Shown in pieces: positions 1 through 64,000 of a stretch of 64,000 nucleotides of DNA. The stretch covers positions 186,001 through 250,000 of the forward strand of contig QPGO01000011.1 in the NCBI GenBank assembly GCA_008632985.1. Reading direction: 5' to 3'. Source of the DNA: Psammoneis japonica. Taxonomy: Eukaryota. The position numbers and the translations under genes are program-made. The notes below the pieces were generated by a model. That model had not been told where the DNA came from. It was given only the letters and a program-made list of their open reading frames with translations, and did not search any database. Every line of letters starts with the position of its first letter. Within the stretch, counting starts at the first letter, position 1.

Positions 1-591
1 TTTGCAGATCCCTCCAACGCCTTTTGAACCGTCAATTCGAGTGATTCTTTGGAATCCACAGGTGCCGAACCCGCTATCCATCCTTCACCCGTTCCTGTGC
101 TGCCAGAAACAGCGGCGGAATTCAATGCACTGGAACTTTTACTGTTTTGTACAGGTACAAAGGCAAAAGCCTCATTTGTATTGTAAAATGTCACGAATGA
201 CAGCAAAGCCAGGGAAGCAACCTTCATGACAAAGCAGGAAAGAGACGTTGATGTGGGAGAGAACAATCGAAGAGAGAAGGGTGATGTGTGTGCGTTGTCC
301 TTTCAACAATGTTGGTCCTCTGCTTGGTTTGTCGCTCGGCATCATCGGGCGGAACTTCGAGCGAACTTCAACTTACGTACCACGAATGCTGCATTCTGAT
401 TGGTGGAGGCAAAGTAAACCCGGAAGTTGAGGTTCTGTTTTTGTCTGGCCGTCATCGGTATCTAACACAAAAAAGCACACAAGCCCAAACTGCAACATGT
501 CTACCCTTTACCGCATTACTTTTTTTTTTCAGATCAAAAAATCTGCGGTCGAAGCAACATCTTGCTTCACTCTTCACTTTTGCAAACGACC

Positions 592-1311
592 ATGAAGACG
601 CCCGAGTCCGTTCTCAAGAAGCAAGCCACACAGGCCAAGATCGCCGAGGCCAAGGACGCTGCTGTTAAGGCTGCTGCCACCAAGGCTGAAGCTGACGCGA
701 AGAAGTTTGTCGCCAACGCTGAAAAGTACGCTGCTGAGTATGCCGCTGAGGAGAAGCAGGCGGTGGACAATCGTCGCTCCGCCAAAGCTCAGGGTGGTTT
801 TTATGTTCCTCCCGAACCCAAGGTTGCGCTTGTGATTCGCATTCGCGGTATCATTGGAGTGTCTCCCAAGGCTAAGCGTGTGATGCAGTTGTTCCGTCTT
901 CGTCAAATCCACAACGCCACCTTTGTGAAGCTCAACGAAGCTACGATTCGTATGCTTCGTTTGATTGAACCCTACGTCACGTACGGATACCCCACAAGAG
1001 CAACGATCGAGAAACTTGTTTACAAGCGTGGGTTCGCCAAGCTCAACAAGCAACGCATCCCTATTGCGGAAAACTCGGTGATTGCCGAAGGTCTGGCCAA
1101 ATACGGTATTGAATGTGCTGCCGATCTCATCCACGAGCTCTACACGGTCGGTCCCAACTTTAAGCAAGCCAATAACTTTCTATGGCCCTTCAAGCTCTCG
1201 AGTCCTGTTGGGGGATTCTCTTCCAAGACGAAGCTTTTGCACTTTATGGAAGGCGGAGAAGCTGGTGCGCGGGGAGAAGAAATCAACAAGCTCGTCAAGC
1301 GCATGCTGTAG
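592..1311 (+). CDS. RPL7: 60S ribosomal protein L7 (uL30)
   Basis: PESVLKK start, FYVPPEPKVALVIRIRGI, LFRLRQIHNATFVKLN, ANNFLWPFKLSSP and GARGEEINKLVKRM are all L7 hallmarks. First ATG at 592, TAG at 1309-1311. Confidence 0.97.
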   Translation: MKTPESVLKKQATQAKIAEAKDAAVKAAATKAEADAKKFVANAEKYAAEYAAEEKQAVDNRRSAKAQGGFYVPPEPKVALVIRIRGIIGVSPKAKRVMQLFRLRQIHNATFVKLNEATIRMLRLIEPYVTYGYPTRATIEKLVYKRGFAKLNKQRIPIAENSVIAEGLAKYGIECAADLIHELYTVGPNFKQANNFLWPFKLSSPVGGFSSKTKLLHFMEGGEAGARGEEINKLVKRML

Positions 1312-1388
1312 ATTTCAGCACCCAATCTCAAGGTGTTTACTAATAGTAAATATACTCGATTAACGGAAACAAAACGTTCCGATACCCC

Positions 1389-1527
1389 CGTTACGACACC
1401 GCGTGGTGGAGGGGGCGGTCACCCTTTCTACTCAGAGTAATCTTTTTAGGTTTGGTGCTTCCTCCTTTGTACGTCTTGTGTATGTGTCGTACTCGTAATT
1501 AGATTCAGGGTTAGTTCAGGCCTGACA
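1389..1527. mobile_element. Possible solo LTR remnant
   Basis: Begins (c)GTTACG and ends CTGACA, resembling copia LTR termini TGT...ACA. No convincing target-site duplication. Confidence 0.2.
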
Positions 1528-1685
1528 CACACCGCGGAAGACAAAGCTCTTTATTTCTCTTCTTACGTAGCACAACGTTTGATGTCCCCAGAATATCCGA
1601 CAATTAACCGGTCTTAAACTTCTTAGATGCCGTACACAGTGTGCAACCATCATGCAGGTGTCTTCTTTCGTTCTCGCCAGATGTC

Positions 1686-1890
1686 GCTGAAGATTCATGG
1701 ACAACAGCTTCGCAACAAATGTTGCTAGGAATAGATGCATCCGAACCCACACCTGATCAGGACCTGTCTGGACTCACACAGCTGAAGATTCATGGATGCC
1801 AGCTTCACAACAAAGATCACTGGGAATGGATGAGACAAGTGGCATCCGAACCCACACCTGATCCGGACCTGTCTGGACTCACACAGTTGC
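1686..1890. repeat. About 100-bp imperfect tandem repeat; related segment repeated at about 3830-4075
   Basis: GCTGAAGATTCATGG...CATCCGAACCCACACCTGAT..GGACCTGTCTGGACTCACACAG occurs at 1686-1784 and 1781-1889. A third core sits at about 3831-3878, and 1970-2070 matches 3970-4070. Confidence 0.85.
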
Positions 1891-2249
1891 AGTGAATTGA
1901 AAAACGGGTGAAGATTCATGCCTGGCAGAACTCACCACAGTTGGTGGCACATTCTCAGATGGAAGCACTCGGAGAAGCTGACATGGCTTGCAGACAAGCT
2001 GGCAGTTCTTCAAAGCAATGCTTGGCAGATGGTTCTTTGGTGATCTGCAGAAAGCAGCTCAGATGCTTTGCTTTGGTGTCTGCTTCATCCATTGTGCTGT
2101 GTCACATTCCTGTGCACAACAACTCCAATCCAAAGCAGTTGAAACAAAAATGAATGTCAAAGCAGGCCAGTGCAAAAGAACCCTCCCCGTGCACAGTTCG
2201 TCCATCATTGTTCCAAGTTTTTCCAATTCCGTCCTCTGCATTCTCAGAA

Positions 2250-2620
2250 TTGGGTGGTGAATGAATTTGTCCTGGCAACACAACAACTCCCAGATAGCCC
2301 CAACACAATTCTCCAGGCGACTGGCAAAGTCATCCTCATTCTTTCCAGCAGGGCCGCATGAAAGGCAAAGAGGCAGCATGCCTGCCTTGTTGGGGCTCAA
2401 CAGTGCCGGTTTGCACTTGTCTGGAAAAAATCGACAGACTCAACTTTGCCGCCCAGACAAGCCTTGTGCAATGGGAGGTCCCCACAATTGTCTGCAGCAC
2501 AGAATGACAGACCATCAGGCTCTTTCCACCTGTTGCCACATTCGTCCAGGGCCCGAGCCTCCAATGGAAAAAACATTGGATGGCCTTTGTCAAATGAAGA
2601 GCTGCCATGGGAGACCATGA
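2250..2620 (-). pseudogene. Decayed ankyrin-repeat protein gene fragment
   Basis: ADNCGDLPLHKACLGGKVESVDF and NKAGMLPLCLSC...GAIWELL lie in adjacent frames and match ankyrin G-x-LPLHxAC repeats. Broken by stops and frameshifts. Confidence 0.6.
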
Positions 2621-5529
2621 GCATGGCCACGGTGATGGCATTGGTGAGAAAAAGGAAGCAAGAGGAAATGAGAGAGCCTGCAAGGGGTGGGATGAAGCTC
2701 CTCTGCTGTGCTGGTGAATGTCCAAAGCTGTGCACTCTGCCTGGCGTGTGTGCTGGTCAAAGATCCATGACCACACAGGCACCAATCAACAAAGAACAAC
2801 ACTCTGCAGGCTTTGCCATGTTGCTTGAAATTGACCTGCCACTTGCACCTGGAAGACTGGTCATGTCAGAACCGGCTCTGACATTTTTTTGCAGATTTCT
2901 GCCCCTCGCCCCACCTGCTGCAACATGTTGACAAAACCCGCCAGTTGTTGAGACTGCGCCAGTCATGGAAGGCTGAAGAGCTCATGATTCTGTGAATTCC
3001 ATGGGTTTCTGGTGCACATGCAGTGACATGGTGCAACCCCATTGGTTTGTTTGGCCACCCCAAAGAAAAGTGCGAGCCTTGCTTGTGCTTTCTTTTTGCT
3101 GTGGTGCCCATTCCTGTCACTGCCACCAGCAGTGTGCATGAATGAGTTCAAAAAACAGTGCTCAGAGGTTGGCCAACAAGCAGCAAGTGTGCTCTTGGCA
3201 CTGACACACACCGCTGCACTGCGCTGGCTCTTTTTGTTCTTTTCTTGCATTGTGCCAATGCTCTCACCCTCTCCTGCACACAGATGGAAATGTTGTTTGG
3301 CTGTGAGCAAGCAGCAGGTGTGATTGACAGAAGTTCCAGTGGGCATTTCTGGGTTTTTTGAGCTCATCTGACTGGCCTGGGAGTCTTTGAGGCTCATCAT
3401 GAGGCAGTGTGCTGAGATTGTCATTTGGAGTTGTTGGAGTCAAGTCACCCAGGAAGACATTCAGGAAAGCATGGCAGCAACACAAGGCCACTCGCTGGGG
3501 CCCAAGCAGCTGTGGCACTCAGTCTCCCAACAGCACCAGAGCAAATGGCAGAGCCTCTTGTCAACTGCTTGTGCTGAAGCAGCAGCAAAGCTTGAGCTTC
3601 ACAGATTGGATTCACATGGCTCACACATGCTGCAGAAGACAACAACAACAACTCTTCTCTTGTCACACTGCAACAATTTGCTGGCAGTGCTTGCTGTCTG
3701 CTGAACAAACAACTGAAACTGCCAGCAAACAAGAGACAGCTTCTTTTGTCCCCATCAGAAGTCAAATTTTGCTGAGTTTCATGGATGCCATGCCAAAGGT
3801 GATGATGAACAGAAGAGACAAGTGGAAGGTGTCTGAACCCACACATGATCTGGAGACCTGTCTGGACTCACACAGTTGTGGTGAGCTGAAAAACAAGTGA
3901 CAACCACGTGCCCAGCAGAGCTCTGGCAACACAGTTCTTGGTGGCACCACTGGTCAGACCAAAGCACTGTGAGAAGCTGACATGGCTTGCAGAAATGCTG
4001 GCAGTTTAGAGCACTTTTTGGCAGATGGTTCATTGCTGATCTGTCGAAAGTGGCTTGGATGCTTTGCTTCAATCTAATTTGTGCACAAAATGCAGCATTG
4101 TTTCCCAGCTGCACAGTCTCGCACAATTGCACCCCACATGCAGGTGACCATGATGAGCTGGTCCCAGGTGTGTGGTGCCACAACCCCCCGGCAGGTGTCT
4201 GCTGCTGTGCACCATCAAAGCTGACCCACCCCAGCCTGCACTGCTGCTGCTGCTTGCAACTCTGGAAATGGCTGGTGGTGCCTTGCCAGGGCAACAACCC
4301 AAATGAGCTGCAGCAAAGTTGATCAAGAAGACATCTGAGCTCACTGCAAAAGAAGAAGAACATTTCAAATGGAGGGGCTGGTCACCACAAATGGATGTGT
4401 GGACTTTGTCAGCAGCACAGCACCTCACATCTGCAAGAAAGAAAATGCAAGCTTCTGCTGCAAGCAAGTGAGGTGTCATCTCCATTTCTCTGTCATTTGC
4501 CCTGCAACAGGAAGCCAAACATCTTCTCCACCAGCTGGAGCCTCGTCATGATGATTTCCTCTCTCTGTGTTTTGAGCATGGAAAGGCAAAGAAGCCATTG
4601 TGTGCACACAAAATGCAGCTGACTTGTCAGGAGGGTCCTGCCCAACTTTCCCAAGTGTGTTGTCTGCACCACAAATGACAAAAAACAAATTTGATGACTG
4701 TGATCCCATGCAAACTCTTTGTGATTTTGAGCAAACTGAGATTGCTCAAAGTCAATCTCTTTGGTTGCTGTCACTTGTTTTCAACAACTTTTTTTTCAAT
4801 GAGCAGCTGCTGCCAAGCTCCAATCAAGACACTTCTTTTGCAGTGTGCTGGCTGAGCAACAACCTTTGTTGCTTGCTTGTGCCACCCAACACAATTTGGC
4901 ACAGTTTTGACTGCTCCTTGTTGCCAGTCCTTCAATGTTGCTTGGTTTGTGCAACAGACCACTCCTTGCCAGCCCCACTGCCTGCAATGCTGGCCCCAGC
5001 AGAGTTGCCAAAAGCCACTCAACTTGATGTGGTCGACACCTCTTTTCCTCCTTCTCTTTTTCCTCTTCGTTGTCAGTGTGGTCTGCACACTCCCTCTTCC
5101 AAAGGCAGCCAGTTGAAGAAACACACAAATGTTCCACTGACACTCTTGAGATGACAGGAGCAAAAGGTCTTGTTGTCTGCTCAACTCAGCAAGGTCTGTT
5201 TTTTCAGTCACTTGCACTGGGCCATGATTGAGAACCAGCTTGATCTGATTGTTGAGCTGCACAAAGCAGTCAATGACACAAGCTGATCATGGTGGGTCAC
5301 TCAATCAACAGAGCCTTTGAATGACAGTGCTGAGATGTGTGCCAGCAGGCCAGCAGGCATGAGTGTTGGCATCTGCTGCTTGGCTGCTCAAAATGAAAAA
5401 CCACCCAGGCAGACATGTGCTCCCCCCCCCATGAGTGGGCCACAAGAAGACTTCAGCAAACTTCTTGAGAATTTCTGGACCTGCTTCATTGGCAGGATTT
5501 TGCCAGCAGCTGTTGCACTTCCAGGTGGG

Positions 5530-5637
5530 GGCTTGACATGGCTGGAAGATTGATTGAGCAGGCATGAGTGCAATGCCACCATTGGCTTGACATGGCTGGA
5601 AGATTGATTGAGTGGGCATGATTGCAACACCGCCATT
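5530..5637. repeat. 54-bp tandem duplication
   Basis: GGCTTGACATGGCTGGAAGATTGATTGAG... at 5530 and 5584. The copies differ mostly at CA/TG/CG sites. Confidence 0.9.
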
Positions 5638-8369
5638 GCCACTTGCTGGGGCGGGACATTGTTGAACTCCATTGTTGCAAAGATTGGTGTGCCTTTGTCC
5701 AGCTTTGCACTTCCACTGGGGGTGGCATGGTTGGATGGACCATCAATGATCAAAGCTGTCACCCAGTGGCACAACACTTGATCATGAAGAGAGTGCTCAA
5801 TTGAGTCAAAACTGCCTTGGAATGATGACGTCAAATGCTGCTGGGAGGCAGGTGCAAATGTCAACCAGCTGGCACCAGTTGCTCAACAAAGAACTGCCCA
5901 AACAAACACCATGGGAGATGCAGTGCTTCCATCCATGAGCAGGCATTGCTGGGCTTGAGGGCAAATTTCCAGCCACCATCTCAAGCAGCAAGGTGGGTCC
6001 ACCCTGGAAGTGGGGCTGCCACCATCAAACACCACACTGCTGGACAGTGATTGGACAACATTTGAAGGCAAGTCAAAAAGTGGGAGCACAATGCAGAAGA
6101 TTGCTGAGAGGCTGCTGGGTGTGGTGCAGAAGGTTGCTGTTTTAGATGGTTTCTTTCACAAAGAGGTCACTGGCACCAGCAGCAAACTCTGTTGTGAGAT
6201 TGGCAACAGGCACCACTTCTTTGCTCAAGTGTGTCACACAACAAACAAGCAGCACAGGAGAAGTGCACCATTCTGTTGCCCTGTTTGCCATTTCCACAGC
6301 ACCACACCAACAGATGCTCAAAACTCCAGATCTTTGGTTTTGTGCCAAGCACAAACAAGAAAATCCTGTTGTGGCAAGGTGCAGCAGACAACCAACTCTG
6401 GGTGCCATTCTTGAGCTAATTTTGCTGTGGAGCAGCATGTGAGTTGCAAATGGCAACAGCACAGGCTTGTCTGGCAATGCAGCCATGCAAATGGCACCAG
6501 GACTGGCCAAACAAAACTGTTTCAAAAATTCATCCATGACATCTGGTGTGCTGGCAAAACAAAGAAGACCTCAACCTCAAGAAAGCAAATGTGGGCCATT
6601 GGCACTGCCACCCTGCAAATCTGGAGTGCTGGTTGAGAAGAGAGCACAACAAGTGAGCAGGGGCAGAAGCACAAAAAACTCCAGACAGTTCATTGCAGCA
6701 CCCAGTTGTGCCAAGGAGGAACAATGCGCGAGCTGAAAGCAGCCTGCTTTCATTGCCTTGAGAAAGGCTTTCTTAAATCAACAGTTCATGGCCAACATGT
6801 CTCCTCTCTCATGAGCCACATGAAGCTGGTTGCAAAATGTCCTTTGACAGCTTGCTGTGGCAGAGCGGGTTTTTTTTGTGTGGCTGGCTTGGCGCCAGTG
6901 GTGGCACCACAAACGTGGGTGCAAAGCACAACGACTCTCAACCACCGCAGTTTGTGTCCATTCTGGCTGTGTTCGTTGCTGGTGCAAGTGGTTCATGGCA
7001 GACCTGAATGCCAAGCATGCAAAAAAAAAAACCCATTGGCGCTCAGCAGGCGCCCCTGCAAGGGGGGACAGGGACAACGGGGCACAGAGCCAGCAAAAGG
7101 CAAAGACCTTGAAGCATCAGCAGTGTGAGTGTGCCAACCTCAGTGGCAGCTGGGGTGCCAACAAGAAATGGCACAGGTTTTTGACTTGTTTTTGCTTGTG
7201 TGAGTTGTCCTGCTCTTTGCAAATCTCAGATGCAAGCTGGGGTGCCCCCCCCCCCCCCCTCCCAAACAGCACTGGGGCAGCCTGGGGGCACTGGTTTGTC
7301 ACATGCTTTGTGAGAAGCCATCCCTCTGATGGAAATGTGCTCAATGAGCTCAAGTGCCACACAGCTTTCCTCCTGTTGCCAAGGTGTCAGAGCCCAAGAT
7401 TTGCTGCCAGGAGCAGTTTGATGTGTGAACGGTGCGAACCCATGTGAAGAAAACAGTCGCACTGCAGTGTGCACTCGAGAGCACGTACGGTACCGTAGAG
7501 AGAGGCGCAAAGATGAATAAATTTTAAATATATAAAACATTCATGTTCTTTTATTTGGAAATATGTTAAGAATCTACAGTGATGTGCGTCTGCAAAGATC
7601 CGACGACTAACCAACGCGCGAACACGCCACACAACAACAAGCATCAAAGAACGAGCGGCTTCACCATGACGCTCGCCGCTCGTATTTATTTGGAAGATTC
7701 GTCATGCCAATACCGGTTCTGACATTTTTGAAAATATCTGGTCCCACTGGAACAAGTTGACGAAACCTGCCAGGCACCAAGAGCACACCAGTCGTGGAAG
7801 AATGAGGACTTTCGGCTCCGTGGATTTTACGTGTTTCTGGTACACGCGTGCAATCCGATGCTGGGATTTCGTTCGCTCTCGATTTGCTCATAATTCTGAC
7901 AATCAACTCAAACTACACGGCAGCGAAATGGGAGAGTTGGTTGTGTTTCTCTTTTGACCATGGCGCTCGTTGCATGGCCATGGGCGTTCTGCGTGCTGCC
8001 GGCTTTGTCGTTGCAGAGTAAGGTACGTGTGTTCTTGTCGTGATTGTGTATCGTGTATCGTGATCGTGTTGCTCCTTTTTGTTTTGTATTTCATCCACTC
8101 ACCTCGCTCTCGCCTTCCTAAACACAGAGACAGAATTATCATTTCCCGTGGTTGTGGGCAAGAAGCGGATACGTGTGACGGAACCATGAGACACTTGTTT
8201 CTATAGGTTGCACGGCGGTCTGTTTTTTTCAAGACGAGGCGATGTACTGATTGTGGTTTGGGATTGAAGTCACCAAGGAGGACACTTTGAAAAGTGCAGC
8301 AGCAATGCGAGGCTACCCATTAGGACTGAGCAGACGTGGTACTCGTTCTCCCAACAACGTTGGATCAAG

Positions 8370-8925
8370 AGACGGCCTCTTGTCGATTGCTCTAACCGAA
8401 GCAGTAGCAAAATCTCGTATTTGAACTTGTTGTGGCTTTTGCTGCCATGGGGCAGCGTGAACGTGGAGGCGGGGTTACTTATTAGGACTTGGATAGACGT
8501 GGCACTCAGTCTCGTAATCCGAGACGGCCTCTTGTCAATTATCCAGACTCGAAGCAGTAACGCGAACTCGCACACGAATTCACAGTACGGAATGTTAGAT
8601 TGCGGGGCCACCTATTAGCGCATGAGTAGATGTGAAGGCTTCAGCCTCTCGTCAATTATTCATAGTCACGAAGCAGTGGCACAACAACTCGCACGCATGT
8701 CCATTGGTTGGGAGAAGAACGAATTTTGCCGCACAGGCAAGGTGGACGTTAGACGGGGCTACCTAATAGGGCATCGGCGGACCAGGCAATCAGCCTTTAC
8801 CGATAGTCACGAAGCAGTAGCGCAACACTCGCCAACGAATTCACCAAGGGGGGCATTACGTCAGTCGTGGGGTTGCCTAGTAGGGCTACCTGTGTGGTAG
8901 TCTCGAAGCAGTAGCTAAAACTCAC
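8370..8925 (+). pseudogene. Degenerate ankyrin-like repeat array
   Basis: GAAGCAGT(A/G) core at 8398, 8551, 8670, 8811 and 8905 with shared upstream GCCTCT..TC(A/G)ATT. Translations SHEAVAQQL, TGKVDV and LLLPWGSVNVEA resemble ankyrin GHEAVV..LL..G.DV. No intact ORF. Confidence 0.4.
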
Positions 8926-9671
8926 CAGATGCCCCCACCTGTTCCACCAACAAGTCCTTCCGAAGAGATGTTTGTTACGACATCCGGAGACCATGTCAGA
9001 TCATTTGAAGGCTAGTACTCGGAATTTTGATGACTCAGTCGGTTCAAGAACTGTGCAATCTATTAGAGGAACAGGGCTCTGCCGTTTCCACCATCTCGGT
9101 TCGCTTTACAGCTCAAGAATTCAGGCTCGCAGTATGGTAAGACGAGGCCGCATCGGACGTCAAGTTGTTGAAACAGAGAGGCGACATCGACAAAAGAGAA
9201 TTCAAGGACCACATTCTAATTCAGACTCACATTGCTATCATGTAAGATGAGTCACTTCGGAAGTCAAGCTTGTTGCATAAACATTGACGAAAGAGAATAG
9301 AGCATTAGGAGCAAAAGGCTCCCATACAAAAATACGAATCATACCTCTCTAGAGAGACAATAAAAACACGTCTCTCATAAAAGGAATAGAAAAAAGAGTT
9401 CCTGAGACATCCACTTGCAGTAGTTTAGTCCTACCTGGTACTTCTATAGCTAGCACAGCAGCTGACAAAGCTACTACCTCTAGGACCCTAAGCGCTTTGC
9501 GCTGGCATTTTCCTTCGTTTCGCTGTGAGCATTGTCGATCTAAAACAATAGGAGAATGCCGGCTGGACCATCGCATATATCAGGACAGCATGTCGGGAGT
9601 GTACCACTATCATAAGATAGCAAAGATAACTGGTTTTCTATTCTTATGCTTCACTCGAAACGAAATACTTT

Positions 9672-12028
9672 CTATTTCGTCACGTAATCTATCAAAATCT
9701 TGTGAAATCGACTGTCTGCAAGTATTTCACGATGTTCCGCCTTGTCAATTTCATGAACCTCAACGTCACACTTGTCTTGCCATGATCGACTATGCTGAAG
9801 ACTCCAGTAAGGCACAGTGCCATCTCCTGATCGATACACTGTATCTCCAGAGCCGTCTGCAACTTTCTGCGGTGTGCCGGGCGATTCCAGAATACAGCCT
9901 TTATCTAGCTTGTAGCCGGGGAATGGGATCAATCGAGCCTCCGCGTCCACCTTGTTAACGTTCTGTACCTTTCCCTTCTTCTGTACAATGTTTCGACGAC
10001 GGTAAACTGCTCCTACCTCCGTTGGAAGGTTGACGCCATAGACAGCTTTGACCTTCTTAACAGGAGGAGCCTCCTCTGCACTGAGAGTGCGTGGACCCAT
10101 TGGGTCCGGTTCATAACAGCCGAGCATTACATCCCGTATTGGTAACAACAACTCGCTTCTAAGGAGTTGTATGCCGTTGATCCTTTGGTAAACGATTTCT
10201 TTGTGTTTCGGGTCTTCTACTTCAAGCCTTGGAGACGTATCTGAAAGCCTTCCAACATGAAAGTTCACTAACGAATCGGTATTCACGTCGTGTTGGGGCG
10301 GGGCAAACTGAACTCGAACGGTGATTTCCGTCGATGGTGTTGTTATGCGCAACCTTCTCATTGTCTTTATCCTCTCGGCGTCAACGAGATCTAGCTGCAT
10401 TTTGAATTCAACCGAAGTAGACACGCTCACTGATTCAGACATGTTTTTCTCATTGCTCTCCGCTAATTTCTTTGTAGAGCCTACTAAAGTAGCAAGCGTA
10501 TCAACCGCAGATGCAGAGAGTCCAACCAAGCCCGATACACTTTCCCGAACTGCAACACACGGAGCATACCTGCAACAGCGTATGTACTCGTCAACATTTT
10601 CCTTGACTTGACTCCACAAAGTTTTCTTCCTTATTTTCCATAGCAGTGATTCCTCCAAGTGCACTTTTAAATGTTGCTTTTCAGCGTTGTGTGGCAAGTC
10701 TGGCGGTGCGGCAAAAGTGAACGTGTCGTCAAATTTCATAATGTAACTGCCTCCATCCGGGGTTTGAAACTGAGAGCGGAGAGTCTTTCCGGCGAATGTT
10801 ACACACAGACGAAGCTTTGGAGGGCGGTCTGCTCCTCGATAAAGACTCTCCACATCAAAAGAACCAATAGAAACGTGTATCACTCCTTCACGCCTCATAA
10901 GGGACAATGCGGGAGCATTCGTAGACGGGAGTTGACCCGGGAAGAGCCACGGAATAGAGCCCCAAGTTCGCGACAGAATTAAAGCTTCTTCCGCTGACAA
11001 GAAAGACTCCAGGCCCATTCTGTCTCCAAGAATGGCCCCTCGCATTGACTTTGGGGCACCAAGATGCGGGGCGCCCACGGGGAAGTATGTATGAATGTGC
11101 TTGTCTAGCCAATCTCGACCTCCTTCAGGGTGCTTTAGCGCAAAATTCAAGAAGTAGTGGCACGCTTTGCATCCCATTGAATGACACAATAGAACAATGG
11201 GTGTATTGCCATTCCTTTGGTACAGGGTCTCAACTTTTTTCATTGTCTTAGTAAAGAAGCCATCTCTTTCTTCCAGAACACAGGGTGGAACCCTCCAATC
11301 GTATGGAGCGGCATCTAGATCAACTCCATTCTCGTATCCATGCTTGGTCAGCACCTCCGTCACGGAGAAGAAAACCTTGTGACAACCGACAGGAAATAAA
11401 CGTGTGAGTAGGAAAGAAAGGACGCCTGAGAGCACAGCCCAAGTAATTCTATATCTCACCCATGACAGAGCCTTGGCCAAAGTACCGCTACCTGGCATTA
11501 GGCAGTTTACCGCATCTAGTCCCTCCATTGGACGCACTTTGATACCGTCAATGTCACTGTGCATGTCTTCCGCAAGTTTCAGATGCTGAATCCACCTACT
11601 CTTACATTCACTTTCCTGCTTGTACCTCTTATGAAGTTCTTCATTATAGTTTTCGCCGTGCTACGTATCGATCAACAAAGAAGAAGGCAAAGTTAAATTA
11701 ACAAAGCATCATGCACGGTCTTCTCAGTCAAGGATAATACAGTACACACCTCCCTGAGTATTTCGTTCGCTTGCAGCGCCGATCCAAAATACAACGACTC
11801 AAAACCTGCTGTTTTTATGTCGAGCCAAACTTGCTGACCCCGCCATCCTTTTTTCGCCTTTGGGGCCCCACCAAACGCTGTATTGGTTGGGTCGTGAGCA
11901 GCGCTTTCGGTGGGTGATTCTACGACTTGAAGACCGGACGACATGAATCCGGGGAAGATCAGAATCGGAAGTCGATCCGAAGATCCGCCGTTTGACTGCT
12001 GCTCACTTTTCTCAGAAGAGCGTTCCAT
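9672..12028 (-). CDS. LCAT/PDAT-family (lecithin:cholesterol acyltransferase-like) alpha/beta hydrolase
   Basis: PILIFPGFMSSGL, APYDWR, CHSMG nucleophile elbow, GDGTVP and EHREIL. GT-AG introns at about 11749-11661 and 11459-11376 join the frames cleanly. Confidence 0.9.
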
Positions 12029-12539
12029 TATCTAGCTAGATTGATTTATTGGTGATATTAGAGAAGGGAAAGAGGTCCACTACAGCGGCTGAATGCAATA
12101 AGGGCGCTTCGACTTCGGAGAACCTGATGAATTGTGGGAAAACAAAACAGAAAACCACGAACCGTGAGTGAGAACTGCGTACTGCTAAATGTCAAACATG
12201 AAAAGCAATAGAAAAAACTTAAACGTTGAGAGCGTACAAGTACCACCACGAGTGAACACAATCAGAATAAGGTGCAACAGGAGTTTAGACTACTAGCGGT
12301 GAGCGGGTTGAAAGCCATTGTGTTTGGAATAATCTTCGACTGACGACTGATACAGTGTAGAAAAGCACGGAGCACGGAACACGGAAAGATCGCGCGACTG
12401 GCTTTTCATCCTTCATACTGTAACCCCTTCAGATGTTAGTCCATTGAATCATAAGATAGAGATTGACCGCGTTGCGTTGGTCGTTGAGCTCATCTTCAAA
12501 ACTCAATGTATCGCATCCTTCCTCTAAATTGCCAGCTGG

Positions 12540-12705
12540 GAAAAATTCAACGCATCCAACGCTTTTACTGTAACTATACTCATTGATTTATATTATTTGT
12601 ACGAAGTATGTTCATTTTCTCAATCGCGGCCCACACTTTCTCAATCGCGGCCCACTCTCAACGCATTCCTCTAATTGTTGGGTAAAAATTCAACGCATTC
12701 CCCCC
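12540..12705. repeat. Short intergenic repeats (possible MITE/element end)
   Basis: TTTCTCAATCGCGGCCCAC duplicated in tandem at about 12617-12655. TCAACGCAT recurs three times. Confidence 0.45.
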
Positions 12706-13043
12706 AATGAAAATGTTTTCAATCAGTGCAAGTGGGCGTCGCAGGCCCGCTCAAGATCGCATGGCATGGTCGTTGCTACACAAGTAATCGCGAGGGTGTT
12801 TTGTCGCTTTAACGTCCAATGATGCAACTTTTTTTAATCCAATTCTCACGCGCTGGAGACCTTGTACAATTATTGTACCGGGCTTTGTGTCGAAGCAAAC
12901 CCCCGGTGCTGGCATCGGCTCGCCTCCAGACCCGTTACACAAGGTTATCGGCGCTGTTGTTGGTATGTCACCCATGAGGCTCATTAACTTTACTTACAAT
13001 CTTAACAATCTTTAAGCATATATACTAGGAGCACTTGTGTAAC

Positions 13044-14109
13044 CTACATAAAAGCCCGAATAACGTTGAACAAGCTAAAGGCCGCAATTCCCATCTTCAG
13101 TGGTTCCATTGTCTTTGCGTTCGCAAGAGCCACTTGGTAATTAAAGGATCCATCCGCTCCGGTGCCAAGTTCTTTGACTGTACGAAACAGAAAGAAACAA
13201 GACATGGCGGTGCTTAGTCCAAGCTTTGACTTTTTCGGTGGCGACGCCGGCACATAGTCGTAGTTTAACAAGTCGTCCTCGACTCCTAAAGAACGGGATG
13301 CTCCAGAAGAGAATGATGTTGGTCTCTCCAAGATGCACCGCGAGCCTTTCCGTCCAATGCATCATTGTATCCCAAATCGTAATACTCTTTCATCATGTTC
13401 TCGTCCACTGGGATGCTAGACCGGGGGACTGTACTACTGGAGGCCAAAGGCGGCTCGACGCTGCGTTGCGTCGCGGTGGGAACAGCAGCAGACCCCGGAA
13501 ACAGAGCACGCCCCATCCAAAGAAAGAAAATGAGGAAAAGGCCAAACGCCATTTTGTTGGTAAGTTTGCTGCTAATCGCCGTTGGTAACACTTGCTCGGC
13601 AGTTTCACGACACCGTCTCGGAAAGTTGCGCGCACACGTGACAAGAGTTGAGAACGACTTGTGGTCGAGTTTGCCTGTACCAAATCGGGTGCTGTGATTG
13701 CAAATATATAAAGCAGTAGCGCAACTAACGTGACAGTTCTCGTAAAGCCCCATAGAACTATCAGAGACAACAAAAGCCCCCCAATGCCCAAAAGAGCCAT
13801 TTTCAACGACACCCCCGTCGGTAGGTACTGCGCTTCAAATCTCAAGAGCGACTGTCGAACTCGTGGATCTCTCGTAAGTTGATAATACTGAGCTTGGTAT
13901 TGCTCAAAGGTACTCGCACGGGTGGTATTTTCTGGTTTGAGTGCTGTTGTGGTTTGCGTCTTGACCATGAGAATAACATAGCGGCCACGGTCGGGAGAAT
14001 ACGAAGTGACAATACCAAGCTCGCCATTCATGTCGTCCCTCGACGTGTTCACCACTTTCACCGCCACTGGAGATGATGGATTTGCCAAGTAGTTCAATGG
14101 ATCCGTCAT
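13044..14109 (-). CDS. Hypothetical membrane protein (two apparent frameshifts)
   Basis: Protein-like ORFs 14109-13393, 13753-13286 and 13331-13044 overlap consecutively. Hydrophobic segments are present. The frameshifts are probably assembly indels. Confidence 0.65.
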
Positions 14110-14487
14110 GTTGCGTTCTTTTGTAGTTGTGGCACTTGATTTATGTGTTGCTAACTGACTCTCTCAACTCTTCGAAGACCTTCGTTGTCGAAGGTGATGA
14201 GTTACCATGAGACGTGAGACGCGGCGGCCGCGGCGAGATAGGCGAGCTGTTTCATGGCGGTCGACGGGCCGACGGAAGGATCAAAAAGCCGGCGGCTGTA
14301 AAGCAAAGCTCGTCGTGCTGACTACGCTAGAGCCAAAATACCAACATGTTGCCGCTAAAAAAGAAAGAGAGCCCCCCTGGTGTTATTGCAATAGATTATA
14401 TTTTAAATGAACAAGTCCAATTCTACAATCTTTGAGCTACAACCGACTTTGATATAGTGTAAGACTCAGGATTCTCCAAGACTCCAT

Positions 14488-15456
14488 TCACATGGGTGGC
14501 GGTGGTGGGGGAGGAGGTGGCGGCGGCGGCATGCTATCCTCACTTGGTGGCGGCGGTGGAGGAGGCAAGGGCGGAGGTGGAGGCATGGTGGATGCGGGAG
14601 GTAGTGGCGGCGGCGGAGGCAGCGAAGAAACTCCTCCTCCAACAGCTGGAGGTGGAGGGGGTGGTGGTAGCGGAGGCATGGGAGTGCTCGTCGTCGTACT
14701 GCTAATTGTAGTGACAAGTGGAGTGGTGGGATTGAGCATAGAGGATGCAAATCTCGTGTTTGGCTTCATAAACGCCGTGCCTCCTTGTGCTGCCCGGCTC
14801 TTTGCAGCTGCTGCCGCCAACATTCGTTCGGCACGACTTCCGTGTCGTTCGGGAGGAGCACCAGGAGCTCGTCCTGATTCTTCTGATCCTGTATCTTTCT
14901 TAAAGGCATACTGCACCACAATTTGTCGATTTCCTAGATACTGTTCGTGCATCACATCAATAGCTGCGTCACTAGCTTCAAATGAATCAAAAGACACAAA
15001 CCCAAACCCCCTGCTTTCGTTTGTAACTTCGTCTCGCATAATTCTGGGAGGACGAATCAGGGAACCAAAGGCAGAAAACGTATCATACAAAAGTGCTTCA
15101 TCCACATCCACTGGATCCAGATTTCCGATAAACAAATTAGCTCCCACGTCCCGATCCTTGTCCAAGGCACCACCCGAGTGCAGACTCGATTTCGAGACAC
15201 GAATAGGTCGACCATGCAACTTGATCATGTTGAGTACCGTCATGGCATAGTCCGCATCCCGGACATCGAAAAACTCGACAAAGCCATACCCATTATGTGT
15301 TTGTGTGACTTTGTCTTTGGGCATGAAGACGTTCTGGACGCGACCAACTTGTGTAAACAGCTCCGTCAGCAGCGCCTCGTTACAAGCTGGTTCCAAGTTG
15401 CCAACATAGCAGGTTGCTTCCTGATTGCGATGTTCGACTGTTGTGAGGGATGCCAT
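14488..15456 (-). CDS. SF3B4: Splicing factor 3B subunit 4 (SAP49)
   Basis: [12 protein letters not shown]...GYGFVEF, second [15 protein letters not shown]...[23 protein letters not shown]...[13 protein letters not shown] and a Pro-rich tail. Confidence 0.97.
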
Positions 15457-15699
15457 TGTCGTAGACTACACGATTACATCTAACGAGTGGGCGATAGGAT
15501 GCAGGCTACTCGTATGCTACCTTTGCGATGAGAAACAGGTACTGTAAGACGACGCCATTTGAAGTCGGACGTCTCCATCTCATAACGGTAGTACGTCGCC
15601 CGGAGATCGAAGCACATGGGTTATGAGTTTGTGTGGTCACTGCCGTCTGCCGGTGCACAGCTTGCGGAATGTGGCATGCCTCAGCCGTGTGGCATCTTG

Positions 15700-18600
15700 T
15701 AACTTAGAGCAGCACTCCTTGCAACTGTCGGCTCTGCTGCTGTTGACAATCCCAAGTGTGCCACATGCCAACATGGTCGAATGACTTGTCATCCGACCGG
15801 AGCTGCGTGAGAACTTCCAAGGTTCCTGCAAGTCCGGGTCAAGAAGCTCTCAAGGTTGACAGCGTTCTTTGTCCTGGACAACTGGTTGCCATGGACAAGC
15901 ATGCACCCTCTGTTCGAGGTTGTTTGTTCAAATCTTGTGGCAAGATGAAAGAAGCAGACAAGTGCAGTGGCAGAACTGTTTTTGTTGACATTGCCTCTGG
16001 CAAGGTGTCGCAGCACACACCCCATCAAATTTCGTCTGGTGCTTGCAATGCTGTCAAGAGCAAAAAGGCTTTCGAGAAGGAGGCCACTTCTGCAGGCATT
16101 GTGATTCAAGCCTGTCAATTGGATGATGGCATCTTTGTGAGTGAAAAATTTGCTGAGGAACTTGAACAGGAAAGTCGCAGGGCAGGAAGCTTGCTGGCGC
16201 GTTGTTGGCGCACTTCACCACACCGCCACAGAGTGCAGCCAGGCCACGGAGCAGGCAACTCGTGCTGTTGCCAAAAGAGCACAAACTGTGATGTTTCATG
16301 CTGCAGTTTGATGGCTGGATGCAGCAGAGGGATGGATTTGTGGCCAATGGCGATGAGCCATTCTGTCCAATTGTGGAGCTCAAGAAGAACCCCGCGAGAA
16401 TGGATTTTTGATGAATTGTGCCCCAAAGAAGTCTTCTCAGGAGTGAAAGTTTTTTCAAGTTCAACCTCACAAACTTGGCTGTTTGAGGATGCCCAACCTG
16501 TGTGTTGGATCCAACATTGCAAGATGGCAAGAAAATGCCATGTTGGAAGGCCAGAAGCTGAAAAAGGCCAACTTGTGGGTTGCTCGCCACTCCAACATGC
16601 AAGTGACACATCCTTGGATTGACTCAGAAGCTCAAGAATGGCTCAATGTCAACTCAATTTCCTGCAGTTTGTGACAATTGGTTTGAGATGGTTCACTCAG
16701 ACATTCGGATGACAAGCACAGGATGCCACAGACAGGACTTCAAGATCTTGTGCAGAGACTGCGATGGAGAGGCTTGCAACTGTCACCATCATTGGATGAT
16801 TGGCTTGCTGCCAACCAAAGAGCTGCACAGAAAAGACATGTCCAACAAGAGCACTGACTTGACAGAACAGAGGGAGACATCACCTGGATCATCCAGGACA
16901 CCCTCTCCCCCCCCCCCCCAAGATGATCTTCTGCACAAAGGAGGTTCTTGAGCACTCCAAGATCAAGTGATGCTCCACTGGAGTCTCCATTGTCTCCACA
17001 TTTTGTCCACAAAAAAGTTGCTCCTCCAAGTGTTTGGTCCCCTTTGACTCCAGCTGACTCACCTGAGGCTCAAGAGGGAGATCCCAAAGTTCCAAGGTCT
17101 CCTGAGCCACCTTTGGTTGCTGACAATGATGGCCACCATTTCCCCGCCTGAAGCTTCACATGCTCTGACCCCAATGTGGGTGTGCTCTGACAGAGCAGCT
17201 CATCCCAAGGATCATTGTGTCTTTGAAGGGAAGGATCAACATGGCTGCAATGGACATGCCTGGAAGGGCGTGGCCTCTTTCATTTTGAACTTGTCACATT
17301 GGCTCAAAAGTGGCTGCAGGATGGCAGAATTTGTGAAGATTGACATGACTCATGCAATGTTTGGCAACCTTGATGGCAAAGGTGTCAATGCTGCATGTCC
17401 GTCATCTTCTCATTTGTTGAACTTTTTGTGAGCAAGAAGACCCTACAATCCTGATGCTTGTTTGTGTCATGAAGCAATGGCAGGACCACATGTGCGGAAG
17501 AGTTCAAGAAAGCCATGCATTCTGAGGTCAAATGACTCAATGCTGAGGTGCAACTCATTCACTCCGGTGGTGCTGTGTGATTCAGCACCAACTGTGGCTC
17601 AAATGTTTTGCTTGGTGCTTGGGCATTCAAGATCAAGAGACTCCCTGATGGATGTCTCAAGAAGTTCAAGGCATGCTTCTGTGTGTGAGGGAACCATCAA
17701 CAAGAGGGAGCTGATTTCTTTGTTGTGCATGCCCCGGAAGTTCAGCAGAGTGTGGCTTGGCTTGCTCACGAGTTTGTCAGACATGCGTGGGTTGCACTCA
17801 TCAAGTTGATTGCACCCTTGCTTTTGCCCAAGCAGGCATTGAGAGGATGCATGTGTTGCTTTTGCACAAGCTCTTCTAGATGGAACATGAAGGAGACTGC
17901 ATGTTGAAGCTCAACAAGAGCTTGCACGGGTTGCATCAAGCCATGGCTGCTCCCAGATTCCAACATCTGTCCAAGGGTGGTTTGGAAAAGTGAAGAGTGT
18001 GCACTGCATTGTGGTGAGGGTGATCCTGGCTCGTTTGCTGGTGAAGACAGTGCTTGTCTTGTGTGTGTTGATGGCTGTTTGTTCCTTGTGAAGGATCTCA
18101 CATGAAAATTGGCAACACGTTGTGGGTCAACTCAAGGTGAGTGGCTGCAAACTTGATGTCAAGGATGACACCAACAGCTTTCTCAGTGTCAACATCAACA
18201 GGGATGATGATTCTGGGACCACCCATCTCACTCAAAAAGGCCTCATCAAGAAGATTGTTGCTGCTGCAAATGAGAGGTTGTCGCACTCCAGCCACTCCAG
18301 CTGCTCTGCTTCCTTGGCCACTGGTGCTGCTGGTCCTGCCAGTGTCACTGGCATGATGCTCTGCTTGGCCTCCAGTGTCAGGTCAAGATGGCCTCAAGGT
18401 CACGCCTGAGCCAGGAGAAAGGCAATCCTTTTCTGCAATCAGTTGCCCAATGGGAACAAGGATGACTTGTCCCAACATGCTGCATTGAAAGTTAAGAAAG
18501 GAAAGAAGTGGCCAATGAATCTGTGTGTGTGGGATGCTTCTTTCCATTGAGCTCCCAACAGATCACTGCATGTGGATTGCATCCCCAAAGGCTCATCACA

Positions 18601-18800
18601 CAGCGGTTGATTCCAAAACTGCATCCATTCAGAGTTGCAACCATTTAGGTCATCGTCAAATTTTATGAGTTCATGCTGTCTACCCATGCTGACAATCGAA
18701 GTTGCACATCTTCAAAACACAGGCTTCTCGAGCGCAAAGCAGGTGACATGAGGCCAAGCAGTGGGGATGAACCAAAGCCTTGCCACCAATGGTTCGAAAA
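15700..18800 (+). mobile_element. Decayed Ty1/copia (CoDi-like) LTR retrotransposon: integrase-RT remnant
   Basis: Integrase PGQLVAMD...TVFVDIASG...KKAFEKEA...DDGIF. RT WAFKIKR.PDG..KKFKA.FCVRG, QVDC.LAFAQA, KSLHGLHQA and LVCVDG. Many stops and frameshifts. Homologous to 27900-30400. Confidence 0.9.
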
Positions 18801-19022
18801 CCCTGCGACCAAGCCGGAGATTGGGACAGCCAGCAAGCTAAAAAAATGATTCAAATGCTGCATTTTATCCCAGTTTACTTGTAGCATAGCGTAGAAGAGA
18901 AGAAGACGTCACTGCAACCTACAAACGGCCGGCAAGGCCCCGCAATCTATCATAGCGCCTTGACAAAGTACAACAGATAACAAAACATTTCCAATTGCTA
19001 AATTCTCTGTTTTAGATCAAGT

Positions 19023-20303
19023 TCACAGTTCCTCCTTTCCACTCTCTCCATCAGTCGTCGTAGCTTTTTGCATCTTGCCATATAAGATTGTCAGATTGAT
19101 TCGTCGATTCTCGTATCCCGGCTTGAATCTAAAATCGTCTGTTTTATGAAAGAGCGCCGAGTCAAAAAGAACTGCCCTATTCTGCTTGTAAGGCACAGTG
19201 ATATTTGAAAAGTTGGAAGGCCTGAGAAGCTCCTCAAGATGCTCTCCCAATTTGTTGTATTTCCGTTGGTCCCACGATGCAGGAGGCTTGACAGTGTAAA
19301 CAACCAGACCACCACTGTCTTTGTCCAGATTGGCACTGTTAGGAGTTAGCCAAATGTTGACATTAACGGCAGCTTCGTCGGCATGGATACCGATGCCTGA
19401 ATACCTTTCGTCGTACTTGTAGGCCCAAAGATACCTCAATGGGTGTTTCTCCATGATTCGCGGAAGAGCTTTGTGAAGCTCATATGCGACAGCAATCAAG
19501 AGCCGATCATATAAACCATCATCAATGTATGCCCCAACGTAACCACCCTCATTGGTAGTTTTCGTTTCGTACCAGACAGTACTCTCAAGCATTATTTGTC
19601 GCACACGCTCTAAAGCCAGGGGTGATAGTAAATTATCAATATAAACAATACCTGGATGGTAAAGTCCAGAATCGTCTGTTTCTTCGCCATGCCACTGTCG
19701 CTCGATTCTTGAAAGATCTAGATTCGCATTCAACAAGCTGACAGGATTGCCGTTCACATCAGTTATATTCTCACTAAAGTCAGTCACATGAAGTGCCTTG
19801 TTGTACAGGTCTCCAATACCTGTATTGTAGTCCTTTTGTTGGAAGAAATAGAATCCCCGAGCAGCTTCGAACTTCTCGTCAGAAGGTAGCGTATCCAGCA
19901 CTCGCTTATAAACAGGCACAACTACGGATTTGAAGAATTCCGCTTCTGTTTTGTTGGACGAGAATAAGTGTTCTGAAAGGTATTCTGCTTGCTCGAGGTC
20001 ATGCTTGAGTTTGTATCTAGACGTATAAGTCAGACCAGCCCCTTTTTGGATGATCGAGGTACTGAGCTTACTTCTTTTTACTTGCGATGCATCTGTATTT
20101 CGCTCTGTTTGTTTAAAGTATCCTGACATGACGCGGTGCAGTCCATCAATGTCGTACTTGGCCGAAAAGTGCTCAATCACATCAAAGTTAGACATGGGTT
20201 CCTTCATCGAAGAAGCAGCAGGGCTGATGGCCAGGCTAGTAGTAGCAGCACCACAGCGCTCTGATAAAACGACGAGTTCATCATCATCATCATCTTTGGA
20301 CAT
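19023..20303 (-). CDS. 2OG-Fe(II) oxygenase-like conserved protein
   Basis: WAYKYD..GIGIHADEAAVNVNIWLTP..ANLD..SGGLVVY...NRAVLFDSALFHKTD...RRINLT gives an HxD...H...R facial-triad layout. The 5' end may include an upstream exon. Confidence 0.75.
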   Translation of the reverse strand: MSKDDDDDELVVLSERCGAATTSLAISPAASSMKEPMSNFDVIEHFSAKYDIDGLHRVMSGYFKQTERNTDASQVKRSKLSTSIIQKGAGLTYTSRYKLKHDLEQAEYLSEHLFSSNKTEAEFFKSVVVPVYKRVLDTLPSDEKFEAARGFYFFQQKDYNTGIGDLYNKALHVTDFSENITDVNGNPVSLLNANLDLSRIERQWHGEETDDSGLYHPGIVYIDNLLSPLALERVRQIMLESTVWYETKTTNEGGYVGAYIDDGLYDRLLIAVAYELHKALPRIMEKHPLRYLWAYKYDERYSGIGIHADEAAVNVNIWLTPNSANLDKDSGGLVVYTVKPPASWDQRKYNKLGEHLEELLRPSNFSNITVPYKQNRAVLFDSALFHKTDDFRFKPGYENRRINLTILYGKMQKATTTDGESGKEEL

Positions 20304-20689
20304 TCAACTGAATACGTGCCATAATCCATCACCATGACTTCCTCATTCCCCGTTTCCCGAAAACACCGACCGCGGAGATGAGACAATACCTTCGGGTTCG
20401 CCAGGCTAGGCACTGAGTATCCTACAGGCACCAGAGGGGTTCCTTGTACGTACCGGTAGGGCTACCTCTGGGTTCACCAGGCACTGAGTTGAACATCTAG
20501 ATCGCGGGCTACGACTCAACATTTAACATTGGCTCGTGGTTCAGTCGCGGGTCAAGCACTTTCCTTTACAACAACATGAGTCGAGAATTGATGGAGGAAT
20601 TCTCTGGACAGCCACATTGTCTGGGTTCGGATTGGAAAAGAACTTCCGAAACAATCAATTGTCATGCTTCTCATTGAATCACAGGTGAA

Positions 20690-23600
20690 TTGTCAACAAT
20701 TGTTGGGGTTCTGACAACTCTTCTTGTTTTGCACTTGCTCCGATCCGACCCTTCGAAACAATTGTGCGAGATCTTCCTGATCCTCACTCTGACATCGTCT
20801 CATAAAAAGTTGTTCCTTCAAAACTGTGTGAAAACTCTCAGCAAAGTCTGCAATTCACTTGTGTCCTGTCATGGCCTTTTTAGAGAATTCAAGCATTCAG
20901 CCATTTTTTTTTGCTTCGTCATGCTGCTCTGACGGTTGGTGGGTGGGTGTGGTTGAGCTGTTGTCCACAGCATGCAGTCAAATCACCCTCCTCAAGTTGA
21001 CGCTTTGCCTTTTGATGTGGAGGCCTTCTTCAAGGCACTTCCAGAGTGCCGTGAAGATGCTTGCATGATGTTGCGTTCGCAAAACCCGGCAGATGGGGTG
21101 CCAACCCCTCGAGCCGCAGCGTGTGTGTTGACTCTGGCGAGTGAGGCAGTGACACTCTTACCTCGCTCTCTCACTTGTTGTCCACTGTGTGTCCTGGCAG
21201 AGTGGGGGCCAGTGTTGGAGCAGCAGTTAAGATCTGTGGTGCCCCAAGAGCTGCTTGTGGAGCTCGGTCACACACACTGTCTCATTGGGCCGAATTCCGC
21301 CCCGGATGGTTCATTTCTGCAGGAAATGGATCAAACTCGGGACACCACCAGACCCCGTCCCTCCCTTCCAAAGACTTGGGTGGACCAATTTCTTCCTCTG
21401 TGGCCATGACCACAACCAATGTGAGTGACCCCATCCGCTTTGCAGTGGGGCAGTGGAAGTTCGTCATGGACACTTGGGCCGCCATCAGTCAAGTGGCGTC
21501 ATTGCATGCTTCTCCGTCCATCTCTCCCCCGGACAAGGTCCAAGAAGAAGGTTTGGTTCCTCTGGAAATTCAGCCTCAACCCAGTTTCATTGCTTCCCAT
21601 TGATTTGACCCTGAAGAATCGTCGCGTGGTGGACCCAGCGACATTCCAGACCCCTTTCGACCTTCGGGCTCGGACAACCCCTCTCCTGCTCCTGCTCCTG
21701 CTCCTGTGGACCACACTGTTTCATGCCTTGAAGCAAACTGCAAATGCTTGATGTGTCAATCTTGCAATGTGAAGGCTCATCTTCAGGAAGAGGTTTAGAA
21801 CCATGCCCGCTTGCTTCACCGAGTCACCGCTTTAGAGTCCGGTCCCCTCAATTTTTGTGCTGATCTTCACCCTCATGTCAATCGTCTCCAAGACACCCAG
21901 GCACGTGCCATTGAGGATCTCACCCAGCTCCAGAATCAGGTGTTGAGCCCTGCTGGTTCCCTCCATGCCCTCAAGAATGAGGTTTCTGCCCTTGAGAGCC
22001 GTGTCACCATTGGACGTGGAGTTCCTGCTCATGGGGCAAGCTTCAACTGCCCGGAAGAAATCTGTCCCTGGTTGTGCCCAGTTTCAAACTCTGTGACAAT
22101 CTTTCATGATGCTGTGTCACTGTTGCATTCCATTGGAGCCACAACCTCTTCACACAAGAGTGCTTTGGTGATGATGAAAGCACAATGAGATGTGAAGATC
22201 TCATGTGACATGGAAGCTCGGGTCATCACTTCTTTCTGGACGAGTCCACCTTGGATCTCATTCAACACTTCTGTGGAAGGAGATGCGGCAGAGGATTGTC
22301 AACGGCTTTCCTCTCATCTTCAGAAGTGCTCCAACTGGCATGCAGATGATGGTGCATCTGGTGCATCTCAATGCATGCTTCGTGGGGCTCTGGAGGTCCA
22401 GAATCGGGTGACATTCCTTGCCCACCAAACCACCACCAATCCTCATGTTCTTTGGTTGAGTCAGGGCATGCTTGCAGACTCATTGAACTTCATGCAGCGG
22501 CTCACATCCTTTGCTGATTGCTGGATCATTGATCTCAAGACTGGCAGTTGCTTTGGTGATGCAGAAGCTTGGGAGGTCATCGTCTGCTCCATTGAGAAAA
22601 TCTTTGAAGACATGAGAGACACCCATTCTTTGATTCAGGACGTCTCTGATTCAGACAAGTCCATCATGGTTTGTGGGTTTGTTGAAGAGTCATGAGGTCA
22701 TGTGTGATTGTCTTGCACATGATTTCAAGAATCACCCTTCAATCAATGGGACATTGCTTCAGAAGATTGTGAATGCAAGTCCTGCCGCCAGTCTGCAATC
22801 CAGGTTGTCAGCCGCAGAGAAGACTGCCAACGCTGATCACGCATCCTTGGCCAATCTCAAGTCTCGGGTGTCGGCTTTGGATTCCAAATCTAAGTGAGCG
22901 GCTCCTGGTGATCCCCCAGGCTTGCCTTCCCCCCTCTCTTCCTCCATTCATCCTTTGTCGAAGGCATCATCACCTCTTGCAAAGGATCATGGACAAGAAC
23001 CAGACATTGCACATTTGACAGGACCTCTTGGCAGATTTGTTCAATTGAGGCAGGGTCTGTGTCTTGTCCAGTTCTTCTTGGATGTGGGCAATCGCGGTGC
23101 ACCTGGTGGGTGTCTCCACGATCAAGCATCTCCCTCTTACCTTGGAAGCAACGAAAAATCTGAAGCAGCTTTGTCAGAAGGGTCTCTTGAATTTTTCAAC
23201 AAGATCCATCATTGGGCATCAACACTTGGCCAAGCTCAACTTCGATTTAGCTCTTTTCAATGTCCCTTGGATTTCCAATGCCCCTCACCACCCATTGATC
23301 TCTTTTCCAGCCCCACTGCAGGTCCATGTCACCCTGTCTGAGATTTGCAACATCTTGAAACCCTTGGGGCATTCTCAACTTTGGTCCCACTCCATGTGCC
23401 ATTGCACCTCAGGGGGAGTTACCTCGTGTTCTATCCCTGTTGCTTGGGTTGGAGAGGGTGGTGGTCAAGTGCAACTCAGGGGAGTGTGTGACATCCTCAC
23501 AGGCCCATGGGTTCTTTCGCAGACAGGGCAGCCCCTTTGTCTTTTGGTCTGACCCGTTGCAGGTTGGAATCTGCACCCCCGGTCTGGTCCACTTCCTTGG

Positions 23601-24980
23601 ACATGCCATGCCCCTGGCCTTTGCCACCCTCACATCTTCCGATTCGTGCTCCTTTGGTGTTTTTTAAGGGCCAATTCTCCACTCAGCTTCTTGCTTCATC
23701 AGAACGAGCAAACATCTTCCCCCCAGACTCTTCTGGTGGAATGGCGAATTTGATTTGGAATTGGAATTTGGGTTGGGTGGTTCCCTTGTGAATCTGTGTT
23801 GAGTTTCTCATGTGGGCATCCTCTTGGCTTTCTGCTCATGTCTCTCCCATCTGCTCTAGCTCCAGCATCTTCACATCCACCGGTGTGACGAGCTCTCCCA
23901 AGGTGATGACGAATGACCTTACACTTCAGGTCCTCCACTTGAAAGCTGGCCAATGGACAGGGGACACTGCTCTTTATCGTGTCTCCCATTTCAGTTGGCT
24001 GTGGGAACCAAGTTCTGCAAGCAATGTGTCCACCGCGACCAAAGCAGACAAGGCCAGAATTGACACTTCCCTGTGGGTGGTTGGTGGTCCTGGAATTGAA
24101 TTAGAACATGCCAAAGAGATCATCCGGCCCCGGTTTCTCTTGGGTCATTGGAAACAAAATGTCCTTTGTGACCTTCAACATTTTCTTGTAACTTCCCGGT
24201 CCTGGGAGTCACCTTCGGAATTCCAAAAAGATTTGGACATGGCTTGTGATGTGTTTCCTTGAATCTCAAATGCCACTTGGTGGGAGTGGGCTTGTGGAAG
24301 TCGCATTTTCTGGTGGTGGTGGACCCCCATTTGGAGAAAAGAAGCCAGGGATGGTGCCCCAGTGTTGCACAAGTCGTTCTCTGAACTTCTGCTCCATTTT
24401 TTGCTTTTCCTGAGGGTGATGACAACATCCAGGTGGTTTGGAGTGACACTGAAAATGGCATCAACCCGCTTTGTGTGCCCCAAAGTTTTTCATGCCGGTC
24501 CCTGACTCGTCATTTTGACGGCTCCCCCATGGCGCCTGCATGGCGGATGTCGATTGTGGGGAGATGTTCAACAACTGGTGCATGCATCCCTTGGAACATC
24601 AGCGTGCTGGTGTTTGCCTTCCAGAATGGTTGGCCTCTGCTCTGAACACGTCCTCTCATTGCTGCCGTTGGGATTGTCTCCTTTTTGGCTGGAGTCCTTC
24701 CCCTCTCCCAGCTGTTCAGATGGTGCAACGTGCTCTTGAACTGGTGAAGGGTGACCGTTGTGATGTCTCTCACCCACTTCACTTTGCTCGTGTTGCTCTC
24801 AATCTTCCTGTGTCTTCTTTGCATGACCCTGGTCAACCGCATCTTACCAAATGCCAGTCTGACAGGCAAATTGCTGCAGAGGTCCTTTTCTTCTCGAATG
24901 ATGGACGCCCTTTTGGCCCTGACAAGGAATTGGCTGCATCTGCCACCCATGCAACCTCCTCAGGGATTCAACATCTGGCC
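20690..24980 (+). mobile_element. Decayed DIRS/Ngaro-like (tyrosine-recombinase class) retrotransposon, truncated within RT
   Basis: ADVDCGEMFNNW...AGV, RWDCLLFGWSPSP, LNLP.S..HDP and FFSNDGR(=YVDDGR) RT motifs at 24540-24980. WEWACGSRIFWW lies upstream, and a gag-like coiled-coil ORF lies at 21800-22900. Family assignment is from recalled motifs, not from a search. Confidence 0.6.
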
Positions 24981-27900
24981 CCAATTTGTTTGGGGGTGAC
25001 AGATCAAATGACTCTTTCAATGAGTCTGAGGAAGAAACTCAAGGGTGCTTCATCTTGTGCTCTCAAGTTGGTGTGGCATTGTTGACAACATCACTTGGGC
25101 TCTGGTGGTCCACGAGTTGTTGATCCACATGCCATGGCATGTGACCCATGTTGTCAATGCCCGACATCATTCTGTCATTCTGTGATGATTGCATCATGCT
25201 GTTAGAAAGGATTGGGGTTAAAGATTGACACCAACAAGGGCTGCAAGGTGACCCTCATCAGTCAGACCAATTCTTTTGGAAACAAGCACCTTCTCATGAG
25301 TGGCACGGATTCAGCACTCTGCATCCAGAGGAGAGACATTCAAGAACAGGGAAGGGCACCTCAAGAGTTGAATCTTCTGACAAATTGCAGTTTGTTGGAC
25401 CTCCAAGAAGTTCAAGATCATGTTCAAGACTTGCTCGTGATGGGCAACCAATGTGATCATCAGAACAGCACTCTGCATCCAGAGGAGAGACATTCAAGAA
25501 CAGGGAAAGGCACCTCAAGAGTTGAATCTTCTGACAAATTGCAGTTTGTTGGACCTCCAAGAAGTTCAAGATCATGTTCAAGACTTGCTCGTGATGGGCA
25601 ACCAATGTGATCATCAGAACTTGCTGTGGTCTGCAGAGTTCTTTTGCAACTCAACTGGTGTTGCTCATTGCTCAACATGGTGACACCCAGAAGTGCAGCA
25701 CAATGGACCTGTGCATGGGCTGATTGTCTGCAAGCTCACTGCAACTGGTGAGCTGCACTCATCTGTTGTGTTGGCTCTGCATGTGGTGGTGGACAAGTTC
25801 AAGGCCGTTAAACTCAAGGAAGAACCCGGTGAGAATGCAAAGAACTGTGCTGCAGAGGCAGTTGAGCCATGCAGGCATCTTGAAGGTCATCTCAAAAACT
25901 GACCAAAGATGCTGCTTTGACACTTTGCAGCAGCCTTGCAATATCAACTGCCGAGCCATTCTGGACTCAGCTCATGATGCTCTTCAATGAAGTCAACATG
26001 GATCCAACAAAGTGCGCGCACAATGATCTCATTGTGTGTGCGAACAAGTCACACACCAGCTTGGTGAACCATGAAGAATGGACATCATTGAATCAAGGCC
26101 AACTGGCTCTGCTGCTTTTCTAAATTGTGCTGATGATCATGCCACTTGCTGCAACTGTGGCCAGCAAGGTCACATCCATCCCAACTGCCCCATTGGCAGT
26201 TGAGGAGGATGCAGAGGATGTGGCAGACATGGTGGAACAAGAGGAGATGGGGGCAGTGGTGGTCATTGCAATGGTTGGTGCTGCCAGCAACAGAGCCAGA
26301 ATGGCGGTGATCCCCACCCTCAAGGTGATCAGAGGGACCCTTGCAGGATTCCTCCAAGGCATGGAGAATCTCTCACACTTGAGTTCCCAACAGTGTTGCC
26401 AGCATTGGTGTGACAGGTGTGGCTGTTGGGCCAGCCACACTGCTGTGAATCTCAAGCTCCAGAGGGAGAGAAGATGCACCAATGCCAAAAATGCAAACGC
26501 TGCTGCTCAAAAATGATCCAAGGATTGCACTTCCAATGCCAACGAGCATCATGTTGCTTGGGATCAAGAATCTGTGCAATGTTCTGGTGCTGTTGAAGAC
26601 TCCCAAGAATGCACTCTCCAGCACCCCAGAATGCTTTGAATCAGATCTGCATGGGTTGTGCCTTGGTGCATGACTGGTCAAACCAGTGGGTCAGTTGATT
26701 GTTGGTTTGCCACTCGCAAAGGGCCCCACCACTTTCTTCAAAGCAATCATTGGAGGGAGATCAACGACAAACAAAATTCAAGTCAAGTCTTGTTGTGAGT
26801 GCACCCAGAAGCCATGCACATTTTGCCAGCACACATGACATCCATGTGAACTTTTGCAATGTTCTGTGCTCTGTTGCACAATTCACACACATTCCTGCAG
26901 ATGAACTGCCCAATCCTGAAGCATTGTTAAAAAAATGACCAGCCACCATTCCAGAAGACTCAACGGACCATCTTTGGCTCAACATTCTGTCATCAATTTG
27001 TTCTCAGGTGTTGGCGGTCATTTGATGTTTGTTGGGATTCATCAAGTGTTGTGGCCACAGTCTTTCAAGAAATGTGTCACGTGACTTTTCAAGAAGTCAA
27101 GCACCTGCATGATGACATGCCAGACTTTGACTTTCATTGTTGTCATCCTTGATGTGATGAATTGGCTCAAGAGATCACAAACTGAAACTCTGATCTTCCG
27201 GCCAAAATTGAGCTCAGTGATGTGCATGCTTGCACGCCATTTTGTGAACATCAATTTGCAGGAACAGATTGACCATCTGCTGACATCATTCTCATCCCCC
27301 TCACAACAAGCAATCAAGATCTCACTTGATTCTGGAGTGAACACAACCTCTGCTTTTGAAAAAGAAGATTTCATCCCAGGGACTTGCAAATCCCTTGACA
27401 AATCAGAAGCACTTTTTCTTTCATTGCTGGGTGTCAGAGGTCATGTTGATGTCAAGGGTGTGGGTGTTGTTGAGTGGATGGCATTTGACAACACCAGACA
27501 TGAACAAAACATCCATGCCAAGAAGTGCTTTTGCACTCTGACCTCTCCCATGAAGTTGTTGAGTGTTGCCTGTTGTGGACATGACAAGAATGGGAGTGGT
27601 GTGGGCTGCAGGCTTGATGAATGTTGATGTTTCCAAGGACCATGTTTTTTTCTGTTGACGTGGTGGTGGAATGATTGCTGCACCTCATCATGAAACAAGC
27701 AGGCTCCCCATTGTGATCAGCAGGAATCCATTTTCAGCAGTGTGCCAGAAGAAATGCATCCATGCATGCAAGGCCAATGAGCTCAACCAAAATTTGCCAA
27801 CAAAAAAGCAAAAAGAGATTGTTGCTGTGGCACATTTGCCTTGGTCATCTTGGCTTTGACCACATCAAGTGGTTGGCCAGGAAAGGGTGCCTTGGACATG

Positions 27901-30900
27901 CTGCAAGAACTGTCAGCTCTGCTGCTGTTGACAATCCCAAGTGTGATGATGAAAGCCAACATGGTCAAATGACTTCAGTTGTGAGGAGAACTTCCAAGGT
28001 TTCAACTTGGAGTCAAACTCTCAAGGTTGACATTGTTCTTCATCCTGGACAATTGGTTGCCACAGATCAATGTGCACCCTTTGTTTGAGGTCATCTGTTC
28101 AAATCTTGTGGCAAGATGAAAGAAGCAGACAAGTGTGGTGGCAGAACTGTTTTTGTTGACATTGCCTCTGGCAAGGTGTGAACATGTCATCAAGTTTTGT
28201 CCGGTGCTTTCAAGGCCGTCAAGAGCAAAATGGCTTTCACAAGGGAGGCTGCTTCTGCAAGCATTCCAATTTATTCCTGTCAATCAGATGATGGCATCTT
28301 TGTGAGCAAAGAACTTGATGAGGAACTCAACAAGCAGGAGGTCAGGGCAGGGAGCTTGCTGGTGTTGGCACACATTGCCAGAGCACCATTGCTGAGCAGG
28401 AAATTTGTGCTGTTGTCAAAAAGCACAAACTGTGGTGTTTCATGCTGCAGTTCAACAATGGCCGGATGCAGCAGGGATGAATTTGTGGCCAATGGTCATG
28501 AGTCATTCTGGCATCCAATTGTGGAACTCAACCCCATGAGATGAGTGGATTTTGGTGGATTGTGTCTCAAAGAAGTCTTTGCAGGAGGGGTGAAAGCTTT
28601 GCCAAGTTTGACCCTCACAAGTTTGGCTGTTTGGGGATGCCCAACCTGCATGTTGGATCTGACATTGCAAGATGGCAAGAAAGTGCCACACTGGAAGGCC
28701 CAAAGTCAAAAAGACCAGTTTGTGGGTTGTTTGCCACTCCCCATGCAAGTGATGTCAGATCAATTGGGAACCTCAAGAGTGGCTCAATGTTGCCTCAATC
28801 CCATGTTCTTTGCAACAATTGGTTCAGATGGTTCATTCAGACAATGAGCACTGAGCACAGGCCACCACATGACTGGTTGCATCGGATGATTGGCTTGCTG
28901 CTAAGAGTTGCATGAAAGATGCATGCAGCAGGAAGAGCTGTGGAGGCAATGGGGATCATCAGCATCAGCGCCAGTGGAACAGAGAAGGCATCACCTGGAT
29001 TGTCCAGGACACCTTCTTCTTCTCCAAGACAATCTTCTGTGCAAAGGAGGTTGTTTTTTTGGCACTCCAAGAGCAAGCAATGTTCAAGAGAGAGATCCCA
29101 GAGTTCCAAGGTCTCTTCAACCACCTTTGGTTGCTGACAGTGATGGAGACATTTCCCTGGAGCTCAAGATGCTCTGACTCTAACTCAGACATGTGCTCTG
29201 GCAGAATGGCTTGTCCTCCAGACATTGTGGCTGTGAAGGGAAGGATCAACATGGCTGCAATGGACATGCCTTGAAGGGTGTGTCCTTTTTCATTTTGAAT
29301 TTGTGATGTTGATGTTGGTTCAGAAGTGTCTGCAGGACAGCAGAATTTGTGAAGACACATGCGATGTTTGCTGACCTCCATGGTGAGGGTGTCAATGCTG
29401 CACATTCGCTGTCGGCACATTTGTTGGACTCTTTTGTGTGAGCAAGAAGACTCATGATCCTGATGCTCCTTTGTGTCATGAAGCAATGGTGGGACCATGT
29501 GTGGAACAACTCAAGAAAGCCATGCATTTCGATGTCAACAATTTGATGAGACACAACATGGTCATTCCAAGGCTGTGCAACTTGGCACCATCTGATGCAA
29601 ATGTTTTGCCTGGCACTTGTTGGGCACTCAAGATCAAGAGACACTCTGGCAGGTGTCTAAAAAGTTCAAAGCATGCTGCTGTGTGCAAGGGACCATCAAC
29701 AAGAGGGAGCTGATTTCTTTGAGACTCATGCTCCTGCAGCCCAGCAGAGTGTTTGGTTGCTCATGAATCTGTCAAATCTGTGCAGATTGGCATCTTGTCA
29801 AGTCAATCACACCCTTGCTTCTGCTCAAGCAGGCATTGAAGAAGATGCACATGTTGAACTGCCCAAGGTCTTTGAGATGGAGCATGAAGGGGAAGGCGTG
29901 TTGAAGCTCAACAAGAGCTTGCATGGGTTGCATCAAGCCGCAACTCTGCTTGATTTTTCCAACATCTGTCCAAGGGTCTGGAAGGGTGTGGATTGCATTC
30001 TGGTGAATGTGATCCTTGCTTGTTTGTTTTTGTGAAGGATCTCACAAAAATCGACAACATTGTGAGTCAACTCAAGGCAAGTGGCTGTGAACTTGATGTT
30101 GAGGATGACGCGAATGGTTTTTCTCAGTGTCAACATCAACAGGGATGACAATGCCAGGGCCACTCATCTCACTGAGAAAGGCCTCATCAAGAAGATTGTT
30201 GCTGCCATGAATGTGGAGGATTGTTGCGTGAAGGCTGCCCTGACCAGCTCCGCTCCCTTGGCAGCCACTGGCGCTGAGGACAGTCCTGAATGGGTCAAAT
30301 CGTGGAGCTGCACAAGCACTGCAGAAGCAGTGCTCTGCTTGGCCTCCAGTGCAAGGCCTGATGTTGCAGACTGTCAGGTGTCTCCAAGGCATGAAGGATG
30401 GTGGCATGATTTTTGCCATCTCCGATGACTCAAGGTTGGGCCATTGTTTGGCGCAGATTTTGCTGGACTTGGAGCTGTGAAGATCCTCAAGATCCAGCAT
30501 GTGTCAAGAGTTGGTCTGGTCACTTGTTGACCATTGGTGGCAACCCATTGATTTGAGCTTCCAAGCTGCAGACTGAGATTGCATCATCGACACTCGAGGT
30601 GAAGCACATTGCTTTGTCTTGGGCGATGTGCTGGTTGTGCCAACCACCACACAAAGAGCTCGTCACAAGGCACAAGGAGGCATTGCATCTTCAATGAATT
30701 TTGATTGGGACAATGAAATGCTGTTCCACTCTTCCATTTTTGAGGATGACAATGGTGCTTTGACATTGGCCACGATGCCAGACATGACTCCGTGTGTGAA
30801 ACATGTCCCGATCAAATGTTGCTTCTTCAAGCCCCACATTTCAAAGAGCCTGACTCTGTGAGATTGTTGTTGACACACTCAGAAGATTGCTGGTGAAGAG

Positions 30901-31200
30901 CAATGGGTGGATGCATTGACCAAGGGTTTGGTGCAGGATAAGTTTGAGTGTTTGTGCAAGCTGGTTGCAGGGTGGTGGGATGCGGCGGACTCTTTTCGTG
31001 TTTGCATTCATTCGCATTTGAGTGTGTGTGTTGCACATGAAAAATGTGGTGATGGTGGCGATCAGGCATGATGAATGGGGTTGTTGCATCTCTGCATGTG
31101 GTTTCGCATCATCGCATTTGGGTTTTGTGTTTTGGCACGAACTTTATTTTGAAATTTCAACGGCGATCTTGCGGTCGACGTGTTCTCGAGAGGGAGAGCG
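24980..31200 (+). mobile_element. Decayed near-full-length Ty1/copia (CoDi-like) element: gag-PR-IN-RT-RNaseH
   Basis: gag KLKEEPGENA, knuckle WCDRCGCW.SH, protease LDSG, LLLWHICLGH pre-integrase, integrase VFVDIASG/DDGIF, RT ETHAP/KSLHGL, RNaseH IFEDDNGAL..KHVPIK..DALTKGL. Purine tract GAGAGGGAGAG at about 31187. Confidence 0.9.
25312..25620. repeat. 154-bp near-perfect tandem duplication inside the copia gag
   Basis: CAGCACTCTGCATCCAGAGG... at 25312 and 25466. One visible mismatch (GGGAAGGG versus GGGAAAGG). Confidence 0.95.
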
Positions 31201-31558
31201 ACGAGGGCGGGAGAGTTGAGCTCTGACATCCTGCGACGTACAGTACGTACCGGCAGGGCTGTGCACTCTTCTGTGGGAGTGCAGTATCGGCTTTTGTGAA
31301 CTTTTGGTCCATTTATTTCATTTTCCACTATCGGTTTATTGTGGTTCTCCGATGACTTGGTTCACTCTGGTCATATCCATTCTACGTTTTACTGTGGACT
31401 GTACGGTGGCGTATCTTTCAGGTCCGCGATCTCGCTCGGGAGGCCAGGTGGCCTCTCTTCTTCTTCTCTCACTTCTGTCGATTGAGGACCACTTCTCTTC
31501 GATAGTTCAGTAGCTGTTGGAGACCCTATTTACTTGAGACGATCGACAAATCACCAAC

Positions 31559-32350
31559 ATGGGCCGATTCTCCTACGATTGCAGCAAGTGCGGTTCGCAC
31601 GACCAGTTTGATTACATTGACCATTGCGTCATCAAGATTGGAGACTCATTGTTCGTGGAGGGAGAGTACAATGAGTACGGCCAGGTGAACGTGACGGTTG
31701 TGGATGACAACGAATCATCCACCAAAAAGCAAAAGGTAAGTATCCAAGGTAAGGGCAAAGGTTCCGCCAAAGGTCGCATGATTGAGGTGCAGTTGGAGCA
31801 GTTCCTTGAATTTTTCCCGTCCTTGGATCTACAAGACGACGATCTCCTTGCCACGGAGATTTATTGCGCTGGCGACAAGGCTGCAGCGGAGGGTAGCAAT
31901 AACAAGCCCATGAAAGCCGATACCCAGTATAAGCAGATCACCTTGGATCGGGCCTCCATGCTTTCCATGATGCTTGGAAGGGGACCAGCGGAGTACGAAG
32001 AACGCTACTGTGTCCCAAAAGGCGTCACCGTGAAGCCGCACCTTCTCGAGTCGGAACTCGCTGGTTTGCCCAAGGCTCTTGGAGGAAATGGCGATGACGC
32101 TGCCAAGATAATCAAGGCCGCTTCTACAAGCAAGAACGACAAGGAAGGGCAAGAAATGAGAAACCAGCCAAAAGAAGGCCTCCAGGAAGACGGCCTTGAT
32201 ACAAGTGAGCATCAAATGATTTGGAAAATGACGACGTGTCATCAGTCATGGAAAATTGAAATCGTTTTTCATTTGTTGCCATGCATGTATGTGGGAACGC
32301 TTTCAAACGAGTATGCTACTGTCGTATTTACAAGGAAGAAAGACTGGTGA
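31559..32350 (+). CDS. Hypothetical protein with N-terminal CxxC
   Basis: 263-aa ORF with normal codon and dinucleotide usage, MGRFSYDCSKCGSHDQFD. The C-terminus may be frameshifted. Confidence 0.65.
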   Translation: MGRFSYDCSKCGSHDQFDYIDHCVIKIGDSLFVEGEYNEYGQVNVTVVDDNESSTKKQKVSIQGKGKGSAKGRMIEVQLEQFLEFFPSLDLQDDDLLATEIYCAGDKAAAEGSNNKPMKADTQYKQITLDRASMLSMMLGRGPAEYEERYCVPKGVTVKPHLLESELAGLPKALGGNGDDAAKIIKAASTSKNDKEGQEMRNQPKEGLQEDGLDTSEHQMIWKMTTCHQSWKIEIVFHLLPCMYVGTLSNEYATVVFTRKKDW

Positions 32351-32885
32351 AGACGATGTAGAGATTGTTTCTGATTTCTCAAAGATATCACTTTTCTGGT
32401 ACTATTACTTAGACTACTAGTGGTGTTTCTCAGTAGACATTCCGCTCATGAGAGCTCCACAGTCGTCATCGTTGTTGTCGATATTCGTGGTCGTTTGGGA
32501 GCCGAAATTCCCTCCACACGCCTTTTGCTTATTCTCCCTTAACCATGAAAGTTGCTCGGAGATGCATTTGCTATGTATACATCTAACAAAGTAACTAGGG
32601 TGCTGTGGAGGTTTCTAGCGGAATAGGTTGAACAAGTTCTATCAATAGTTGAAGTAACTCTCTCAGAGAAGACACGAGTCCTAGATACTAGCAGTCCGCG
32701 CACAGCAAAAAGCGTTACGTCACACGATCGACTTTACACAATACTGTAAGAATACCAAGCAAAGGAAATCAAACAGGCAAGTCTAATTTTTCATTGAATA
32801 GTATAGGCTCCTCAAGACTCAATGTTTGTCTATGAAATCGTCCATAATGAGCTTGACAAAGAGCGACATGTATCTGCTGCAGAAG

Positions 32886-33533
32886 TTAGGCATTCGCACA
32901 ACATCCCTTCTTCTTCTTGTCGTCGTTGCTGAGACTAATGGTCTGTCCCGATGAGAGAGACGATTGATTCGCTGCTTCCTCCACAGCCATGTTCCTGTGA
33001 GACATGAGCTGGTAGATCTCAGTAAGAATTCGCTGAAAGGCAGTATCGACACCCGAAGCATCCAGGGCCGATGTCTCAATAAAGGCCAAGTTGTGCTGCT
33101 CCGAAAAGGCCATTGCCTCGTCCGTCTCAACGGCCCGAAGGTGACGGAGATCGGACTTATTTCCTACAAGCATGACGACAATGTTGGCCTCTGCGTGATC
33201 GCGAAGCTCCTTAAGCCAGCGTTGTATATTTTCAAAAGTTCCATAATTTGAAATGTCATAGACCAAGATCGCCCCGACTGCACCTCTGTAGTACGCAGAG
33301 AAAATGGCTCGGTAGCGTTCCTGACCGGCAGTATCCCAAATCTGTGCCTTGATCGTCTTTCCTTCAGCCTGAATAGACTTGGTGGCGAACTCTACTCCAA
33401 TCGTGGTCTTAGATTCTAGGTTAAACTCATTACGAGTGAAACGAGAGAGCAAGTTCGACTTTCCGACCCCAGAGTCTCCGATCAAGACCACCTTGAACAG
33501 GTAATCGCATTCTCCATCCACGTGAGCTGCCAT
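32886..33533 (-). CDS. RAB11: Rab11-family GTPase, copy A (diverged)
   Basis: Intact 215-aa [32 protein letters not shown] and a C-terminal CC. Confidence 0.93.
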
Positions 33534-33959
33534 TTCTTATCAAAAGTATTCTGTTGAACGGCGCAAGAAAAAAGGATTAAGCAGAGTTGATAGTCAGATA
33601 GGTTTTCTTCAACAGAAGAAATAACCGCGATTTCAAGGAAGAGGCTTTGCGATTCTTGGGTCGTGCGTGGAGCGTCGTGGGTCGTGGGTCGTGGGTAGGC
33701 CTTTGGATAGTGGGGCGCGGGGGGGGAGGATGCGCCCGCTTTTCCCTGTCACCCATCGGGTGACCACTGCGGGGGTGCCGTCTTTTTTTCGAAAATGCCC
33801 CGCTGTCTAAAGGCCTCTAGTAGTAGCAGTAGTCGTGGGTCGGCGCATATCGCGCGAGTTCCCTTTCGTGGCGAGAACTGGTGGAGGACTCTTGGCAGCA
33901 AAGTGCGGCGCCCTGAACAACAGCAGCAAACAATTACGTCGACTGCATCTCCAACCACC

Positions 33960-36480
33960 TTGCAGTGTGGCCACTGATGACTTGGAGTGACAAGACAGCT
34001 GCGGTGGACTCCCAGCACAGATGCATGCAGTGCCTGCCAAAAAGCTTCGAGGGACACCCACTCTCCATCGAGGCTTGGGCGACTTTCTCAAGAGAGTGAC
34101 TTTCTTGAGAGCCCCCAACTCAGCACTTCTGTGGATTGCTCAAATGACCTTAATGCACCAGCAAAGGGAGCTGGCAATCTGTGGGCCAAAGTCCTTGGAA
34201 AATCAACAAAGTGCAGCCTGCATCCTTTGGCTTGGCCCGGGATCAGGGAGAAAAAGAGCGAGGGTTGGCGTGCCAGGGCAGGGCGGGCACAGCTTTAAGA
34301 AGCACGCACCACTGCACATGCCAAAGAGTTTGACAGCAGCTCATCTGTGGCCCATGCACAACAAGCTTGTGGCAGCTGGGGTCTCCTGCACATGTTTTTG
34401 ATGGGGCAGGGCATCCAGCAAAATGTGCACCCTGTGCAGCCAGGGCGTGCGAAAAAGGCAGAAGCTGAGGTGCTGACCCTGACAAAAGTGCATGCAAAAA
34501 AAGGCAAAGTGGGTGACATCCTCATTGTCAAGGTCAACCATCACAAATCATTGCAAATGGAAAAAGATCTGTGCCACCCTTCTCCACAAATTGCTGCTTG
34601 TGCAGTGGTCATGAATGAAGCGGGCTCTCTTGGCGCAGAAGAGCCTGCTTCAAACATGCACTCCACTCAAGGCCAAGCACTGGCTCATCCAAGTGGAAGC
34701 AAAAGAGTTTGCATCAGTGGCATCATTGTGGAGGATGGTGCTGCTGCTGTCATTCTGAGAGCTGAGGTTGCTTGCTTTGATGTGAGAGCAAGGTCTGGCA
34801 TGTGGAAAGCATGCAAAAGAGAGGCTTGTCACCCACCAGCATTCCTGCTTCAGCTTGTGTGACTTCTGAGCACTGGGCATCAGCAGCAAATCTGATGCTG
34901 GCAAATGCAAGGCACGAGGTTTTCAAAAATCTTCAACAGCATCCAAGGCTTGCCAGCGAACTTCCAAGGCTTGTGCGAGTGAAGGTTGGCACATTCTGCC
35001 AAAGAGAGGCAACAGCAGGAGCTGCTCATGCAGCTGTTTGAGGGGCCTCAACCTCTCACAGCAGGCTGCAAAGAGAACTTTGACAAGGCAGCAGCACCAC
35101 AATTTTGCTGCCTGGCTCTTGAAAGAAAAAACAGCAGTTTTGCTCCACTTGTGTCCACTGGGACTGGAGTGAAAGACAGTGAGACACTCTTGGCCAGGTT
35201 GTTGAGGTGTGATGTTTTTTGGCTTTGACCCTTTTGACTTGCTCCTGATGCTGTCACAGATTTTTGCATGGTGTGGCAGTTTGAAGGGCCGACCATTTTG
35301 AGTGGTGCTCACACAGAATTTTTTTTGCTCTCCTGTGCACAGCACACATGTGAGAATGAGCAATTTGTTGGATAAACTCCCACTCTGCATGAATGGCCCA
35401 ATTTCAATGCACCCCCATTTGAATTCTGTGAGGGCAAACTGACACATCACAGTCATGTCTGGCACTTGCTTGACTTGGATGCCCTGTTGCTAGAGATTGG
35501 TCAGAGCTAGAAACAGCTGTGCAAAAAATGTCACATCAGCAAACAAAAATGCTTCAGAAAGAGCCAGACAAGATCCCGTTGCAAACTGGGTGACATGGGC
35601 ACCAGCTCACAAGGTTGCAGCACCAGTTGGCAGGTGAGGTTGCAGCTGTTGCTGTGATTGTGTGTCGCACAACTTGGCTCACAATGTGCCGCCAACCTTG
35701 GCTTTGAGAAATTCTGCCAAAAAAGGGCACAACAACCACGCCTCTCAAACAAGCCCCCCTGCTCTGACAAGGCAGCCATTTGCTCATTGAAGCAGCAGAG
35801 CTTTGTTGATCTGGCCTGCAAAGTGTGTGCTGTCAGCATGGAAAGACCTGCAACACAAATGCCCTTGTTGTCACCAAGCTGAAGCTTGTCACATTGTTGG
35901 ACAGCTCATGGTTGCAAACTTGAGATGTGTGAAAGCTGTCAAAACATGGAAAACAGCACTGTGATTGCTTGAACCCTTTGATGCCAAGCCCCACTCATTT
36001 CATTGGTGGGATTTTGTGAAGTGTGAAGGTGCTGACAGACTTTTCCAGAGGCAATTCTCCAGGTCAAGTGCTGTGTGGTTTGGTGGAGCCAGGTCACTTG
36101 CTGTCCAGCAAGAAGATCCCATTAAGGCTAATTTGTCATTTCAAAGCAGGTGCTCTCTGTGCTTTGCCAAATGGCTTTTGCATCACACAGTCTGTGAAGA
36201 CTCTCAAATGGCTCAAGTTTTGCTGATGGAACAACTCTGCACCACTCTGAAAGGACAAAAAGCAAATCGCTCTTCATACAAAGCATACAACAAGGCTTGG
36301 TCTTTGCAGATGACCAATGCAACTTTCTTTGTCAACTCCTGCACCTTTCAGCTTTTCTCTTTTTTCCATCATCTCAATTCTTTCATTGAACCATTCATCG
36401 CCACTTTGCAAAATTGGGCTCACACTTTGAAACCTCCTCTGCGCCGCTGCTGGATTCTTCAGAGGAATCTTTTTGCTTCG
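33960..36480. other. TpA/CpG-depleted hypermutated block between the two Rab11 copies (unidentified decayed coding sequence)
   Basis: Near absence of TA and CG, TG/CA excess. Protein-like + strand fragments (e.g. 35965-36400) could not be assigned to a family. Confidence 0.8.
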
Positions 36481-36661
36481 GTCACAACGTCACATCACAC
36501 AATCGACTGTACACAACACTGCAAAAATAAAAAGGAAAGGAAATCAAACAGGCAAGTCTAATTTTCATTGAAATAGTATAGGCTCCCCAAGACTCCAACG
36601 TTTGTCTATGAAATCGTCCATAAGGAACTTGGCAAAGAGCGACAAGTGTCTGCAGCAGAAG

Positions 36662-37312
<651 letters not shown>

Positions 37313-38270
37313 TCAAAAAATATTTCTGTTGAACAGCGCAAGAAACAAGGATCAAGCAGGTGATAGTTAGAAAATGTTACGTTTAACAGAAGAATAGATT
37401 CAAGGAAGGGGCTTTGATTCTCCAACAAGGTGACTCTTGTGTCGGCATTCTGGCATGCTGCTTCAAACGGATCATTGCTCAACTTTTCTTCTGAGCTTCC
37501 GGGTCCTGGATTATTGACATAAACGAATATGATATCGATTATTCAAACTAACGAACACCAACGTTAATTGATGAAAGGAAATGTGACGTCATCGATCCGT
37601 TCAACGGACCCCCACGTCGCGCGATCCCCGTGGCGATAACCGGCAATGACTTTCGGGCCGCAAAGTGCGGCGCCCTCAACGACAGCAGCAAACAATTCCA
37701 TTGATTGCATCTCCACCCATTTTACAGTACTACTAAAGGCTCGGAGAAAGAAAGCTGCGACGGACTCCCTCTGTATTCACTCACCAAGCTTACAACAACC
37801 CGTGAACGACAGCGAGTGAGCTCGTTGGAATGAAACCAGCCGACGACGAAAGATTTCCATGCGCGTGTTTTTCGCGTGTTAGAAAATGACCCTTTCTGGT
37901 ATATCATCTTGTATATTCTACGTACAACGATGACCGTGTGCTGTCGTCATTGAAATCGCGTGGTCGCGCGCGCCGCTACCCCTCCACGATTGGTTGGTCT
38001 GCCGTCAACCGTGTCGGAGGGAAGTTGATGATGAAAAAGATGGAGAAACTGGAAACTGCGTCACAACCAATACCCTGCCAACAAAGAAAGGAGTAGAAAT
38101 CGGTGAAGCAGATCGTAGTTCAAAGTTTGACAAGCAAGTGAGCCACAAAGATTTCTGAATCATACCGTTTCTGTTTTGCAATGAGCCAACACGTTTGGTT
38201 TTCGTCGACACGAAATGCAAGCGCAAGAAAATCCCCTGGATTTGGCGTCGTGCTTCTCTTTCTTGTGCAG

Positions 38271-41033
38271 TCTGCAACTGCTTTTGTTGTCCCCCGGGAG
38301 AAAAGATTGGTGTTTTTGCATCCACCATACCAGCTATGATAACAAATACTTTTTTGCAGGCCACTGAAACTGCCGATGGATTGTTGGTGTCGACGCCACC
38401 ACCAGAGCAAAAGGGAAAATTCAATCTCACGACTGCACTCTTTTGTGGGGGCGCGGCGTTTGATTGCTATCAAGAACCGCCCAAAAATTCTTCGAGGTGG
38501 GAGAGAGGCGTGAGTCACATTGGAAAACGCAATGCAATGTTTCGTAAGTAGTATATCTTTCTCACACAATTCATCTCTATCTGTCGCTTTCTCGTTTCAG
38601 TCGAAAGGTATGAACGTTGCCTTTATATCGCCGTCGTTTACAAGAAATCTTTACAAGGGATTGGTGCAGGTAAAGCCCATAAGAATAACCAATTTACCAG
38701 ACGAAGATAGCGCAGCAGAAAGCTTGATCTCGGGCGGTGGGTGCGATGCGTATCTTCTGGTCGCTGCAGTAGAAGGTCAGTGGAAGGAGGATGCCGAAAT
38801 GGTAGAAAAGTCAACATATCACGATGGGCGTGTTGGGATTGATGGGTGCAGCTCACATGGGTAGGAGTCGAACAGCGTGGAGTAACGTCGACGAAGGAAG
38901 ATCCAACACCGTCAAGAAGAATACTGGCGTGGCAGAACCTTATCACGTACCTAGCTCATGGGGAAAGGGTGGACAAGCTGTCTATACCGATGACGAGCCG
39001 CCCTTTTACATCTATCTGCAAGATCCAAATCTGCAAGACTTGTCTTCACGGTTATGGATGCAGACCGTCTTGGTCAAGACACTCCAATCGGCTCGGCGCA
39101 TAAAAGACTTGTTGATCTAATACCAGAGGCGAAAATCCCCGGGGAAGAATTTGTACTTCGAGCGAAAGAAGACGTGATAGAACGGATCAAGAAAGGTGAT
39201 GTTGACAAGCTTGATTTCGGCAAAAGTAAGTTCGCTGTCAATTTTGGACCGAAGGCTTGGCAGGGAGAAATCAAGCTGACATCGAAACCGGTGAAAAAGG
39301 ATAAGAATGCTCAAATAGCTGCGGGTGCAGCAGCCGGGGCAGTCGTGGCGGGACCAGTCGGAGCCGCTGTTGGTGGCCTCTTACTGAGTTATTACGAAGG
39401 CGAGGTACGTTGAAAATAACAGGCAATCCCATCTTTACGTGGGAGCGTTTGTTTTTACCTTCACTCATTCGTTTCGTGTTTCGTTTGGTCACGAATGCTA
39501 GATTCGCGGTACCGTAGAACTTAGCTTACGCTACCTGCCATTCCCACCTATTGAAGTAGAACGAAAGACATATGAGGTACGGTACCGTATGCAGGGATGA
39601 ATGTCAAGGCTCACTTTCCTCCACACTCATTGATTCTGTTCCTATGAAACATTTACTCGTATGATACACAGGTTAAGGGAGGATTACCGGGCGTTGATTG
39701 GGGTGACCTGTATTTGAAGCATGTGAAAAGTTTGGCTTCGACATCGCAGTCCATGACGGAAAATGATATACCAAGCGATATTGAACAGTGCTTTTTCATT
39801 AATCATGAACAAACTGGGTGTTCCTGCGCCGTGTATCGCTCGTTGGAGAAGAAGCTGATTGTCGTGTCGTTTCGTGGAACATGTGAACCCATAGATCTCC
39901 TGACAGATGCATCCCTTGTTCAAGCTGCTTGGGTTGACGGGGAGGATCCGAAGCTTGATAATGTCGCCAAGGTTCATGTTGGCTTTCGGTAGGTCTAGAT
40001 ATGGGTCGCTTCCGTGCACGTTTCCTTTCTCCAACTCACGGTTGTTATATTTGCGATCCTCTAGCAATTCGTTGATGTCGATTTCTCGTCGTCTAAGGAG
40101 TTGCTTCTCGCTACGGTCGCACCAGGGGACGAGTTGTCCAATTATGACATGCTTGTCACGGCCATTCTTTGGGAGGTGCTCTGGCAACTCTTTTTGTTGC
40201 TGATGTTGCCGAATTTGGCGTTGATGCCGGGCGTGCGCTACCTCAACTCGAAGACTCAGAGCCTTGGTGGAGTAGTGTTGCGTCGACGTTCATGGGGTTA
40301 GTGGGATGGACGCCGGAAAGAACGCTGCCCCGCCGAGACCGAAGTCTCTTCGACTATACAATTTTGGGAGTCCCCGGTTGGCAATGATGTTTTCTGCAAA
40401 CAGTTCTCGGATCTGCAAAGCAGCGGAAGGATCAACGAAGCCTACCGCATCGTCAACGGCAACGATGTCATTGCTCGAAATCCACGTTCCATTACCGTCC
40501 CTGTAGTTGGAAGTATCAATTATGATCATTGCGGGGCCACTGTTCTGATTTCGCCCTCCCAAAAAGCGGACGATGATGCAGAAACGGAGACACGTCCCCT
40601 CATCTGGGTTGAAGGAGAAAGTGACAATGAAATCTGTCCAGTACGTGATTCCACTATTAAGGCTCTCGAAAGCCCCGTGGCCAAGGGAACCTTGCTTGCG
40701 GACTTGATGGACTTAGCGCGGAAGTCTATCGAAGACGAGTTGGACGAGAAGAAAGCGGAAGGGGAAGCGAAGGATTTGTTGTCGAAACTGGGAAAGGCTG
40801 CCCAGGGAGTCCAAACTCGACTGAGTAAAGTATCTGCTACTGATCTCACGAGTGTATTGGGTATTTCGCGCGATTGGACAGATCGTGAGGTGCAGATGGT
40901 TCAAAGCTTATTGAGCGGTGAGGCGATCAAACATCACATGGAAGACGAGTATTATGGTGGCATGGGACGTGCCGCTGGTTTTGTAGCCCGTGTTGGAGAA
41001 GATATTGTGATTGCTGATGAGGTGACGGCATGA
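38271..41033 (+). CDS. Class-3 lipase with N-terminal C2-like region (multi-exon; true start upstream, not resolved)
   Basis: VVSFRGT, VHVGF, (T)GHSLGGALA and YNFGSPR(V)GN lipase_3 motifs. Several GT-AG introns. 1-nt deletions in G runs at about 40160 and 40376. Confidence 0.85.
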
Positions 41034-41306
41034 TTCTCCCACCTTGCTGCGAGTGGCACGCGCAGGTACTAGCTTGCGGGTGACTTCAACTGATATTATC
41101 ATTTTTGTCGTACACGGCGTCGTGGATGATTTAGTCATGATGAACGACGCTCTAATGCAGGATTGTAATAGCATCAAGGATGTGAAAACAGGAACGGTTT
41201 TGCAGACGAATTCTGAGATCAGGGATGGCCAGCAACAGATTAAAGCGTTCTCTGGAATAGAAAATAATTGCAGAATTTTTAGATTGGTGCATGCCAACGA
41301 TAGAAA

Positions 41307-42870
41307 TTAAATTTTGCCGTCGATTATGTCCTGACGTAACTGCGCAAAAAGATCTGACATGTATTGGATGTTGTGCAGAGCAGCAAGAGACACGGCAATG
41401 GGTTCATTGGCCTTGAACAAATGCCAAAGATAGGATCGATCGTAGTGCTGGCACGTCGAACACTTGCATTCCGCGTCGACCGGCACACCATGAGAGTTTT
41501 TGTGCTTTCCACTCTTGATTCTCAGTAGCCCGTGTCTTGTCATTAGAGTCCCATGGCGACCCAACCTTGTAGGATAACATGAATCCATCGTGTCGATGCC
41601 CATACGTACGGCATTTCTCACACTTTCTTCGTCAGCAATCCCCAACAAATGACGTGGCTTCGTTTTACGATTTTCGTTAGGTTCAAAGAGAGGCATCATC
41701 CATTCTAATAATTCACGTAGCTCAGCTCGTCCGTTACCCAAAGAGCCGCCAATGGCATAACCATCGAATGGTAATGATGTCAAGTAATTAATGCTCTTGG
41801 TCCGAAGTTCCACATCTATTCCGCCATGCACTACACAATACATGGCTTGGTCCTTGACATCTTTCAGGTGCTCTCGTAGAGACCGCGCCTCCCACCGGTG
41901 AGAACGATCGACTGATTCTTCGAGCTTACTTCGATCAATGTGATATGGCGGCAGCTCATCCAAAGGAATAATTATATCTGCGCCAATGTCCTTTTGTGCT
42001 TGTACCGTGGATTCAGGTGTCAGCAGAAACTTAGAGCCATCTCGATAGGAACGAAAAGTGACTCCGTCTTCAGTGACTTTGACAGCGTCCGATCCCATTA
42101 CATCATCTCTCCAAAACTTCTTCCCCTTGTTTCCAGAAGCGCGCTTTAATTCCCCATGACTCGCCAACTCTTCTTGAACACTCCCATACGCTAACGAGAA
42201 AACCTGGAACCCTCCTGAATCCGTAATAAAAGGTGAATTGCGCCTTTTCGTGAACTCGTGAATGCCACCGGCGTTTTTAATCAGCTCAGAGCCAGGATGC
42301 AACATCAAGTGGTAGGTATTGGCAAATACGAGCTGCTGTCCGGCTTTATCTGCTTCTCGAAAGTCGACTCCCTTTAGTGCAGCGTTTGTTGCAACCGCAA
42401 CAAACCCAGGAGTATCTATAATTCCGTGCGCTGATTATGATATCAAAACGTCGTTAGAAAGCCGTTGGTATTTGCTTCTATACATTCTCACAACGCCCGA
42501 AGACGGAACACTTACGAGTTGTAATTCGTCCTACTCTAGCTTGACTTTTCTCCGACTGGTGTAATATTTCAAACTTGAAAAACGACTTTTCTTCGTAGGG
42601 TGGAAACTCTGAAGGGTCTGGCGGTGGTGCATGCTTGTACTTTCGACGAGACGACGAAAACCCTCTCGCTACAGATTCTCGCGTGTTGTTGTTGATCTCT
42701 GTACCATTTTTCGTTGCGTCGTAGCTCGTCGTCATGACCATTGTGCGGCAAACCGCACTTCCACAATGTCTTGTTGAAGGCGTCAAAAAGGAAGTTACCA
42801 ACAACTTGGACATGTTGAAGACCGCGAACAGGAACCAACCTCTCAAACGCGTGCACTGTGCGAGCCTCAT
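41307..42870 (-). CDS. tgt: Queuine tRNA-ribosyltransferase (tRNA-guanine transglycosylase), chlamydial-type
   Basis: ARVGRITT|PHG..DTPGF, NTYHL, TDSGGFQ, HLLGI, DSCYPTR and C.C.TC...H zinc site. Intron 42515-42431. The start could be 42870 or 42814. Confidence 0.93.
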
Positions 42871-43416
42871 GTGATGGATTACGTATGCTTGCTTCGGAGC
42901 CTAAAGAACGACTCGCTTTCTCCACTGTATTTTTTTTTCAAACTTCTTTAAAAGACAAAACTCCTCTTGCTACTATGATAAGGGATGGAACGAGTATGGG
43001 TGTGGTGTTTTGATTTACCTCATCGATGATGGTTGATGTCAAGCATTGATTGAGCGCATCGGAGGATCGGCGGAGGGAGGTCGCGGCACGTACGCGTGCG
43101 CGATTTTTGTTTCGCGCGCGGCGCTTCATTTTGAGCTGACAACATTGAATTTGTCAAGTGCCGTTGGAGCATGAACGGTTGCTCGAACTCAATGATGATG
43201 GTCTTGGCGAGAAGAAGGAAGAAAGGCGAAGAAACGACGAAAGCTTGGGATGGTCGAAGCCATGGTGTCGTGTCGCTCGTCGCTCGCCCGCCCGCCGTTT
43301 TCTGTCCGCCAACGTCTGTCCGCCCATCGCGTCACCCAAAACTTCCCGCCGACATCGTTTGAATTTTTTTGCGAACAGAGGTGTCAACTTTGTGACTGAC
43401 TTCAAGACTGACGACG

Positions 43417-44532
43417 ATGACAACGATCGTACCAGTTACAGAACCTTCGTCAACAGAGACGACCACAGGAGGTGACGTTGGTATCAAACCGACAAAGGCC
43501 ATCATCAGGAACACTTCCGGGCGCTATAGAAATGTCGTCTTTGATGACGAAATCACGTTTGATGATGGAAGGGCCGTGCTTCTCGTTCGTGAGATTGAGA
43601 AAGGGGAGTTCAGCAGCGTTTTTATAGCTAGAGATTCTCGCTCGCCTGGAAAAAGTCCTACCCTGTATGCGCTCAAGCAAGTCCACTTCGTTGATGACAA
43701 CACCAAAGATGCCATCGAACGTGAGGTTGCCGTACATGGCTTGTCTCAACCCGACAATAACATCATGCCCCTGCTCGGGTTCAAGTACTCTGAAGAGAGT
43801 TGCTTTTTACTATTCCCATATATACAACAGTCCCTGAGGGATGATATTGGCGCCCGCCGCTTGCTGCAGGACACGTTGGAAACAAAACGTAAGCCGTATT
43901 CGGAACGGGAGGCTCTGACACTCTTCTACGGCGTTGCAAGGGCCATCCGGGCTTTGCATGACGCGGGGTTCAGTCACCGTGACATTAAAGTAGAGAACGT
44001 GCTTCTAAAGAAAGCGAAAGGCCGCAAACGCCGAGGAAGGGACATTGGGACTCCAGTGCTCACAGATTTCGGGTCGGCCGGACCTTTGACCGTGAAACTT
44101 CGATCATATGCTGACATTCTGCAGATAACGGAAGACGCGGATAGACACTCTACTTTGTCATATTGTGCTCCAGAGCTTCGTGGTGGCACTCTTGAATACG
44201 GAGCATCCAAAGTACTTCATTATGGATATGCCGACGTGTGGAGCTTAGGTTGTCTCCTGTTTGCAATGCTGTATGGATCGAGCCCTTTTGAGATGGAATG
44301 GGGTGTCTCGCTGGTGGAAGGAGCCGCTGCAGAAGGAACGGCCAGGATTGTGGAGTGTACCTTTTCGAAAGTCATGGGTCCTGTGCCATTCCCGCCTGCT
44401 GGTTCTGCCGCAGAGAGAAGGTACGGTGAAAGCGTAAAGGACTTGATACGGTGGATGTTGAGAAAGAAGGGACGGGAGAGGCCTAATATCGCCGAGCTCG
44501 CGGAGGCTGTAGAGGAGTACCTGAAGAAATAA
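43417..44532 (+). CDS. Ser/Thr protein kinase, STK16/NAK-like
   Basis: YALK, HRDIKVENVLL, DFGSAGP, STLSYCAPEL, DVWSLGCLLFAMLYG.SPFE and ERP.I. Confidence 0.88.
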   Translation: MTTIVPVTEPSSTETTTGGDVGIKPTKAIIRNTSGRYRNVVFDDEITFDDGRAVLLVREIEKGEFSSVFIARDSRSPGKSPTLYALKQVHFVDDNTKDAIEREVAVHGLSQPDNNIMPLLGFKYSEESCFLLFPYIQQSLRDDIGARRLLQDTLETKRKPYSEREALTLFYGVARAIRALHDAGFSHRDIKVENVLLKKAKGRKRRGRDIGTPVLTDFGSAGPLTVKLRSYADILQITEDADRHSTLSYCAPELRGGTLEYGASKVLHYGYADVWSLGCLLFAMLYGSSPFEMEWGVSLVEGAAAEGTARIVECTFSKVMGPVPFPPAGSAAERRYGESVKDLIRWMLRKKGRERPNIAELAEAVEEYLKK

Positions 44533-45297
44533 GAGTCATACAGAGAGGAAGGGTACGACGAAAGATGCTAGGCCCTACTAGAGAATGGCGTAGTCTACAT
44601 CGTGATCGGTGAGGCTGCGAAATGTGACTACTGCGGGGCGCTTCGCCAGCGTTCGAGCTAGAAATGCCCCACTTGCGAATACATACATTCACTCAAGTTT
44701 CACGTTTAAGTATCTCAGTCTTCATAGCATTAATAATAGCCCAGTTTTCTCCAAACTGCGTGGCCGCCATTTCTCAGGATCGTTTGTTTGAAGCTCTTCC
44801 ATTATTTCAAAATTAGAGCTCCTGTTCGCCCTTCTCCACCACTTTGCTTAGGAGCATGATACACCAATGCCGGACGCAACAACAATGTTATGTTGTTGCG
44901 AGGGGTAGAAACTACTTGACCTAGAGTCGTAGGACTCTCTACCACTCCTAGGGCTGCTGTACTAGCCAGAGAGAGCAGAGCTACAGATAGTATGGAAGTA
45001 GTCTAGCTCTAGCTACTAGCAGCAGAGGTTACAGTAGGTAGTCTATCGTGCCGGTAGGCCTACGGTACTGAATCGTCGGTTCGTCGGTCGTTGCTTTTTT
45101 CTGTATACGTTTATATAATGTCATCATGCACAAATACTTGACCATCTTCACAAAAATAATGTTACAAGGGTCATTGCATGCATAGAGTCTACGATGAGGT
45201 CACACTGAAGGAAGAATTCTCGAATTTGAATTCTCAGCAATCAACCGAGTTTGTTTACTTTCTATTTTTTATGCTGCAACCAAGTCTTACAATCACA

Positions 45298-45834
45298 NNN
45301 NNNNNNNNNNNNNNNNNNNNNNNNNNNNNNNNNNNNNNNNNNNNNNNNNNNNNNNNNNNNNNNNNNNNNNNNNNNNNNNNNNNNNNNNNNNNNNNNNNNN
45401 NNNNNNNNNNNNNNNNNNNNNNNNNNNNNNNNNNNNNNNNNNNNNNNNNNNNNNNNNNNNNNNNNNNNNNNNNNNNNNNNNNNNNNNNNNNNNNNNNNNN
45501 NNNNNNNNNNNNNNNNNNNNNNNNNNNNNNNNNNNNNNNNNNNNNNNNNNNNNNNNNNNNNNNNNNNNNNNNNNNNNNNNNNNNNNNNNNNNNNNNNNNN
45601 NNNNNNNNNNNNNNNNNNNNNNNNNNNNNNNNNNNNNNNNNNNNNNNNNNNNNNNNNNNNNNNNNNNNNNNNNNNNNNNNNNNNNNNNNNNNNNNNNNNN
45701 NNNNNNNNNNNNNNNNNNNNNNNNNNNNNNNNNNNNNNNNNNNNNNNNNNNNNNNNNNNNNNNNNNNNNNNNNNNNNNNNNNNNNNNNNNNNNNNNNNNN
45801 NNNNNNNNNNNNNNNNNNNNNNNNNNNNNNNNNN
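45298..45834. other. Assembly gap (N run)
   Basis: 537 N bases. Confidence 1.
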
Positions 45835-46950
45835 CAACAATGATGCCACTGCACAATCCAATCCAATGACTGTTGGTGAAGGGAATGCTGCTGGCTCAGA
45901 GGACACCGATGATGATGACATTGTAGATTGGGCTGAGTTGGAAAAACACTTAGATTCAGACATGGAAGAGGAGGAGCAGATTTCTGTTATCGAGAGTCGC
46001 GGTTGGGAAGCAAAGGAGGCGTTGAAGAAAGCAAAGGAAATTCTTAGTGATGCAGTTGACTCCACCAAACGAAATGAGGTGTTGCGAGCCAAACTGATGT
46101 CGGAGTTGAAAGCTGGCGAGCACAAGGATCTCCTGAAGGCGTTCGTCAAACAAATGGGGTGGAAGGTTTGTAAGACGCACAAGGCAAACCTGAAAAACGC
46201 AGTTACGTGGCTAGAGTGTACCCCCGCCTCTCGACCCTACATCGTGCTGAACAAGGAGCAACTGAAGGTAAGCATGTGTAATTGCTGCTACTGACATTAT
46301 TTTACTATAGATCTAACCGAGTCGCTCCGAACCATTATTTGCTGACAAAGGCAAAATACCGAGAATGTATTAACAGCACGATACCGTCGAGTGTGACAAA
46401 AAACGATGACTTCATAGCGATTCTGAGCGGTGAAGTCTCCGTGTACCTGTGTTCAGAGCAAATGAAAACAATGGAAGTAAGAAAGGGAGTGGAGCTTTGG
46501 CGCGATGTATCATGTGCGACTCCAAGACACATTGGTATTGCTCTGGCTGTCGTCAATGGTATTGTTGCGATAGTCCCCGTCCGCAAAGCGCTGGAGTCCC
46601 ATACTTTCAAGATTCGTCAACGTACCGTGATGGGAAAAACAGGGATCGACCAATCGCCGGCGTGTACACATGCTTTATGCACTGTCACCCATCCATTGTG
46701 AACCAGGGATAGTAATATGTATTTGTATTTAGTGAATATATCATCTTTTTGACCACCGGCGTAATTGTAGTACTTTGGAATATCATTTGTTGACAAGACG
46801 AGCGTTGTGTTGATGCTTTATCAATGAGAGCCGGTGTTTGTTTTGCACGTACAACTCGGTATGAAACCTACAGGGGCGTCGTTCGTGCCCACAGGAGCAC
46901 GAACTTTTGCGTTCGTGCCCACACGCGCACGAAACTATCACGCGGGATAT
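45835..46950 (+). mobile_element. Putative piggyBac-like DNA transposon 3' end
   Basis: C-terminal Cys-rich domain RCIMCDSKTHWYCSGCRQWYC...CFMHCH (46449-46712) resembles transposase zinc ribbons. It is followed by two hairpin repeats GTTCGTGC-N8-GCACGAA(C/A) at 46881-46904 and 46911-46934. Lies next to the gap. Confidence 0.45.
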
Positions 46951-47072
46951 GGCAACTCAACGCGTCAGCTCAACGGAAAACGGACGCGCCTCACAAATTT
47001 CACATTTCGGTCTCAAAAAAAAAAAAAACATTGAAGATATCCCCATCGCCCATCAGCTGGATAGAAGTGAAG

Positions 47073-49602
47073 ATGGGAGAAAAAGGAACCAGCATATCAG
47101 GAGGTTCTTTCCTTGAAGCAGCATTTGTAGACCCCGCCTATCCTTGGCTGGTGTCAGAAGTTGATCGCGAGGCGAAAAATGCTGTTGTTGGCGAAGATCC
47201 CCCTTCGACAACGTCCAAAAAGAAATCCAAGAAGGTGAAAGACTTGCTATTTGGGAACTCGTCTGGGAAGATTAAGGATGAGAAGAAAGATCAATCGCTA
47301 AAGCTTCGTACGGAAGATGTTCTCCGGGACCGAAAGCATGCTGAGGTCGCGCCGGAAGGGCTCCTGATTTACAGGCTCAACACCAATGATTGCACGCTTC
47401 AGCTTGTCTCATCTCCCCCCTCCAGAACAAACGTTGATGACCTTATTCAGGAAATGACGGTGATTAAGGCAAACCCAAGTAGCAACAAATCCCGTCAAAG
47501 CATTGATGTGGAGGGAGAAGATGGATCAAAGACGACTTTGATTGCCTGTGATCAAATGACGGCGATTGTCTGGCTGGAGACAATGCGTGCGATGCTTGAT
47601 CGTTGGGATGAGGAGAGCAATCCATTGGTAAGATTTTATTGGCGTAAGAAAGCGTTTATCTAAACGAAACTAACCGGTTTCTCTTCCTCCTCCTTCTCCT
47701 CCTCCAACCAAAAGGCATATACTCTTTCCAACGCAGGGGTCAACGGTTGGTCGAATGGAGAGTCTTTAAACGAATATGACTATCTGTCACTTGCTTTGTC
47801 TTCCCATAACGTTGTATCGAAAGAGGAAAGTGTTGAGCGAGATGGAATTAAGGCCGTTGGAAACGTATTCTTTCAGATAGGCTTCTTGACGGGCCATGAT
47901 AATGATAAAGATGGAAAGGCGATCCCAACCGTCGCCAAGAAAAGGACCGTGCTCAAAGACTCCTGGCTATTCTACAAACAAGTCTGCTCTCTTATTCGTA
48001 ATCGAGTCAAGTATAATGACGTTTTTAGCAGGCTTCAGAGTGACCCTGTCTATCCTTACTTCAACTCCTTGACTGGGCTGAACGACCCCGGTACGAATAA
48101 CGCGTACGAGAATCCCGACAAGATCGTGGCTCACAATGACCTTCCTGAATACAAGTCCTTAGCCTCCGATGCTCTCGCAACAGAGCTGAATTCTCAGGGT
48201 GAATCAGTAAAGAAGGGTCTGTTAGAAATTACCAAGTCACTTGCAAAGACCGTCGGAGCTTCAGATTATGGAGCAGGACCACGCAAGACAGTAAAGGCCG
48301 CGTTGGTCAAAGCAGACTTGAAATACGGAGGTGACTTGTTGAAAGTGACAGATTTCTGTCGCTCCTACATTGTAGTATCAGACCTATCAACATTGATGGC
48401 ACTCCTCGAGCTCATCCGTGAGCTCCATGGTGAGAAGATCCGACGCATCAAGTTGAGCAGCCTCAAGGCAGATCAAAATGCCATTGCCGGTGGTTATCGG
48501 GGTTGCAAGATCAATCTTGAGCTAAAGGGACACGTGTGTGAGATCCAAGTGCACCTCCTTTCCATGCACGAGGTGTTAGGCAGCAGTGAAGGATACATTC
48601 ACTATCGCAACTCACTCCAGACGAAGTCCGACAGCTTCAAGGACCCCTTCAATGCACTCAAGGGTGTTTCCAAACAGAGGACGGCAGAACTCGTCCTTGT
48701 TTCAGAAGAGTCCGTTGCCAAATCACCAATCCATAGTCTGCAATGGTGTGAGGAAGATGCAATTCTCAGCTACTATGCCCAAGTTGGTCTATTTATGAAT
48801 CAGCAACGATATGAGTGGGCTGAAGCTACACTCCAAAAGCTTATTCAAGTTCGTAGTGACGACCCGAACTTTGGAGCGGAACACAGCGTTACATTGGATC
48901 TGTACAAATATCTTGAGAAAGTGCTGACGCTTCAGGGAAAGGGACTTGAAGCCGAGGCTGTCAATGACACGATTCGCCGTATTGGTACGTCGTCAAGCCT
49001 TGTGTCCTTCGCATACTTAACCAAGGTCATCTCAATGTGCTTTATTCTTTCTTTTTTTCTTTTGTTTCAGAGCTAAGACTGGCGCTTCTGAGAAACAAAC
49101 GGGTGTCATGGATGCCATCTTTGAGGGTGGTATCACGGGTGCAATCACAAAGATGGACACGGTTGAATCATGGTTTGACCCGAACGTGGCGGAACGCCAA
49201 GCCCTTGAGGCCAACAAGCAAGAGGTGAAGGCATCCAAGGCTATCTGGCGTCAGGTGCGTGAAGAGAGATTCCCTTTTCTAGCATACAAAGGACAGCGTA
49301 AGACAAAAAAGCTCGAGGAGGCAAATTCTGGCGTGTCGCCAGCATCGAAAACAGTCCGTAAGTCGTGGCTCGGAAAAGCAAAAACCATTAGATCGGAAAC
49401 CATCAAGCTACAAGAAGACAGCAACAATAATAGGGGTGGGAGAAAGAAAACCGTATCCTGTGTAGAATTGAGGTATGAAGACGGTGACAATGTTGAAGTA
49501 AGCCTACCGGAAGAGCCACACAAGAGAAACTTGCTTCAAAAGATGAAGTCTAGGCGTCGACACATCCCAGAAGCTTCCGAGAGTCGCAATCCTCTCGACT
49601 AA
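47073..49602 (+). CDS. PH-like + RelA/SpoT-like nucleotidyltransferase + TPR-like protein
   Basis: Exon 1 47073-47628, intron to about 47714. GPRKT..AL.K...KYGGD...VTDFCR, GGYRGCKIN and HVCEIQVH motifs, then helical YEWAE..LQKLI...FGAEH..TL. Second intron 48985-49070, with the last exon needing a 1-nt frame correction. Confidence 0.75.
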
Positions 49603-49795
49603 ACAGAAAGGAGCAAACATTGAATTAGACTTGGTATTCAAGAGATAAGGAGCTGTGGTTGCTTCTATCGATACCACATAGTACTCGTATATTAATACTA
49701 GAAGAAAGTTCATGGATGACATGTCAAAAAAATTTACTTGCAGTAGCGACGACGGCCAAGTGATTGGATTACGTAGTCAATACATTATTTCTACT

Positions 49796-51236
49796 TTACT
49801 CCTTTTGTGCTGACGACAAGTGAGATATGGGCGGTGGCGGTAGAAAGGAAGAGGCATATCCCGTCTTGGCAGATGAAAATGGAGACTTGCCGTTAGCATG
49901 GGACGCCGCCGCCGCAGCAGCAGCTGCTCGTGTGTTTGTTGCGGACGGAGCAGCATACGCCATGGCAACCGAAGATGAAGTCGTTTCCACCTCGGGAGGG
50001 GGAGGAGGAGGCGGTGGTGGTGGGACAGGTTGGGCATCTTCTGGTGGAGGCGGTGGTGGAGGAGGCGGAACGGGGCCTGGTTCAGGTGCTTTCTCTACTT
50101 GTTCAGCCGGAAGTGGTGGCGGAGGCACAGGATGATCGGATTCGGGTTCAATCTCAGGGGATTCTGCCGGTTCCTTTAGCTCACTCCTTTCTTCTTTAAC
50201 GGTCTCTTCCTCCGGCTTCTTTGGTGGTTGGGGAGGCTGAGGCGCCGCACCATGCAGGTCTGGCAAAGGCATTGCATGAGCTTGTCCTGGTTCAGGCTCC
50301 ATCTCCAACTGAGGCGCCATGCAGAGATGATCATCCGCCTCTTCTGCAGGTTCCTGACCAGGAGCAGTTTTGCTGTCTGTTTCTTTCCCTTGTTGCTGTT
50401 GCTGCCGTTTCCTCGTAACCACTTTCCGTTCAATGGAAGAACCGTTGGTCCCGCGACAGCTCTGTGGCAACCGATGCAAGTATCCAGTCCCTACTTCGGC
50501 TCCCAACAAGCCCTTACCACCCCACGACCATGTCGGCATGAGCGTAACAATTCGCACCACATCAGAAGTCGTGTTATAGACATACAGCTCGACGACTCTA
50601 TCAACATTTGCTTGCAACAAGTTGGCTAAATCCGCCGCGTCTTCCAAAGAATGGCGTGTGGTGCCCAAGAGATAGTCCTGCTCCGGTACCAAGCCAGCAA
50701 TAGCAGCCGGTGAGTTCTTCTCCATGTCTAGTACACGAATCAACCGTTCATCGGCGCCACCATAATTGTCCATTCGAATTGTTACCCCCAAAAGACCAGC
50801 CCCACCCCAATCCTTTTGCGGTACAATGTTAACTAGACGCTTTTCCTGTGATTTGATGTTCCAGACCACTGAAAGGATTACGTACAATAATAATTCGCAC
50901 AAGTTAAACAAAAGCGTGATGACAATAACTAGAAAGAGTGTGATTGCATGTGCGTCCCCTCGTTCCTCACTTACACAACTCCAATTCCTTCCCCACGAAC
51001 TCCTGCAGAAGCCCTGGAAAGTCCACATCGTCGTACTCATCCCCAATCTCCAATCCTTCTGAGCTTCCCAAGAGCATTTTTCCGTTAGCTCCGACGAGGA
51101 AATCAAAAAAGCTCACCAGTCCAGCGGCAGAAGCGGGAGAATTAGGTTGAACTCCAAGCACTCGGTATCCCAGAGTATCAATGCCATCAAACTTGTCAAT
51201 GTCATCTTCAAAGTCGCCACTTGCGCTATTTCCCAT
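49796..51236 (-). CDS. GORASP: Golgi reassembly-stacking protein (GRASP55/65 family)
   Basis: MG N-terminus, GYRVLGVQPNSPA..AGL..FFDF, WGG.GLLG..I, SPAA.AGL and WGG.GLLGAEVGTGYLHRLP tandem PDZ. Intron about 50974-50869. Pro-rich tail. Confidence 0.93.
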
Positions 51237-51481
51237 ACTGACAGAGCGCTTTTAAAATTAACTTTGTCTGCCTTTAGACTTGTTGCTTATGCTCTGTGGG
51301 TCGTCTAAAGCTTACAAGATCGGTCCCTACTTTCAACAGCGCTTTCTGACTTGTTTGTGCGTCGCGGTCGCCGGTCGCTCGTCGCTATCGTCGCCGCGGT
51401 CTGTGAGAGCAGGTCATTGCGTCGCTCGCAAGATCGCCAGACAATCGACTCGTTCGATACGATACGAGTCGATTCTCCCTC

Positions 51482-51519
51482 TGACGTCACGAACGAATGG
51501 CATTTTTGACCTGACGTCA
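51482..51519. promoter_or_regulatory. Paired TGACGTCA (CRE/bZIP) palindromes in the divergent GRASP / hypothetical promoter
   Basis: TGACGTCA at 51482 and 51512. The same octamer occurs at 37584 and 54772. Confidence 0.4.
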
Positions 51520-51732
51520 TCCGTAGATGCTACACAAATATCATACCAGAGCCAAAATTCCAAAAAATCGTCACAGCGGCAAATCACACAAAATCTTCCA
51601 TCTCACAAAAAGCCGTGTTGAGGCTGTGAAGTTGTTGTCGTCTCGGCTATTGCTTTCCGCTATCGACAAATTCATCGTTTCTGCTTACTACACGTTTCAA
51701 TGGCATTTAGTATCATATAGAAGACTTTCAAG

Positions 51733-52815
51733 ATGGATTCGAAAGAGAAAGACAGCACTAGCACATTGACTTCGGAGCAAGAGCATGAATTGCAATTCGG
51801 TTTGATCAACGAAACAAGCCAAGGACAAAAGAGAAATGATCCATGTGATTCTTTGGCAGCAAAACCTGATGCATCCTTGTCACATAACAGCGATGATGAC
51901 AAGTTGGAGGCAATCATGGCGTTGAAGGAACTAGTCAAGAAACAGCGAACCAAAATAACTCACCTCAAGCACCAACGCGAGCGACGACAACAACAGGAAC
52001 GAGAGCATGAAAAGGAGGAAGAAGAACGTCAAAAAACTGTCAACATAGTTGAACCCGATGAAGAGCTAGGCATGGTTCACCAATTAGATGAAGAGGAGGA
52101 TGAACCACTAGAAGAAAAGGCCTCGTCAAATAACGCAAAGGAAATGATGGCACTTTCCAGTAGGGTGCTTTCAGTCGAAGAAGACGCGGCCTTTGAATTG
52201 AGTGACGACGTGTACAGCATGGTTTTTCTCGCTGATTTTGCAAGTCCATCGTTTTGGTTTGGTGTTGGTGTCTTTGCGCTCAAGACACTCCTGTACAGCT
52301 TTATCACTATTGATCTTTTTGATGGCAACGAATCATTTCGAGATGCATCGACTATTGTTCGGACGGCACAATTCTTCATGCTACCCGTTGCCATCGCTAT
52401 TCAAGAGGATTTAACGACGTCTTACACCATGATTTCAAACGTAAAATATGACCCAATGATACGAGAAAAGTGTAAAGGGGCGACCAACACGAAATTTCAC
52501 TTGAGTGTCTGCTTGCGACTCATCGATGGCATGTTTTCGTTGGCGGTGAACGTCATTTTGTTGTTGCAAAGCACTGAAGTTTTATCCTTGTTCCTGAACT
52601 TCGCGGCACTTCAGTTTCTACAAAACATTGATGATGTCGCTTTCAAACTGGCCGCCGATGGATTCATGACGGACGGAATCGAGCAGATGGTATGCCATGT
52701 TAAGACCACGAGTCTGCCATGCAAGTCGAACAAAGTGTTAACGCGCATGGATTCCGTAATGTTTCTTGGTACCTACATTGCTCTGGTTGCTGCATGGATA
52801 ACAGTCACGATCTAG
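51733..52815 (+). CDS. Hypothetical membrane protein with acidic/coiled-coil N-terminus
   Basis: 360-aa ORF with several hydrophobic helices and LNFAALQFLQNIDDVAF. Confidence 0.8.
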   Translation: MDSKEKDSTSTLTSEQEHELQFGLINETSQGQKRNDPCDSLAAKPDASLSHNSDDDKLEAIMALKELVKKQRTKITHLKHQRERRQQQEREHEKEEEERQKTVNIVEPDEELGMVHQLDEEEDEPLEEKASSNNAKEMMALSSRVLSVEEDAAFELSDDVYSMVFLADFASPSFWFGVGVFALKTLLYSFITIDLFDGNESFRDASTIVRTAQFFMLPVAIAIQEDLTTSYTMISNVKYDPMIREKCKGATNTKFHLSVCLRLIDGMFSLAVNVILLLQSTEVLSLFLNFAALQFLQNIDDVAFKLAADGFMTDGIEQMVCHVKTTSLPCKSNKVLTRMDSVMFLGTYIALVAAWITVTI

Positions 52816-53206
52816 CGAAGGAAAGAACAGAATGCGGTATATTATTCAAACTATTAATATTCTAGGTCTACCATTATAGCATGTACCGGCACTGTAGGTA
52901 TAAAAAGCGCACTGCAAGTTCAAAGTGCACCTTGGGATCAACCCACAACTCTTGAACAGGAGGCCGCTCTCACTGCGAGAAACCGTGATATCGAAGAGAA
53001 TTTGAGCCGATTATTTAAAGGCCGTTGCCATTTCAAAAGCATTTGTGACGTGCGCTGCCACAAAATCAAAGAAGAGATTTGGGGTGCAATCTCAAACAAA
53101 CCTAGATAGGACAATTTACCTTCTTATTTTTTAAGAACAGTAAGGCAAATGGTTTATCAGCACCGGTTCCAGGTGGGCCGGTTAAACCAGTGCCACTGTC
53201 TCCCAT

Positions 53207-54568
53207 TCATCTTGCATTTGTCGGTTTGATGGTCTCTGTCGGCCTGTTGATCTCCAGGTAGTAACCTACAACGGTGTATCCACTATGAACCATAGCAGCG
53301 ATAACCACTGCCAAATCAATCCTGTCACAAGTTTGGAGCGAGACACCATGTTTATCATTCAAAACATAAACAATGGTGCTCTCTAGAACCAATATCAGTA
53401 GTGTGAAGAAAAACTGATTTAGGATCCGCTGCATTTTGATCTGATAGCCCACATTGGGGAGATGCGAGTCTACAGTCATGCGGATTCCCATTTGGGTGAA
53501 TGCAATGTTGAGAAGTAACAGTCCACGCATAAAGAGTCCGGTGGCTTCGAGACCATAAACAAAGGAGACACTGACAATGTTGAGAGCGGCAAGCATCGGC
53601 ATGATGTTCTGATCGTAGTACCCAGAATTGCGAACAACGTGGACACTCATACGAAGACATCTGTCTCGTTCGCTCTTGTCGTCTTTTCCAAAACTGGTGT
53701 ACGGGAATTCGAACTTGAGCCCTTCCTTGTCGTACTCAAACTCGGGTATCTTCAAATCGTCGACAATCAGTCCATGTGGGACCCGTGTTGTTCCCATGCT
53801 GTCGTGTTCGGTTGCTAAACCAAGCCTCCATTTCCTCTTGTCCCACACATCGCCTTTCTGACGTTGACTCAAAATGCCAATTTTCAAAACAATATCATGC
53901 TCGTCATGAGGAAACGTGTCTACTCGGATATTGTCTTGAAGAAGTATGGCGTCATAGAGACAGGACCACCTCATCAGTTTGGAATCTTCTCTCAGAAGAT
54001 TGACCTCTGGCTGGTCAATAACGTTGAAGGATACCGCATTCAAAATCGAAACTGGAGGCACATCAACCGTTCTTGCCACTGCAACAGAATCATTTAGTTC
54101 TACTTGTGACGCCCTCCGTCGGCCTTGCATCTTCCACATGGTTGCTGTCGCCGACGAAGCGCTGTCCCCACTGTCCATCTTGTCGTCATCGTCCGACGGA
54201 TCATTCCAAAACATGGTGATTCGAAACTTCATTGGCACTCGACCCAAGCACACATCGACAGGACCAATGTACCAAATCACTACTTGAAAACGGATGCTTT
54301 GCAGCGGTCCGAGGCGTATACTGTTGAAACTTGAACTGTAGTCTCTTGCATAAACTACCGGAGCTGCCGAGAGAATTGGTGAAGATTCATCCGTTGCTTC
54401 CAAAAGATTGCTCCGGCTTAAACTCATGCCAATCGATGCCACCCCTTCTTCGACAGACTCCAAATCACCGTCGGACGTCTCTGACATGGACAGCTGACGT
54501 CCCCGTAGGGAGTCCAGTTTGTGGAGGCTTAGTTGCCGATCAATAATCAAGCTCGGACCATAGCTCAT
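53207..54568 (-). CDS. Pentameric ligand-gated ion channel-like protein (Cys-less Pro-loop)
   Basis: F.ITMFWND, (F/Y)PxD loop FPHDEHD, pre-M1 RNSGYY, four TM segments and LP.VGY in the M2-M3 loop. First ATG at 54568. Confidence 0.75.
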   Translation of the reverse strand: MSYGPSLIIDRQLSLHKLDSLRGRQLSMSETSDGDLESVEEGVASIGMSLSRSNLLEATDESSPILSAAPVVYARDYSSSFNSIRLGPLQSIRFQVVIWYIGPVDVCLGRVPMKFRITMFWNDPSDDDDKMDSGDSASSATATMWKMQGRRRASQVELNDSVAVARTVDVPPVSILNAVSFNVIDQPEVNLLREDSKLMRWSCLYDAILLQDNIRVDTFPHDEHDIVLKIGILSQRQKGDVWDKRKWRLGLATEHDSMGTTRVPHGLIVDDLKIPEFEYDKEGLKFEFPYTSFGKDDKSERDRCLRMSVHVVRNSGYYDQNIMPMLAALNIVSVSFVYGLEATGLFMRGLLLLNIAFTQMGIRMTVDSHLPNVGYQIKMQRILNQFFFTLLILVLESTIVYVLNDKHGVSLQTCDRIDLAVVIAAMVHSGYTVVGYYLEINRPTETIKPTNAR

Positions 54569-54849
54569 TCTCACGTTAAAAAAGCTACAAGCTATTCAAG
54601 TCACCGACCAAAAGATACAAAAAGCTTTACTTCGAAAGGATTCTGTTGTCAGAAATAAATGACACGTTGACCAAAAGGCTGGAAGATTTGAGAAAGAGGG
54701 AGCAAACTTCGTTGACCACGTCGGAAGCAAAAAACGCGACCTTCTCATTCTTGCTTTCGTCATCAAACTTGTGACGTCACATCTCATCAACTTATGTATG
54801 TACACACTGTACCGCATTCCCCCCCTTGTTCCAACACCAAAGCCAGCAA

Positions 54850-57800
54850 GAATGTGTCATGACAATCATCGTACAATGCTGGCATTTTCACATCAGAGGA
54901 GGCTGAGAAACGTGTCACTGGCTGGAAATTACAGTCTCACTGCTTAAGTCTGGTGGCTCAAGCTGGCTGGCATTGTGCCCCCAACACCATTTTTTGTGCC
55001 CCATCTCTTCGTCTTTTCTTCAAAGAAGTGGAGAGCCACTCTCTCTCCTGTTGCAAGTGTGTCTGCCATGTTGGAGCACAAGGTTGGATCACATGTGTTT
55101 GACACAAATGATTGCCAACTGGAGTTGGCACAGCCACATGATTTTTGGTCCTGCAATGCAAGAAACCCCTGTCTTTCAAACAAGAAGAAGGGCAGCAGCT
55201 GCCAAACAAAAGATGCCTGACCCTGACCCCAACCTCAACCTCTCTCTCGAACGGACAAACAAAATTGGTGAATGGTTTCTTCAAAAATTTGGCTTTGGTT
55301 TGGCCATGCACAGGGCAATGGCTTCTGTGGTCAGAAAGACATGCTGCGATGCGATGTCGCCACACAGATCATTTGAGTGCCACCGCTGTGTGATCTGCCT
55401 GCCAGGAAAACAAGTGTCATCATGCAGAGGCAATTTTGGCATGTGATGTGCACCCTCCATGAAGCTGCTCTCTGCCATTTTGCAGCCTGATCCTCTCCAT
55501 CTTCTTGGTGGGGGGGGGGGTTCTCCAGCCAGCTGCTGGCTGAAGAACATTGTGTGGAAGTTGCGCTGAAACAGTCTGTCGATCTGTGTGTCAGGGGGGG
55601 GTTGGTGAATGCAAGACAGACTCAACGTCTTTTGTGCATGCAAAAATTGTGCTGACAAAACCCCCAAACACACTGATGAGCAGATTTTTTCCAGCCAGCA
55701 GCTGGCTGGAGAGACGTCCCCCCCAGTGTCAGGCAAGATCATGGAAGAAGCTTGTGCCTTTTGAAGATGCATGTGCCTCTGTCTGCAGTCTGCAGTTTTC
55801 CATGAAGCTGTTCCAGCCAAGCATTTGCAAACATGAGGAGACCTTCTTGTGCAGCATGGCCATGACACAATGGGAAGAGATGCCACAAGAGTCGCACCAC
55901 TCTGTGGCACATTTGACAACTGCAGCCACCACATGACCTGTGCAGCCAAAGCAGTGGTGGTGACATGGTTGACAATGCCAGCCAAAGGTGGGTTAAGAGC
56001 ACAGCTGCACTGCACTGGTGCCATGTTGTTGTTGCAAGTCAACAACAGCACCAGAGGACAGCTGCTGGCTGCTGGCTGGCTTGTTTTCTTTGCCACGTCA
56101 AGCAACTGCCACATCAGACAACTGCCAATTGTTTGATTGCTGGGCATCTGCAAGCATCAACATCATTTGTGCTGCACCATCTGCTGCATCAGACACATGC
56201 CAATTGTTTGATTGCCACAGATCTACAAGCACTCTGGCATTTTCCAAACAATGGTGAAGCAAATTTGATGTGCAACATCATTTGTGTTTTGAGCAATGTT
56301 GTGGTGAAAGTCTTTTGCATTTGTCTTGTGCCAAGCCAGCTCACAAAATGAAAATTTTGGCATCAGTCAAGAAGCACCCTTTGCAACTGCACTCTGCACT
56401 CAGGTTGTGGAAGGTGAGTGCAGAGCACAATTTTCTGGCTTTCTTTACAAACAAACAGCCTGAACAAATTGCATTGATGCAGTGAACCATGATGCTCCAC
56501 AAGAAATGGCCTTTGCAATGAAAATTTTGGAAAAATCTGTGTGTTCATGGTTGTGTTCTGCAGATGTCACCAGAGAGTGGAGCTGCACAAAACAGTGTCA
56601 AAAGTTGCCAATGGACGACCCAACAACTGAGCTGCAAACTGACATGAAACAAATCCAAAGTGCTTGAATTTTGCAATGACAAATCAAAAAATGCAAAATG
56701 TCACAGCCCACTGCTGCAGCTGTTGTGGGGCACTGTTCTGTCATGTGACATTGAATTTTGCCATGACACATCAAAAAATGCAAAACATGACAGCCCCCCT
56801 GCTGCAGCTGTTGTGGGGCACTGTTCTGGCTGTCATGTGACATTGGTCTGGACAAGTGGCACATGTCTGCAGAGAGTGAATGGGAAGCATCATGGTTGGC
56901 CGGGCAAGACAAGCTTGCTTTTTGCCAAGAGGGTGTGGTTGAGAAGCAACCTCACCATCCTCTGTGATGTTTTTTGTCTGCCTTGCACATTTTTTCATGC
57001 AGGGCAATTAAAAAATGATGTCTTTCTTCTTTGGTTGAGCTTCTGTTTAAGGCTCAGTCCTCACAACACAAGTTCTCTTCTCTCCTGTGCTGAACTTGCC
57101 AAGCCACTCACTTGCGCCTTGGCCCTGTCATGTGGCCAGCTTGCAGACCTCCCAAGCTGGGAGTGGTGAGTGGCTTCTGCCAGAGTGCACTTTTCAGAAC
57201 TTCTTTCAATGCTGTGTGCCACAGCCACAACTTGCTCACTCTCTCACTGGCTCTCTCCTCACAAGAAGCTCTTCACAAACAATGCAGTGCTCCACGACAC
57301 TCCAAACTGAAAACTGCCACACTGGCGCCAGCAGGCTCTCTGGCAGCCTCACACTGACAATTCACAAAAGGAATCTACACACAAAACTTGACCACCATGT
57401 GCAATGTTTCTCTGTGGGAAGAGAGTGTGGCGCTGGAGCAAGATGATGACACTGGCCCATGTTTCTTGCTTCTGCAATGATGCAACCTTTTTTCTTTGCT
57501 CAGCACCCAACCACAGTGGGTGCAAAGCTCTTCTTGCTCTTTTTTGGCTTTCAGAATGTGTTGATTTCCCTCTTGGTCTTCTCAGGATTTGAGACAACTG
57601 AACTTGCTGGTGAGGACAGGGTTGTGGCATCTCCACACCACAGTCTCCTCCATCCAGCACAGAGAGCTTGTCATCATGCTGCCTCGTGCACACACTGATC
57701 TGACAAATTGAAAATGACCAAAGTGCGCCGCACTTCTCAAGCACTCTGTCTGCACTGCTGCTGCTTGTCAAAACTGCTCCATGGGTCAAAACCTGCATTT

Positions 57801-59100
57801 TCTTCTTTGAGACTCAAGGTTGGTGCACCATCCCCACACACATTGTTTTGGTGTTTTCCATGCATGTGGGGAAGAAGCCACATGACTCTGACTTTTCTCT
57901 CACATGAGCTGCTTAAAAACAGCTGCTCAAAGCAGCTGAGTCAAGGGCTGGTCATCACATCCAGAATCTTGCTCACTTGCCAGTTGGTCTTGGTGAGTTG
58001 AACTCTTGAGACAGAAAGAAGCAAGCATGTTGAGTCAGCTTGAGAGTGCAGAAGCACTGCATTTTTCAGCAGTCCAATCCAGCCATCAATGACACATTGC
58101 ACATGCTTGTTGCACACAATGCCTTTGGCTGTTTCAACTTGAAAATTGGAGCTCATGACAAACAATGCAGCAATGCTTTTGGGACTGTCATGGCATGCCA
58201 CAGGCCCAACATCTCTGAGCTTCTCATTGTCAATCCACCCAAAAAAAAACAAGAGCTTCTTTGCCAGCATGCATGTCATTGAAAACAAACAAGGAGAGCA
58301 TGGGCCACTCTTCTTGCAGTGAACTGAGTTTGCTCAACATTGTTGCCAGTGCCACAGCACAGCATTCAGTGTCACAGCACGAGGCTGAAAATCTCCCTCC
58401 AGCAAAACATTCAAGCAAAAGATGCAGCTTCTGTCCTGGTCTGTCAACACTGAAGCATCTTTTGCAGCAACTGCACCTGTTTTCTGAGGCATGAAGGAAG
58501 ATGCAACAAAACAGTGATGCCAAGAGGCAACAGCAGAAACGGCTGCTGACATTGAGTGCTGGTGCACTCATTTTCATTGCCAAGGCTTTTTTGTCACTGT
58601 CAGCCTTGTTGGACACATGCAGCACTTTTTAGAGCAATCCATGTTGGGAGTGTTTCAACTTTGGAGGAAGTTTGCAGAAGAAACTTTGAACCACCTGACC
58701 ATGCAACAAGTTCACACTCTGGCTCAAGCTCTGCAGGAACACAACAACTGTTTGCTGCTTTTGAACCCAATCTTGTCTGACAGTCTGGAGAAAGAGAGTT
58801 GTGGAGATGTCACTGTGCTTGACAAGCAACAACAACAGCCAAAACTCTCAGGAGGTGAGCTTGTTTTTTGAAACGGTTTTGCTGCTTCTGAATTCTGTCT
58901 GACTGTTGCTTGCCATGCAGCTGAGTGGTGAAGCCCCAAGCATTGGGGGACAAGGAGAGTTGCAAACACATGCCCATGCATTTGATGAACTTTCTTCTTG
59001 ATTCCGCACCATTCTTGACACCCCATGAAGAACCTGAGAAGGCTGTTGTTGAAAGGTGCCCGCAGCAACATTTTGAAGTTGTGCCACAATTGGTGGGTCC
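54850..59100. other. TpA/CpG-depleted hypermutated block 5 (unidentified decayed element)
   Basis: Very few TA or CG over 4.2 kb. Internal duplications at about 56105-56235 and 56665-56845 differ at TG/CA/TA sites. Confidence 0.85.
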
Positions 59101-59554
59101 GTGTTGAAATTAACTAGGCTCAATTTTTCAAAACTTTGTCAAAGCACCTGTAGAAGCATCAGATGTCATGCAGGAGAGAATGCAATAAAGACATTGGTGA
59201 ATCTCGACTGGCATCGAGAAGGCATGGGTCATTGCGGTTCCTCTGCAGCAGAGGAGTGATGCCGATCGTTGATGAGGGGTCTACCGTGGAGACACTGCAA
59301 GGAAGAGTAGAAACAATTGACTGCATTAGTAGAAACAGGAGAGTGCCGCCTTCTCTCGGTTTGTAGAAACTCTAAGTTTTAGTGTACTGTGGATGCGGAG
59401 AGATCTCAGCTGTCACAACACCGCACCGGTGCATTGTCGAATACCGGTAGAACGAGAAGTACAACTTGCGCAAAAAGATCCTCTACAGAGTAGGAAAAGT
59501 AGGAAAAAAGGCACCTAACATTATCTAGATCAGAAGAATACACGACAGCTCGCT

Positions 59555-62500
59555 TCACCTCAATTTGTTCTGCAATGCTACTGCTAGACTACCGCTGAGA
59601 GTCGAGTCGTTGGATTTTACAGTCACGTCCAAGCGTGTGCCTGAAATGTCGGGAGAAACCTTTCCATGAATAAGAGCTACATGAGTAGCACCACACATTC
59701 CAGCACAAATCCCTTCATTAGTTGCAGAAATTGACTCCACCTTGTGAGCACCCAGCAAAGCGCAAACGTCCATGAACTTGTCCAACGAGTCCACCTTTGT
59801 GGATGTTAGTGAGATTGGAGACGTGGCGGCGCAAGCACCCCACTGCTGGCCGTACTGAGCTGTTGATATTTCTAGAGGGGCCATTGGCGCACCATTAAAT
59901 TCGAATTTGTTAAAGCTAGCGTTTGCAGCCAAGGACGCCAAGGGTGCATCCGTCACACCACCAAGTAGACCTTCCGCCGCAAAGGGATCGTCTTCTTGAG
60001 GCGCCGGTGCAGGAGCCTCAACTTCTTCTTCGTCTTCATCGTCGTCTTCTACTGTTTCAACAACGGGAGGAGCAGCAGTTGCGGCAGGTGGAGGCTCGAC
60101 GGGAGCAAAGATATCAATATTACTATCCGATGGTGGCGCCGCTGGAGCCGGCGCGTCATCAAACGCACTCATATCCAACAAATCAATCTCTGGTGCCGGT
60201 GCTGGAGCGGGTGGTGCAGCTGCCGCAGGAGGAGGAGCCGCGGCGGGTGTTGGCTTGGCTGGTGCAAAGGAGGAAGGAGCTGGTGGAGGCGAGGCGCCGG
60301 GAACGACTCCACCAAACAATGCTGCTGCCATTCGTTCCTTTTCCGTCAACTCCTTGGGCTTTTCGGGCTCTGGAGGAGGACCTGTATCAAAGCCACTGCC
60401 GCCTCCACCATAGGCACTCGTGCTTGGTGTCGTGTTGTAGGCATCGCTACTTCCACCAAAGCCACTACCAGAATCACTTGCTGCCGGTGCCGGAGCTGGA
60501 GTTGCCGCAGAAGTTAAGCCTCCCTTGCCCCAAACACTGGCAACGTTACGAACATTGAGTTGCGTTTCGGAAGATGCGCCAGCATCTTGTGACACTGCGC
60601 CACCTCCGCCGTGGTATCCGCCGCCACCCGGTGGCAATGATGCTTGAGCTTGTTGAGCACGCATACCCGCGAGATTGGTTGGCTTTGTTGGTTTCTCGTA
60701 CGGTGTCATTTTGAATGCCGACGTTTCGGTACGACCACCGCCGCCATAATCATAGTCGTCCTCCTCATCATCATCGTCGTCGGGTTTGCAGTACTCCAAC
60801 GACCCATTCGAAATGGCTTGTTGCACAAAGTGATCCATAAAGCTCAAATTGACGTCGACACCGACATCCTCGCAACTCGCGTCGACGGGAAGGACTTCAC
60901 CCATAATTTCGGGCGCCGTCGTGAGCAAGTTTTGAAACTCCAAACATCGCTGTTGCAAGTCGACATCTTTGGATGTGGTAAAGTCATCCATGACGGCTGC
61001 GGCGTGAGGAGGACATGTACCAGACTGTGCCACGAGTTTCATAATGGCAGCAATCAGAAACTTGCGAGTCGTCGGTGCCAGTTTGGTGGCCTTGAATTTG
61101 CGAGTCATGGTACAAAGCTGCAGGAGAATTTCGTCTAACGACGACACGGCACTGAGATAGCCGTATTCACCGAGACACCACGCCATGGTTTCAAGTAGGA
61201 TACGTGGCAACTTGGCTGCTGACTTTTTCTTGAGAAGCTGCGCATAAATCTCAACCGCTTCTTGTCTCAGCAGCATGTCGGCTTCTTCACTCTCGCCCGT
61301 ACCTTCGGCAATTAGTGACATGAGATTCTGCGCCACCTCGGGTCTTACCATGTCTCCACTAATCTCGAAGAGCTCCGTGATTGTAGCAATATACCAGGCA
61401 TTGTTGGGAGCATACCGTTCCGCCACGGAGCAGACTCTGGTGGTGAGCACCTTTTTGAGAAAGTCGTCCGTGGTTCCTCGCAAAAAGTCCAAGAGTTTCT
61501 CTGTGATGAATTCGACATTGACGGGATTGACAAGCTTGTAGAGCAAGTCCAATGTGAAACAAAAAAGGCATAGAGCTACTGTCAGTACTTATCAAGATAG
61601 AGCTAACACACACGGATCATGTACACCAATAGAGACAACATTATGAGTGCCTCACCTTGTAGAGCAAGTCCAAGGTGCGTCGTTGAAGGGTCGTGTCTTT
61701 TCGAAGCATTCATTGTTGGGGGGGGGGTTGGTCAGATGACGCAATGCAATCCAAGTACACGTGGTTACAGTACGTACCTTCATCCTCAAGACAATCCATA
61801 ACAGCCAGCTGATGCGCCGCAGCATACTGTGGGTGCGACTCGACAATGGCTGCAAGGCCTGTAACACCCAAATACTTCAAGTTATGGGACTTCGATTGGA
61901 TGAAGCGACTGATGGCTGATTTCAGCAAAGGGAAAAAGAGGACGTCAGCAAAGGAGATCCAATGACAGTGACATGCAGTTGAATCTCACCTTCGGCGGCG
62001 GCATCGAGAAGCGTCGGATTGGGATAGAGAGCCACAATGGTGCGAACGCACTCATAAACAACCGCATACCCGGCATTGATACCGACATCGGCCTTTTTGA
62101 GAGTGTCATGAAGAATCTCATAAGCTCCAGAACTGGCAGTAGCATCGTTGGTTCCTAGAATTCCCAAAATGCGGATGATCTTCATTTGCATCCACGGCGC
62201 AGGCACACGGTGATAATCATAGTCACTTGGTAGGCGTCCTTCTCCAATTTGTTTTAGAATAGAAACAAGAGATGGGATCAAGTCCTTGAAAGGACCTGGG
62301 TCCGACGCAGCCATGGCCTGAATGACATTGAGCGAAGCTCCCATAACAGAGGGATCTCGGTCACACAAGACCTTACGTAGCTTATCTGTCAACTCCTCTT
62401 TGGTGACGGTTTCAGGTGCCAATTGATGGAATCGATGCAAGCAAATAATGGCCTTTTTGCGTACCGTTTCGGATGCATGATCCAACAGAGGAGTCACAAG

Positions 62501-62977
62501 CGTCGTCATGGCTGGCACCATATCACTGGTAATTAGTGAAGTAGACGCCAAGAGACCTCCACAAATCTCTAGTACGTGTGTCGACTGCAAATCCCGTTGC
62601 ATTTGATTGACCAGCATGAAACGAAACTCATGAGACGGTGCCAAACACGCTCCACATACGAGATACCCCGTGCGTTTGTGGTAGAGACTGGCAGACGCAG
62701 CCATCTCCACCGCCTTGATGTATCCAAAACTGCCGTCGTGGCCCAACATCTCCACATACAAGAGCCGTACGAGAAACTCCTTGGCTCGTTTCTTGGATCC
62801 CAAGAGGTTCTGGTTCTTGCCTGGGCCCGACTGAATCACGGCAGGCGCCTCCATTTGCTTTTTGAGCGTCTGAACTTCCTTTGCAATGATACGATCTTCT
62901 TCTTGCTTAGACTTGGACTCGCCGATTGCTTTTAGTAGTTCAAAGAACTCTTTTGAGAGGTTCGTTCCGGACGCCAT
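59555..62977 (-). CDS. AP4E1: AP-4 complex subunit epsilon (adaptin)
   Basis: LSKEFFELLKAIGESKSKQEEDRII, EMLGHD.SFGYIKAV, YDYHRVPAPWMQ, VAERYAP.N.WYI, DLQQRC.E and LPVDASCED. Three short introns between about 61553 and 61990. Confidence 0.95.
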
Positions 62978-63401
62978 GGTTTGTTGTGGGGGTGCTGTAT
63001 GAGTAGTTGGAAGCGGTTACGAATCTCAGCGCCGGTGCTGTCGGTCATCGCGGTGCTCTGTCGCGATCGCGATCGCGACGATCGCGACGACCTACTGCAT
63101 CCAATAGCAATGACGCATTCTGCTTTTCGAAACGCCAAATTCCAGATTCCGTTTTTGAATACCCCGTTTTTTTTCAGCACGAGCAGAGCACTCTCATTGG
63201 TTCGTCTTCGAAGCGACGTAGAAAGGATACCACACCCTACGACGACCCTCACAAATGCAGCTCAAGCAGCGATGGAGCTCAAGGCTCAAGCGCAAGTGAA
63301 GCAACAAAAAACTCCAAAACGACGACTTCTAACTTGTTCTGCAACGTGCAACCCATTGTCATCTCGAACGTGCTCATAAAATTAAAAAAACAATAGCTTA
63401 T

Positions 63402-63854
63402 ATGGGCAACGCAAAATCTTCAACAAACACAAAAGTCAACATGTCGGAAACGATCAACTTTATCAATCAAGAAAACGCAAAACATGATGTGAGTGCAAAA
63501 TACCGAGAGATGGCGGCATGTTTGTTCATTTTTCATTGTTCTCACACAATCGCAACCACCAATTGAATTGCCATTTTTACAGGTCGTCATTTGGTCAAAA
63601 TCCTACTGTCAGTATTGTGCACAAACAAAGCGTCTAGTGGCTTCTCTCGATCATGTCGATTACAAGGTCACGAACTGGATGTCATGCCGAATGGGTACAA
63701 GATACAACAAGGACTGATACAGCTGACGGGCCAACGAACAGTCCCGAGTGTCTTTGTCCATGGACAGCATTTAGGTGGAAATGATGATACACAATATGCA
63801 CATCACACTGGAAAGTTACAGGAATTGTTATTGATTGGAGTGGAGTCGCAGTAA
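63402..63854 (+). CDS. Dithiol glutaredoxin (CQYC)
   Basis: VVIWSKSYCQYC, TGQRTVPSVFV.G.HLGGNDD. Intron 63489-63582. 1-nt deletion near 63668. Confidence 0.9.
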
Positions 63855-64000
63855 AGAATACATATCTCAATCAGATGGAGATACAGTAAATTAAAAGTAT
63901 ACGAATCATTCATTCCCAGTTTCAACTAAAACTTATGTAGATTCACCAATCAACACTACCATGAAGATTACGCGTTTCCCCGGCGCTGCCTCTTGGAAGG

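Follow-up and report, generated by a model that had tools for sequence, protein, structure and literature searches.

Five blocks of a diatom contig are probably dead mobile DNA rewritten in place by two context-specific transition processes

Fungal RIP converts C:G to T:A, mostly at CpA, and thereby creates TpA (PMC2621366). Diatoms methylate their transposons at CG, and their DNMT4 is a relative of the RID/DMTA enzymes of fungi (PMC9998398); for the pattern described here, this kinship is relevant to the CpG loss at most. The closest described system is that of the alga Bigelowiella natans, in which, according to a 2026 preprint, integrated DNA of NCLDVs and virophages is hypermutated from TpA to TpG/CpA (bioRxiv 10.64898/2026.01.13.699255). 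The changes described in that preprint are A:T to G:C at TpA only and occur at about 1000 times background; according to its authors, ADAR prefers U as the base preceding the edited A. A first-pass annotation of the DNA analysed here, made from the letters alone, knew of no described eukaryotic silencing system with a TpA-erasing signature, and the preprint has made that statement out of date. Our literature search returned no report of TpA hypermutation for diatoms; as far as the literature consulted goes, the footprint has previously been reported only once, in this unrelated alga.

We analysed a stretch of 64,000 nucleotides of a Psammoneis japonica contig, called the window hereafter. The first-pass annotation had described multi-kilobase blocks poor in TA and CG and rich in TG and CA, with normal neighbours, and the counts bear this out. 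Setting the block edges from the gaps between successive TA dinucleotides resulted in five blocks, B1 (1732-7486), B2 (15705-18839), B3 (20567-31145), B4 (33935-36510) and B5 (54945-59111), which total 26,212 bp and agree with the limits first proposed to about 100 bp. B3 was split into a left and a right part (B3a and B3b), giving six sub-blocks. All blocks pooled contain 63 TA where base composition predicts 1698.6 (0.037) and 317 CG where it predicts 1577.8 (0.20); TG (3021) and CA (2785) reach about 1.7-1.9 times expectation. The window outside the blocks (37,251 bp, N excluded) is normal, with 1538 of 2527 expected TA (0.61) and 2087 of 2136 expected CG (0.98). G+C is 0.48-0.50 in the blocks and likewise in the flanks, and the blocks show no shortage of AA (obs/exp 1.05-1.63). 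At all ten block edges the TA density steps within 20-40 bp, and the limits of TA loss and CG loss lie at roughly the same positions. The order of TG and CA shows no strand-coordinated runs (runs test, |z|<1.4 for all five blocks). The assembly is scaffolded, with a run of N at 45298-45834 of the window.

Two of the sub-blocks, B2 and B3b, are demonstrably Ty1/copia remnants as judged from their coding content. B2 (15705-18839, plus strand; TA 7 of 200.6 expected, CG 45 of 190.9) is a 5'-truncated remnant running from integrase to RT/RNase H, and 15601-18382 on the same strand was matched in tblastn with 150 copia polyproteins. B3b (27262-31026, plus strand) carries gag-pre-integrase, integrase, RVT_2 and the C-terminus of pol, in the order expected for Ty1/copia and on a single strand. 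Pfam matches gag_pre-integrs at 27717-28085 (4e-6) and RVT_2 at 29661-30032 (5e-8) lie in one shared frame, and the tblastn matches are collinear over 27262-31026 and reach the polyprotein C-termini. B2 is about 75% identical to 27908-30205 in B3b. No direct repeat that could represent LTRs was found around B2 or B3b in ordinary and purine/pyrimidine-recoded self-comparisons of the window, and both copies look truncated from their sequence. Ordinary decay has affected them too, with frameshifts and 188 transversions between the copies.

A coincidence of the blocks with retroelements and duplicated sequence, as claimed in the first pass, is thus confirmed only in part: it holds for B2 and B3b, whose remnants are related, and is not confirmed for B1, B3a, B4 and B5, for which we found no family match and, within the window, no paralogue above a reversed-sequence control. 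B1 (1732-7486; TA 7 of 355.5, CG 51 of 363.3) is of unclassified origin. Its stop-to-stop ORFs have no Pfam match, and it contains an internal repeat (1781-2073 resembling 3771-4069). B3 as a whole has 30 TA where 688.8 are expected and 163 CG where 629.5 are expected; its unclassified left part (20567-27200) is TA-erased and has lost CG in part. B4 (33935-36510; TA 10 of 165.4, CG 30 of 156.5) and B5 (54945-59111; TA 9 of 284.5, CG 28 of 237.2) are likewise unclassified, and a six-frame translation of B5 with stops replaced by X gave no Pfam family. Confinement of the changes to dead mobile DNA is suggested by normal host genes and sharp edges; a mobile identity can be demonstrated in two of the six sub-blocks.

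B4 sits between two copies of a Rab/Ras-family GTPase gene, both on the minus strand, at 32713-33656 (Pfam Ras, 2.3e-61 for 32886-33533) and 36488-37421. The second copy is 90.7% identical to the first, and the pair has 29 TA and 40 CG common to both copies across about 950 bp (~91% identity). The first-pass label RIP-like, if taken to mean a trigger by duplication, is not upheld: the Rab pair is spared, and for four of the six sub-blocks no paralogue was detected in the window. Step-like edges together with an untouched duplicated pair beside B4 argue against RIP of the fungal type.

To follow the direction of change we used as ancestor proxy a consensus of copia homologues that are only about 30% identical, and TG/CA of TA origin can be separated from TG/CA of CG origin only at coding columns. 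At 19 columns where this consensus is Tyr the window has no Tyr, and instead has Cys ten times (TGT/TGC), His eight times (CAT/CAC) and Val once; 18 of the 19 codons are now one transition away from Tyr (TGY or CAY). The inferred single changes comprise 41 A>G (30 after T, 7 after A), 28 T>C (14 before A), 26 C>T (21 before G), 52 G>A (27 after C) and 57 transversions, so that A to G is enriched at TpA. Between B2 and B3b, adjacent TG/CA swaps account for 74 of 242 double differences, the next class for 5. Residual TA in the blocks is mostly YTAR (58 sites), and by its sequence context the TpA-erasing activity seems to prefer RTAY.

An unmutated reference is available for part of B1. A mutated repeat unit of about 160 bp (3434-3593, plus strand) is 92.5% identical, after purine/pyrimidine recoding, to 8258-8415, which together with 8469-8583 forms the unmutated copies on the same strand, about 0.8 kb beyond B1 and normal in TA and CG. 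The copy in B1 shows CA or TG at 10 of the 13 TA/CG sites of the outside copy (~8254-8420), with TA>CA three times, TA>TG once and CG changed at six of seven sites. Taken together, the Tyr columns, the swaps, the A>G context and this repeat pair confirm that TA was converted to TG/CA by A:T to G:C transitions on both strands; Arg columns and the same repeat pair confirm CG to TG/CA.

We looked at when TA was removed by comparing B2 with B3b. Differences outside the signature are spread evenly over codon positions (50/307, 46/308 and 43/304; p=0.76). At this divergence each copy should have gained about 41 TA; each has 4, and all 500 simulations gave at least 27. The even codon positions and the shortage of new TA indicate that TA removal acted in the chromosome after coding constraint was lost. 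The TG or CA outcome appears to have arisen independently in each copy, as the 74 swaps suggest. At the 7 Tyr columns common to both copies the outcome is the same in 6 (at most one disagreement under independent 50:50 outcomes has p ~0.06 by hand arithmetic), and part of the erasure may therefore predate the split, or the outcome may be context-dependent. By rough estimate TA is lost about 200 times faster than by an ordinary transition in the same DNA, a figure that assumes steady state and a substitution matrix from the same B2/B3b pair and whose evidence is an end state. Read at the level of sequence, these data show the direction, context, strand symmetry and locality of the TpA change and its action after inactivation.

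CpG loss behaves differently. Of 44 consensus-Arg columns in the window, 14 keep Arg (13 of them as AGA/AGG), and Cys (9), Trp (3), Gln (3) and His (2) are found at others. In the left part of B3 (20.5-25 kb) CG obs/exp is 0.26-0.56 where that of TA is 0.02-0.14. The 30 listed differences between the blocks and the contigs of run X1 (X1, X2 and X3 stem from one sample of a single study, possibly with a link to the source of the assembly) include 15 of CG against TG/CA and none of TA against TG/CA. CpG decay is estimated at about 20-40 times background. A single system acting on both TpA and CpG, as first proposed, is not upheld: the estimated rates of the two losses lie about tenfold apart, and the losses vary from block to block and are uncoupled in an environmental relative. 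The CpG loss is probably a slower, separable process of 5mC deamination in methylated transposons, and the C>T changes before G (21/26) and G>A changes after C (27/52) are as expected of such decay.

We think it likely that the five blocks represent inserted mobile DNA, now dead, that was rewritten in place by two context-specific transition processes. One would act on either strand of the palindromic TA step and turn A:T into G:C there, with TG or CA about equally likely site by site; it would be continuous, removing freshly arising TA again, and would stop at the edge of a block over a distance of tens of bp. The other would be the slower decay of CpG to TpG/CpA via deamination of 5-methylcytosine. 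We hypothesize that the TpA process is an enzyme-driven genome defence like the hypermutation in B. natans, in which some candidate deaminase may be guided to the element by a chromatin or small-RNA mark. For the chemistry our leading guess, which could well be wrong, is DNA adenine deamination with A converted to inosine and read as G. Candidate enzymes named in the first pass are a TadA-like deaminase and Pol eta. It is conceivable, and we put this more tentatively still, that diatoms and probably SAR algae more widely have a chromosomal defence, RTAY-preferring, element-exact and independent of cytosine methylation, that subjects the adenines of double-stranded TA steps in marked mobile DNA to continuous editing. 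If this is true, the defence would amount to a natural DNA adenine editor in eukaryotes, recognizable straight from genomes and metagenomes by a footprint of Tyr-free polyproteins and TA-free blocks.

One alternative dispenses with a dedicated defence enzyme and posits a passive bias of mutation in silent chromatin, caused by an error-prone Y-family polymerase during patch repair at WA motifs or by oxidised thymine (5hmU/5fU) at TA mispairing with G, only in methylated or heterochromatic DNA. 5-Formyluracil mispairs with G, the roughly coinciding TA and CG boundaries look as if a methylated domain sets the target, and A>G after T (30/41) and after A (7/41) fits WA. We nevertheless regard it as unlikely: AA is undepleted, so WA as a whole is not targeted, the edges are sharper than spreading chromatin would give, and for a by-product the estimated ~200-fold TA excess is very large. 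Moreover, only some lines of B. natans have the signature switched on, which the authors of the preprint read as regulation. Less likely again is editing before integration, in which RNA or cDNA was hypermutated in the manner of ADAR or APOBEC and the elements were inserted dead. The abrupt TA steps at the ten edges and the retroelement nature of two sub-blocks would suit this reading, but editing of one intermediate should be one-sided, whereas Tyr has become Cys 10 times and His 8 times on the sense strand. Furthermore, B2 and B3b diverged without constraint and still have 4 TA each against ~41 new ones expected, which argues that removal went on in the chromosome, and B2 is a truncated fragment that is TA-erased up to both its edges.

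An artefact of sequencing or assembly, with modified bases at TA and CG miscalled as TG/CA, would also give random TG or CA if the miscall were strand-dependent, mimicking Tyr to Cys/His, and the window does come from a scaffolded assembly with a run of N. It is very improbable in view of a single X1 de Bruijn contig of 4557 bp (word depth ~30, 30.1), which covers 20706-25262 with 6 differences. This separate read-derived contig gives the same letters as the assembly; strand-dependent miscalls would produce a bubble at each former TA and make such a contig impossible. The same erasure is present in unrelated environmental assemblies, where the copia polyproteins P0202 and P0271 (2061 aa) have 1 Tyr each, show Cys 8, His 5, Phe 4 and Ile 1 at consensus-Tyr columns, keep Arg at 25 of 36, and differ from each other at 27 sites, 13 of them Cys/His. 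Frameshifts, the transversions between copies and the even codon-position divergence in the blocks also speak against miscalling, as does the B. natans signature, seen according to the preprint by Illumina resequencing of lines. That the element families were always poor in TA and CG is hardly credible. TA obs/exp in the intact relative L001 is lowish (0.41), but its 2149-aa frame has 157 TA and 54 Tyr, median Tyr in the 150 homologues is 2.6%, and 0 of 119 relatives fall below 0.5%; intact relatives are thus not TpA-free. The three refutations proposed in the first pass, from intact copies, from the context of A>G changes and from independent reads, have therefore all turned out in favour of its reading. 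For B2 and B3b native poverty is refuted by the lost Tyr codons (0 of 19 kept, 18 one transition away), the 74 TG/CA swaps and the Tyr-bearing relatives.

Among known systems, 5mC decay of methylated transposons resembles the present case in CG to TG/CA on both strands, confined to the blocks here, but it accounts for the CG part only and not for the TA loss. Fungal RIP likewise kills mobile DNA in the chromosome by targeted, dinucleotide-specific transitions on both strands. We reject it here: TpA is destroyed rather than created, G+C is unchanged between blocks and flanks, and RIP needs duplication, whereas the Rab duplicates keep their 29 TA and 40 CG and for most blocks the window contains no paralogue. 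ADAR and APOBEC editing resembles the present case in that mobile or viral sequences are hypermutated by transitions of the deaminase type, but its substrates are RNA or single-stranded cDNA and its changes are strand-biased. The strand-biased runs expected of such editing are absent (Cys 10 against His 8, |z|<1.4 in five blocks), and the changes here are strand-symmetric and ongoing after integration.

The system of B. natans, as far as the preprint describes it, differs in its host, a chlorarachniophyte (rhizarian) rather than a diatom (stramenopile), and in its targets, NCLDV and virophage DNA there and, demonstrably, LTR retrotransposon remnants here. TA obs/exp is 0.037 in our blocks compared to a Rho of 0.45 in its NCLDV region, and new mutations were measured there whereas we read an end state. 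CpG is lost here too (317 vs 1577.8), so the pattern is not TpA-only; the main text of the preprint does not mention CpG. The likeness lies in A>G/T>C changes at TpA that give TpG or CpA by strand, at a rate far above background, in our case by estimate, and probably in the restriction of these changes to DNA that is foreign or integrated, the surroundings being normal. B. natans also has TpA-poor, CpA- and TpG-rich clusters in which, according to the preprint, reverse transcriptase and DDE domains are over-represented.

In a sliding window, five stretches stand out with a TA observed/expected ratio of 0.00-0.07, a CG ratio of 0.05-0.5 and TG and CA at 1.4-2.2; outside them TA lies at about 0.4-0.85 and CG at about 0.7-1.3. 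We set the limits of these blocks from the spacing of successive TA dinucleotides, resulting in B1 at 1732-7486, B2 at 15705-18839, B3 at 20567-31145, B4 at 33935-36510 and B5 at 54945-59111. For the five blocks together (26,212 bp), base composition predicts 1698.6 TA and 1577.8 CG; 63 TA and 317 CG are present, along with 3021 TG and 2785 CA, which bears out the TA- and CG-poor blocks where the first-pass annotation had placed them. The remaining 37,251 bp of the window contain 1538 TA (2527 expected) and 2087 CG (2136 expected), and the G+C content is equal within and beyond the blocks. At all ten block edges the TA density switches between zero and normal over 20-40 bp, the recovery of CG being a little more gradual. 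A scaffold gap of 537 N (45298-45834) skews the composition windows near 44.5-46.5 kb.

A Pfam search of 204 stop-to-stop ORFs (at least 70 aa) returned only gag-pre-integrase (27717-28085, + strand) and RVT_2 (29661-30032, + strand), both in the same frame. The ORFs beyond these copia remnants, in B1, the left part of B3 (B3a), B4 and B5, gave only Pfam noise below threshold, and reading B5 through in all six frames, with stops set to X, matched no Pfam family. In B2, an ORF of 291 aa (15747-16619) matches 423 integrase-bearing polyproteins in a representative library, with 24-42% identity among the 150 matches listed. Searched against the window with tblastn, those 150 copia polyproteins match at 15601-18382 and 27262-31026 only, and significant hits of four further copia relatives are confined to B2 and the right part of B3 (B3b). 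Because the Pfam domains and tblastn matches fall there, B2 and B3b, which are about 75% identical, are identified by homology as decayed Ty1/copia elements. Self-comparison found no LTRs around either, and B1, B3a, B4 and B5 resemble one another no more than a reversed-sequence control does, also when recoded as purine/pyrimidine. Within B3, a 155-bp unit is duplicated in tandem and in perfect register at 25312-25620, with 99.4% identity.

Ordinary eukaryotic genes lie between the blocks, encoding ribosomal protein L7/L30, an LCAT-like acyltransferase, an RRM protein, a Rab/Ras GTPase (two copies), a protein kinase, GRASP55/65 and AP-4 epsilon adaptin. The RRM protein (14488-15456, - strand) and the GRASP55/65 homologue (49796-51040, - strand) have long C-terminal proline-rich tails (P runs), and the strand opposite the former yields a spurious glycine-rich ORF at 14492-15250. 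The Rab/Ras GTPase region is duplicated tandem-like around B4 (32713-34013 and 36488-37769), with a second short match between 33850-34013 and 37617-37769. For an ORF encoding queuine tRNA-ribosyltransferase, identity to public proteins does not exceed 79% and the named matches all come from diatoms (Minutocellus, Cylindrotheca, Nitzschia, Eucampia, Epithemia and Entomoneis), so that the host is a diatom to which that collection offers no closely related sequenced species. No RNA run is listed as containing window positions 14000-23999.

Tyrosine is encoded solely by TAY codons. At the 19 consensus-Tyr columns of the copia homologues the window has no Tyr; it reads Cys at 10 (TGT 6, TGC 4), His at 8 (CAT 6, CAC 2) and Val at 1. 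Other residues are retained at consensus columns (Phe 28/41, Trp 16/21, Cys 9/11). Consensus Arg is retained at 14 of 44 columns, 13 of the 14 as AGA/AGG, and the lost columns show chiefly Cys (9), Trp (3), Gln (3) and His (2), the outcome of CGN>TGN/CAN. We tallied sequence context over 204 columns, each explained by one unambiguous base change: 30 of the 41 A>G changes follow T, 14 of the 28 T>C precede A, 21 of the 26 C>T precede G, 27 of the 52 G>A follow C, and 57 changes are transversions. A>G changes are thus enriched at TpA. The same conversion is seen in a repeat with a unit of about 160 bp, present as a mutated copy in B1 (3434-3593) and as unmutated tandem copies with normal TA and CG 0.8 kb beyond B1 (8258-8415 and 8469-8583); the unit may be an LTR fragment or a satellite. 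At 10 of the 13 positions where the outside copy has TA or CG, the B1 copy reads CA or TG (CG>CA 4, CG>TG 2, TA>CA 3, TA>TG 1).

One explanation for the blocks is a native TA-poor composition of the elements, in which case intact relatives would be TA-poor too. They are not: the 150 listed copia homologues have a median Tyr content of 2.6%, and an intact metagenome locus (L001) with a frame of 2149 aa has 54 Tyr and 157 TA (observed/expected 0.41). With intact relatives not TA-free and consensus Tyr replaced by Cys or His, we reject this explanation for B2 and B3b. Another is miscalling of modified bases in the assembly, a caveat of the first-pass annotation, and here the evidence comes from three sequencing runs of one sample that contain the region (X1, X2 and X3). 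An independent contig derived from X1 reads (4557 bp, word depth 30.1, library type not on record) has the same letters as 20706-25262 with only 6 differences. In gene regions X1 and the window differ by 0.6-0.8%, and X1 is therefore not a copy of the assembly; it may derive from the assembly's own source organism. If modified bases were miscalled in a strand-dependent way, every former TA would give rise to a branch, and no contig of 4557 bp would be possible. X2 contigs cover 11 of 30 bins and X3 contigs none. The X1 word depth is 30 over 20706-25262 compared to 46-56 in the flanking gene contigs; this stretch looks single-copy and is perhaps on only one haplotype. The X2 word depth at 32.7-33.4 kb reaches 630-727, compared to about 5-22 elsewhere.

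The two copia remnants allow the history of the loss to be addressed. B2 and B3b show 561 aligned differences (373 transitions and 188 transversions), and among 242 adjacent double differences TG stands opposite CA in 74, every other class having 5 or fewer. Such a swap consists of two neighbouring transitions and is expected when ancestral TA or CG is resolved separately in each copy. The swaps and the Cys and His at Tyr columns confirm the core inference of the first-pass annotation, namely A:T>G:C transitions targeted to TpA on both strands. The other differences fall about equally on the three codon positions (16.3, 14.9 and 14.1%; p=0.76), which indicates that the two copies diverged as dead DNA. 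Ordinary substitution simulated on either copy predicts about 41 new TA, with fewer than 27 in 0 of 500 simulations; 4 are present in each copy, and TA removal therefore continued during or after divergence. On a steady-state reading, and as rough estimates rather than measured rates, TA would last about a tenth as long as the lineage, being lost about 200 times faster than any one transition occurs in the rest of the block, with CG lost 20-40 times faster. At the seven Tyr columns common to B2 and B3b the outcome is the same in six, which runs counter to independent action and suggests that part of the erasure is older than the B2/B3b split or that the outcome is context-biased. The discordance at TG/CA sites (74 of 441) would fit independent action if about one third of TG/CA is derived.

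Similar losses are found in public copia polyproteins. P0202 (among the 150 listed homologues) and its cluster mate P0271, both from environmental assemblies and from source contigs of about 8.4 kb, each have a single Tyr in 2061 aa. Where the consensus is Tyr, P0202 reads C (8), H (5), F (4) or I (1), and it keeps Arg at 25 of 36 consensus-Arg columns; six Tyr-normal controls keep 12-18 Tyr at the consensus-Tyr columns. P0202 and P0271 differ at 27 positions without indels, 13 of them Cys/His, and on a codon reading 26 of the 27 are compatible with ancestral TA resolved in different ways. Among 119 longer relatives of P0202, one of them named as Cylindrotheca closterium, none has Tyr below 0.5% (median 2.8%), and a metagenome scan for P0202/P0271 DNA returned only L001, intact and 51% identical. 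The protein sequences point to at least one further environmental eukaryote in which a copia element lost its TA rapidly and nearly exclusively, with no CpG loss alongside. As TAA and TAG stops are erased as well, dead elements like P0202 and P0271 can be called as long intact genes. Three further polyproteins (P0195, P0275 and P0327) have 0.8-0.9% Tyr compared to a median of 2.6-2.8%, with C or H at some Tyr positions, and may be partly erased copies.

The first-pass annotation attributed the loss of TpA and CpG to a single system. This is not supported: at 20.5-25 kb TA observed/expected is 0.02-0.14 and CG, better kept than in other blocks, is 0.26-0.56. Likewise P0202 has Tyr erased and Arg retained. 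Of the 40 differences listed between the window and X1 (368 others exist), 30 are in blocks; 15 of these 30 exchange CG and TG/CA and none exchanges TA and TG/CA. TA loss and CG loss are separable, and for this reason we interpret the loss of CpG as methylated cytosine decaying in the ordinary way, the methylation of these blocks being putative. Transposons are CG-methylated in diatoms (PMC9998398).

As to mechanism, outcomes at Tyr columns are strand-symmetric (Cys 10 versus His 8) and TG and CA do not cluster into runs in any of the five blocks (|z|<1.4), unlike the products of processive single-strand editing; strand-biased RNA or cDNA editing is rejected on these grounds. AA is not depleted in the blocks and the target is therefore TA and not WA. 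Residual in-block TA (n=58) is found in YTAR in 36 cases (25% expected, p=3e-9) and in RTAY in 3 (23% expected, p=7e-4), a bias that holds against both native TA contexts and TA arising by transition from TG/CA, and that suggests a flanking preference of the activity. The first-pass annotation called the process RIP-like. Fungal RIP converts CpA to TpA (PMC2621366) and is duplication-dependent, and the blocks show neither feature. The Rab GTPase copies flanking B4 are 90.7% identical over about 950 bp and have 29 TA and 40 CG in common, so duplication is not the trigger. With the direction opposite and these duplicates spared, we reject duplication-triggered RIP. The leading, though unproven, mechanism would be deamination of adenine in DNA, directed by a mark specific to the element.

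The view that no described system has this signature is out of date. According to a 2026 preprint on Bigelowiella natans (bioRxiv 10.64898/2026.01.13.699255), two integrated viral regions account for 231 of 302 new mutations. With a single exception these 231 are A>G or T>C, every such A>G/T>C change lies on TpA, and the rate is about 1000 times background. The preprint also describes genome-wide TpA-poor, CpA+TpG-rich clusters enriched in reverse transcriptase and DDE domains, and proposes an ADAT2-like deaminase as candidate enzyme; its main text mentions neither diatoms nor CpG. Our literature search, with most subscription journals outside it, turned up no description of TpA loss or hypermutation in diatom transposons, and the searched passages of the P. 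tricornutum retrotransposon paper and the mutation-accumulation paper (PMC2806351, PMC6604790) do not mention the signature.

The finding is best filed as TpA-targeted hypermutation of foreign DNA in a second, distant algal lineage. If true, such hypermutation is not peculiar to one chlorarachniophyte but common to distant algal lineages, and the defence hits retrotransposons as well as integrated viruses and can erase its target dinucleotide completely. Affected lineages could then be recognised simply from their genomes, by TA-free blocks with TG/CA excess and by Tyr-free transposon proteins with Cys or His at Tyr positions. TA-erased blocks conceal transposons from homology-based annotation and, with TAA and TAG stops lost, give rise to reading frames that are long but spurious. 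The search for the enzyme would shift to a group with transformable species, and a natural adenine editor of double-stranded DNA would be of interest to genome defence and base-editing technology. Among the systems compared, the TpA hypermutation of B. natans is the closest match, from which the window differs in showing saturation, on retrotransposon remnants, overlaid by CpG decay.

Follow-up and report, generated by a model that had tools for sequence, protein, structure and literature searches.

Probable hypermutation of TpA to TpG or CpA in two copia fragments and further TA-poor blocks of a diatom genome

In the window, the 64-kb stretch of Psammoneis japonica DNA analyzed here, two copia copies and several other blocks have lost nearly all of their TA dinucleotides. 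The change runs from TA to TG or CA, is specific to the dinucleotide, affects both strands, stays within the blocks and proceeded largely independently in the two copies. It was probably caused by TpA to TpG/CpA hypermutation at the DNA level, limited to mobile DNA and accompanied by ordinary methyl-CpG decay; on the same probable reading, both copia sequences are dead Ty1/copia fragments in a diatom nuclear genome.

Composition and content of the TA-poor blocks

Five sharply bounded blocks (Table 1) occupy 25.9 of the 64 kb, about 40% of the window. TA amounts to 2.3 per kb in the blocks (rho 0.04) versus 40.9 in the rest, and CG to 11.9 versus 55.7 per kb, a 4.7-fold loss, while TG (115.7 versus 70.3 per kb) and CA (106.1 versus 72.8 per kb) are raised. 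Assuming that the ancestors of the blocks had a background-like composition, the loss of TA and CG (82 per kb) is mirrored by the gain of TG and CA (79 per kb). AA (76.2 versus 80.8 per kb), TT (79.0 versus 74.5 per kb), AT and the other dinucleotides are nearly the same inside and outside the blocks; among the dinucleotides containing A or T, only TA is depleted. Because AA and TT are unchanged, a polymerase-eta-like WA signature is excluded.

The edges of the five blocks are step-like and TA is normal in the flanking genes. At the edge of block B, the bin 15501-16000 has 11 TA, all at or before 15705, since the next TA is at 17444; copia homology starts at 15724. The blocks are also present in contigs built separately from a public run, possibly of the source sample itself, for example in a 4557-bp contig spanning 20706-25262 with 6 differences from the window.

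Table 1. Positions of the blocks, copia copies and compared sites in the window
Feature	Positions	Strand	Remarks
Block A	1732..7486	.	Hypermutated, family not recognised; 7 TA and 51 CG in 5755 bp
Copy 1 (block B)	15705..18493	+	Hypermutated truncated Ty1/copia fragment, integrase to reverse transcriptase; from TA-free gaps and tblastn
Copy 1 site	17802..17816	+	CAAGTTGATTGCACC, CAA GTT GAT TGC ACC (QVDCT)
Block C, left part	20567..25261	.	Hypermutated, origin unassigned; TA nearly absent
Copy 2	25262..31145	+	Hypermutated copia internal region: gag knuckle, protease-like, integrase, reverse transcriptase, RNase H end
Tandem duplication	25312..25620	+	155 bp, 99% identical, inside hypermutated copy 2
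Copy 2 site	29799..29813	+	CAAGTCAATCACACC, CAA GTC AAT CAC ACC (QVNHT)
Block D	33935..36510	.	Hypermutated, family not recognised; between two copies of an unmutated 0.9-kb duplicate
Block E	54945..59111	.	Hypermutated, family not recognised; 9 TA and 28 CG in 4167 bp

Copy 1, with 3 TA and 37 CG within 2789 bp, was matched in tblastn by copia polyproteins over 15724-18385, the integrase (15724-16876) being followed by the reverse transcriptase (17482-18385) with ascending query residues. No Pfam family was recognised in its ORFs, including the part aligned with reverse transcriptase. The left edge of copy 2, which we infer at about 25262, was placed by the end of the 4557-bp contig. Copia polyproteins matched this copy at 27328-27561 and 27698-31026, with integrase (27698-28876), reverse transcriptase (29387-30383) and C-terminal end (30410-31026) again in ascending query order. 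Pfam recognised RVT_2 at 29661-30032 (33.3 bits, above the cut-off of 31.6) and gave a gag_pre-integrs match at 27717-28085 below its cut-off (26.9 versus 28.4 bits). In both copies, a single polyprotein order places integrase ahead of reverse transcriptase, a feature of Ty1/copia.

A gag zinc knuckle CX2CX4HX4C, CNCGQQGHIHPNC, was recognised by eye at 26150-26188, upstream of the protease-like match of copy 2, and had no Pfam match. Self-blastn of the window found no direct repeat flanking either copy as LTRs; this agrees with decayed fragments and is not evidence against a copia origin. Frameshifts and truncation affect both copies, in which CGA has become the stop TGA at 16559, 17686 and 28086. 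Copy 1 is cut off at both ends, and the block of copy 2 stops about 120 bp past the polyprotein end. The tandem duplication in copy 2 is later than its hypermutation. The copies may belong to CoDi, the copia lineages of diatoms, for which there are indirect pointers: the named relatives of the host are diatoms, and related polyproteins include some named from Fragilaria and Mayamaea.

Blocks A, D and E and the stretch 20567-25261 showed no credible Pfam family (three weak matches below the cut-off) and no mutual similarity. In the ORFs of block A of at least 85 aa, the one weak match below the cut-off was Ank_4 (2400-2756); the six read-through frames of block E matched no Pfam family, and the left part of block C had no Pfam family and no match by 134 copia polyproteins. 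An internal direct repeat was seen in block A at about 1781-2073 and 3771-4069. Only the two copia pieces were identified, so that for the other four stretches "mobile DNA" is a label that we infer.

Changes at conserved codons

A first-pass annotation had proposed that the two copies resolved the same ancestral TA and CG in opposite directions, and its QVDC and QVNH strings were found on the sequence as described (Table 1). Each cited codon was compared with relatives aligned onto the window by tblastn. At TGC (17811) and CAC (29808), the relatives have Tyr in 4 and Phe in 2 of 6, and Phe in 9 and Tyr in 5 of 14, respectively, in line with the proposed ancestral Tyr; at GAT (17808) and AAT (29805), preceded by GTT and GTC, Asp is present in 6/6 and 14/14 relatives. 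The losses of Tyr reported in KSLYGL (CAC at 17925, CAT at 29922; Tyr in 5/5 and 12/13 relatives), in ETYAP (CAT at 29727; Tyr in 11/13) and in the integrase (CAT at 15900, TGT at 28071; Tyr in 82 and Phe in 49 of 144) were borne out, as was the change of YVDD to CVDG at 18064 (TGT-GTT-GAT-GGC), with YVDD in both of only 2 aligning relatives. The copy 1 homologue of the ETYAP codon is CAT at 17728, with Tyr in 13/16 relatives, and a further reciprocal site pairs TGT at 15921 with CAT at 28092, with Arg in 135/147 relatives.

Compared with intact copia polyproteins, the two copies keep none of 14 conserved Tyr (8 Cys, 6 His), versus 73/83 kept in six intact relatives (Fisher P = 7e-11). The intact relatives have Tyr, or Tyr and Phe, at these codons instead of Cys or His, and the replacements are TGY (8) or CAY (6), never the five other single-step neighbours; the polarity is thus TA to TG/CA, as first claimed. 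The Arg codons changed from CGN to TGN or CAN in a parallel manner: of 27 conserved Arg, 7 were kept, all as AGR, and the others became TGN (12), CAN (4), Lys (3) and Ala (1). Control residues were largely kept (Phe 27/35, Trp 14/17, Cys 10/11, and Lys 22/26).

In the pairwise alignment, TG/CA accounts for 74 of the 119 adjacent double-transition differences between the copies, and other classes for 5 to 11 each. These 74 reciprocal sites form 45 runs, versus 37.9 ± 4.3 in shuffles, with no strand tracts, and Cys and His outcomes alternate along a single copy. By the consensus of the relatives, 23 sites could be polarised, 18 to CG and 5 to TA; 17 were ties and 34 had no informative relatives. 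With so few sites favouring TA, opposite resolution of an ancestral TA is directly shown at few sites, among them 15900/28071 and 17811/29808. Most of the TA loss appears as concordant or unpaired change. Given the 18 CG and 5 TA sites, some of the TA may have been lost before the two copies diverged; alternatively, the flanking bases may set which strand is hit. The surviving TA are rich in the YTAR context, which suggests the order C>T>G>A for the base after A. Contrary to this rule, T-preceded Tyr codons became His in 3/4 cases, and noise in the tetranucleotide mass balance prevented a decision on flank preference; the flank rules are inconsistent across tests.

TpA loss is separable from CpG decay. 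Between 20567 and 25000, TA was lost while CG stays at 6-20 per 500 bp, as over the left part of block C generally, versus 1-5 over 25001-30000 in copy 2. P0082, a metagenomic copia protein of diatom type with an open frame of 2061 residues, lost 22/22 conserved Tyr (12 Cys, 8 His), and two close relatives keep 19/21 and 20/21. It shows the TpA component alone, with 29/35 conserved Arg kept, although these Arg could be encoded by AGR.

Proposed processes and competing explanations

Two processes are proposed. The first would be a highly efficient conversion of TpA to TpG/CpA on chromosomal double-stranded DNA that removed about 95% of TA, the strand being chosen independently at each site and a site once hit no longer serving as substrate. 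The second would be CpG to TpG/CpA decay as expected of cytosine-methylated transposons, removing about 80% of CG. Both would have struck the two copia copies and, in addition, three or four blocks made up of mobile or foreign DNA, ending within tens of bases of the element edge. The first process is presumably enzymatic and aimed at silenced mobile DNA, and its likeliest chemistry would be deamination of adenine in 5'-TA-3' to inosine, read as G. TpA loss by itself does not introduce stops. Since TAA and TAG disappear and every Tyr is replaced by Cys or His, elements die by missense, and all six frames are left open.

The CG half of the pattern would be the expected methyl-CpG decay, which it resembles in the change of CG to TG/CA, of Arg CGN to Cys, Trp or stop or to His or Gln, and in the extent of CG loss. 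Diatom transposons are described in the literature as cytosine-methylated through DNMT5a. The TA loss, the stronger effect in the blocks, is beyond the reach of such decay.

A process of the same kind was described in Bigelowiella natans, a chlorarachniophyte (Rhizaria), whereas the present host is a diatom. There, two viral inserts acquired 231 mutations, of which 230 were A>G or T>C, all of these on TpA, and the target, a single-copy viral insert, mutated in place in some lines only, 11/15 (bioRxiv 10.64898/2026.01.13.699255). In common are the hitting of TpA alone, yielding TpG or CpA by strand, and the limitation to foreign or mobile DNA; B. natans also has long-term TpA-poor, CpA+TpG-rich clusters, and reverse-transcriptase and DDE domains are over-represented among its TpA-poor coding sequences (bioRxiv 10.64898/2026.01.13.699255). 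The diatom counterparts are the 14/14 change of Tyr to Cys or His with only TA depleted, the rise of both TG and CA with 8 Cys versus 6 His, and the confinement to blocks of which two pieces are copia and the others are without a recognised family. In B. natans the local mutation rate was measured directly, at about 1000-fold above that of the genome, and the viral insert has 3.3% TpA (rho 0.45), whereas the diatom blocks are known from their end state alone and are near saturation (bioRxiv 10.64898/2026.01.13.699255). The main text of that preprint contains "CpG" 0 times, so that its description lacks the CpG component, and a term search of the same text found no mention of diatoms (bioRxiv 10.64898/2026.01.13.699255). 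Our literature search found no report of such TpA hypermutation in diatoms.

As a tentative extension, which may well not hold, diatoms and chlorarachniophytes could share a dedicated DNA-editing immunity that drives integrated mobile or viral double-stranded DNA from TpA to TpG/CpA to exhaustion. Such a "reverse RIP" would kill by missense, make no stops and be independent of cytosine methylation, and its effector would be a natural TpA-specific DNA adenine deaminase preferring RTAY over YTAR.

It is rather unlikely that the same outcome was reached by thymine-centred or passive chemistry, with no dedicated adenine deaminase and perhaps no defence. The thymine of TpA in silenced chromatin could mispair with G after oxidation, as when a TET/JBP-type enzyme forms 5-hydroxymethyluracil, or heterochromatin-specific repair or polymerase error could yield T>C. 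By sequence, A>G on one strand is indistinguishable from T>C on the other, and the common domain edges of TpA and CpG loss agree with a chromatin-linked by-product. In dinoflagellates, moreover, 5-hydroxymethyluracil is concentrated in TpA. Against a passive origin, the on/off state among B. natans lines argues for regulation (bioRxiv 10.64898/2026.01.13.699255). The near-total specificity for a single dinucleotide and the step-like edges likewise look enzymatic.

APOBEC3 and ADAR of animals offer a parallel in deaminase-driven, context-specific hypermutation of retroelements as defence. Their substrates, however, are single-stranded cDNA or RNA, and the traces they produce are strand-asymmetric tracts of G>A or A>G, whereas changes on both strands are interleaved in the diatom blocks; ADAR is not known outside animals. 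An RNA-level origin, in which copia transcripts were A-to-I edited by an ADAR- or ADAT-like enzyme with U before A, reverse-transcribed and inserted pre-mutated, is very improbable. Edges matching the element would follow naturally. Such enzymes prefer U before the edited A, but the B. natans target is a single-copy insert mutating in place (bioRxiv 10.64898/2026.01.13.699255). Editing of sense RNA would yield only TA>TG, yet TG and CA rise together, Tyr became both Cys and His inside one copy, and the reciprocal sites form no strand tracts. An element with every Tyr replaced, YVDD to CVDG included, would be unable to drive its own further rounds, and blocks with no retroelement trace have the same pattern.

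RIP of ascomycete fungi is likewise a DNA-level, dinucleotide-specific storm of transitions, in which repeats are killed and blocks of skewed composition with sharp boundaries remain. Its direction is opposite: C>T in CpA adds TpA, depletes CpA/TpG and creates stop codons, whereas the diatom blocks lose TpA, gain CpA/TpG and have stops erased. It is hardly credible that fungal-type RIP or another DNMT4/RID-driven process lies behind the whole pattern. Many diatoms encode DNMT4, which the literature relates to fungal RID, and a DNMT4-type enzyme could add to the CG>TG/CA half, but T>C or A>G is impossible by cytosine deamination, which refutes it for the TpA half. The 0.9-kb duplicate beside block D (32713-33656 and 36488-37421, 91-95% identical), with 29 TA and 49 CG common to both copies, is also unmutated, contrary to RIP of duplicates, although the copying may have taken place after the mutation process.

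The absence of any hypermutation can practically be dismissed, since native avoidance of TA and CG (UpA/CpG selection or codon usage), favoured by the common UpA and CpG suppression in RNA viruses and retroelements, is opposed by the destroyed conserved residues and motifs (Tyr 14/14 and the three TGA stops), the frameshifts and truncations and the median of 2.6-2.8% Tyr in intact relatives, and an assembly or sequencing artefact by the same sequence in separately built contigs.

Significance

Hypermutation directed at TpA in foreign DNA had been described just once, for one chlorarachniophyte, in a preprint of 2026 (bioRxiv 10.64898/2026.01.13.699255). The diatom pattern is real and striking and is a further case of this very recently described phenomenon. 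Because the blocks lose recognisable domains and have six frames open, they produce false genes and hidden transposons in annotation; a simple filter would be to look for polyproteins devoid of Tyr, or for a rho(TA) close to zero combined with a high rho(TG+CA). Diatoms include genetically tractable models, which makes the putative enzyme a practical target, and a natural enzyme editing A in double-stranded DNA would interest genome engineers. Saturation on diatom retrotransposons would mean that the process is not the curiosity of one species, would extend its action from viral inserts to transposons and would show that it is able to reach completion.

TA depletion and its products across the window

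The five TA-depleted blocks of the window (A to E, listed in the table), together 25,866 bp, contained 59 TA and 309 CG dinucleotides, compared to 1538 TA and 2095 CG in the remaining 37,597 bp. TA density was 2.3 per kb in the blocks and 40.9 in the rest, and CG density 11.9 and 55.7; TG and CA were raised, from 70.3 to 115.7 and from 72.8 to 106.1 per kb, respectively. The combined TA and CG deficit of 82 per kb approximately equaled the TG and CA surplus of 79 per kb. AA, TT, and AT were nearly constant between blocks and rest, and G+C content was equal inside and outside. The block edges were step-like. At that of block B, the bin 15501-16000 contained 11 TA, none after 15705, and the next was at 17444; copia homology began at 15724. 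Genes beside the blocks, among them those for an RRM protein, an LCAT-like protein, a GRASP-domain protein, a kinase, TGT, and AP-4 epsilon, showed normal composition. The host is a diatom, as all named relatives of the GRASP-domain protein were from diatoms (e.g., Cyclotella, Conticribra, Thalassiosira, Attheya, Nitzschia, and Stephanodiscus), with partial alignments at 45-75% identity. A protein-atlas search with a host protein yielded chordate GRASP clusters, which did not help to place the organism.

TG exceeded CA in block B (331 versus 278, P = 0.035) and block C (1221 versus 1036, P = 1e-4), an excess that may be transcription-linked or ancestral, both copia copies lying in sense on the plus strand. 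In blocks A, D, and E, TG and CA were in balance. At polarized Tyr and Arg sites, sense-strand outcomes numbered 20 and antisense outcomes 10 (P = 0.10).

Survivors differed from other TA in their flanking bases. Among 64 surviving TA (the 59 and five at block edges), 38 were in YTAR and 5 in RTAY context, compared to 280 and 463 of the 1538 outside the blocks (chi-square P = 2.5e-15). The YTAR survivors were TTAA, TTAG/CTAA, and CTAG; GTAC, GTAT, and GTAG were all gone from the blocks, and survivors were denser at 23138-24189 (11 TA). The skew suggests either a flanking preference or a later mutational origin of the survivors. A tetranucleotide mass balance for strand choice per flank was discarded as unreliable, its losses and gains being unbalanced per context and its estimates falling outside 0-1.

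Two further compositional features were observed. The stretch 43091-43430, overlapping the start of a protein-kinase open reading frame (ORF; 43417-44532), was TA-free yet CG-rich (38 CG in 339 bp), the opposite of the blocks and without relation to them. An assembly gap of 537 N (45298-45834) lay in the lowest-G+C stretch of the window (44001-46000, G+C 0.347).

Features of the TA-depleted blocks and their surroundings, with positions in the window
Feature	Position	Remarks
Block A	1732-7486	
Block B	15705-18493	copia copy 1, plus strand
Block C	20567-31145	right part is copia copy 2 (~25262-31145), plus strand
Block D	33935-36510	
Block E	54945-59111	
Gag zinc knuckle	26150-26188	copy 2 region
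gag_pre-integrs (Pfam)	27717-28085	copy 2; 26.9 bits, slightly below cut-off 28.4
RVT_2 (Pfam)	29661-30032	copy 2; 33.3 bits, cut-off 31.6
Tandem duplication, 155 bp	25312-25466 / 25466-25620	within copy 2; 99% identical
Direct repeat, ~300 bp	1781-2073 / 3771-4069	block A; 75% identity, 2 kb apart
Direct duplicate, ~0.9 kb	32713-33656 / 36488-37421 (also 33850-34013 / 37617-37769)	brackets block D; 91-95% identical

Copia copies and the fate of conserved codons

In the self-comparison of the window, 15723-18264 aligned with 27908-30205 at ~75% identity. Queried with the frame 15747-16619 (291 residues), an exhaustive HMMER search retrieved 423 relatives at E of at most 0.001 (best 7.5e-17), and 19 of the 150 retained were polyproteins of at least 1200 residues. 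In tblastn, these 19 matched the integrase and reverse transcriptase of copy 1 (15724-18096) and the integrase, reverse transcriptase, and C-terminal RNase H end of copy 2 (27698-31026), the domains succeeding each other in copia order. A search with 134 polyproteins added a protease-like match at 27328-27561 and gave no match in the rest of the window. Both copies were interrupted by TGA stops and frameshifts, and no long terminal repeats (LTRs) were detected around either in the self-comparison. The 155-bp tandem duplication in copy 2 postdates the hypermutation.

The first-pass annotation had claimed that the two copies resolve the same ancestral TA and CG in opposite directions, as TG in one and CA in the other. 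The strings on which it relied, CAAGTTGATTGCACC at 17802-17816 and CAAGTCAATCACACC at 29799-29813, were found at these places, and all of its codon examples were borne out by the residues of aligned relatives. A further example is 15921, TGT in copy 1, against 28092, CAT in copy 2, where 135 of 147 relatives have Arg. The direction TA to TG/CA and CG to TG/CA was likewise supported by codons at conserved positions, defined as those with at least five relatives aligned to the codon and at least 60% agreeing. None of the 14 conserved Tyr was kept in the two copies; eight had become Cys (TGY) and six His (CAY), with no other neighbor of TAY. Conserved Arg (n = 27) was kept seven times, always as AGA or AGG, and was otherwise replaced by TGN (12; seven Cys, three Trp, two stops), CAN (four; two His, two Gln), Lys (three), or Ala (one). 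Control residues were largely retained (Phe 27/35, Trp 14/17, Cys 10/11, Lys 22/26, Gly 41/54, and Pro 40/50). Six intact relatives treated alike kept 73 of 83 conserved Tyr, versus 0/14 in the copies (Fisher P = 7e-11).

In the global alignment of 15723-18470 with 27908-30420, 1870 columns were identical, 378 differed by a transition and 189 by a transversion, and 387 contained a gap. TA was practically missing in both aligned copies; TG was shared at 206 and CA at 160 dinucleotides, and 74 were reciprocal TG/CA pairs (39 and 35 in the two orientations). These 74 made up most of the 119 adjacent double-transition differences, the other classes numbering 5-11 each, including 8 for AC/GT, the purine-pyrimidine analogue, so that the reciprocal pattern is not a side effect of general divergence. 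By asking whether TA or CG restores the majority residue of relatives, 23 of the 74 sites could be polarized, 18 to CG and 5 to TA, with 17 ties and 34 sites lacking informative relatives. Direct evidence for reciprocal resolution of an ancestral TA is thus confined to a few sites, including 17811/29808 and 15900/28071 of the first-pass annotation. That TA falls short of CG here may be because part of the TA loss is older than the split of the copies, or because flanking bases bias the strand choice, so that copies hit independently would show the same outcome.

At 18 Tyr sites (15900-18064 and 28071-30817), the outcome followed the preceding base, C-TAY giving Cys in 6/6, A-TAY Cys in 2/2, G-TAY His in 5/6, and T-TAY His in 3/4, which is only a hint that flanking bases set the struck strand, the homologous pairs being non-independent.

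Separation of TpA from CpG loss and the remaining blocks

The two losses differed in extent along block C. At 20567-25000, TA was lost and CG still numbered 6-20 per 500 bp, compared to 1-5 per 500 bp in copy 2 (25001-30000). Outside the window, an open copia polyprotein of 2061 residues with a single Tyr (P0082) was encoded by an 8476-bp contig of an ENA metagenome; Fragilaria and Mayamaea are the sources of its named relatives. None of its 22 conserved Tyr was kept (12 Cys, 8 His, 1 Trp, and 1 Phe), and 29 of 35 Arg were. Two close relatives keep Tyr at 19/21 and 20/21 positions. Tyr was below 0.3% in none of the 119 listed relatives and below 1% in six more (P0015, P0065, P0075, P0087, P0105, and P0128), two of which, P0065 and P0015, also showed Tyr to Cys/His changes. 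Beyond this genome, P0082 appears to be another instance of the signature, restricted to TpA, and together with block C it suggests that the TpA and CpG halves are separable. Conversion of TpA by itself makes no in-frame stop and erases TAA and TAG, which accounts for the intact frame of P0082 and for the presence of long ORFs in every one of the six reading frames of the blocks; the stops in the copies of the window derive from CGA to TGA changes. A 1230-bp metagenome contig (L001) carrying a distantly related copia integrase (37% identity), a single locus out of 93 pattern matches in a metagenome scan with one protein, was CG-poor (rho 0.19) and had TA at an ordinary level (rho 0.47); it would show CpG decay without TpA loss and so contributes no further case of the TpA signature.

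Outside the two copia pieces, the blocks carried no credible Pfam family. In Pfam, 150 of the 151 window ORFs of at least 85 aa (all except 1519-1773 on the minus strand) gave, beyond the two copia matches, only three weak sub-cut-off matches. Read-through translation with stops as X gave no family in 20567-27700 (three plus-strand frames) or block E (six frames). With the pair of block B and copy 2 set aside, tblastx of block against block found internal repeats only, and the blocks were not alike. The ~300-bp direct repeat of block A could represent the LTR pair of a small element that has since decayed. Both members of the ~0.9-kb duplicate around block D had normal TA and CG, with 29 TA and 49 CG common to both; either the process is not set off by duplication alone, or the duplicate is younger than the process.

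The blocks were also present in contigs assembled independently from a public sequencing run (X1), which may be of the window's own sample. One contig of 4557 bp spanned 20706-25262 with 6 differences and stopped at the start of copy 2; its depth was 30, versus 46-56 for contigs on flanking genes, and this region may be single-copy or on one haplotype. Differences between the window and 284 run contigs of at least 80% likeness were mostly transitions (each of the four types at 106-119 places, compared to 13-25 per transversion type), and hence the copia family is multi-copy.

Proposed mechanism and related systems

The first-pass observation is real and its reading correct. The signature is probably best explained by DNA-level TpA to TpG/CpA hypermutation confined to mobile DNA, combined with methyl-CpG decay. 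The TpA process acts on DNA, on both strands, and adenine deamination is the likeliest candidate chemistry; the CG loss would be decay of the kind expected from cytosine methylation, which has been described for diatom transposons (PMC9998398). The main rival, a thymine-centred or passive chromatin-linked route, would have the same outcome and is considered unlikely. TG and CA rose together, Cys and His outcomes alternated within one copy, and the 74 reciprocal sites fell into 45 runs, versus 37.9 ± 4.3 in shuffles, with no strand tracts. This interleaved action on both strands rules out sense-RNA editing ahead of reverse transcription as well as an APOBEC-like attack on one cDNA strand. A polymerase-eta-like WA signature was rejected because AA was unaffected, and repeat-induced point mutation (RIP) because it creates TpA, cytosine deamination cannot yield A>G, and the 0.9-kb duplicate is unmutated.

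Hypermutation at TpA, the preferred reading, resembles a system described once before, very recently, in another lineage. According to a 2026 bioRxiv preprint, mutation-accumulation lines of Bigelowiella natans gained 302 nuclear single-nucleotide mutations, of which 231 fell within two integrated viral regions; 230 of these 231 were A>G or T>C, all on TpA, the rate in these regions was ~6e-7 per site per generation, and the signature occurred in only some lines; elsewhere, the genome had TpA-poor, CpA- and TpG-rich clusters, with reverse-transcriptase and DDE domains enriched among TpA-poor coding sequences, and an ADAT2-like DNA adenine deaminase was proposed (10.64898/2026.01.13.699255). 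The window shares the TpA signature and differs in being at saturation, on diatom retrotransposons, and overlaid by CpG decay. The words "diatom," "stramenopile," and "CpG" are absent from the main text of that preprint (10.64898/2026.01.13.699255), and "TpA," "dinucleotide," and "deamination" from the CoDi-defining paper (PMC2806351). A literature search covering few subscription journals found no description of TpA loss in diatom transposons or of their hypermutation, and an earlier one is possible; PMC9258296 was a false lead. The window adds a diatom case, which suggests that the system is widespread and extends it to a group that includes tractable models.

Follow-up and report, generated by a model that had tools for sequence, protein, structure and literature searches.

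Within the 64-kb stretch of Psammoneis japonica DNA analysed here (the window), TpA dinucleotides have almost disappeared from five blocks, and comparison of retrotransposon copies from the same genome indicates how: TA was changed to TG or CA, independently in different copies, equally on both strands, in domains and with a graded sequence context. Judging from sequence data, this loss probably reflects A>G editing of chromosomal DNA by an adenine deaminase that would be targeted to silenced repeat domains.

TA-free blocks and their surviving TA sites

The blocks, called with an HMM (Table 1), have a TA observed/expected ratio of 0.02-0.06 versus 0.61 outside, with a similar GC content (48-50% and 48%, respectively). 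In block 3, this ratio is 0.043, that of CG is 0.27 and that of TG/CA is ca. 1.7; 30 TAs survive, 17 as YTAR and one as RTAY. Its copia remnant matches natural copia ORFs with E-values down to 5e-46 (tblastn) and has 19 further matching places in genome G000 (67-83% identity), almost all of them TA-poor. Block 4 is flanked on both sides by copies of a Rab-family gene.

Table 1. Features of the 64-kb window
Feature	Position	Strand	Remarks
TA-free block 1	1733-7485	.	6 TAs, 5 YTAR
TA-free block 2	15706-18645	.	3 TAs, 2 YTAR
copia pol remnant	15816-17942	+	in block 2; 74-76% identical to block 3 remnant
TA-free block 3 (main subject)	20568-31238	.	degenerate mobile-element DNA
TTAA survivor, example	21227-21230	.	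most resistant tetramer class, retention 0.43
ATAT survivor	25941-25944	.	only RTAY within 20690-31000
dead Ty1/copia pol remnant (integrase-RT-RNase H region)	27807-30975	+	inside block 3
TA-free block 4	33849-36509	.	10 TAs, 6 YTAR, 2 RTAY
TA-free block 5	54946-59110	.	8 TAs, 5 YTAR

An earlier note on this DNA had described the surviving TAs as mostly YTAR, and the 16 sites that it named all proved to be YTAR, at most one base away from the positions given. After trimming the blocks by 100 bp per edge, YTAR accounts for 35 of 55 TAs inside versus 279 of 1535 outside (Fisher p=5e-13) and RTAY for 3/55 versus 461/1535. The 29 TAs found between 20690 and 31000 comprise 17 YTAR, five TTAC and one ATAT but no GTAC, GTAT or ATAC, in agreement with the near-absence noticed earlier for these four tetramers. 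The YTAR excess was found again in 200 kb of flanking sequence (136/244 in blocks versus 794/4794) and in 19 scattered 10-kb stretches (223/442 versus 573/3316). When 203 kb of blocks were pooled, 394 of 741 TAs were YTAR, for 126-185 expected under four nulls (control, mononucleotide, regeneration and dinucleotide-corrected); all four were rejected (G>500 each), and the NTAN distribution in the blocks thus departs from that of control DNA even after correction for composition. The word "mostly" has to be tempered: the YTAR share is 51-64%, and TTAC/GTAA (retention 0.12-0.13) persist nearly as well as CTAG (0.15), with ATAT at the other extreme (0.004). The true refuge from TA loss is TTTAAA, whose retention is 1.2.

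A>G rates and context between element copies

Direct rates were obtained from aligned copies of five retrotransposon families, two copia and three gypsy. The A>G rate at TA, by following base, was 4.5 for T, 4.0 for C and 1.7 for G relative to 1 for A, with site-bootstrap intervals that exclude 1 (rough ones, of 120 and 40 replicates); TAY is rewritten ca. 4 times faster than TAA. Some G1 and G2 pairs agree in direction at more than 80% and are therefore not fully independent. The preference for 5'-TAY on either strand put forward in the earlier note is thereby confirmed, and it accounts for the YTAR survivors because TA is palindromic and a site persists only if it reads TAR on both strands. 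TAR, which had been said to resist, is slower without being immune: compared with TAY, the rate is ca. 40% for TAG and ca. 23% for TAA. Each of the positions -3, -2 and +2 has a further 2-3 fold effect, and contexts range from 5'-(A/G)-A-T-A-Y-Y (strongest) to T-T-T-A-A-A (weakest), with the mutated A fourth in both; a TA is thus truly sheltered only where both strands read TAAA. L076, whose changes are common with those of L078, was dropped from the context and rate fits, L063 and five older copies were left out of the rate fit, and sites without another TA copy were removed in G1 and G2 (75 of 2844 and 94 of 589 rows, respectively). Six rate parameters taken from one family, together with one exposure parameter, predict the 16 survivor counts in the 203 kb of other DNA (G=14.7, p=0.47); steady-state and broad-exposure models fit worse (G=25-221), and the good fit therefore presumes a fairly uniform exposure.

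In young copia copies, A>G at TA reaches 18-37% per A in eight of ten copies (the remaining two are at 5% and 0.2%), while it is 0.4-1.4% at AA and ca. 1% or less at GA, with transversions at 0.1% and CA>TA at background (0-0.5%). In strongly mutated zones, 41% of TA adenines are changed versus 0.7% of non-TA adenines and 0.27% for C>T other than at CG, a regional contrast of at least 150-fold; 26 shared columns were removed from the zone comparison of TA, non-TA and CG changes. Non-TA A>G is nevertheless raised 8-fold inside these zones (84/11279 versus 6/6942). It is 6-fold more frequent before Y (70/9985) than before R (14/11895), indicating that the context rule belongs to the mutated strand. 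By 5' base, A>G is ranked T far above A and C, which are about equal, then G; CA is mutated as often as AA. CG>TG is also raised (2.7% versus 0.7%) but other C>T is not, and TA loss proceeds ca. 30-fold faster than CG decay.

Both strands are mutated equally once context has been fitted (ratios 0.89-1.23, dlnL at most 1.9). Same-strand runs were looked for in 13 copies and only one showed them at p<0.05; a processive single-strand deaminase would leave such runs. The missing strand bias and same-strand runs are compatible with rare distributive changes. At doubly mutated sites, copies agree in direction at only ca. 60%; the exception is one pair with 94 of 94 changes in common, indicating that the changes are heritable. 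Mutated domains occur inside single copies, and the L063, L074 and L075 copies, which are 98-99% identical, are unmutated. Copies of a TA-poor methyltransferase gene lose TA in the same way, although they are not retro-elements.

Chemistry behind the TA loss

Error-prone resynthesis at methylated repeats, in which a Pol eta-like polymerase would put G opposite T, seems unlikely. Pol eta hotspots are WA, TA on both strands included (PMC7884765), AA>AG is raised in mutated zones, and CG decay accompanies TA loss in the same zones as T:G mismatch repair would predict. Its signature has AA and TA both hot, whereas here 1146 of 3231 TA sites were changed versus 36 of 4535 AA sites (ca. 45:1 before saturation correction) and CA behaves as AA. 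Moreover, 1107 of 1121 changed TA sites are a single TG or CA (99% single transitions), same-strand patches are missing, and TA loss outpaces the CG decay that is supposed to trigger it. Oxidised thymine can mispair, and a lesion or modification of the T in 5'-RTA, the complement of TAY, would give T>C by mispairing with G; A>G and T>C on the partner strand leave an identical outcome in sequence. This origin is nonetheless improbable, no TET/JBP-family (Tet_JBP) match being detected in G000 by an exon-wise search, which makes it a weak negative.

Editing of element transcripts followed by their reverse transcription into the genome has very little probability. Retrotransposons are among the targets and U before A is usual in RNA editing (bioRxiv 10.1101/2025.04.11.648485), but strand symmetry largely refutes this route: changes on the two strands are equally frequent and interspersed, copies differ independently and in domains, and targets include non-retro DNA, namely the methyltransferase gene copies and an ORF of metagenome contig L213 that appears Harbinger-like from its protein. 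A survivor bias due to composition, to selection, to TA sites regained later or to modified bases misread in sequencing is refuted as the main cause. Survivors by themselves cannot separate loss from gain; the four nulls are rejected, however, and the rates come from direct comparison of copies. Run X1, possibly of the same sample as the genome assembly, yielded a contig built from short words that reproduces 4557 bp of block 3 (20706-25262) with six letters differing, and the pair with 94 common changes and the metagenome contigs also speak against an artefact.

Under the favoured reading, that of a DNA adenine deaminase, transposon copies and other repeated DNA would gain multi-kilobase mutating domains after insertion, in which TpA adenines would become G at single sites in turn, on either strand, until almost no TA remains. 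The adenine would be deaminated to hypoxanthine by a zinc deaminase, presumably recruited to silenced and probably CG-methylated chromatin, and its distributive action may be spread over many cell divisions. The whole would amount to a RIP-like genome defence that acts on another base with other chemistry.

The closest known system is that of Bigelowiella natans, whose integrated viral DNA undergoes TpA hypermutation (Mettrop et al., bioRxiv 10.64898/2026.01.13.699255). There, TpA>TpG/CpA was observed de novo at a rate hundreds- to thousand-fold over background and a deaminase was proposed; the main text of that preprint gives no context past TpA and does not mention diatoms. Both systems share A>G almost only in TpA, on both strands, regionally and in foreign or mobile DNA. 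They differ in that the diatom belongs to another supergroup branch than this chlorarachniophyte, that transposons are the main targets and CG decays too, and that the diatom process is near saturation across 37-57% of the sampled DNA.

RIP changes C to T and creates TA; homology during the sexual cycle triggers it, and RID is required. The diatom process resembles RIP of ascomycetes in that repeats are targeted by dinucleotide-specific transitions on both strands and elements are killed. It differs in destroying TA by A>G with CA>TA, the CpA change expected of RIP, at background, in leaving some near-identical high-copy elements untouched and in the missing same-strand runs. A diatom DNMT4 has been reported as RID-related (PMC9998398).

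The A>I chemistry of TadA and ADAT2-ADAT3 would yield A>G with a strong U/T at -1, as here, and engineered TadA8.20 shows a 5-10 fold preference for UA, with UAU as its best context (bioRxiv 10.1101/2025.04.11.648485). For natural TadA, a strict requirement for G at +2 has been described (PMC10586758). The likeness to TadA proposed in the earlier note therefore covers T at -1 and also C at +1, yet it does not extend to the full UACG: T is as good at +1, and G is not favoured at +2 (TACG 7.6 versus 12.4 for TACC and 12.9 for TACT; TACG term 0.87). Fungal Tad2/3 prefers UAG (PMC11087585), whereas TAG is weak here, and both TadA and ADAT/Tad2/3 act on RNA loops, whereas here chromosomal DNA is mutated. 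ADAR acts on duplex substrates, most readily after a 5' T and least so after a 5' G, and can edit DNA in DNA/RNA hybrids, but the human enzyme favours a 3' G (TAG 94%; PMC5389660), unlike the 3' Y favoured here at TA and non-TA sites. The context thus matches no characterised deaminase exactly (TadA, fungal Tad2/3 or human ADAR), which speaks against the favoured reading. ADAR-likes without dsRNA-binding domains are reported from three diatoms and, inconclusively, from B. natans (PMC11946409), and the literature examined offered no genomic DNA role for protist ADAR-likes.

Profile searches of G000 gave nine dCMP_cyt_deam and five MafB19-deam matches, which their motifs suggest to be dCMP deaminase, TadA-like, ADAT2, guanine-deaminase-like and RibD-like, and two A_deamin genes; the deaminase genes look ordinary, with no family expansion found in G000, again a point against this reading, and an atlas search for a deaminase returned generic A_deamin clusters only. 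Candidate enzymes would be ADAT2 (L087), acting with a partner, or the ADAR-like protein L257/L258, which lacks RNA-binding domains. L087 is an HxE...PCxxC gene with HAE, PCIM followed by C over an intron, and N within FFGCRND. An N at the position equivalent to TadA-108 is common to ADAT2 proteins, so that of L087 is not diagnostic. L257/L258 encodes an ADAR deaminase domain with HAE, PCG and CSDK motifs, distinct from ADAT1, with a median identity of 36-53% per exon to the 120 relatives listed, compared with 27-30% for L256/L259, the other A_deamin gene; this family is widespread among diatoms. The C5 methyltransferase genes of G000 carry a motif from which we take them to be DNMT4/RID-like.

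Breadth and significance

Metagenome contigs of a second organism, at most 78% identical to G000, carry the signature (RTAY 8/175 in L213 and 1/88 in L216). Among the 80 metagenome copia loci compared, the remaining 78 have at least 23% RTAY and lack the signature, which does not show its absence since intact or collapsed copies are recovered preferentially by searches of this kind. Three loci assigned to prokaryote bins were left out. Two Tyr-poor RT proteins (P0130 and P0134) were also observed. No report of TpA loss in diatoms was found in the literature searched, a weak negative because subscription papers were thinly covered.

TA loss strips TAA and TAG stops as well as Tyr codons, resulting in very long open frames in dead elements (more than 2000 codons), which affects annotation, and dating of elements by divergence breaks down. 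With these data, TpA hypermutation is no longer confined to one alga but includes diatoms, and its fingerprint becomes quantitative: T at -1, Y>G>A at +1, an A-tract refuge and a faint NAY spill-over. This fingerprint could serve to screen genomes, to test B. natans for the same enzyme and to help identify that enzyme. More speculatively, diatoms, and perhaps chlorarachniophytes, might possess a natural adenine editor that is guided by chromatin and acts on double-stranded genomic DNA. This protein, possibly the ADAR-like deaminase without RNA-binding domains, would read 5'-TAY, be blocked by A-tracts, act as a RIP-like defence and have rewritten up to half of the present genome. A natural DNA adenine editor, if true, would constitute a genome defence of a new class and would also be of interest to base editing.

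TA-free blocks and the TA sites that survive in them

The five TA-free blocks of the window (26 kb) have a TA observed/expected ratio of 0.02-0.06 and a CG ratio of 0.12-0.27, with TG and CA at 1.7-1.9 and an unchanged GC content. Dead copia pol remnants are located in blocks 2 and 3. The window belongs to a 91-Mb assembly, and its host genes are eukaryotic housekeeping genes, for one of which the named relatives are diatom proteins (40-55% identity). The share of DNA in such blocks is 40% for the window, 37% for 200 kb of flanking DNA and 57% across 19 scattered stretches. They are not an artefact; a contig from sequencing run X1, which may represent the assembly's own sample, covers 20706-25262 with six differing letters. 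The 155-bp duplication in block 3 either postdates the mutation or is an assembly feature. The second Rab-family copy displays single-base gaps in its coding region and mild TA loss, with nine TA>TG/CA changes versus three in the opposite direction.

Coordinates of features in the window and at locus L021
Feature	Coordinates	Remarks
Block 1	1733-7485	
Block 2	15706-18645	
Block 3	20568-31238	
Block 4	33849-36509	
Block 5	54946-59110	
155-bp tandem duplication	25312-25620	99.4% identity; within block 3
Joint in run X1	25376-25601 skipped	within the span of the 155-bp duplication
Rab-family tandem duplication	32713-33656 and 36488-37421	91% identical; flanks block 4
Assembly gap	45289-45923	537 N; left out of counts
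Element of ca. 325 bp with terminal inverted repeats	L021:1078-1404	inside a copia copy; at least 30 copies, 93-98% identity

The earlier note had held that TAs left in the blocks are mostly YTAR, implying a mutator that prefers 5'-TAY, and all 16 survivors that it named are indeed YTAR. This context accounts for 35 of the 55 survivors in the window blocks versus 279 of 1535 TAs outside (17 of 29 in 20690-31000), and RTAY for 3/55 versus 461/1535. The excess withstands correction, since 203 kb of pooled blocks contain 394 YTAR among 741 TAs versus 126-185 under four nulls correcting for composition or for TA re-creation. Retention is graded by tetramer, with values of 0.43 for TTAA, 0.26-0.30 for TTAG/CTAA, 0.15 for CTAG, 0.12-0.13 for TTAC/GTAA and 0.004 for ATAT. 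Among hexamers, TTTAAA is kept in full, with 45 occurrences in blocks versus 44 in control DNA; no survivor is left in 36 of the 126 classes. Because survivors do not separate loss from gain, natural copies were compared.

Rates of A>G in transposon copies

Copies of a young copia family span TA-rich to TA-free, and ten young ones were scored against two TA-rich copies taken as reference. In eight of the ten, A>G reached 18-37% at TA adenines, with 0.4-1.4% at AA, 1-3.5% for CG>TG and 0.1% for transversions, so that TA loss comes before CG decay. Changed sites in this family became TG or CA in 1107 of 1121 cases, and changes cluster in near-saturated domains with both strands interspersed. At doubly hit sites, copies share direction in ca. 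60%, matching prediction from context alone; the exception is one copia pair (94/94), which was copied after mutation. In loci L062-L079, LTRs are mutated less than the interior (23/122 and 56/139 versus 1457/2503). Mutation is also heavier in the gag half than in the RT half, a contrast that may reflect the choice of copies by RT similarity.

Rates were fitted with a competing-risk model with local exposure and are expressed relative to A. At +1, the first copia family gave C 4.4, G 1.8 and T 4.5, and four further families (one copia, three gypsy) likewise ranked Y above R. Pooled rates were C 4.0 (3.6-5.0), G 1.7 (1.35-2.0) and T 4.5 (4.0-6.0) at +1; C 2.2, G 1.4 and T 1.9 at +2; C 0.70, G 0.55 and T 0.49 at -2; and C 0.56, G 0.76 and T 0.32 at -3, with no strand bias left in the pooled fit. 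The -2 and +1 rates of the first family only, combined with a single exposure fixed from total retention, correctly predict all 16 tetramer counts among the survivors of the 203-kb sample (G=14.7, p=0.47); versions that assume a steady state or broad exposure fitted more poorly.

Inside mutated zones, non-TA A>G is 8-fold up (84/11279 versus 6/6942). With unchanged flanks, it occurs at 70/9985 before a pyrimidine versus 14/11895 before a purine, the distinct sites numbering 58 and 13 and being mostly AAY and CAY. Since none of these sites is palindromic, the preference for a pyrimidine at +1 is intrinsic and a property of the mutated strand. A C5 DNA methyltransferase gene, presumably DNMT4/RID-like by its motif, occurs in at least three TA-poor copies (L253, L254, L255; 92-95% identical) with CG largely intact, so that repeated non-retro genes are also affected. 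The CG>TG rate is raised fourfold in mutated zones, other C>T being flat, which is consistent with methylated chromatin; in Phaeodactylum, CG on young elements is reported to be methylated by DNMT5 (PMC9998398).

Possible sources of the changes

Adenine deamination is probably the best fit to A>G in TpA, given the pure A>G transitions, the T at -1 and the graded downstream rule; the resistance of TAAA suggests that duplex shape is recognised. Errors of the Pol eta type could also cause A>G but are an unlikely origin, since they should affect AA as well as TA (PMC7884765), whereas TA:AA is here ca. 45:1. A thymine lesion would have the same outcome in sequence; it appears unlikely, and an exon-wise search found no TET/JBP gene in the P. 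japonica assembly. RNA editing, contradicted by strand symmetry, is highly improbable.

With regard to the deaminase itself, the likeness to TadA drawn previously is partial: G at +2 is not favoured here, though natural TadA strictly requires it (PMC10586758). Reported preferences are UA and UAU for engineered TadA8.20 (bioRxiv 10.1101/2025.04.11.648485), UAG for fungal Tad2/3 (PMC11087585) and TAG for human ADAR in DNA/RNA hybrids (PMC5389660). The assembly contains an ordinary-looking ADAT2 gene and two A_deamin genes, one ADAT1-like (contig C40) and the other (L257/L258, contig C79) in a separate, diatom-wide family, centric and pennate, with ADAR2-like motifs. No Pfam domain beyond A_deamin was found among 120 listed relatives of the latter, an ADAR-like deaminase without an RNA-binding domain. 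In a published survey, three diatoms are recorded as having ADAR-likes, and B. natans inconclusively so (PMC11946409). The ADAR-like deaminase of P. japonica may be a candidate enzyme, as a lead only.

Known systems and occurrence in other genomes

TpA>TpG/CpA hypermutation is reported to arise de novo in B. natans (bioRxiv 10.64898/2026.01.13.699255), in a preprint whose main text gives no flanking context and does not mention diatoms. None of the literature searched reported TpA hypermutation in a diatom. The diatom process works like RIP but gives a negative result in the C>T test that defines RIP.

The TpA signature is not confined to one genome. Two of 80 related metagenome copia loci (L213 and L216) are TA-poor with CG intact, being 98% identical to each other and at most 78% to P. 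japonica. RTAY amounts to 8/175 in L213 and 1/88 in L216, versus at least 23% in the remaining 78 loci, and retention in L213 over ten tetramer classes tracks the rates measured in P. japonica (Spearman -0.79, p=0.006). One RT position is His in L213, Cys in L216 and Tyr in a TA-rich copy, the former two representing two outcomes of one TA. Judged from the element family, the host of these contigs is likely a diatom. Diatom-type copia elements were also detected within prokaryote metagenome bins (L245-L247), where they are probably binning contamination.

RVT_2 matches in P. japonica elements lie in open reading frames that reach 2279 codons, as would be expected from the erasure of TAA/TAG. 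In the database RT proteins P0130 and P0134, Tyr is ca. 1% with Cys/His raised, a combination that marks the process at the protein level in other genomes.
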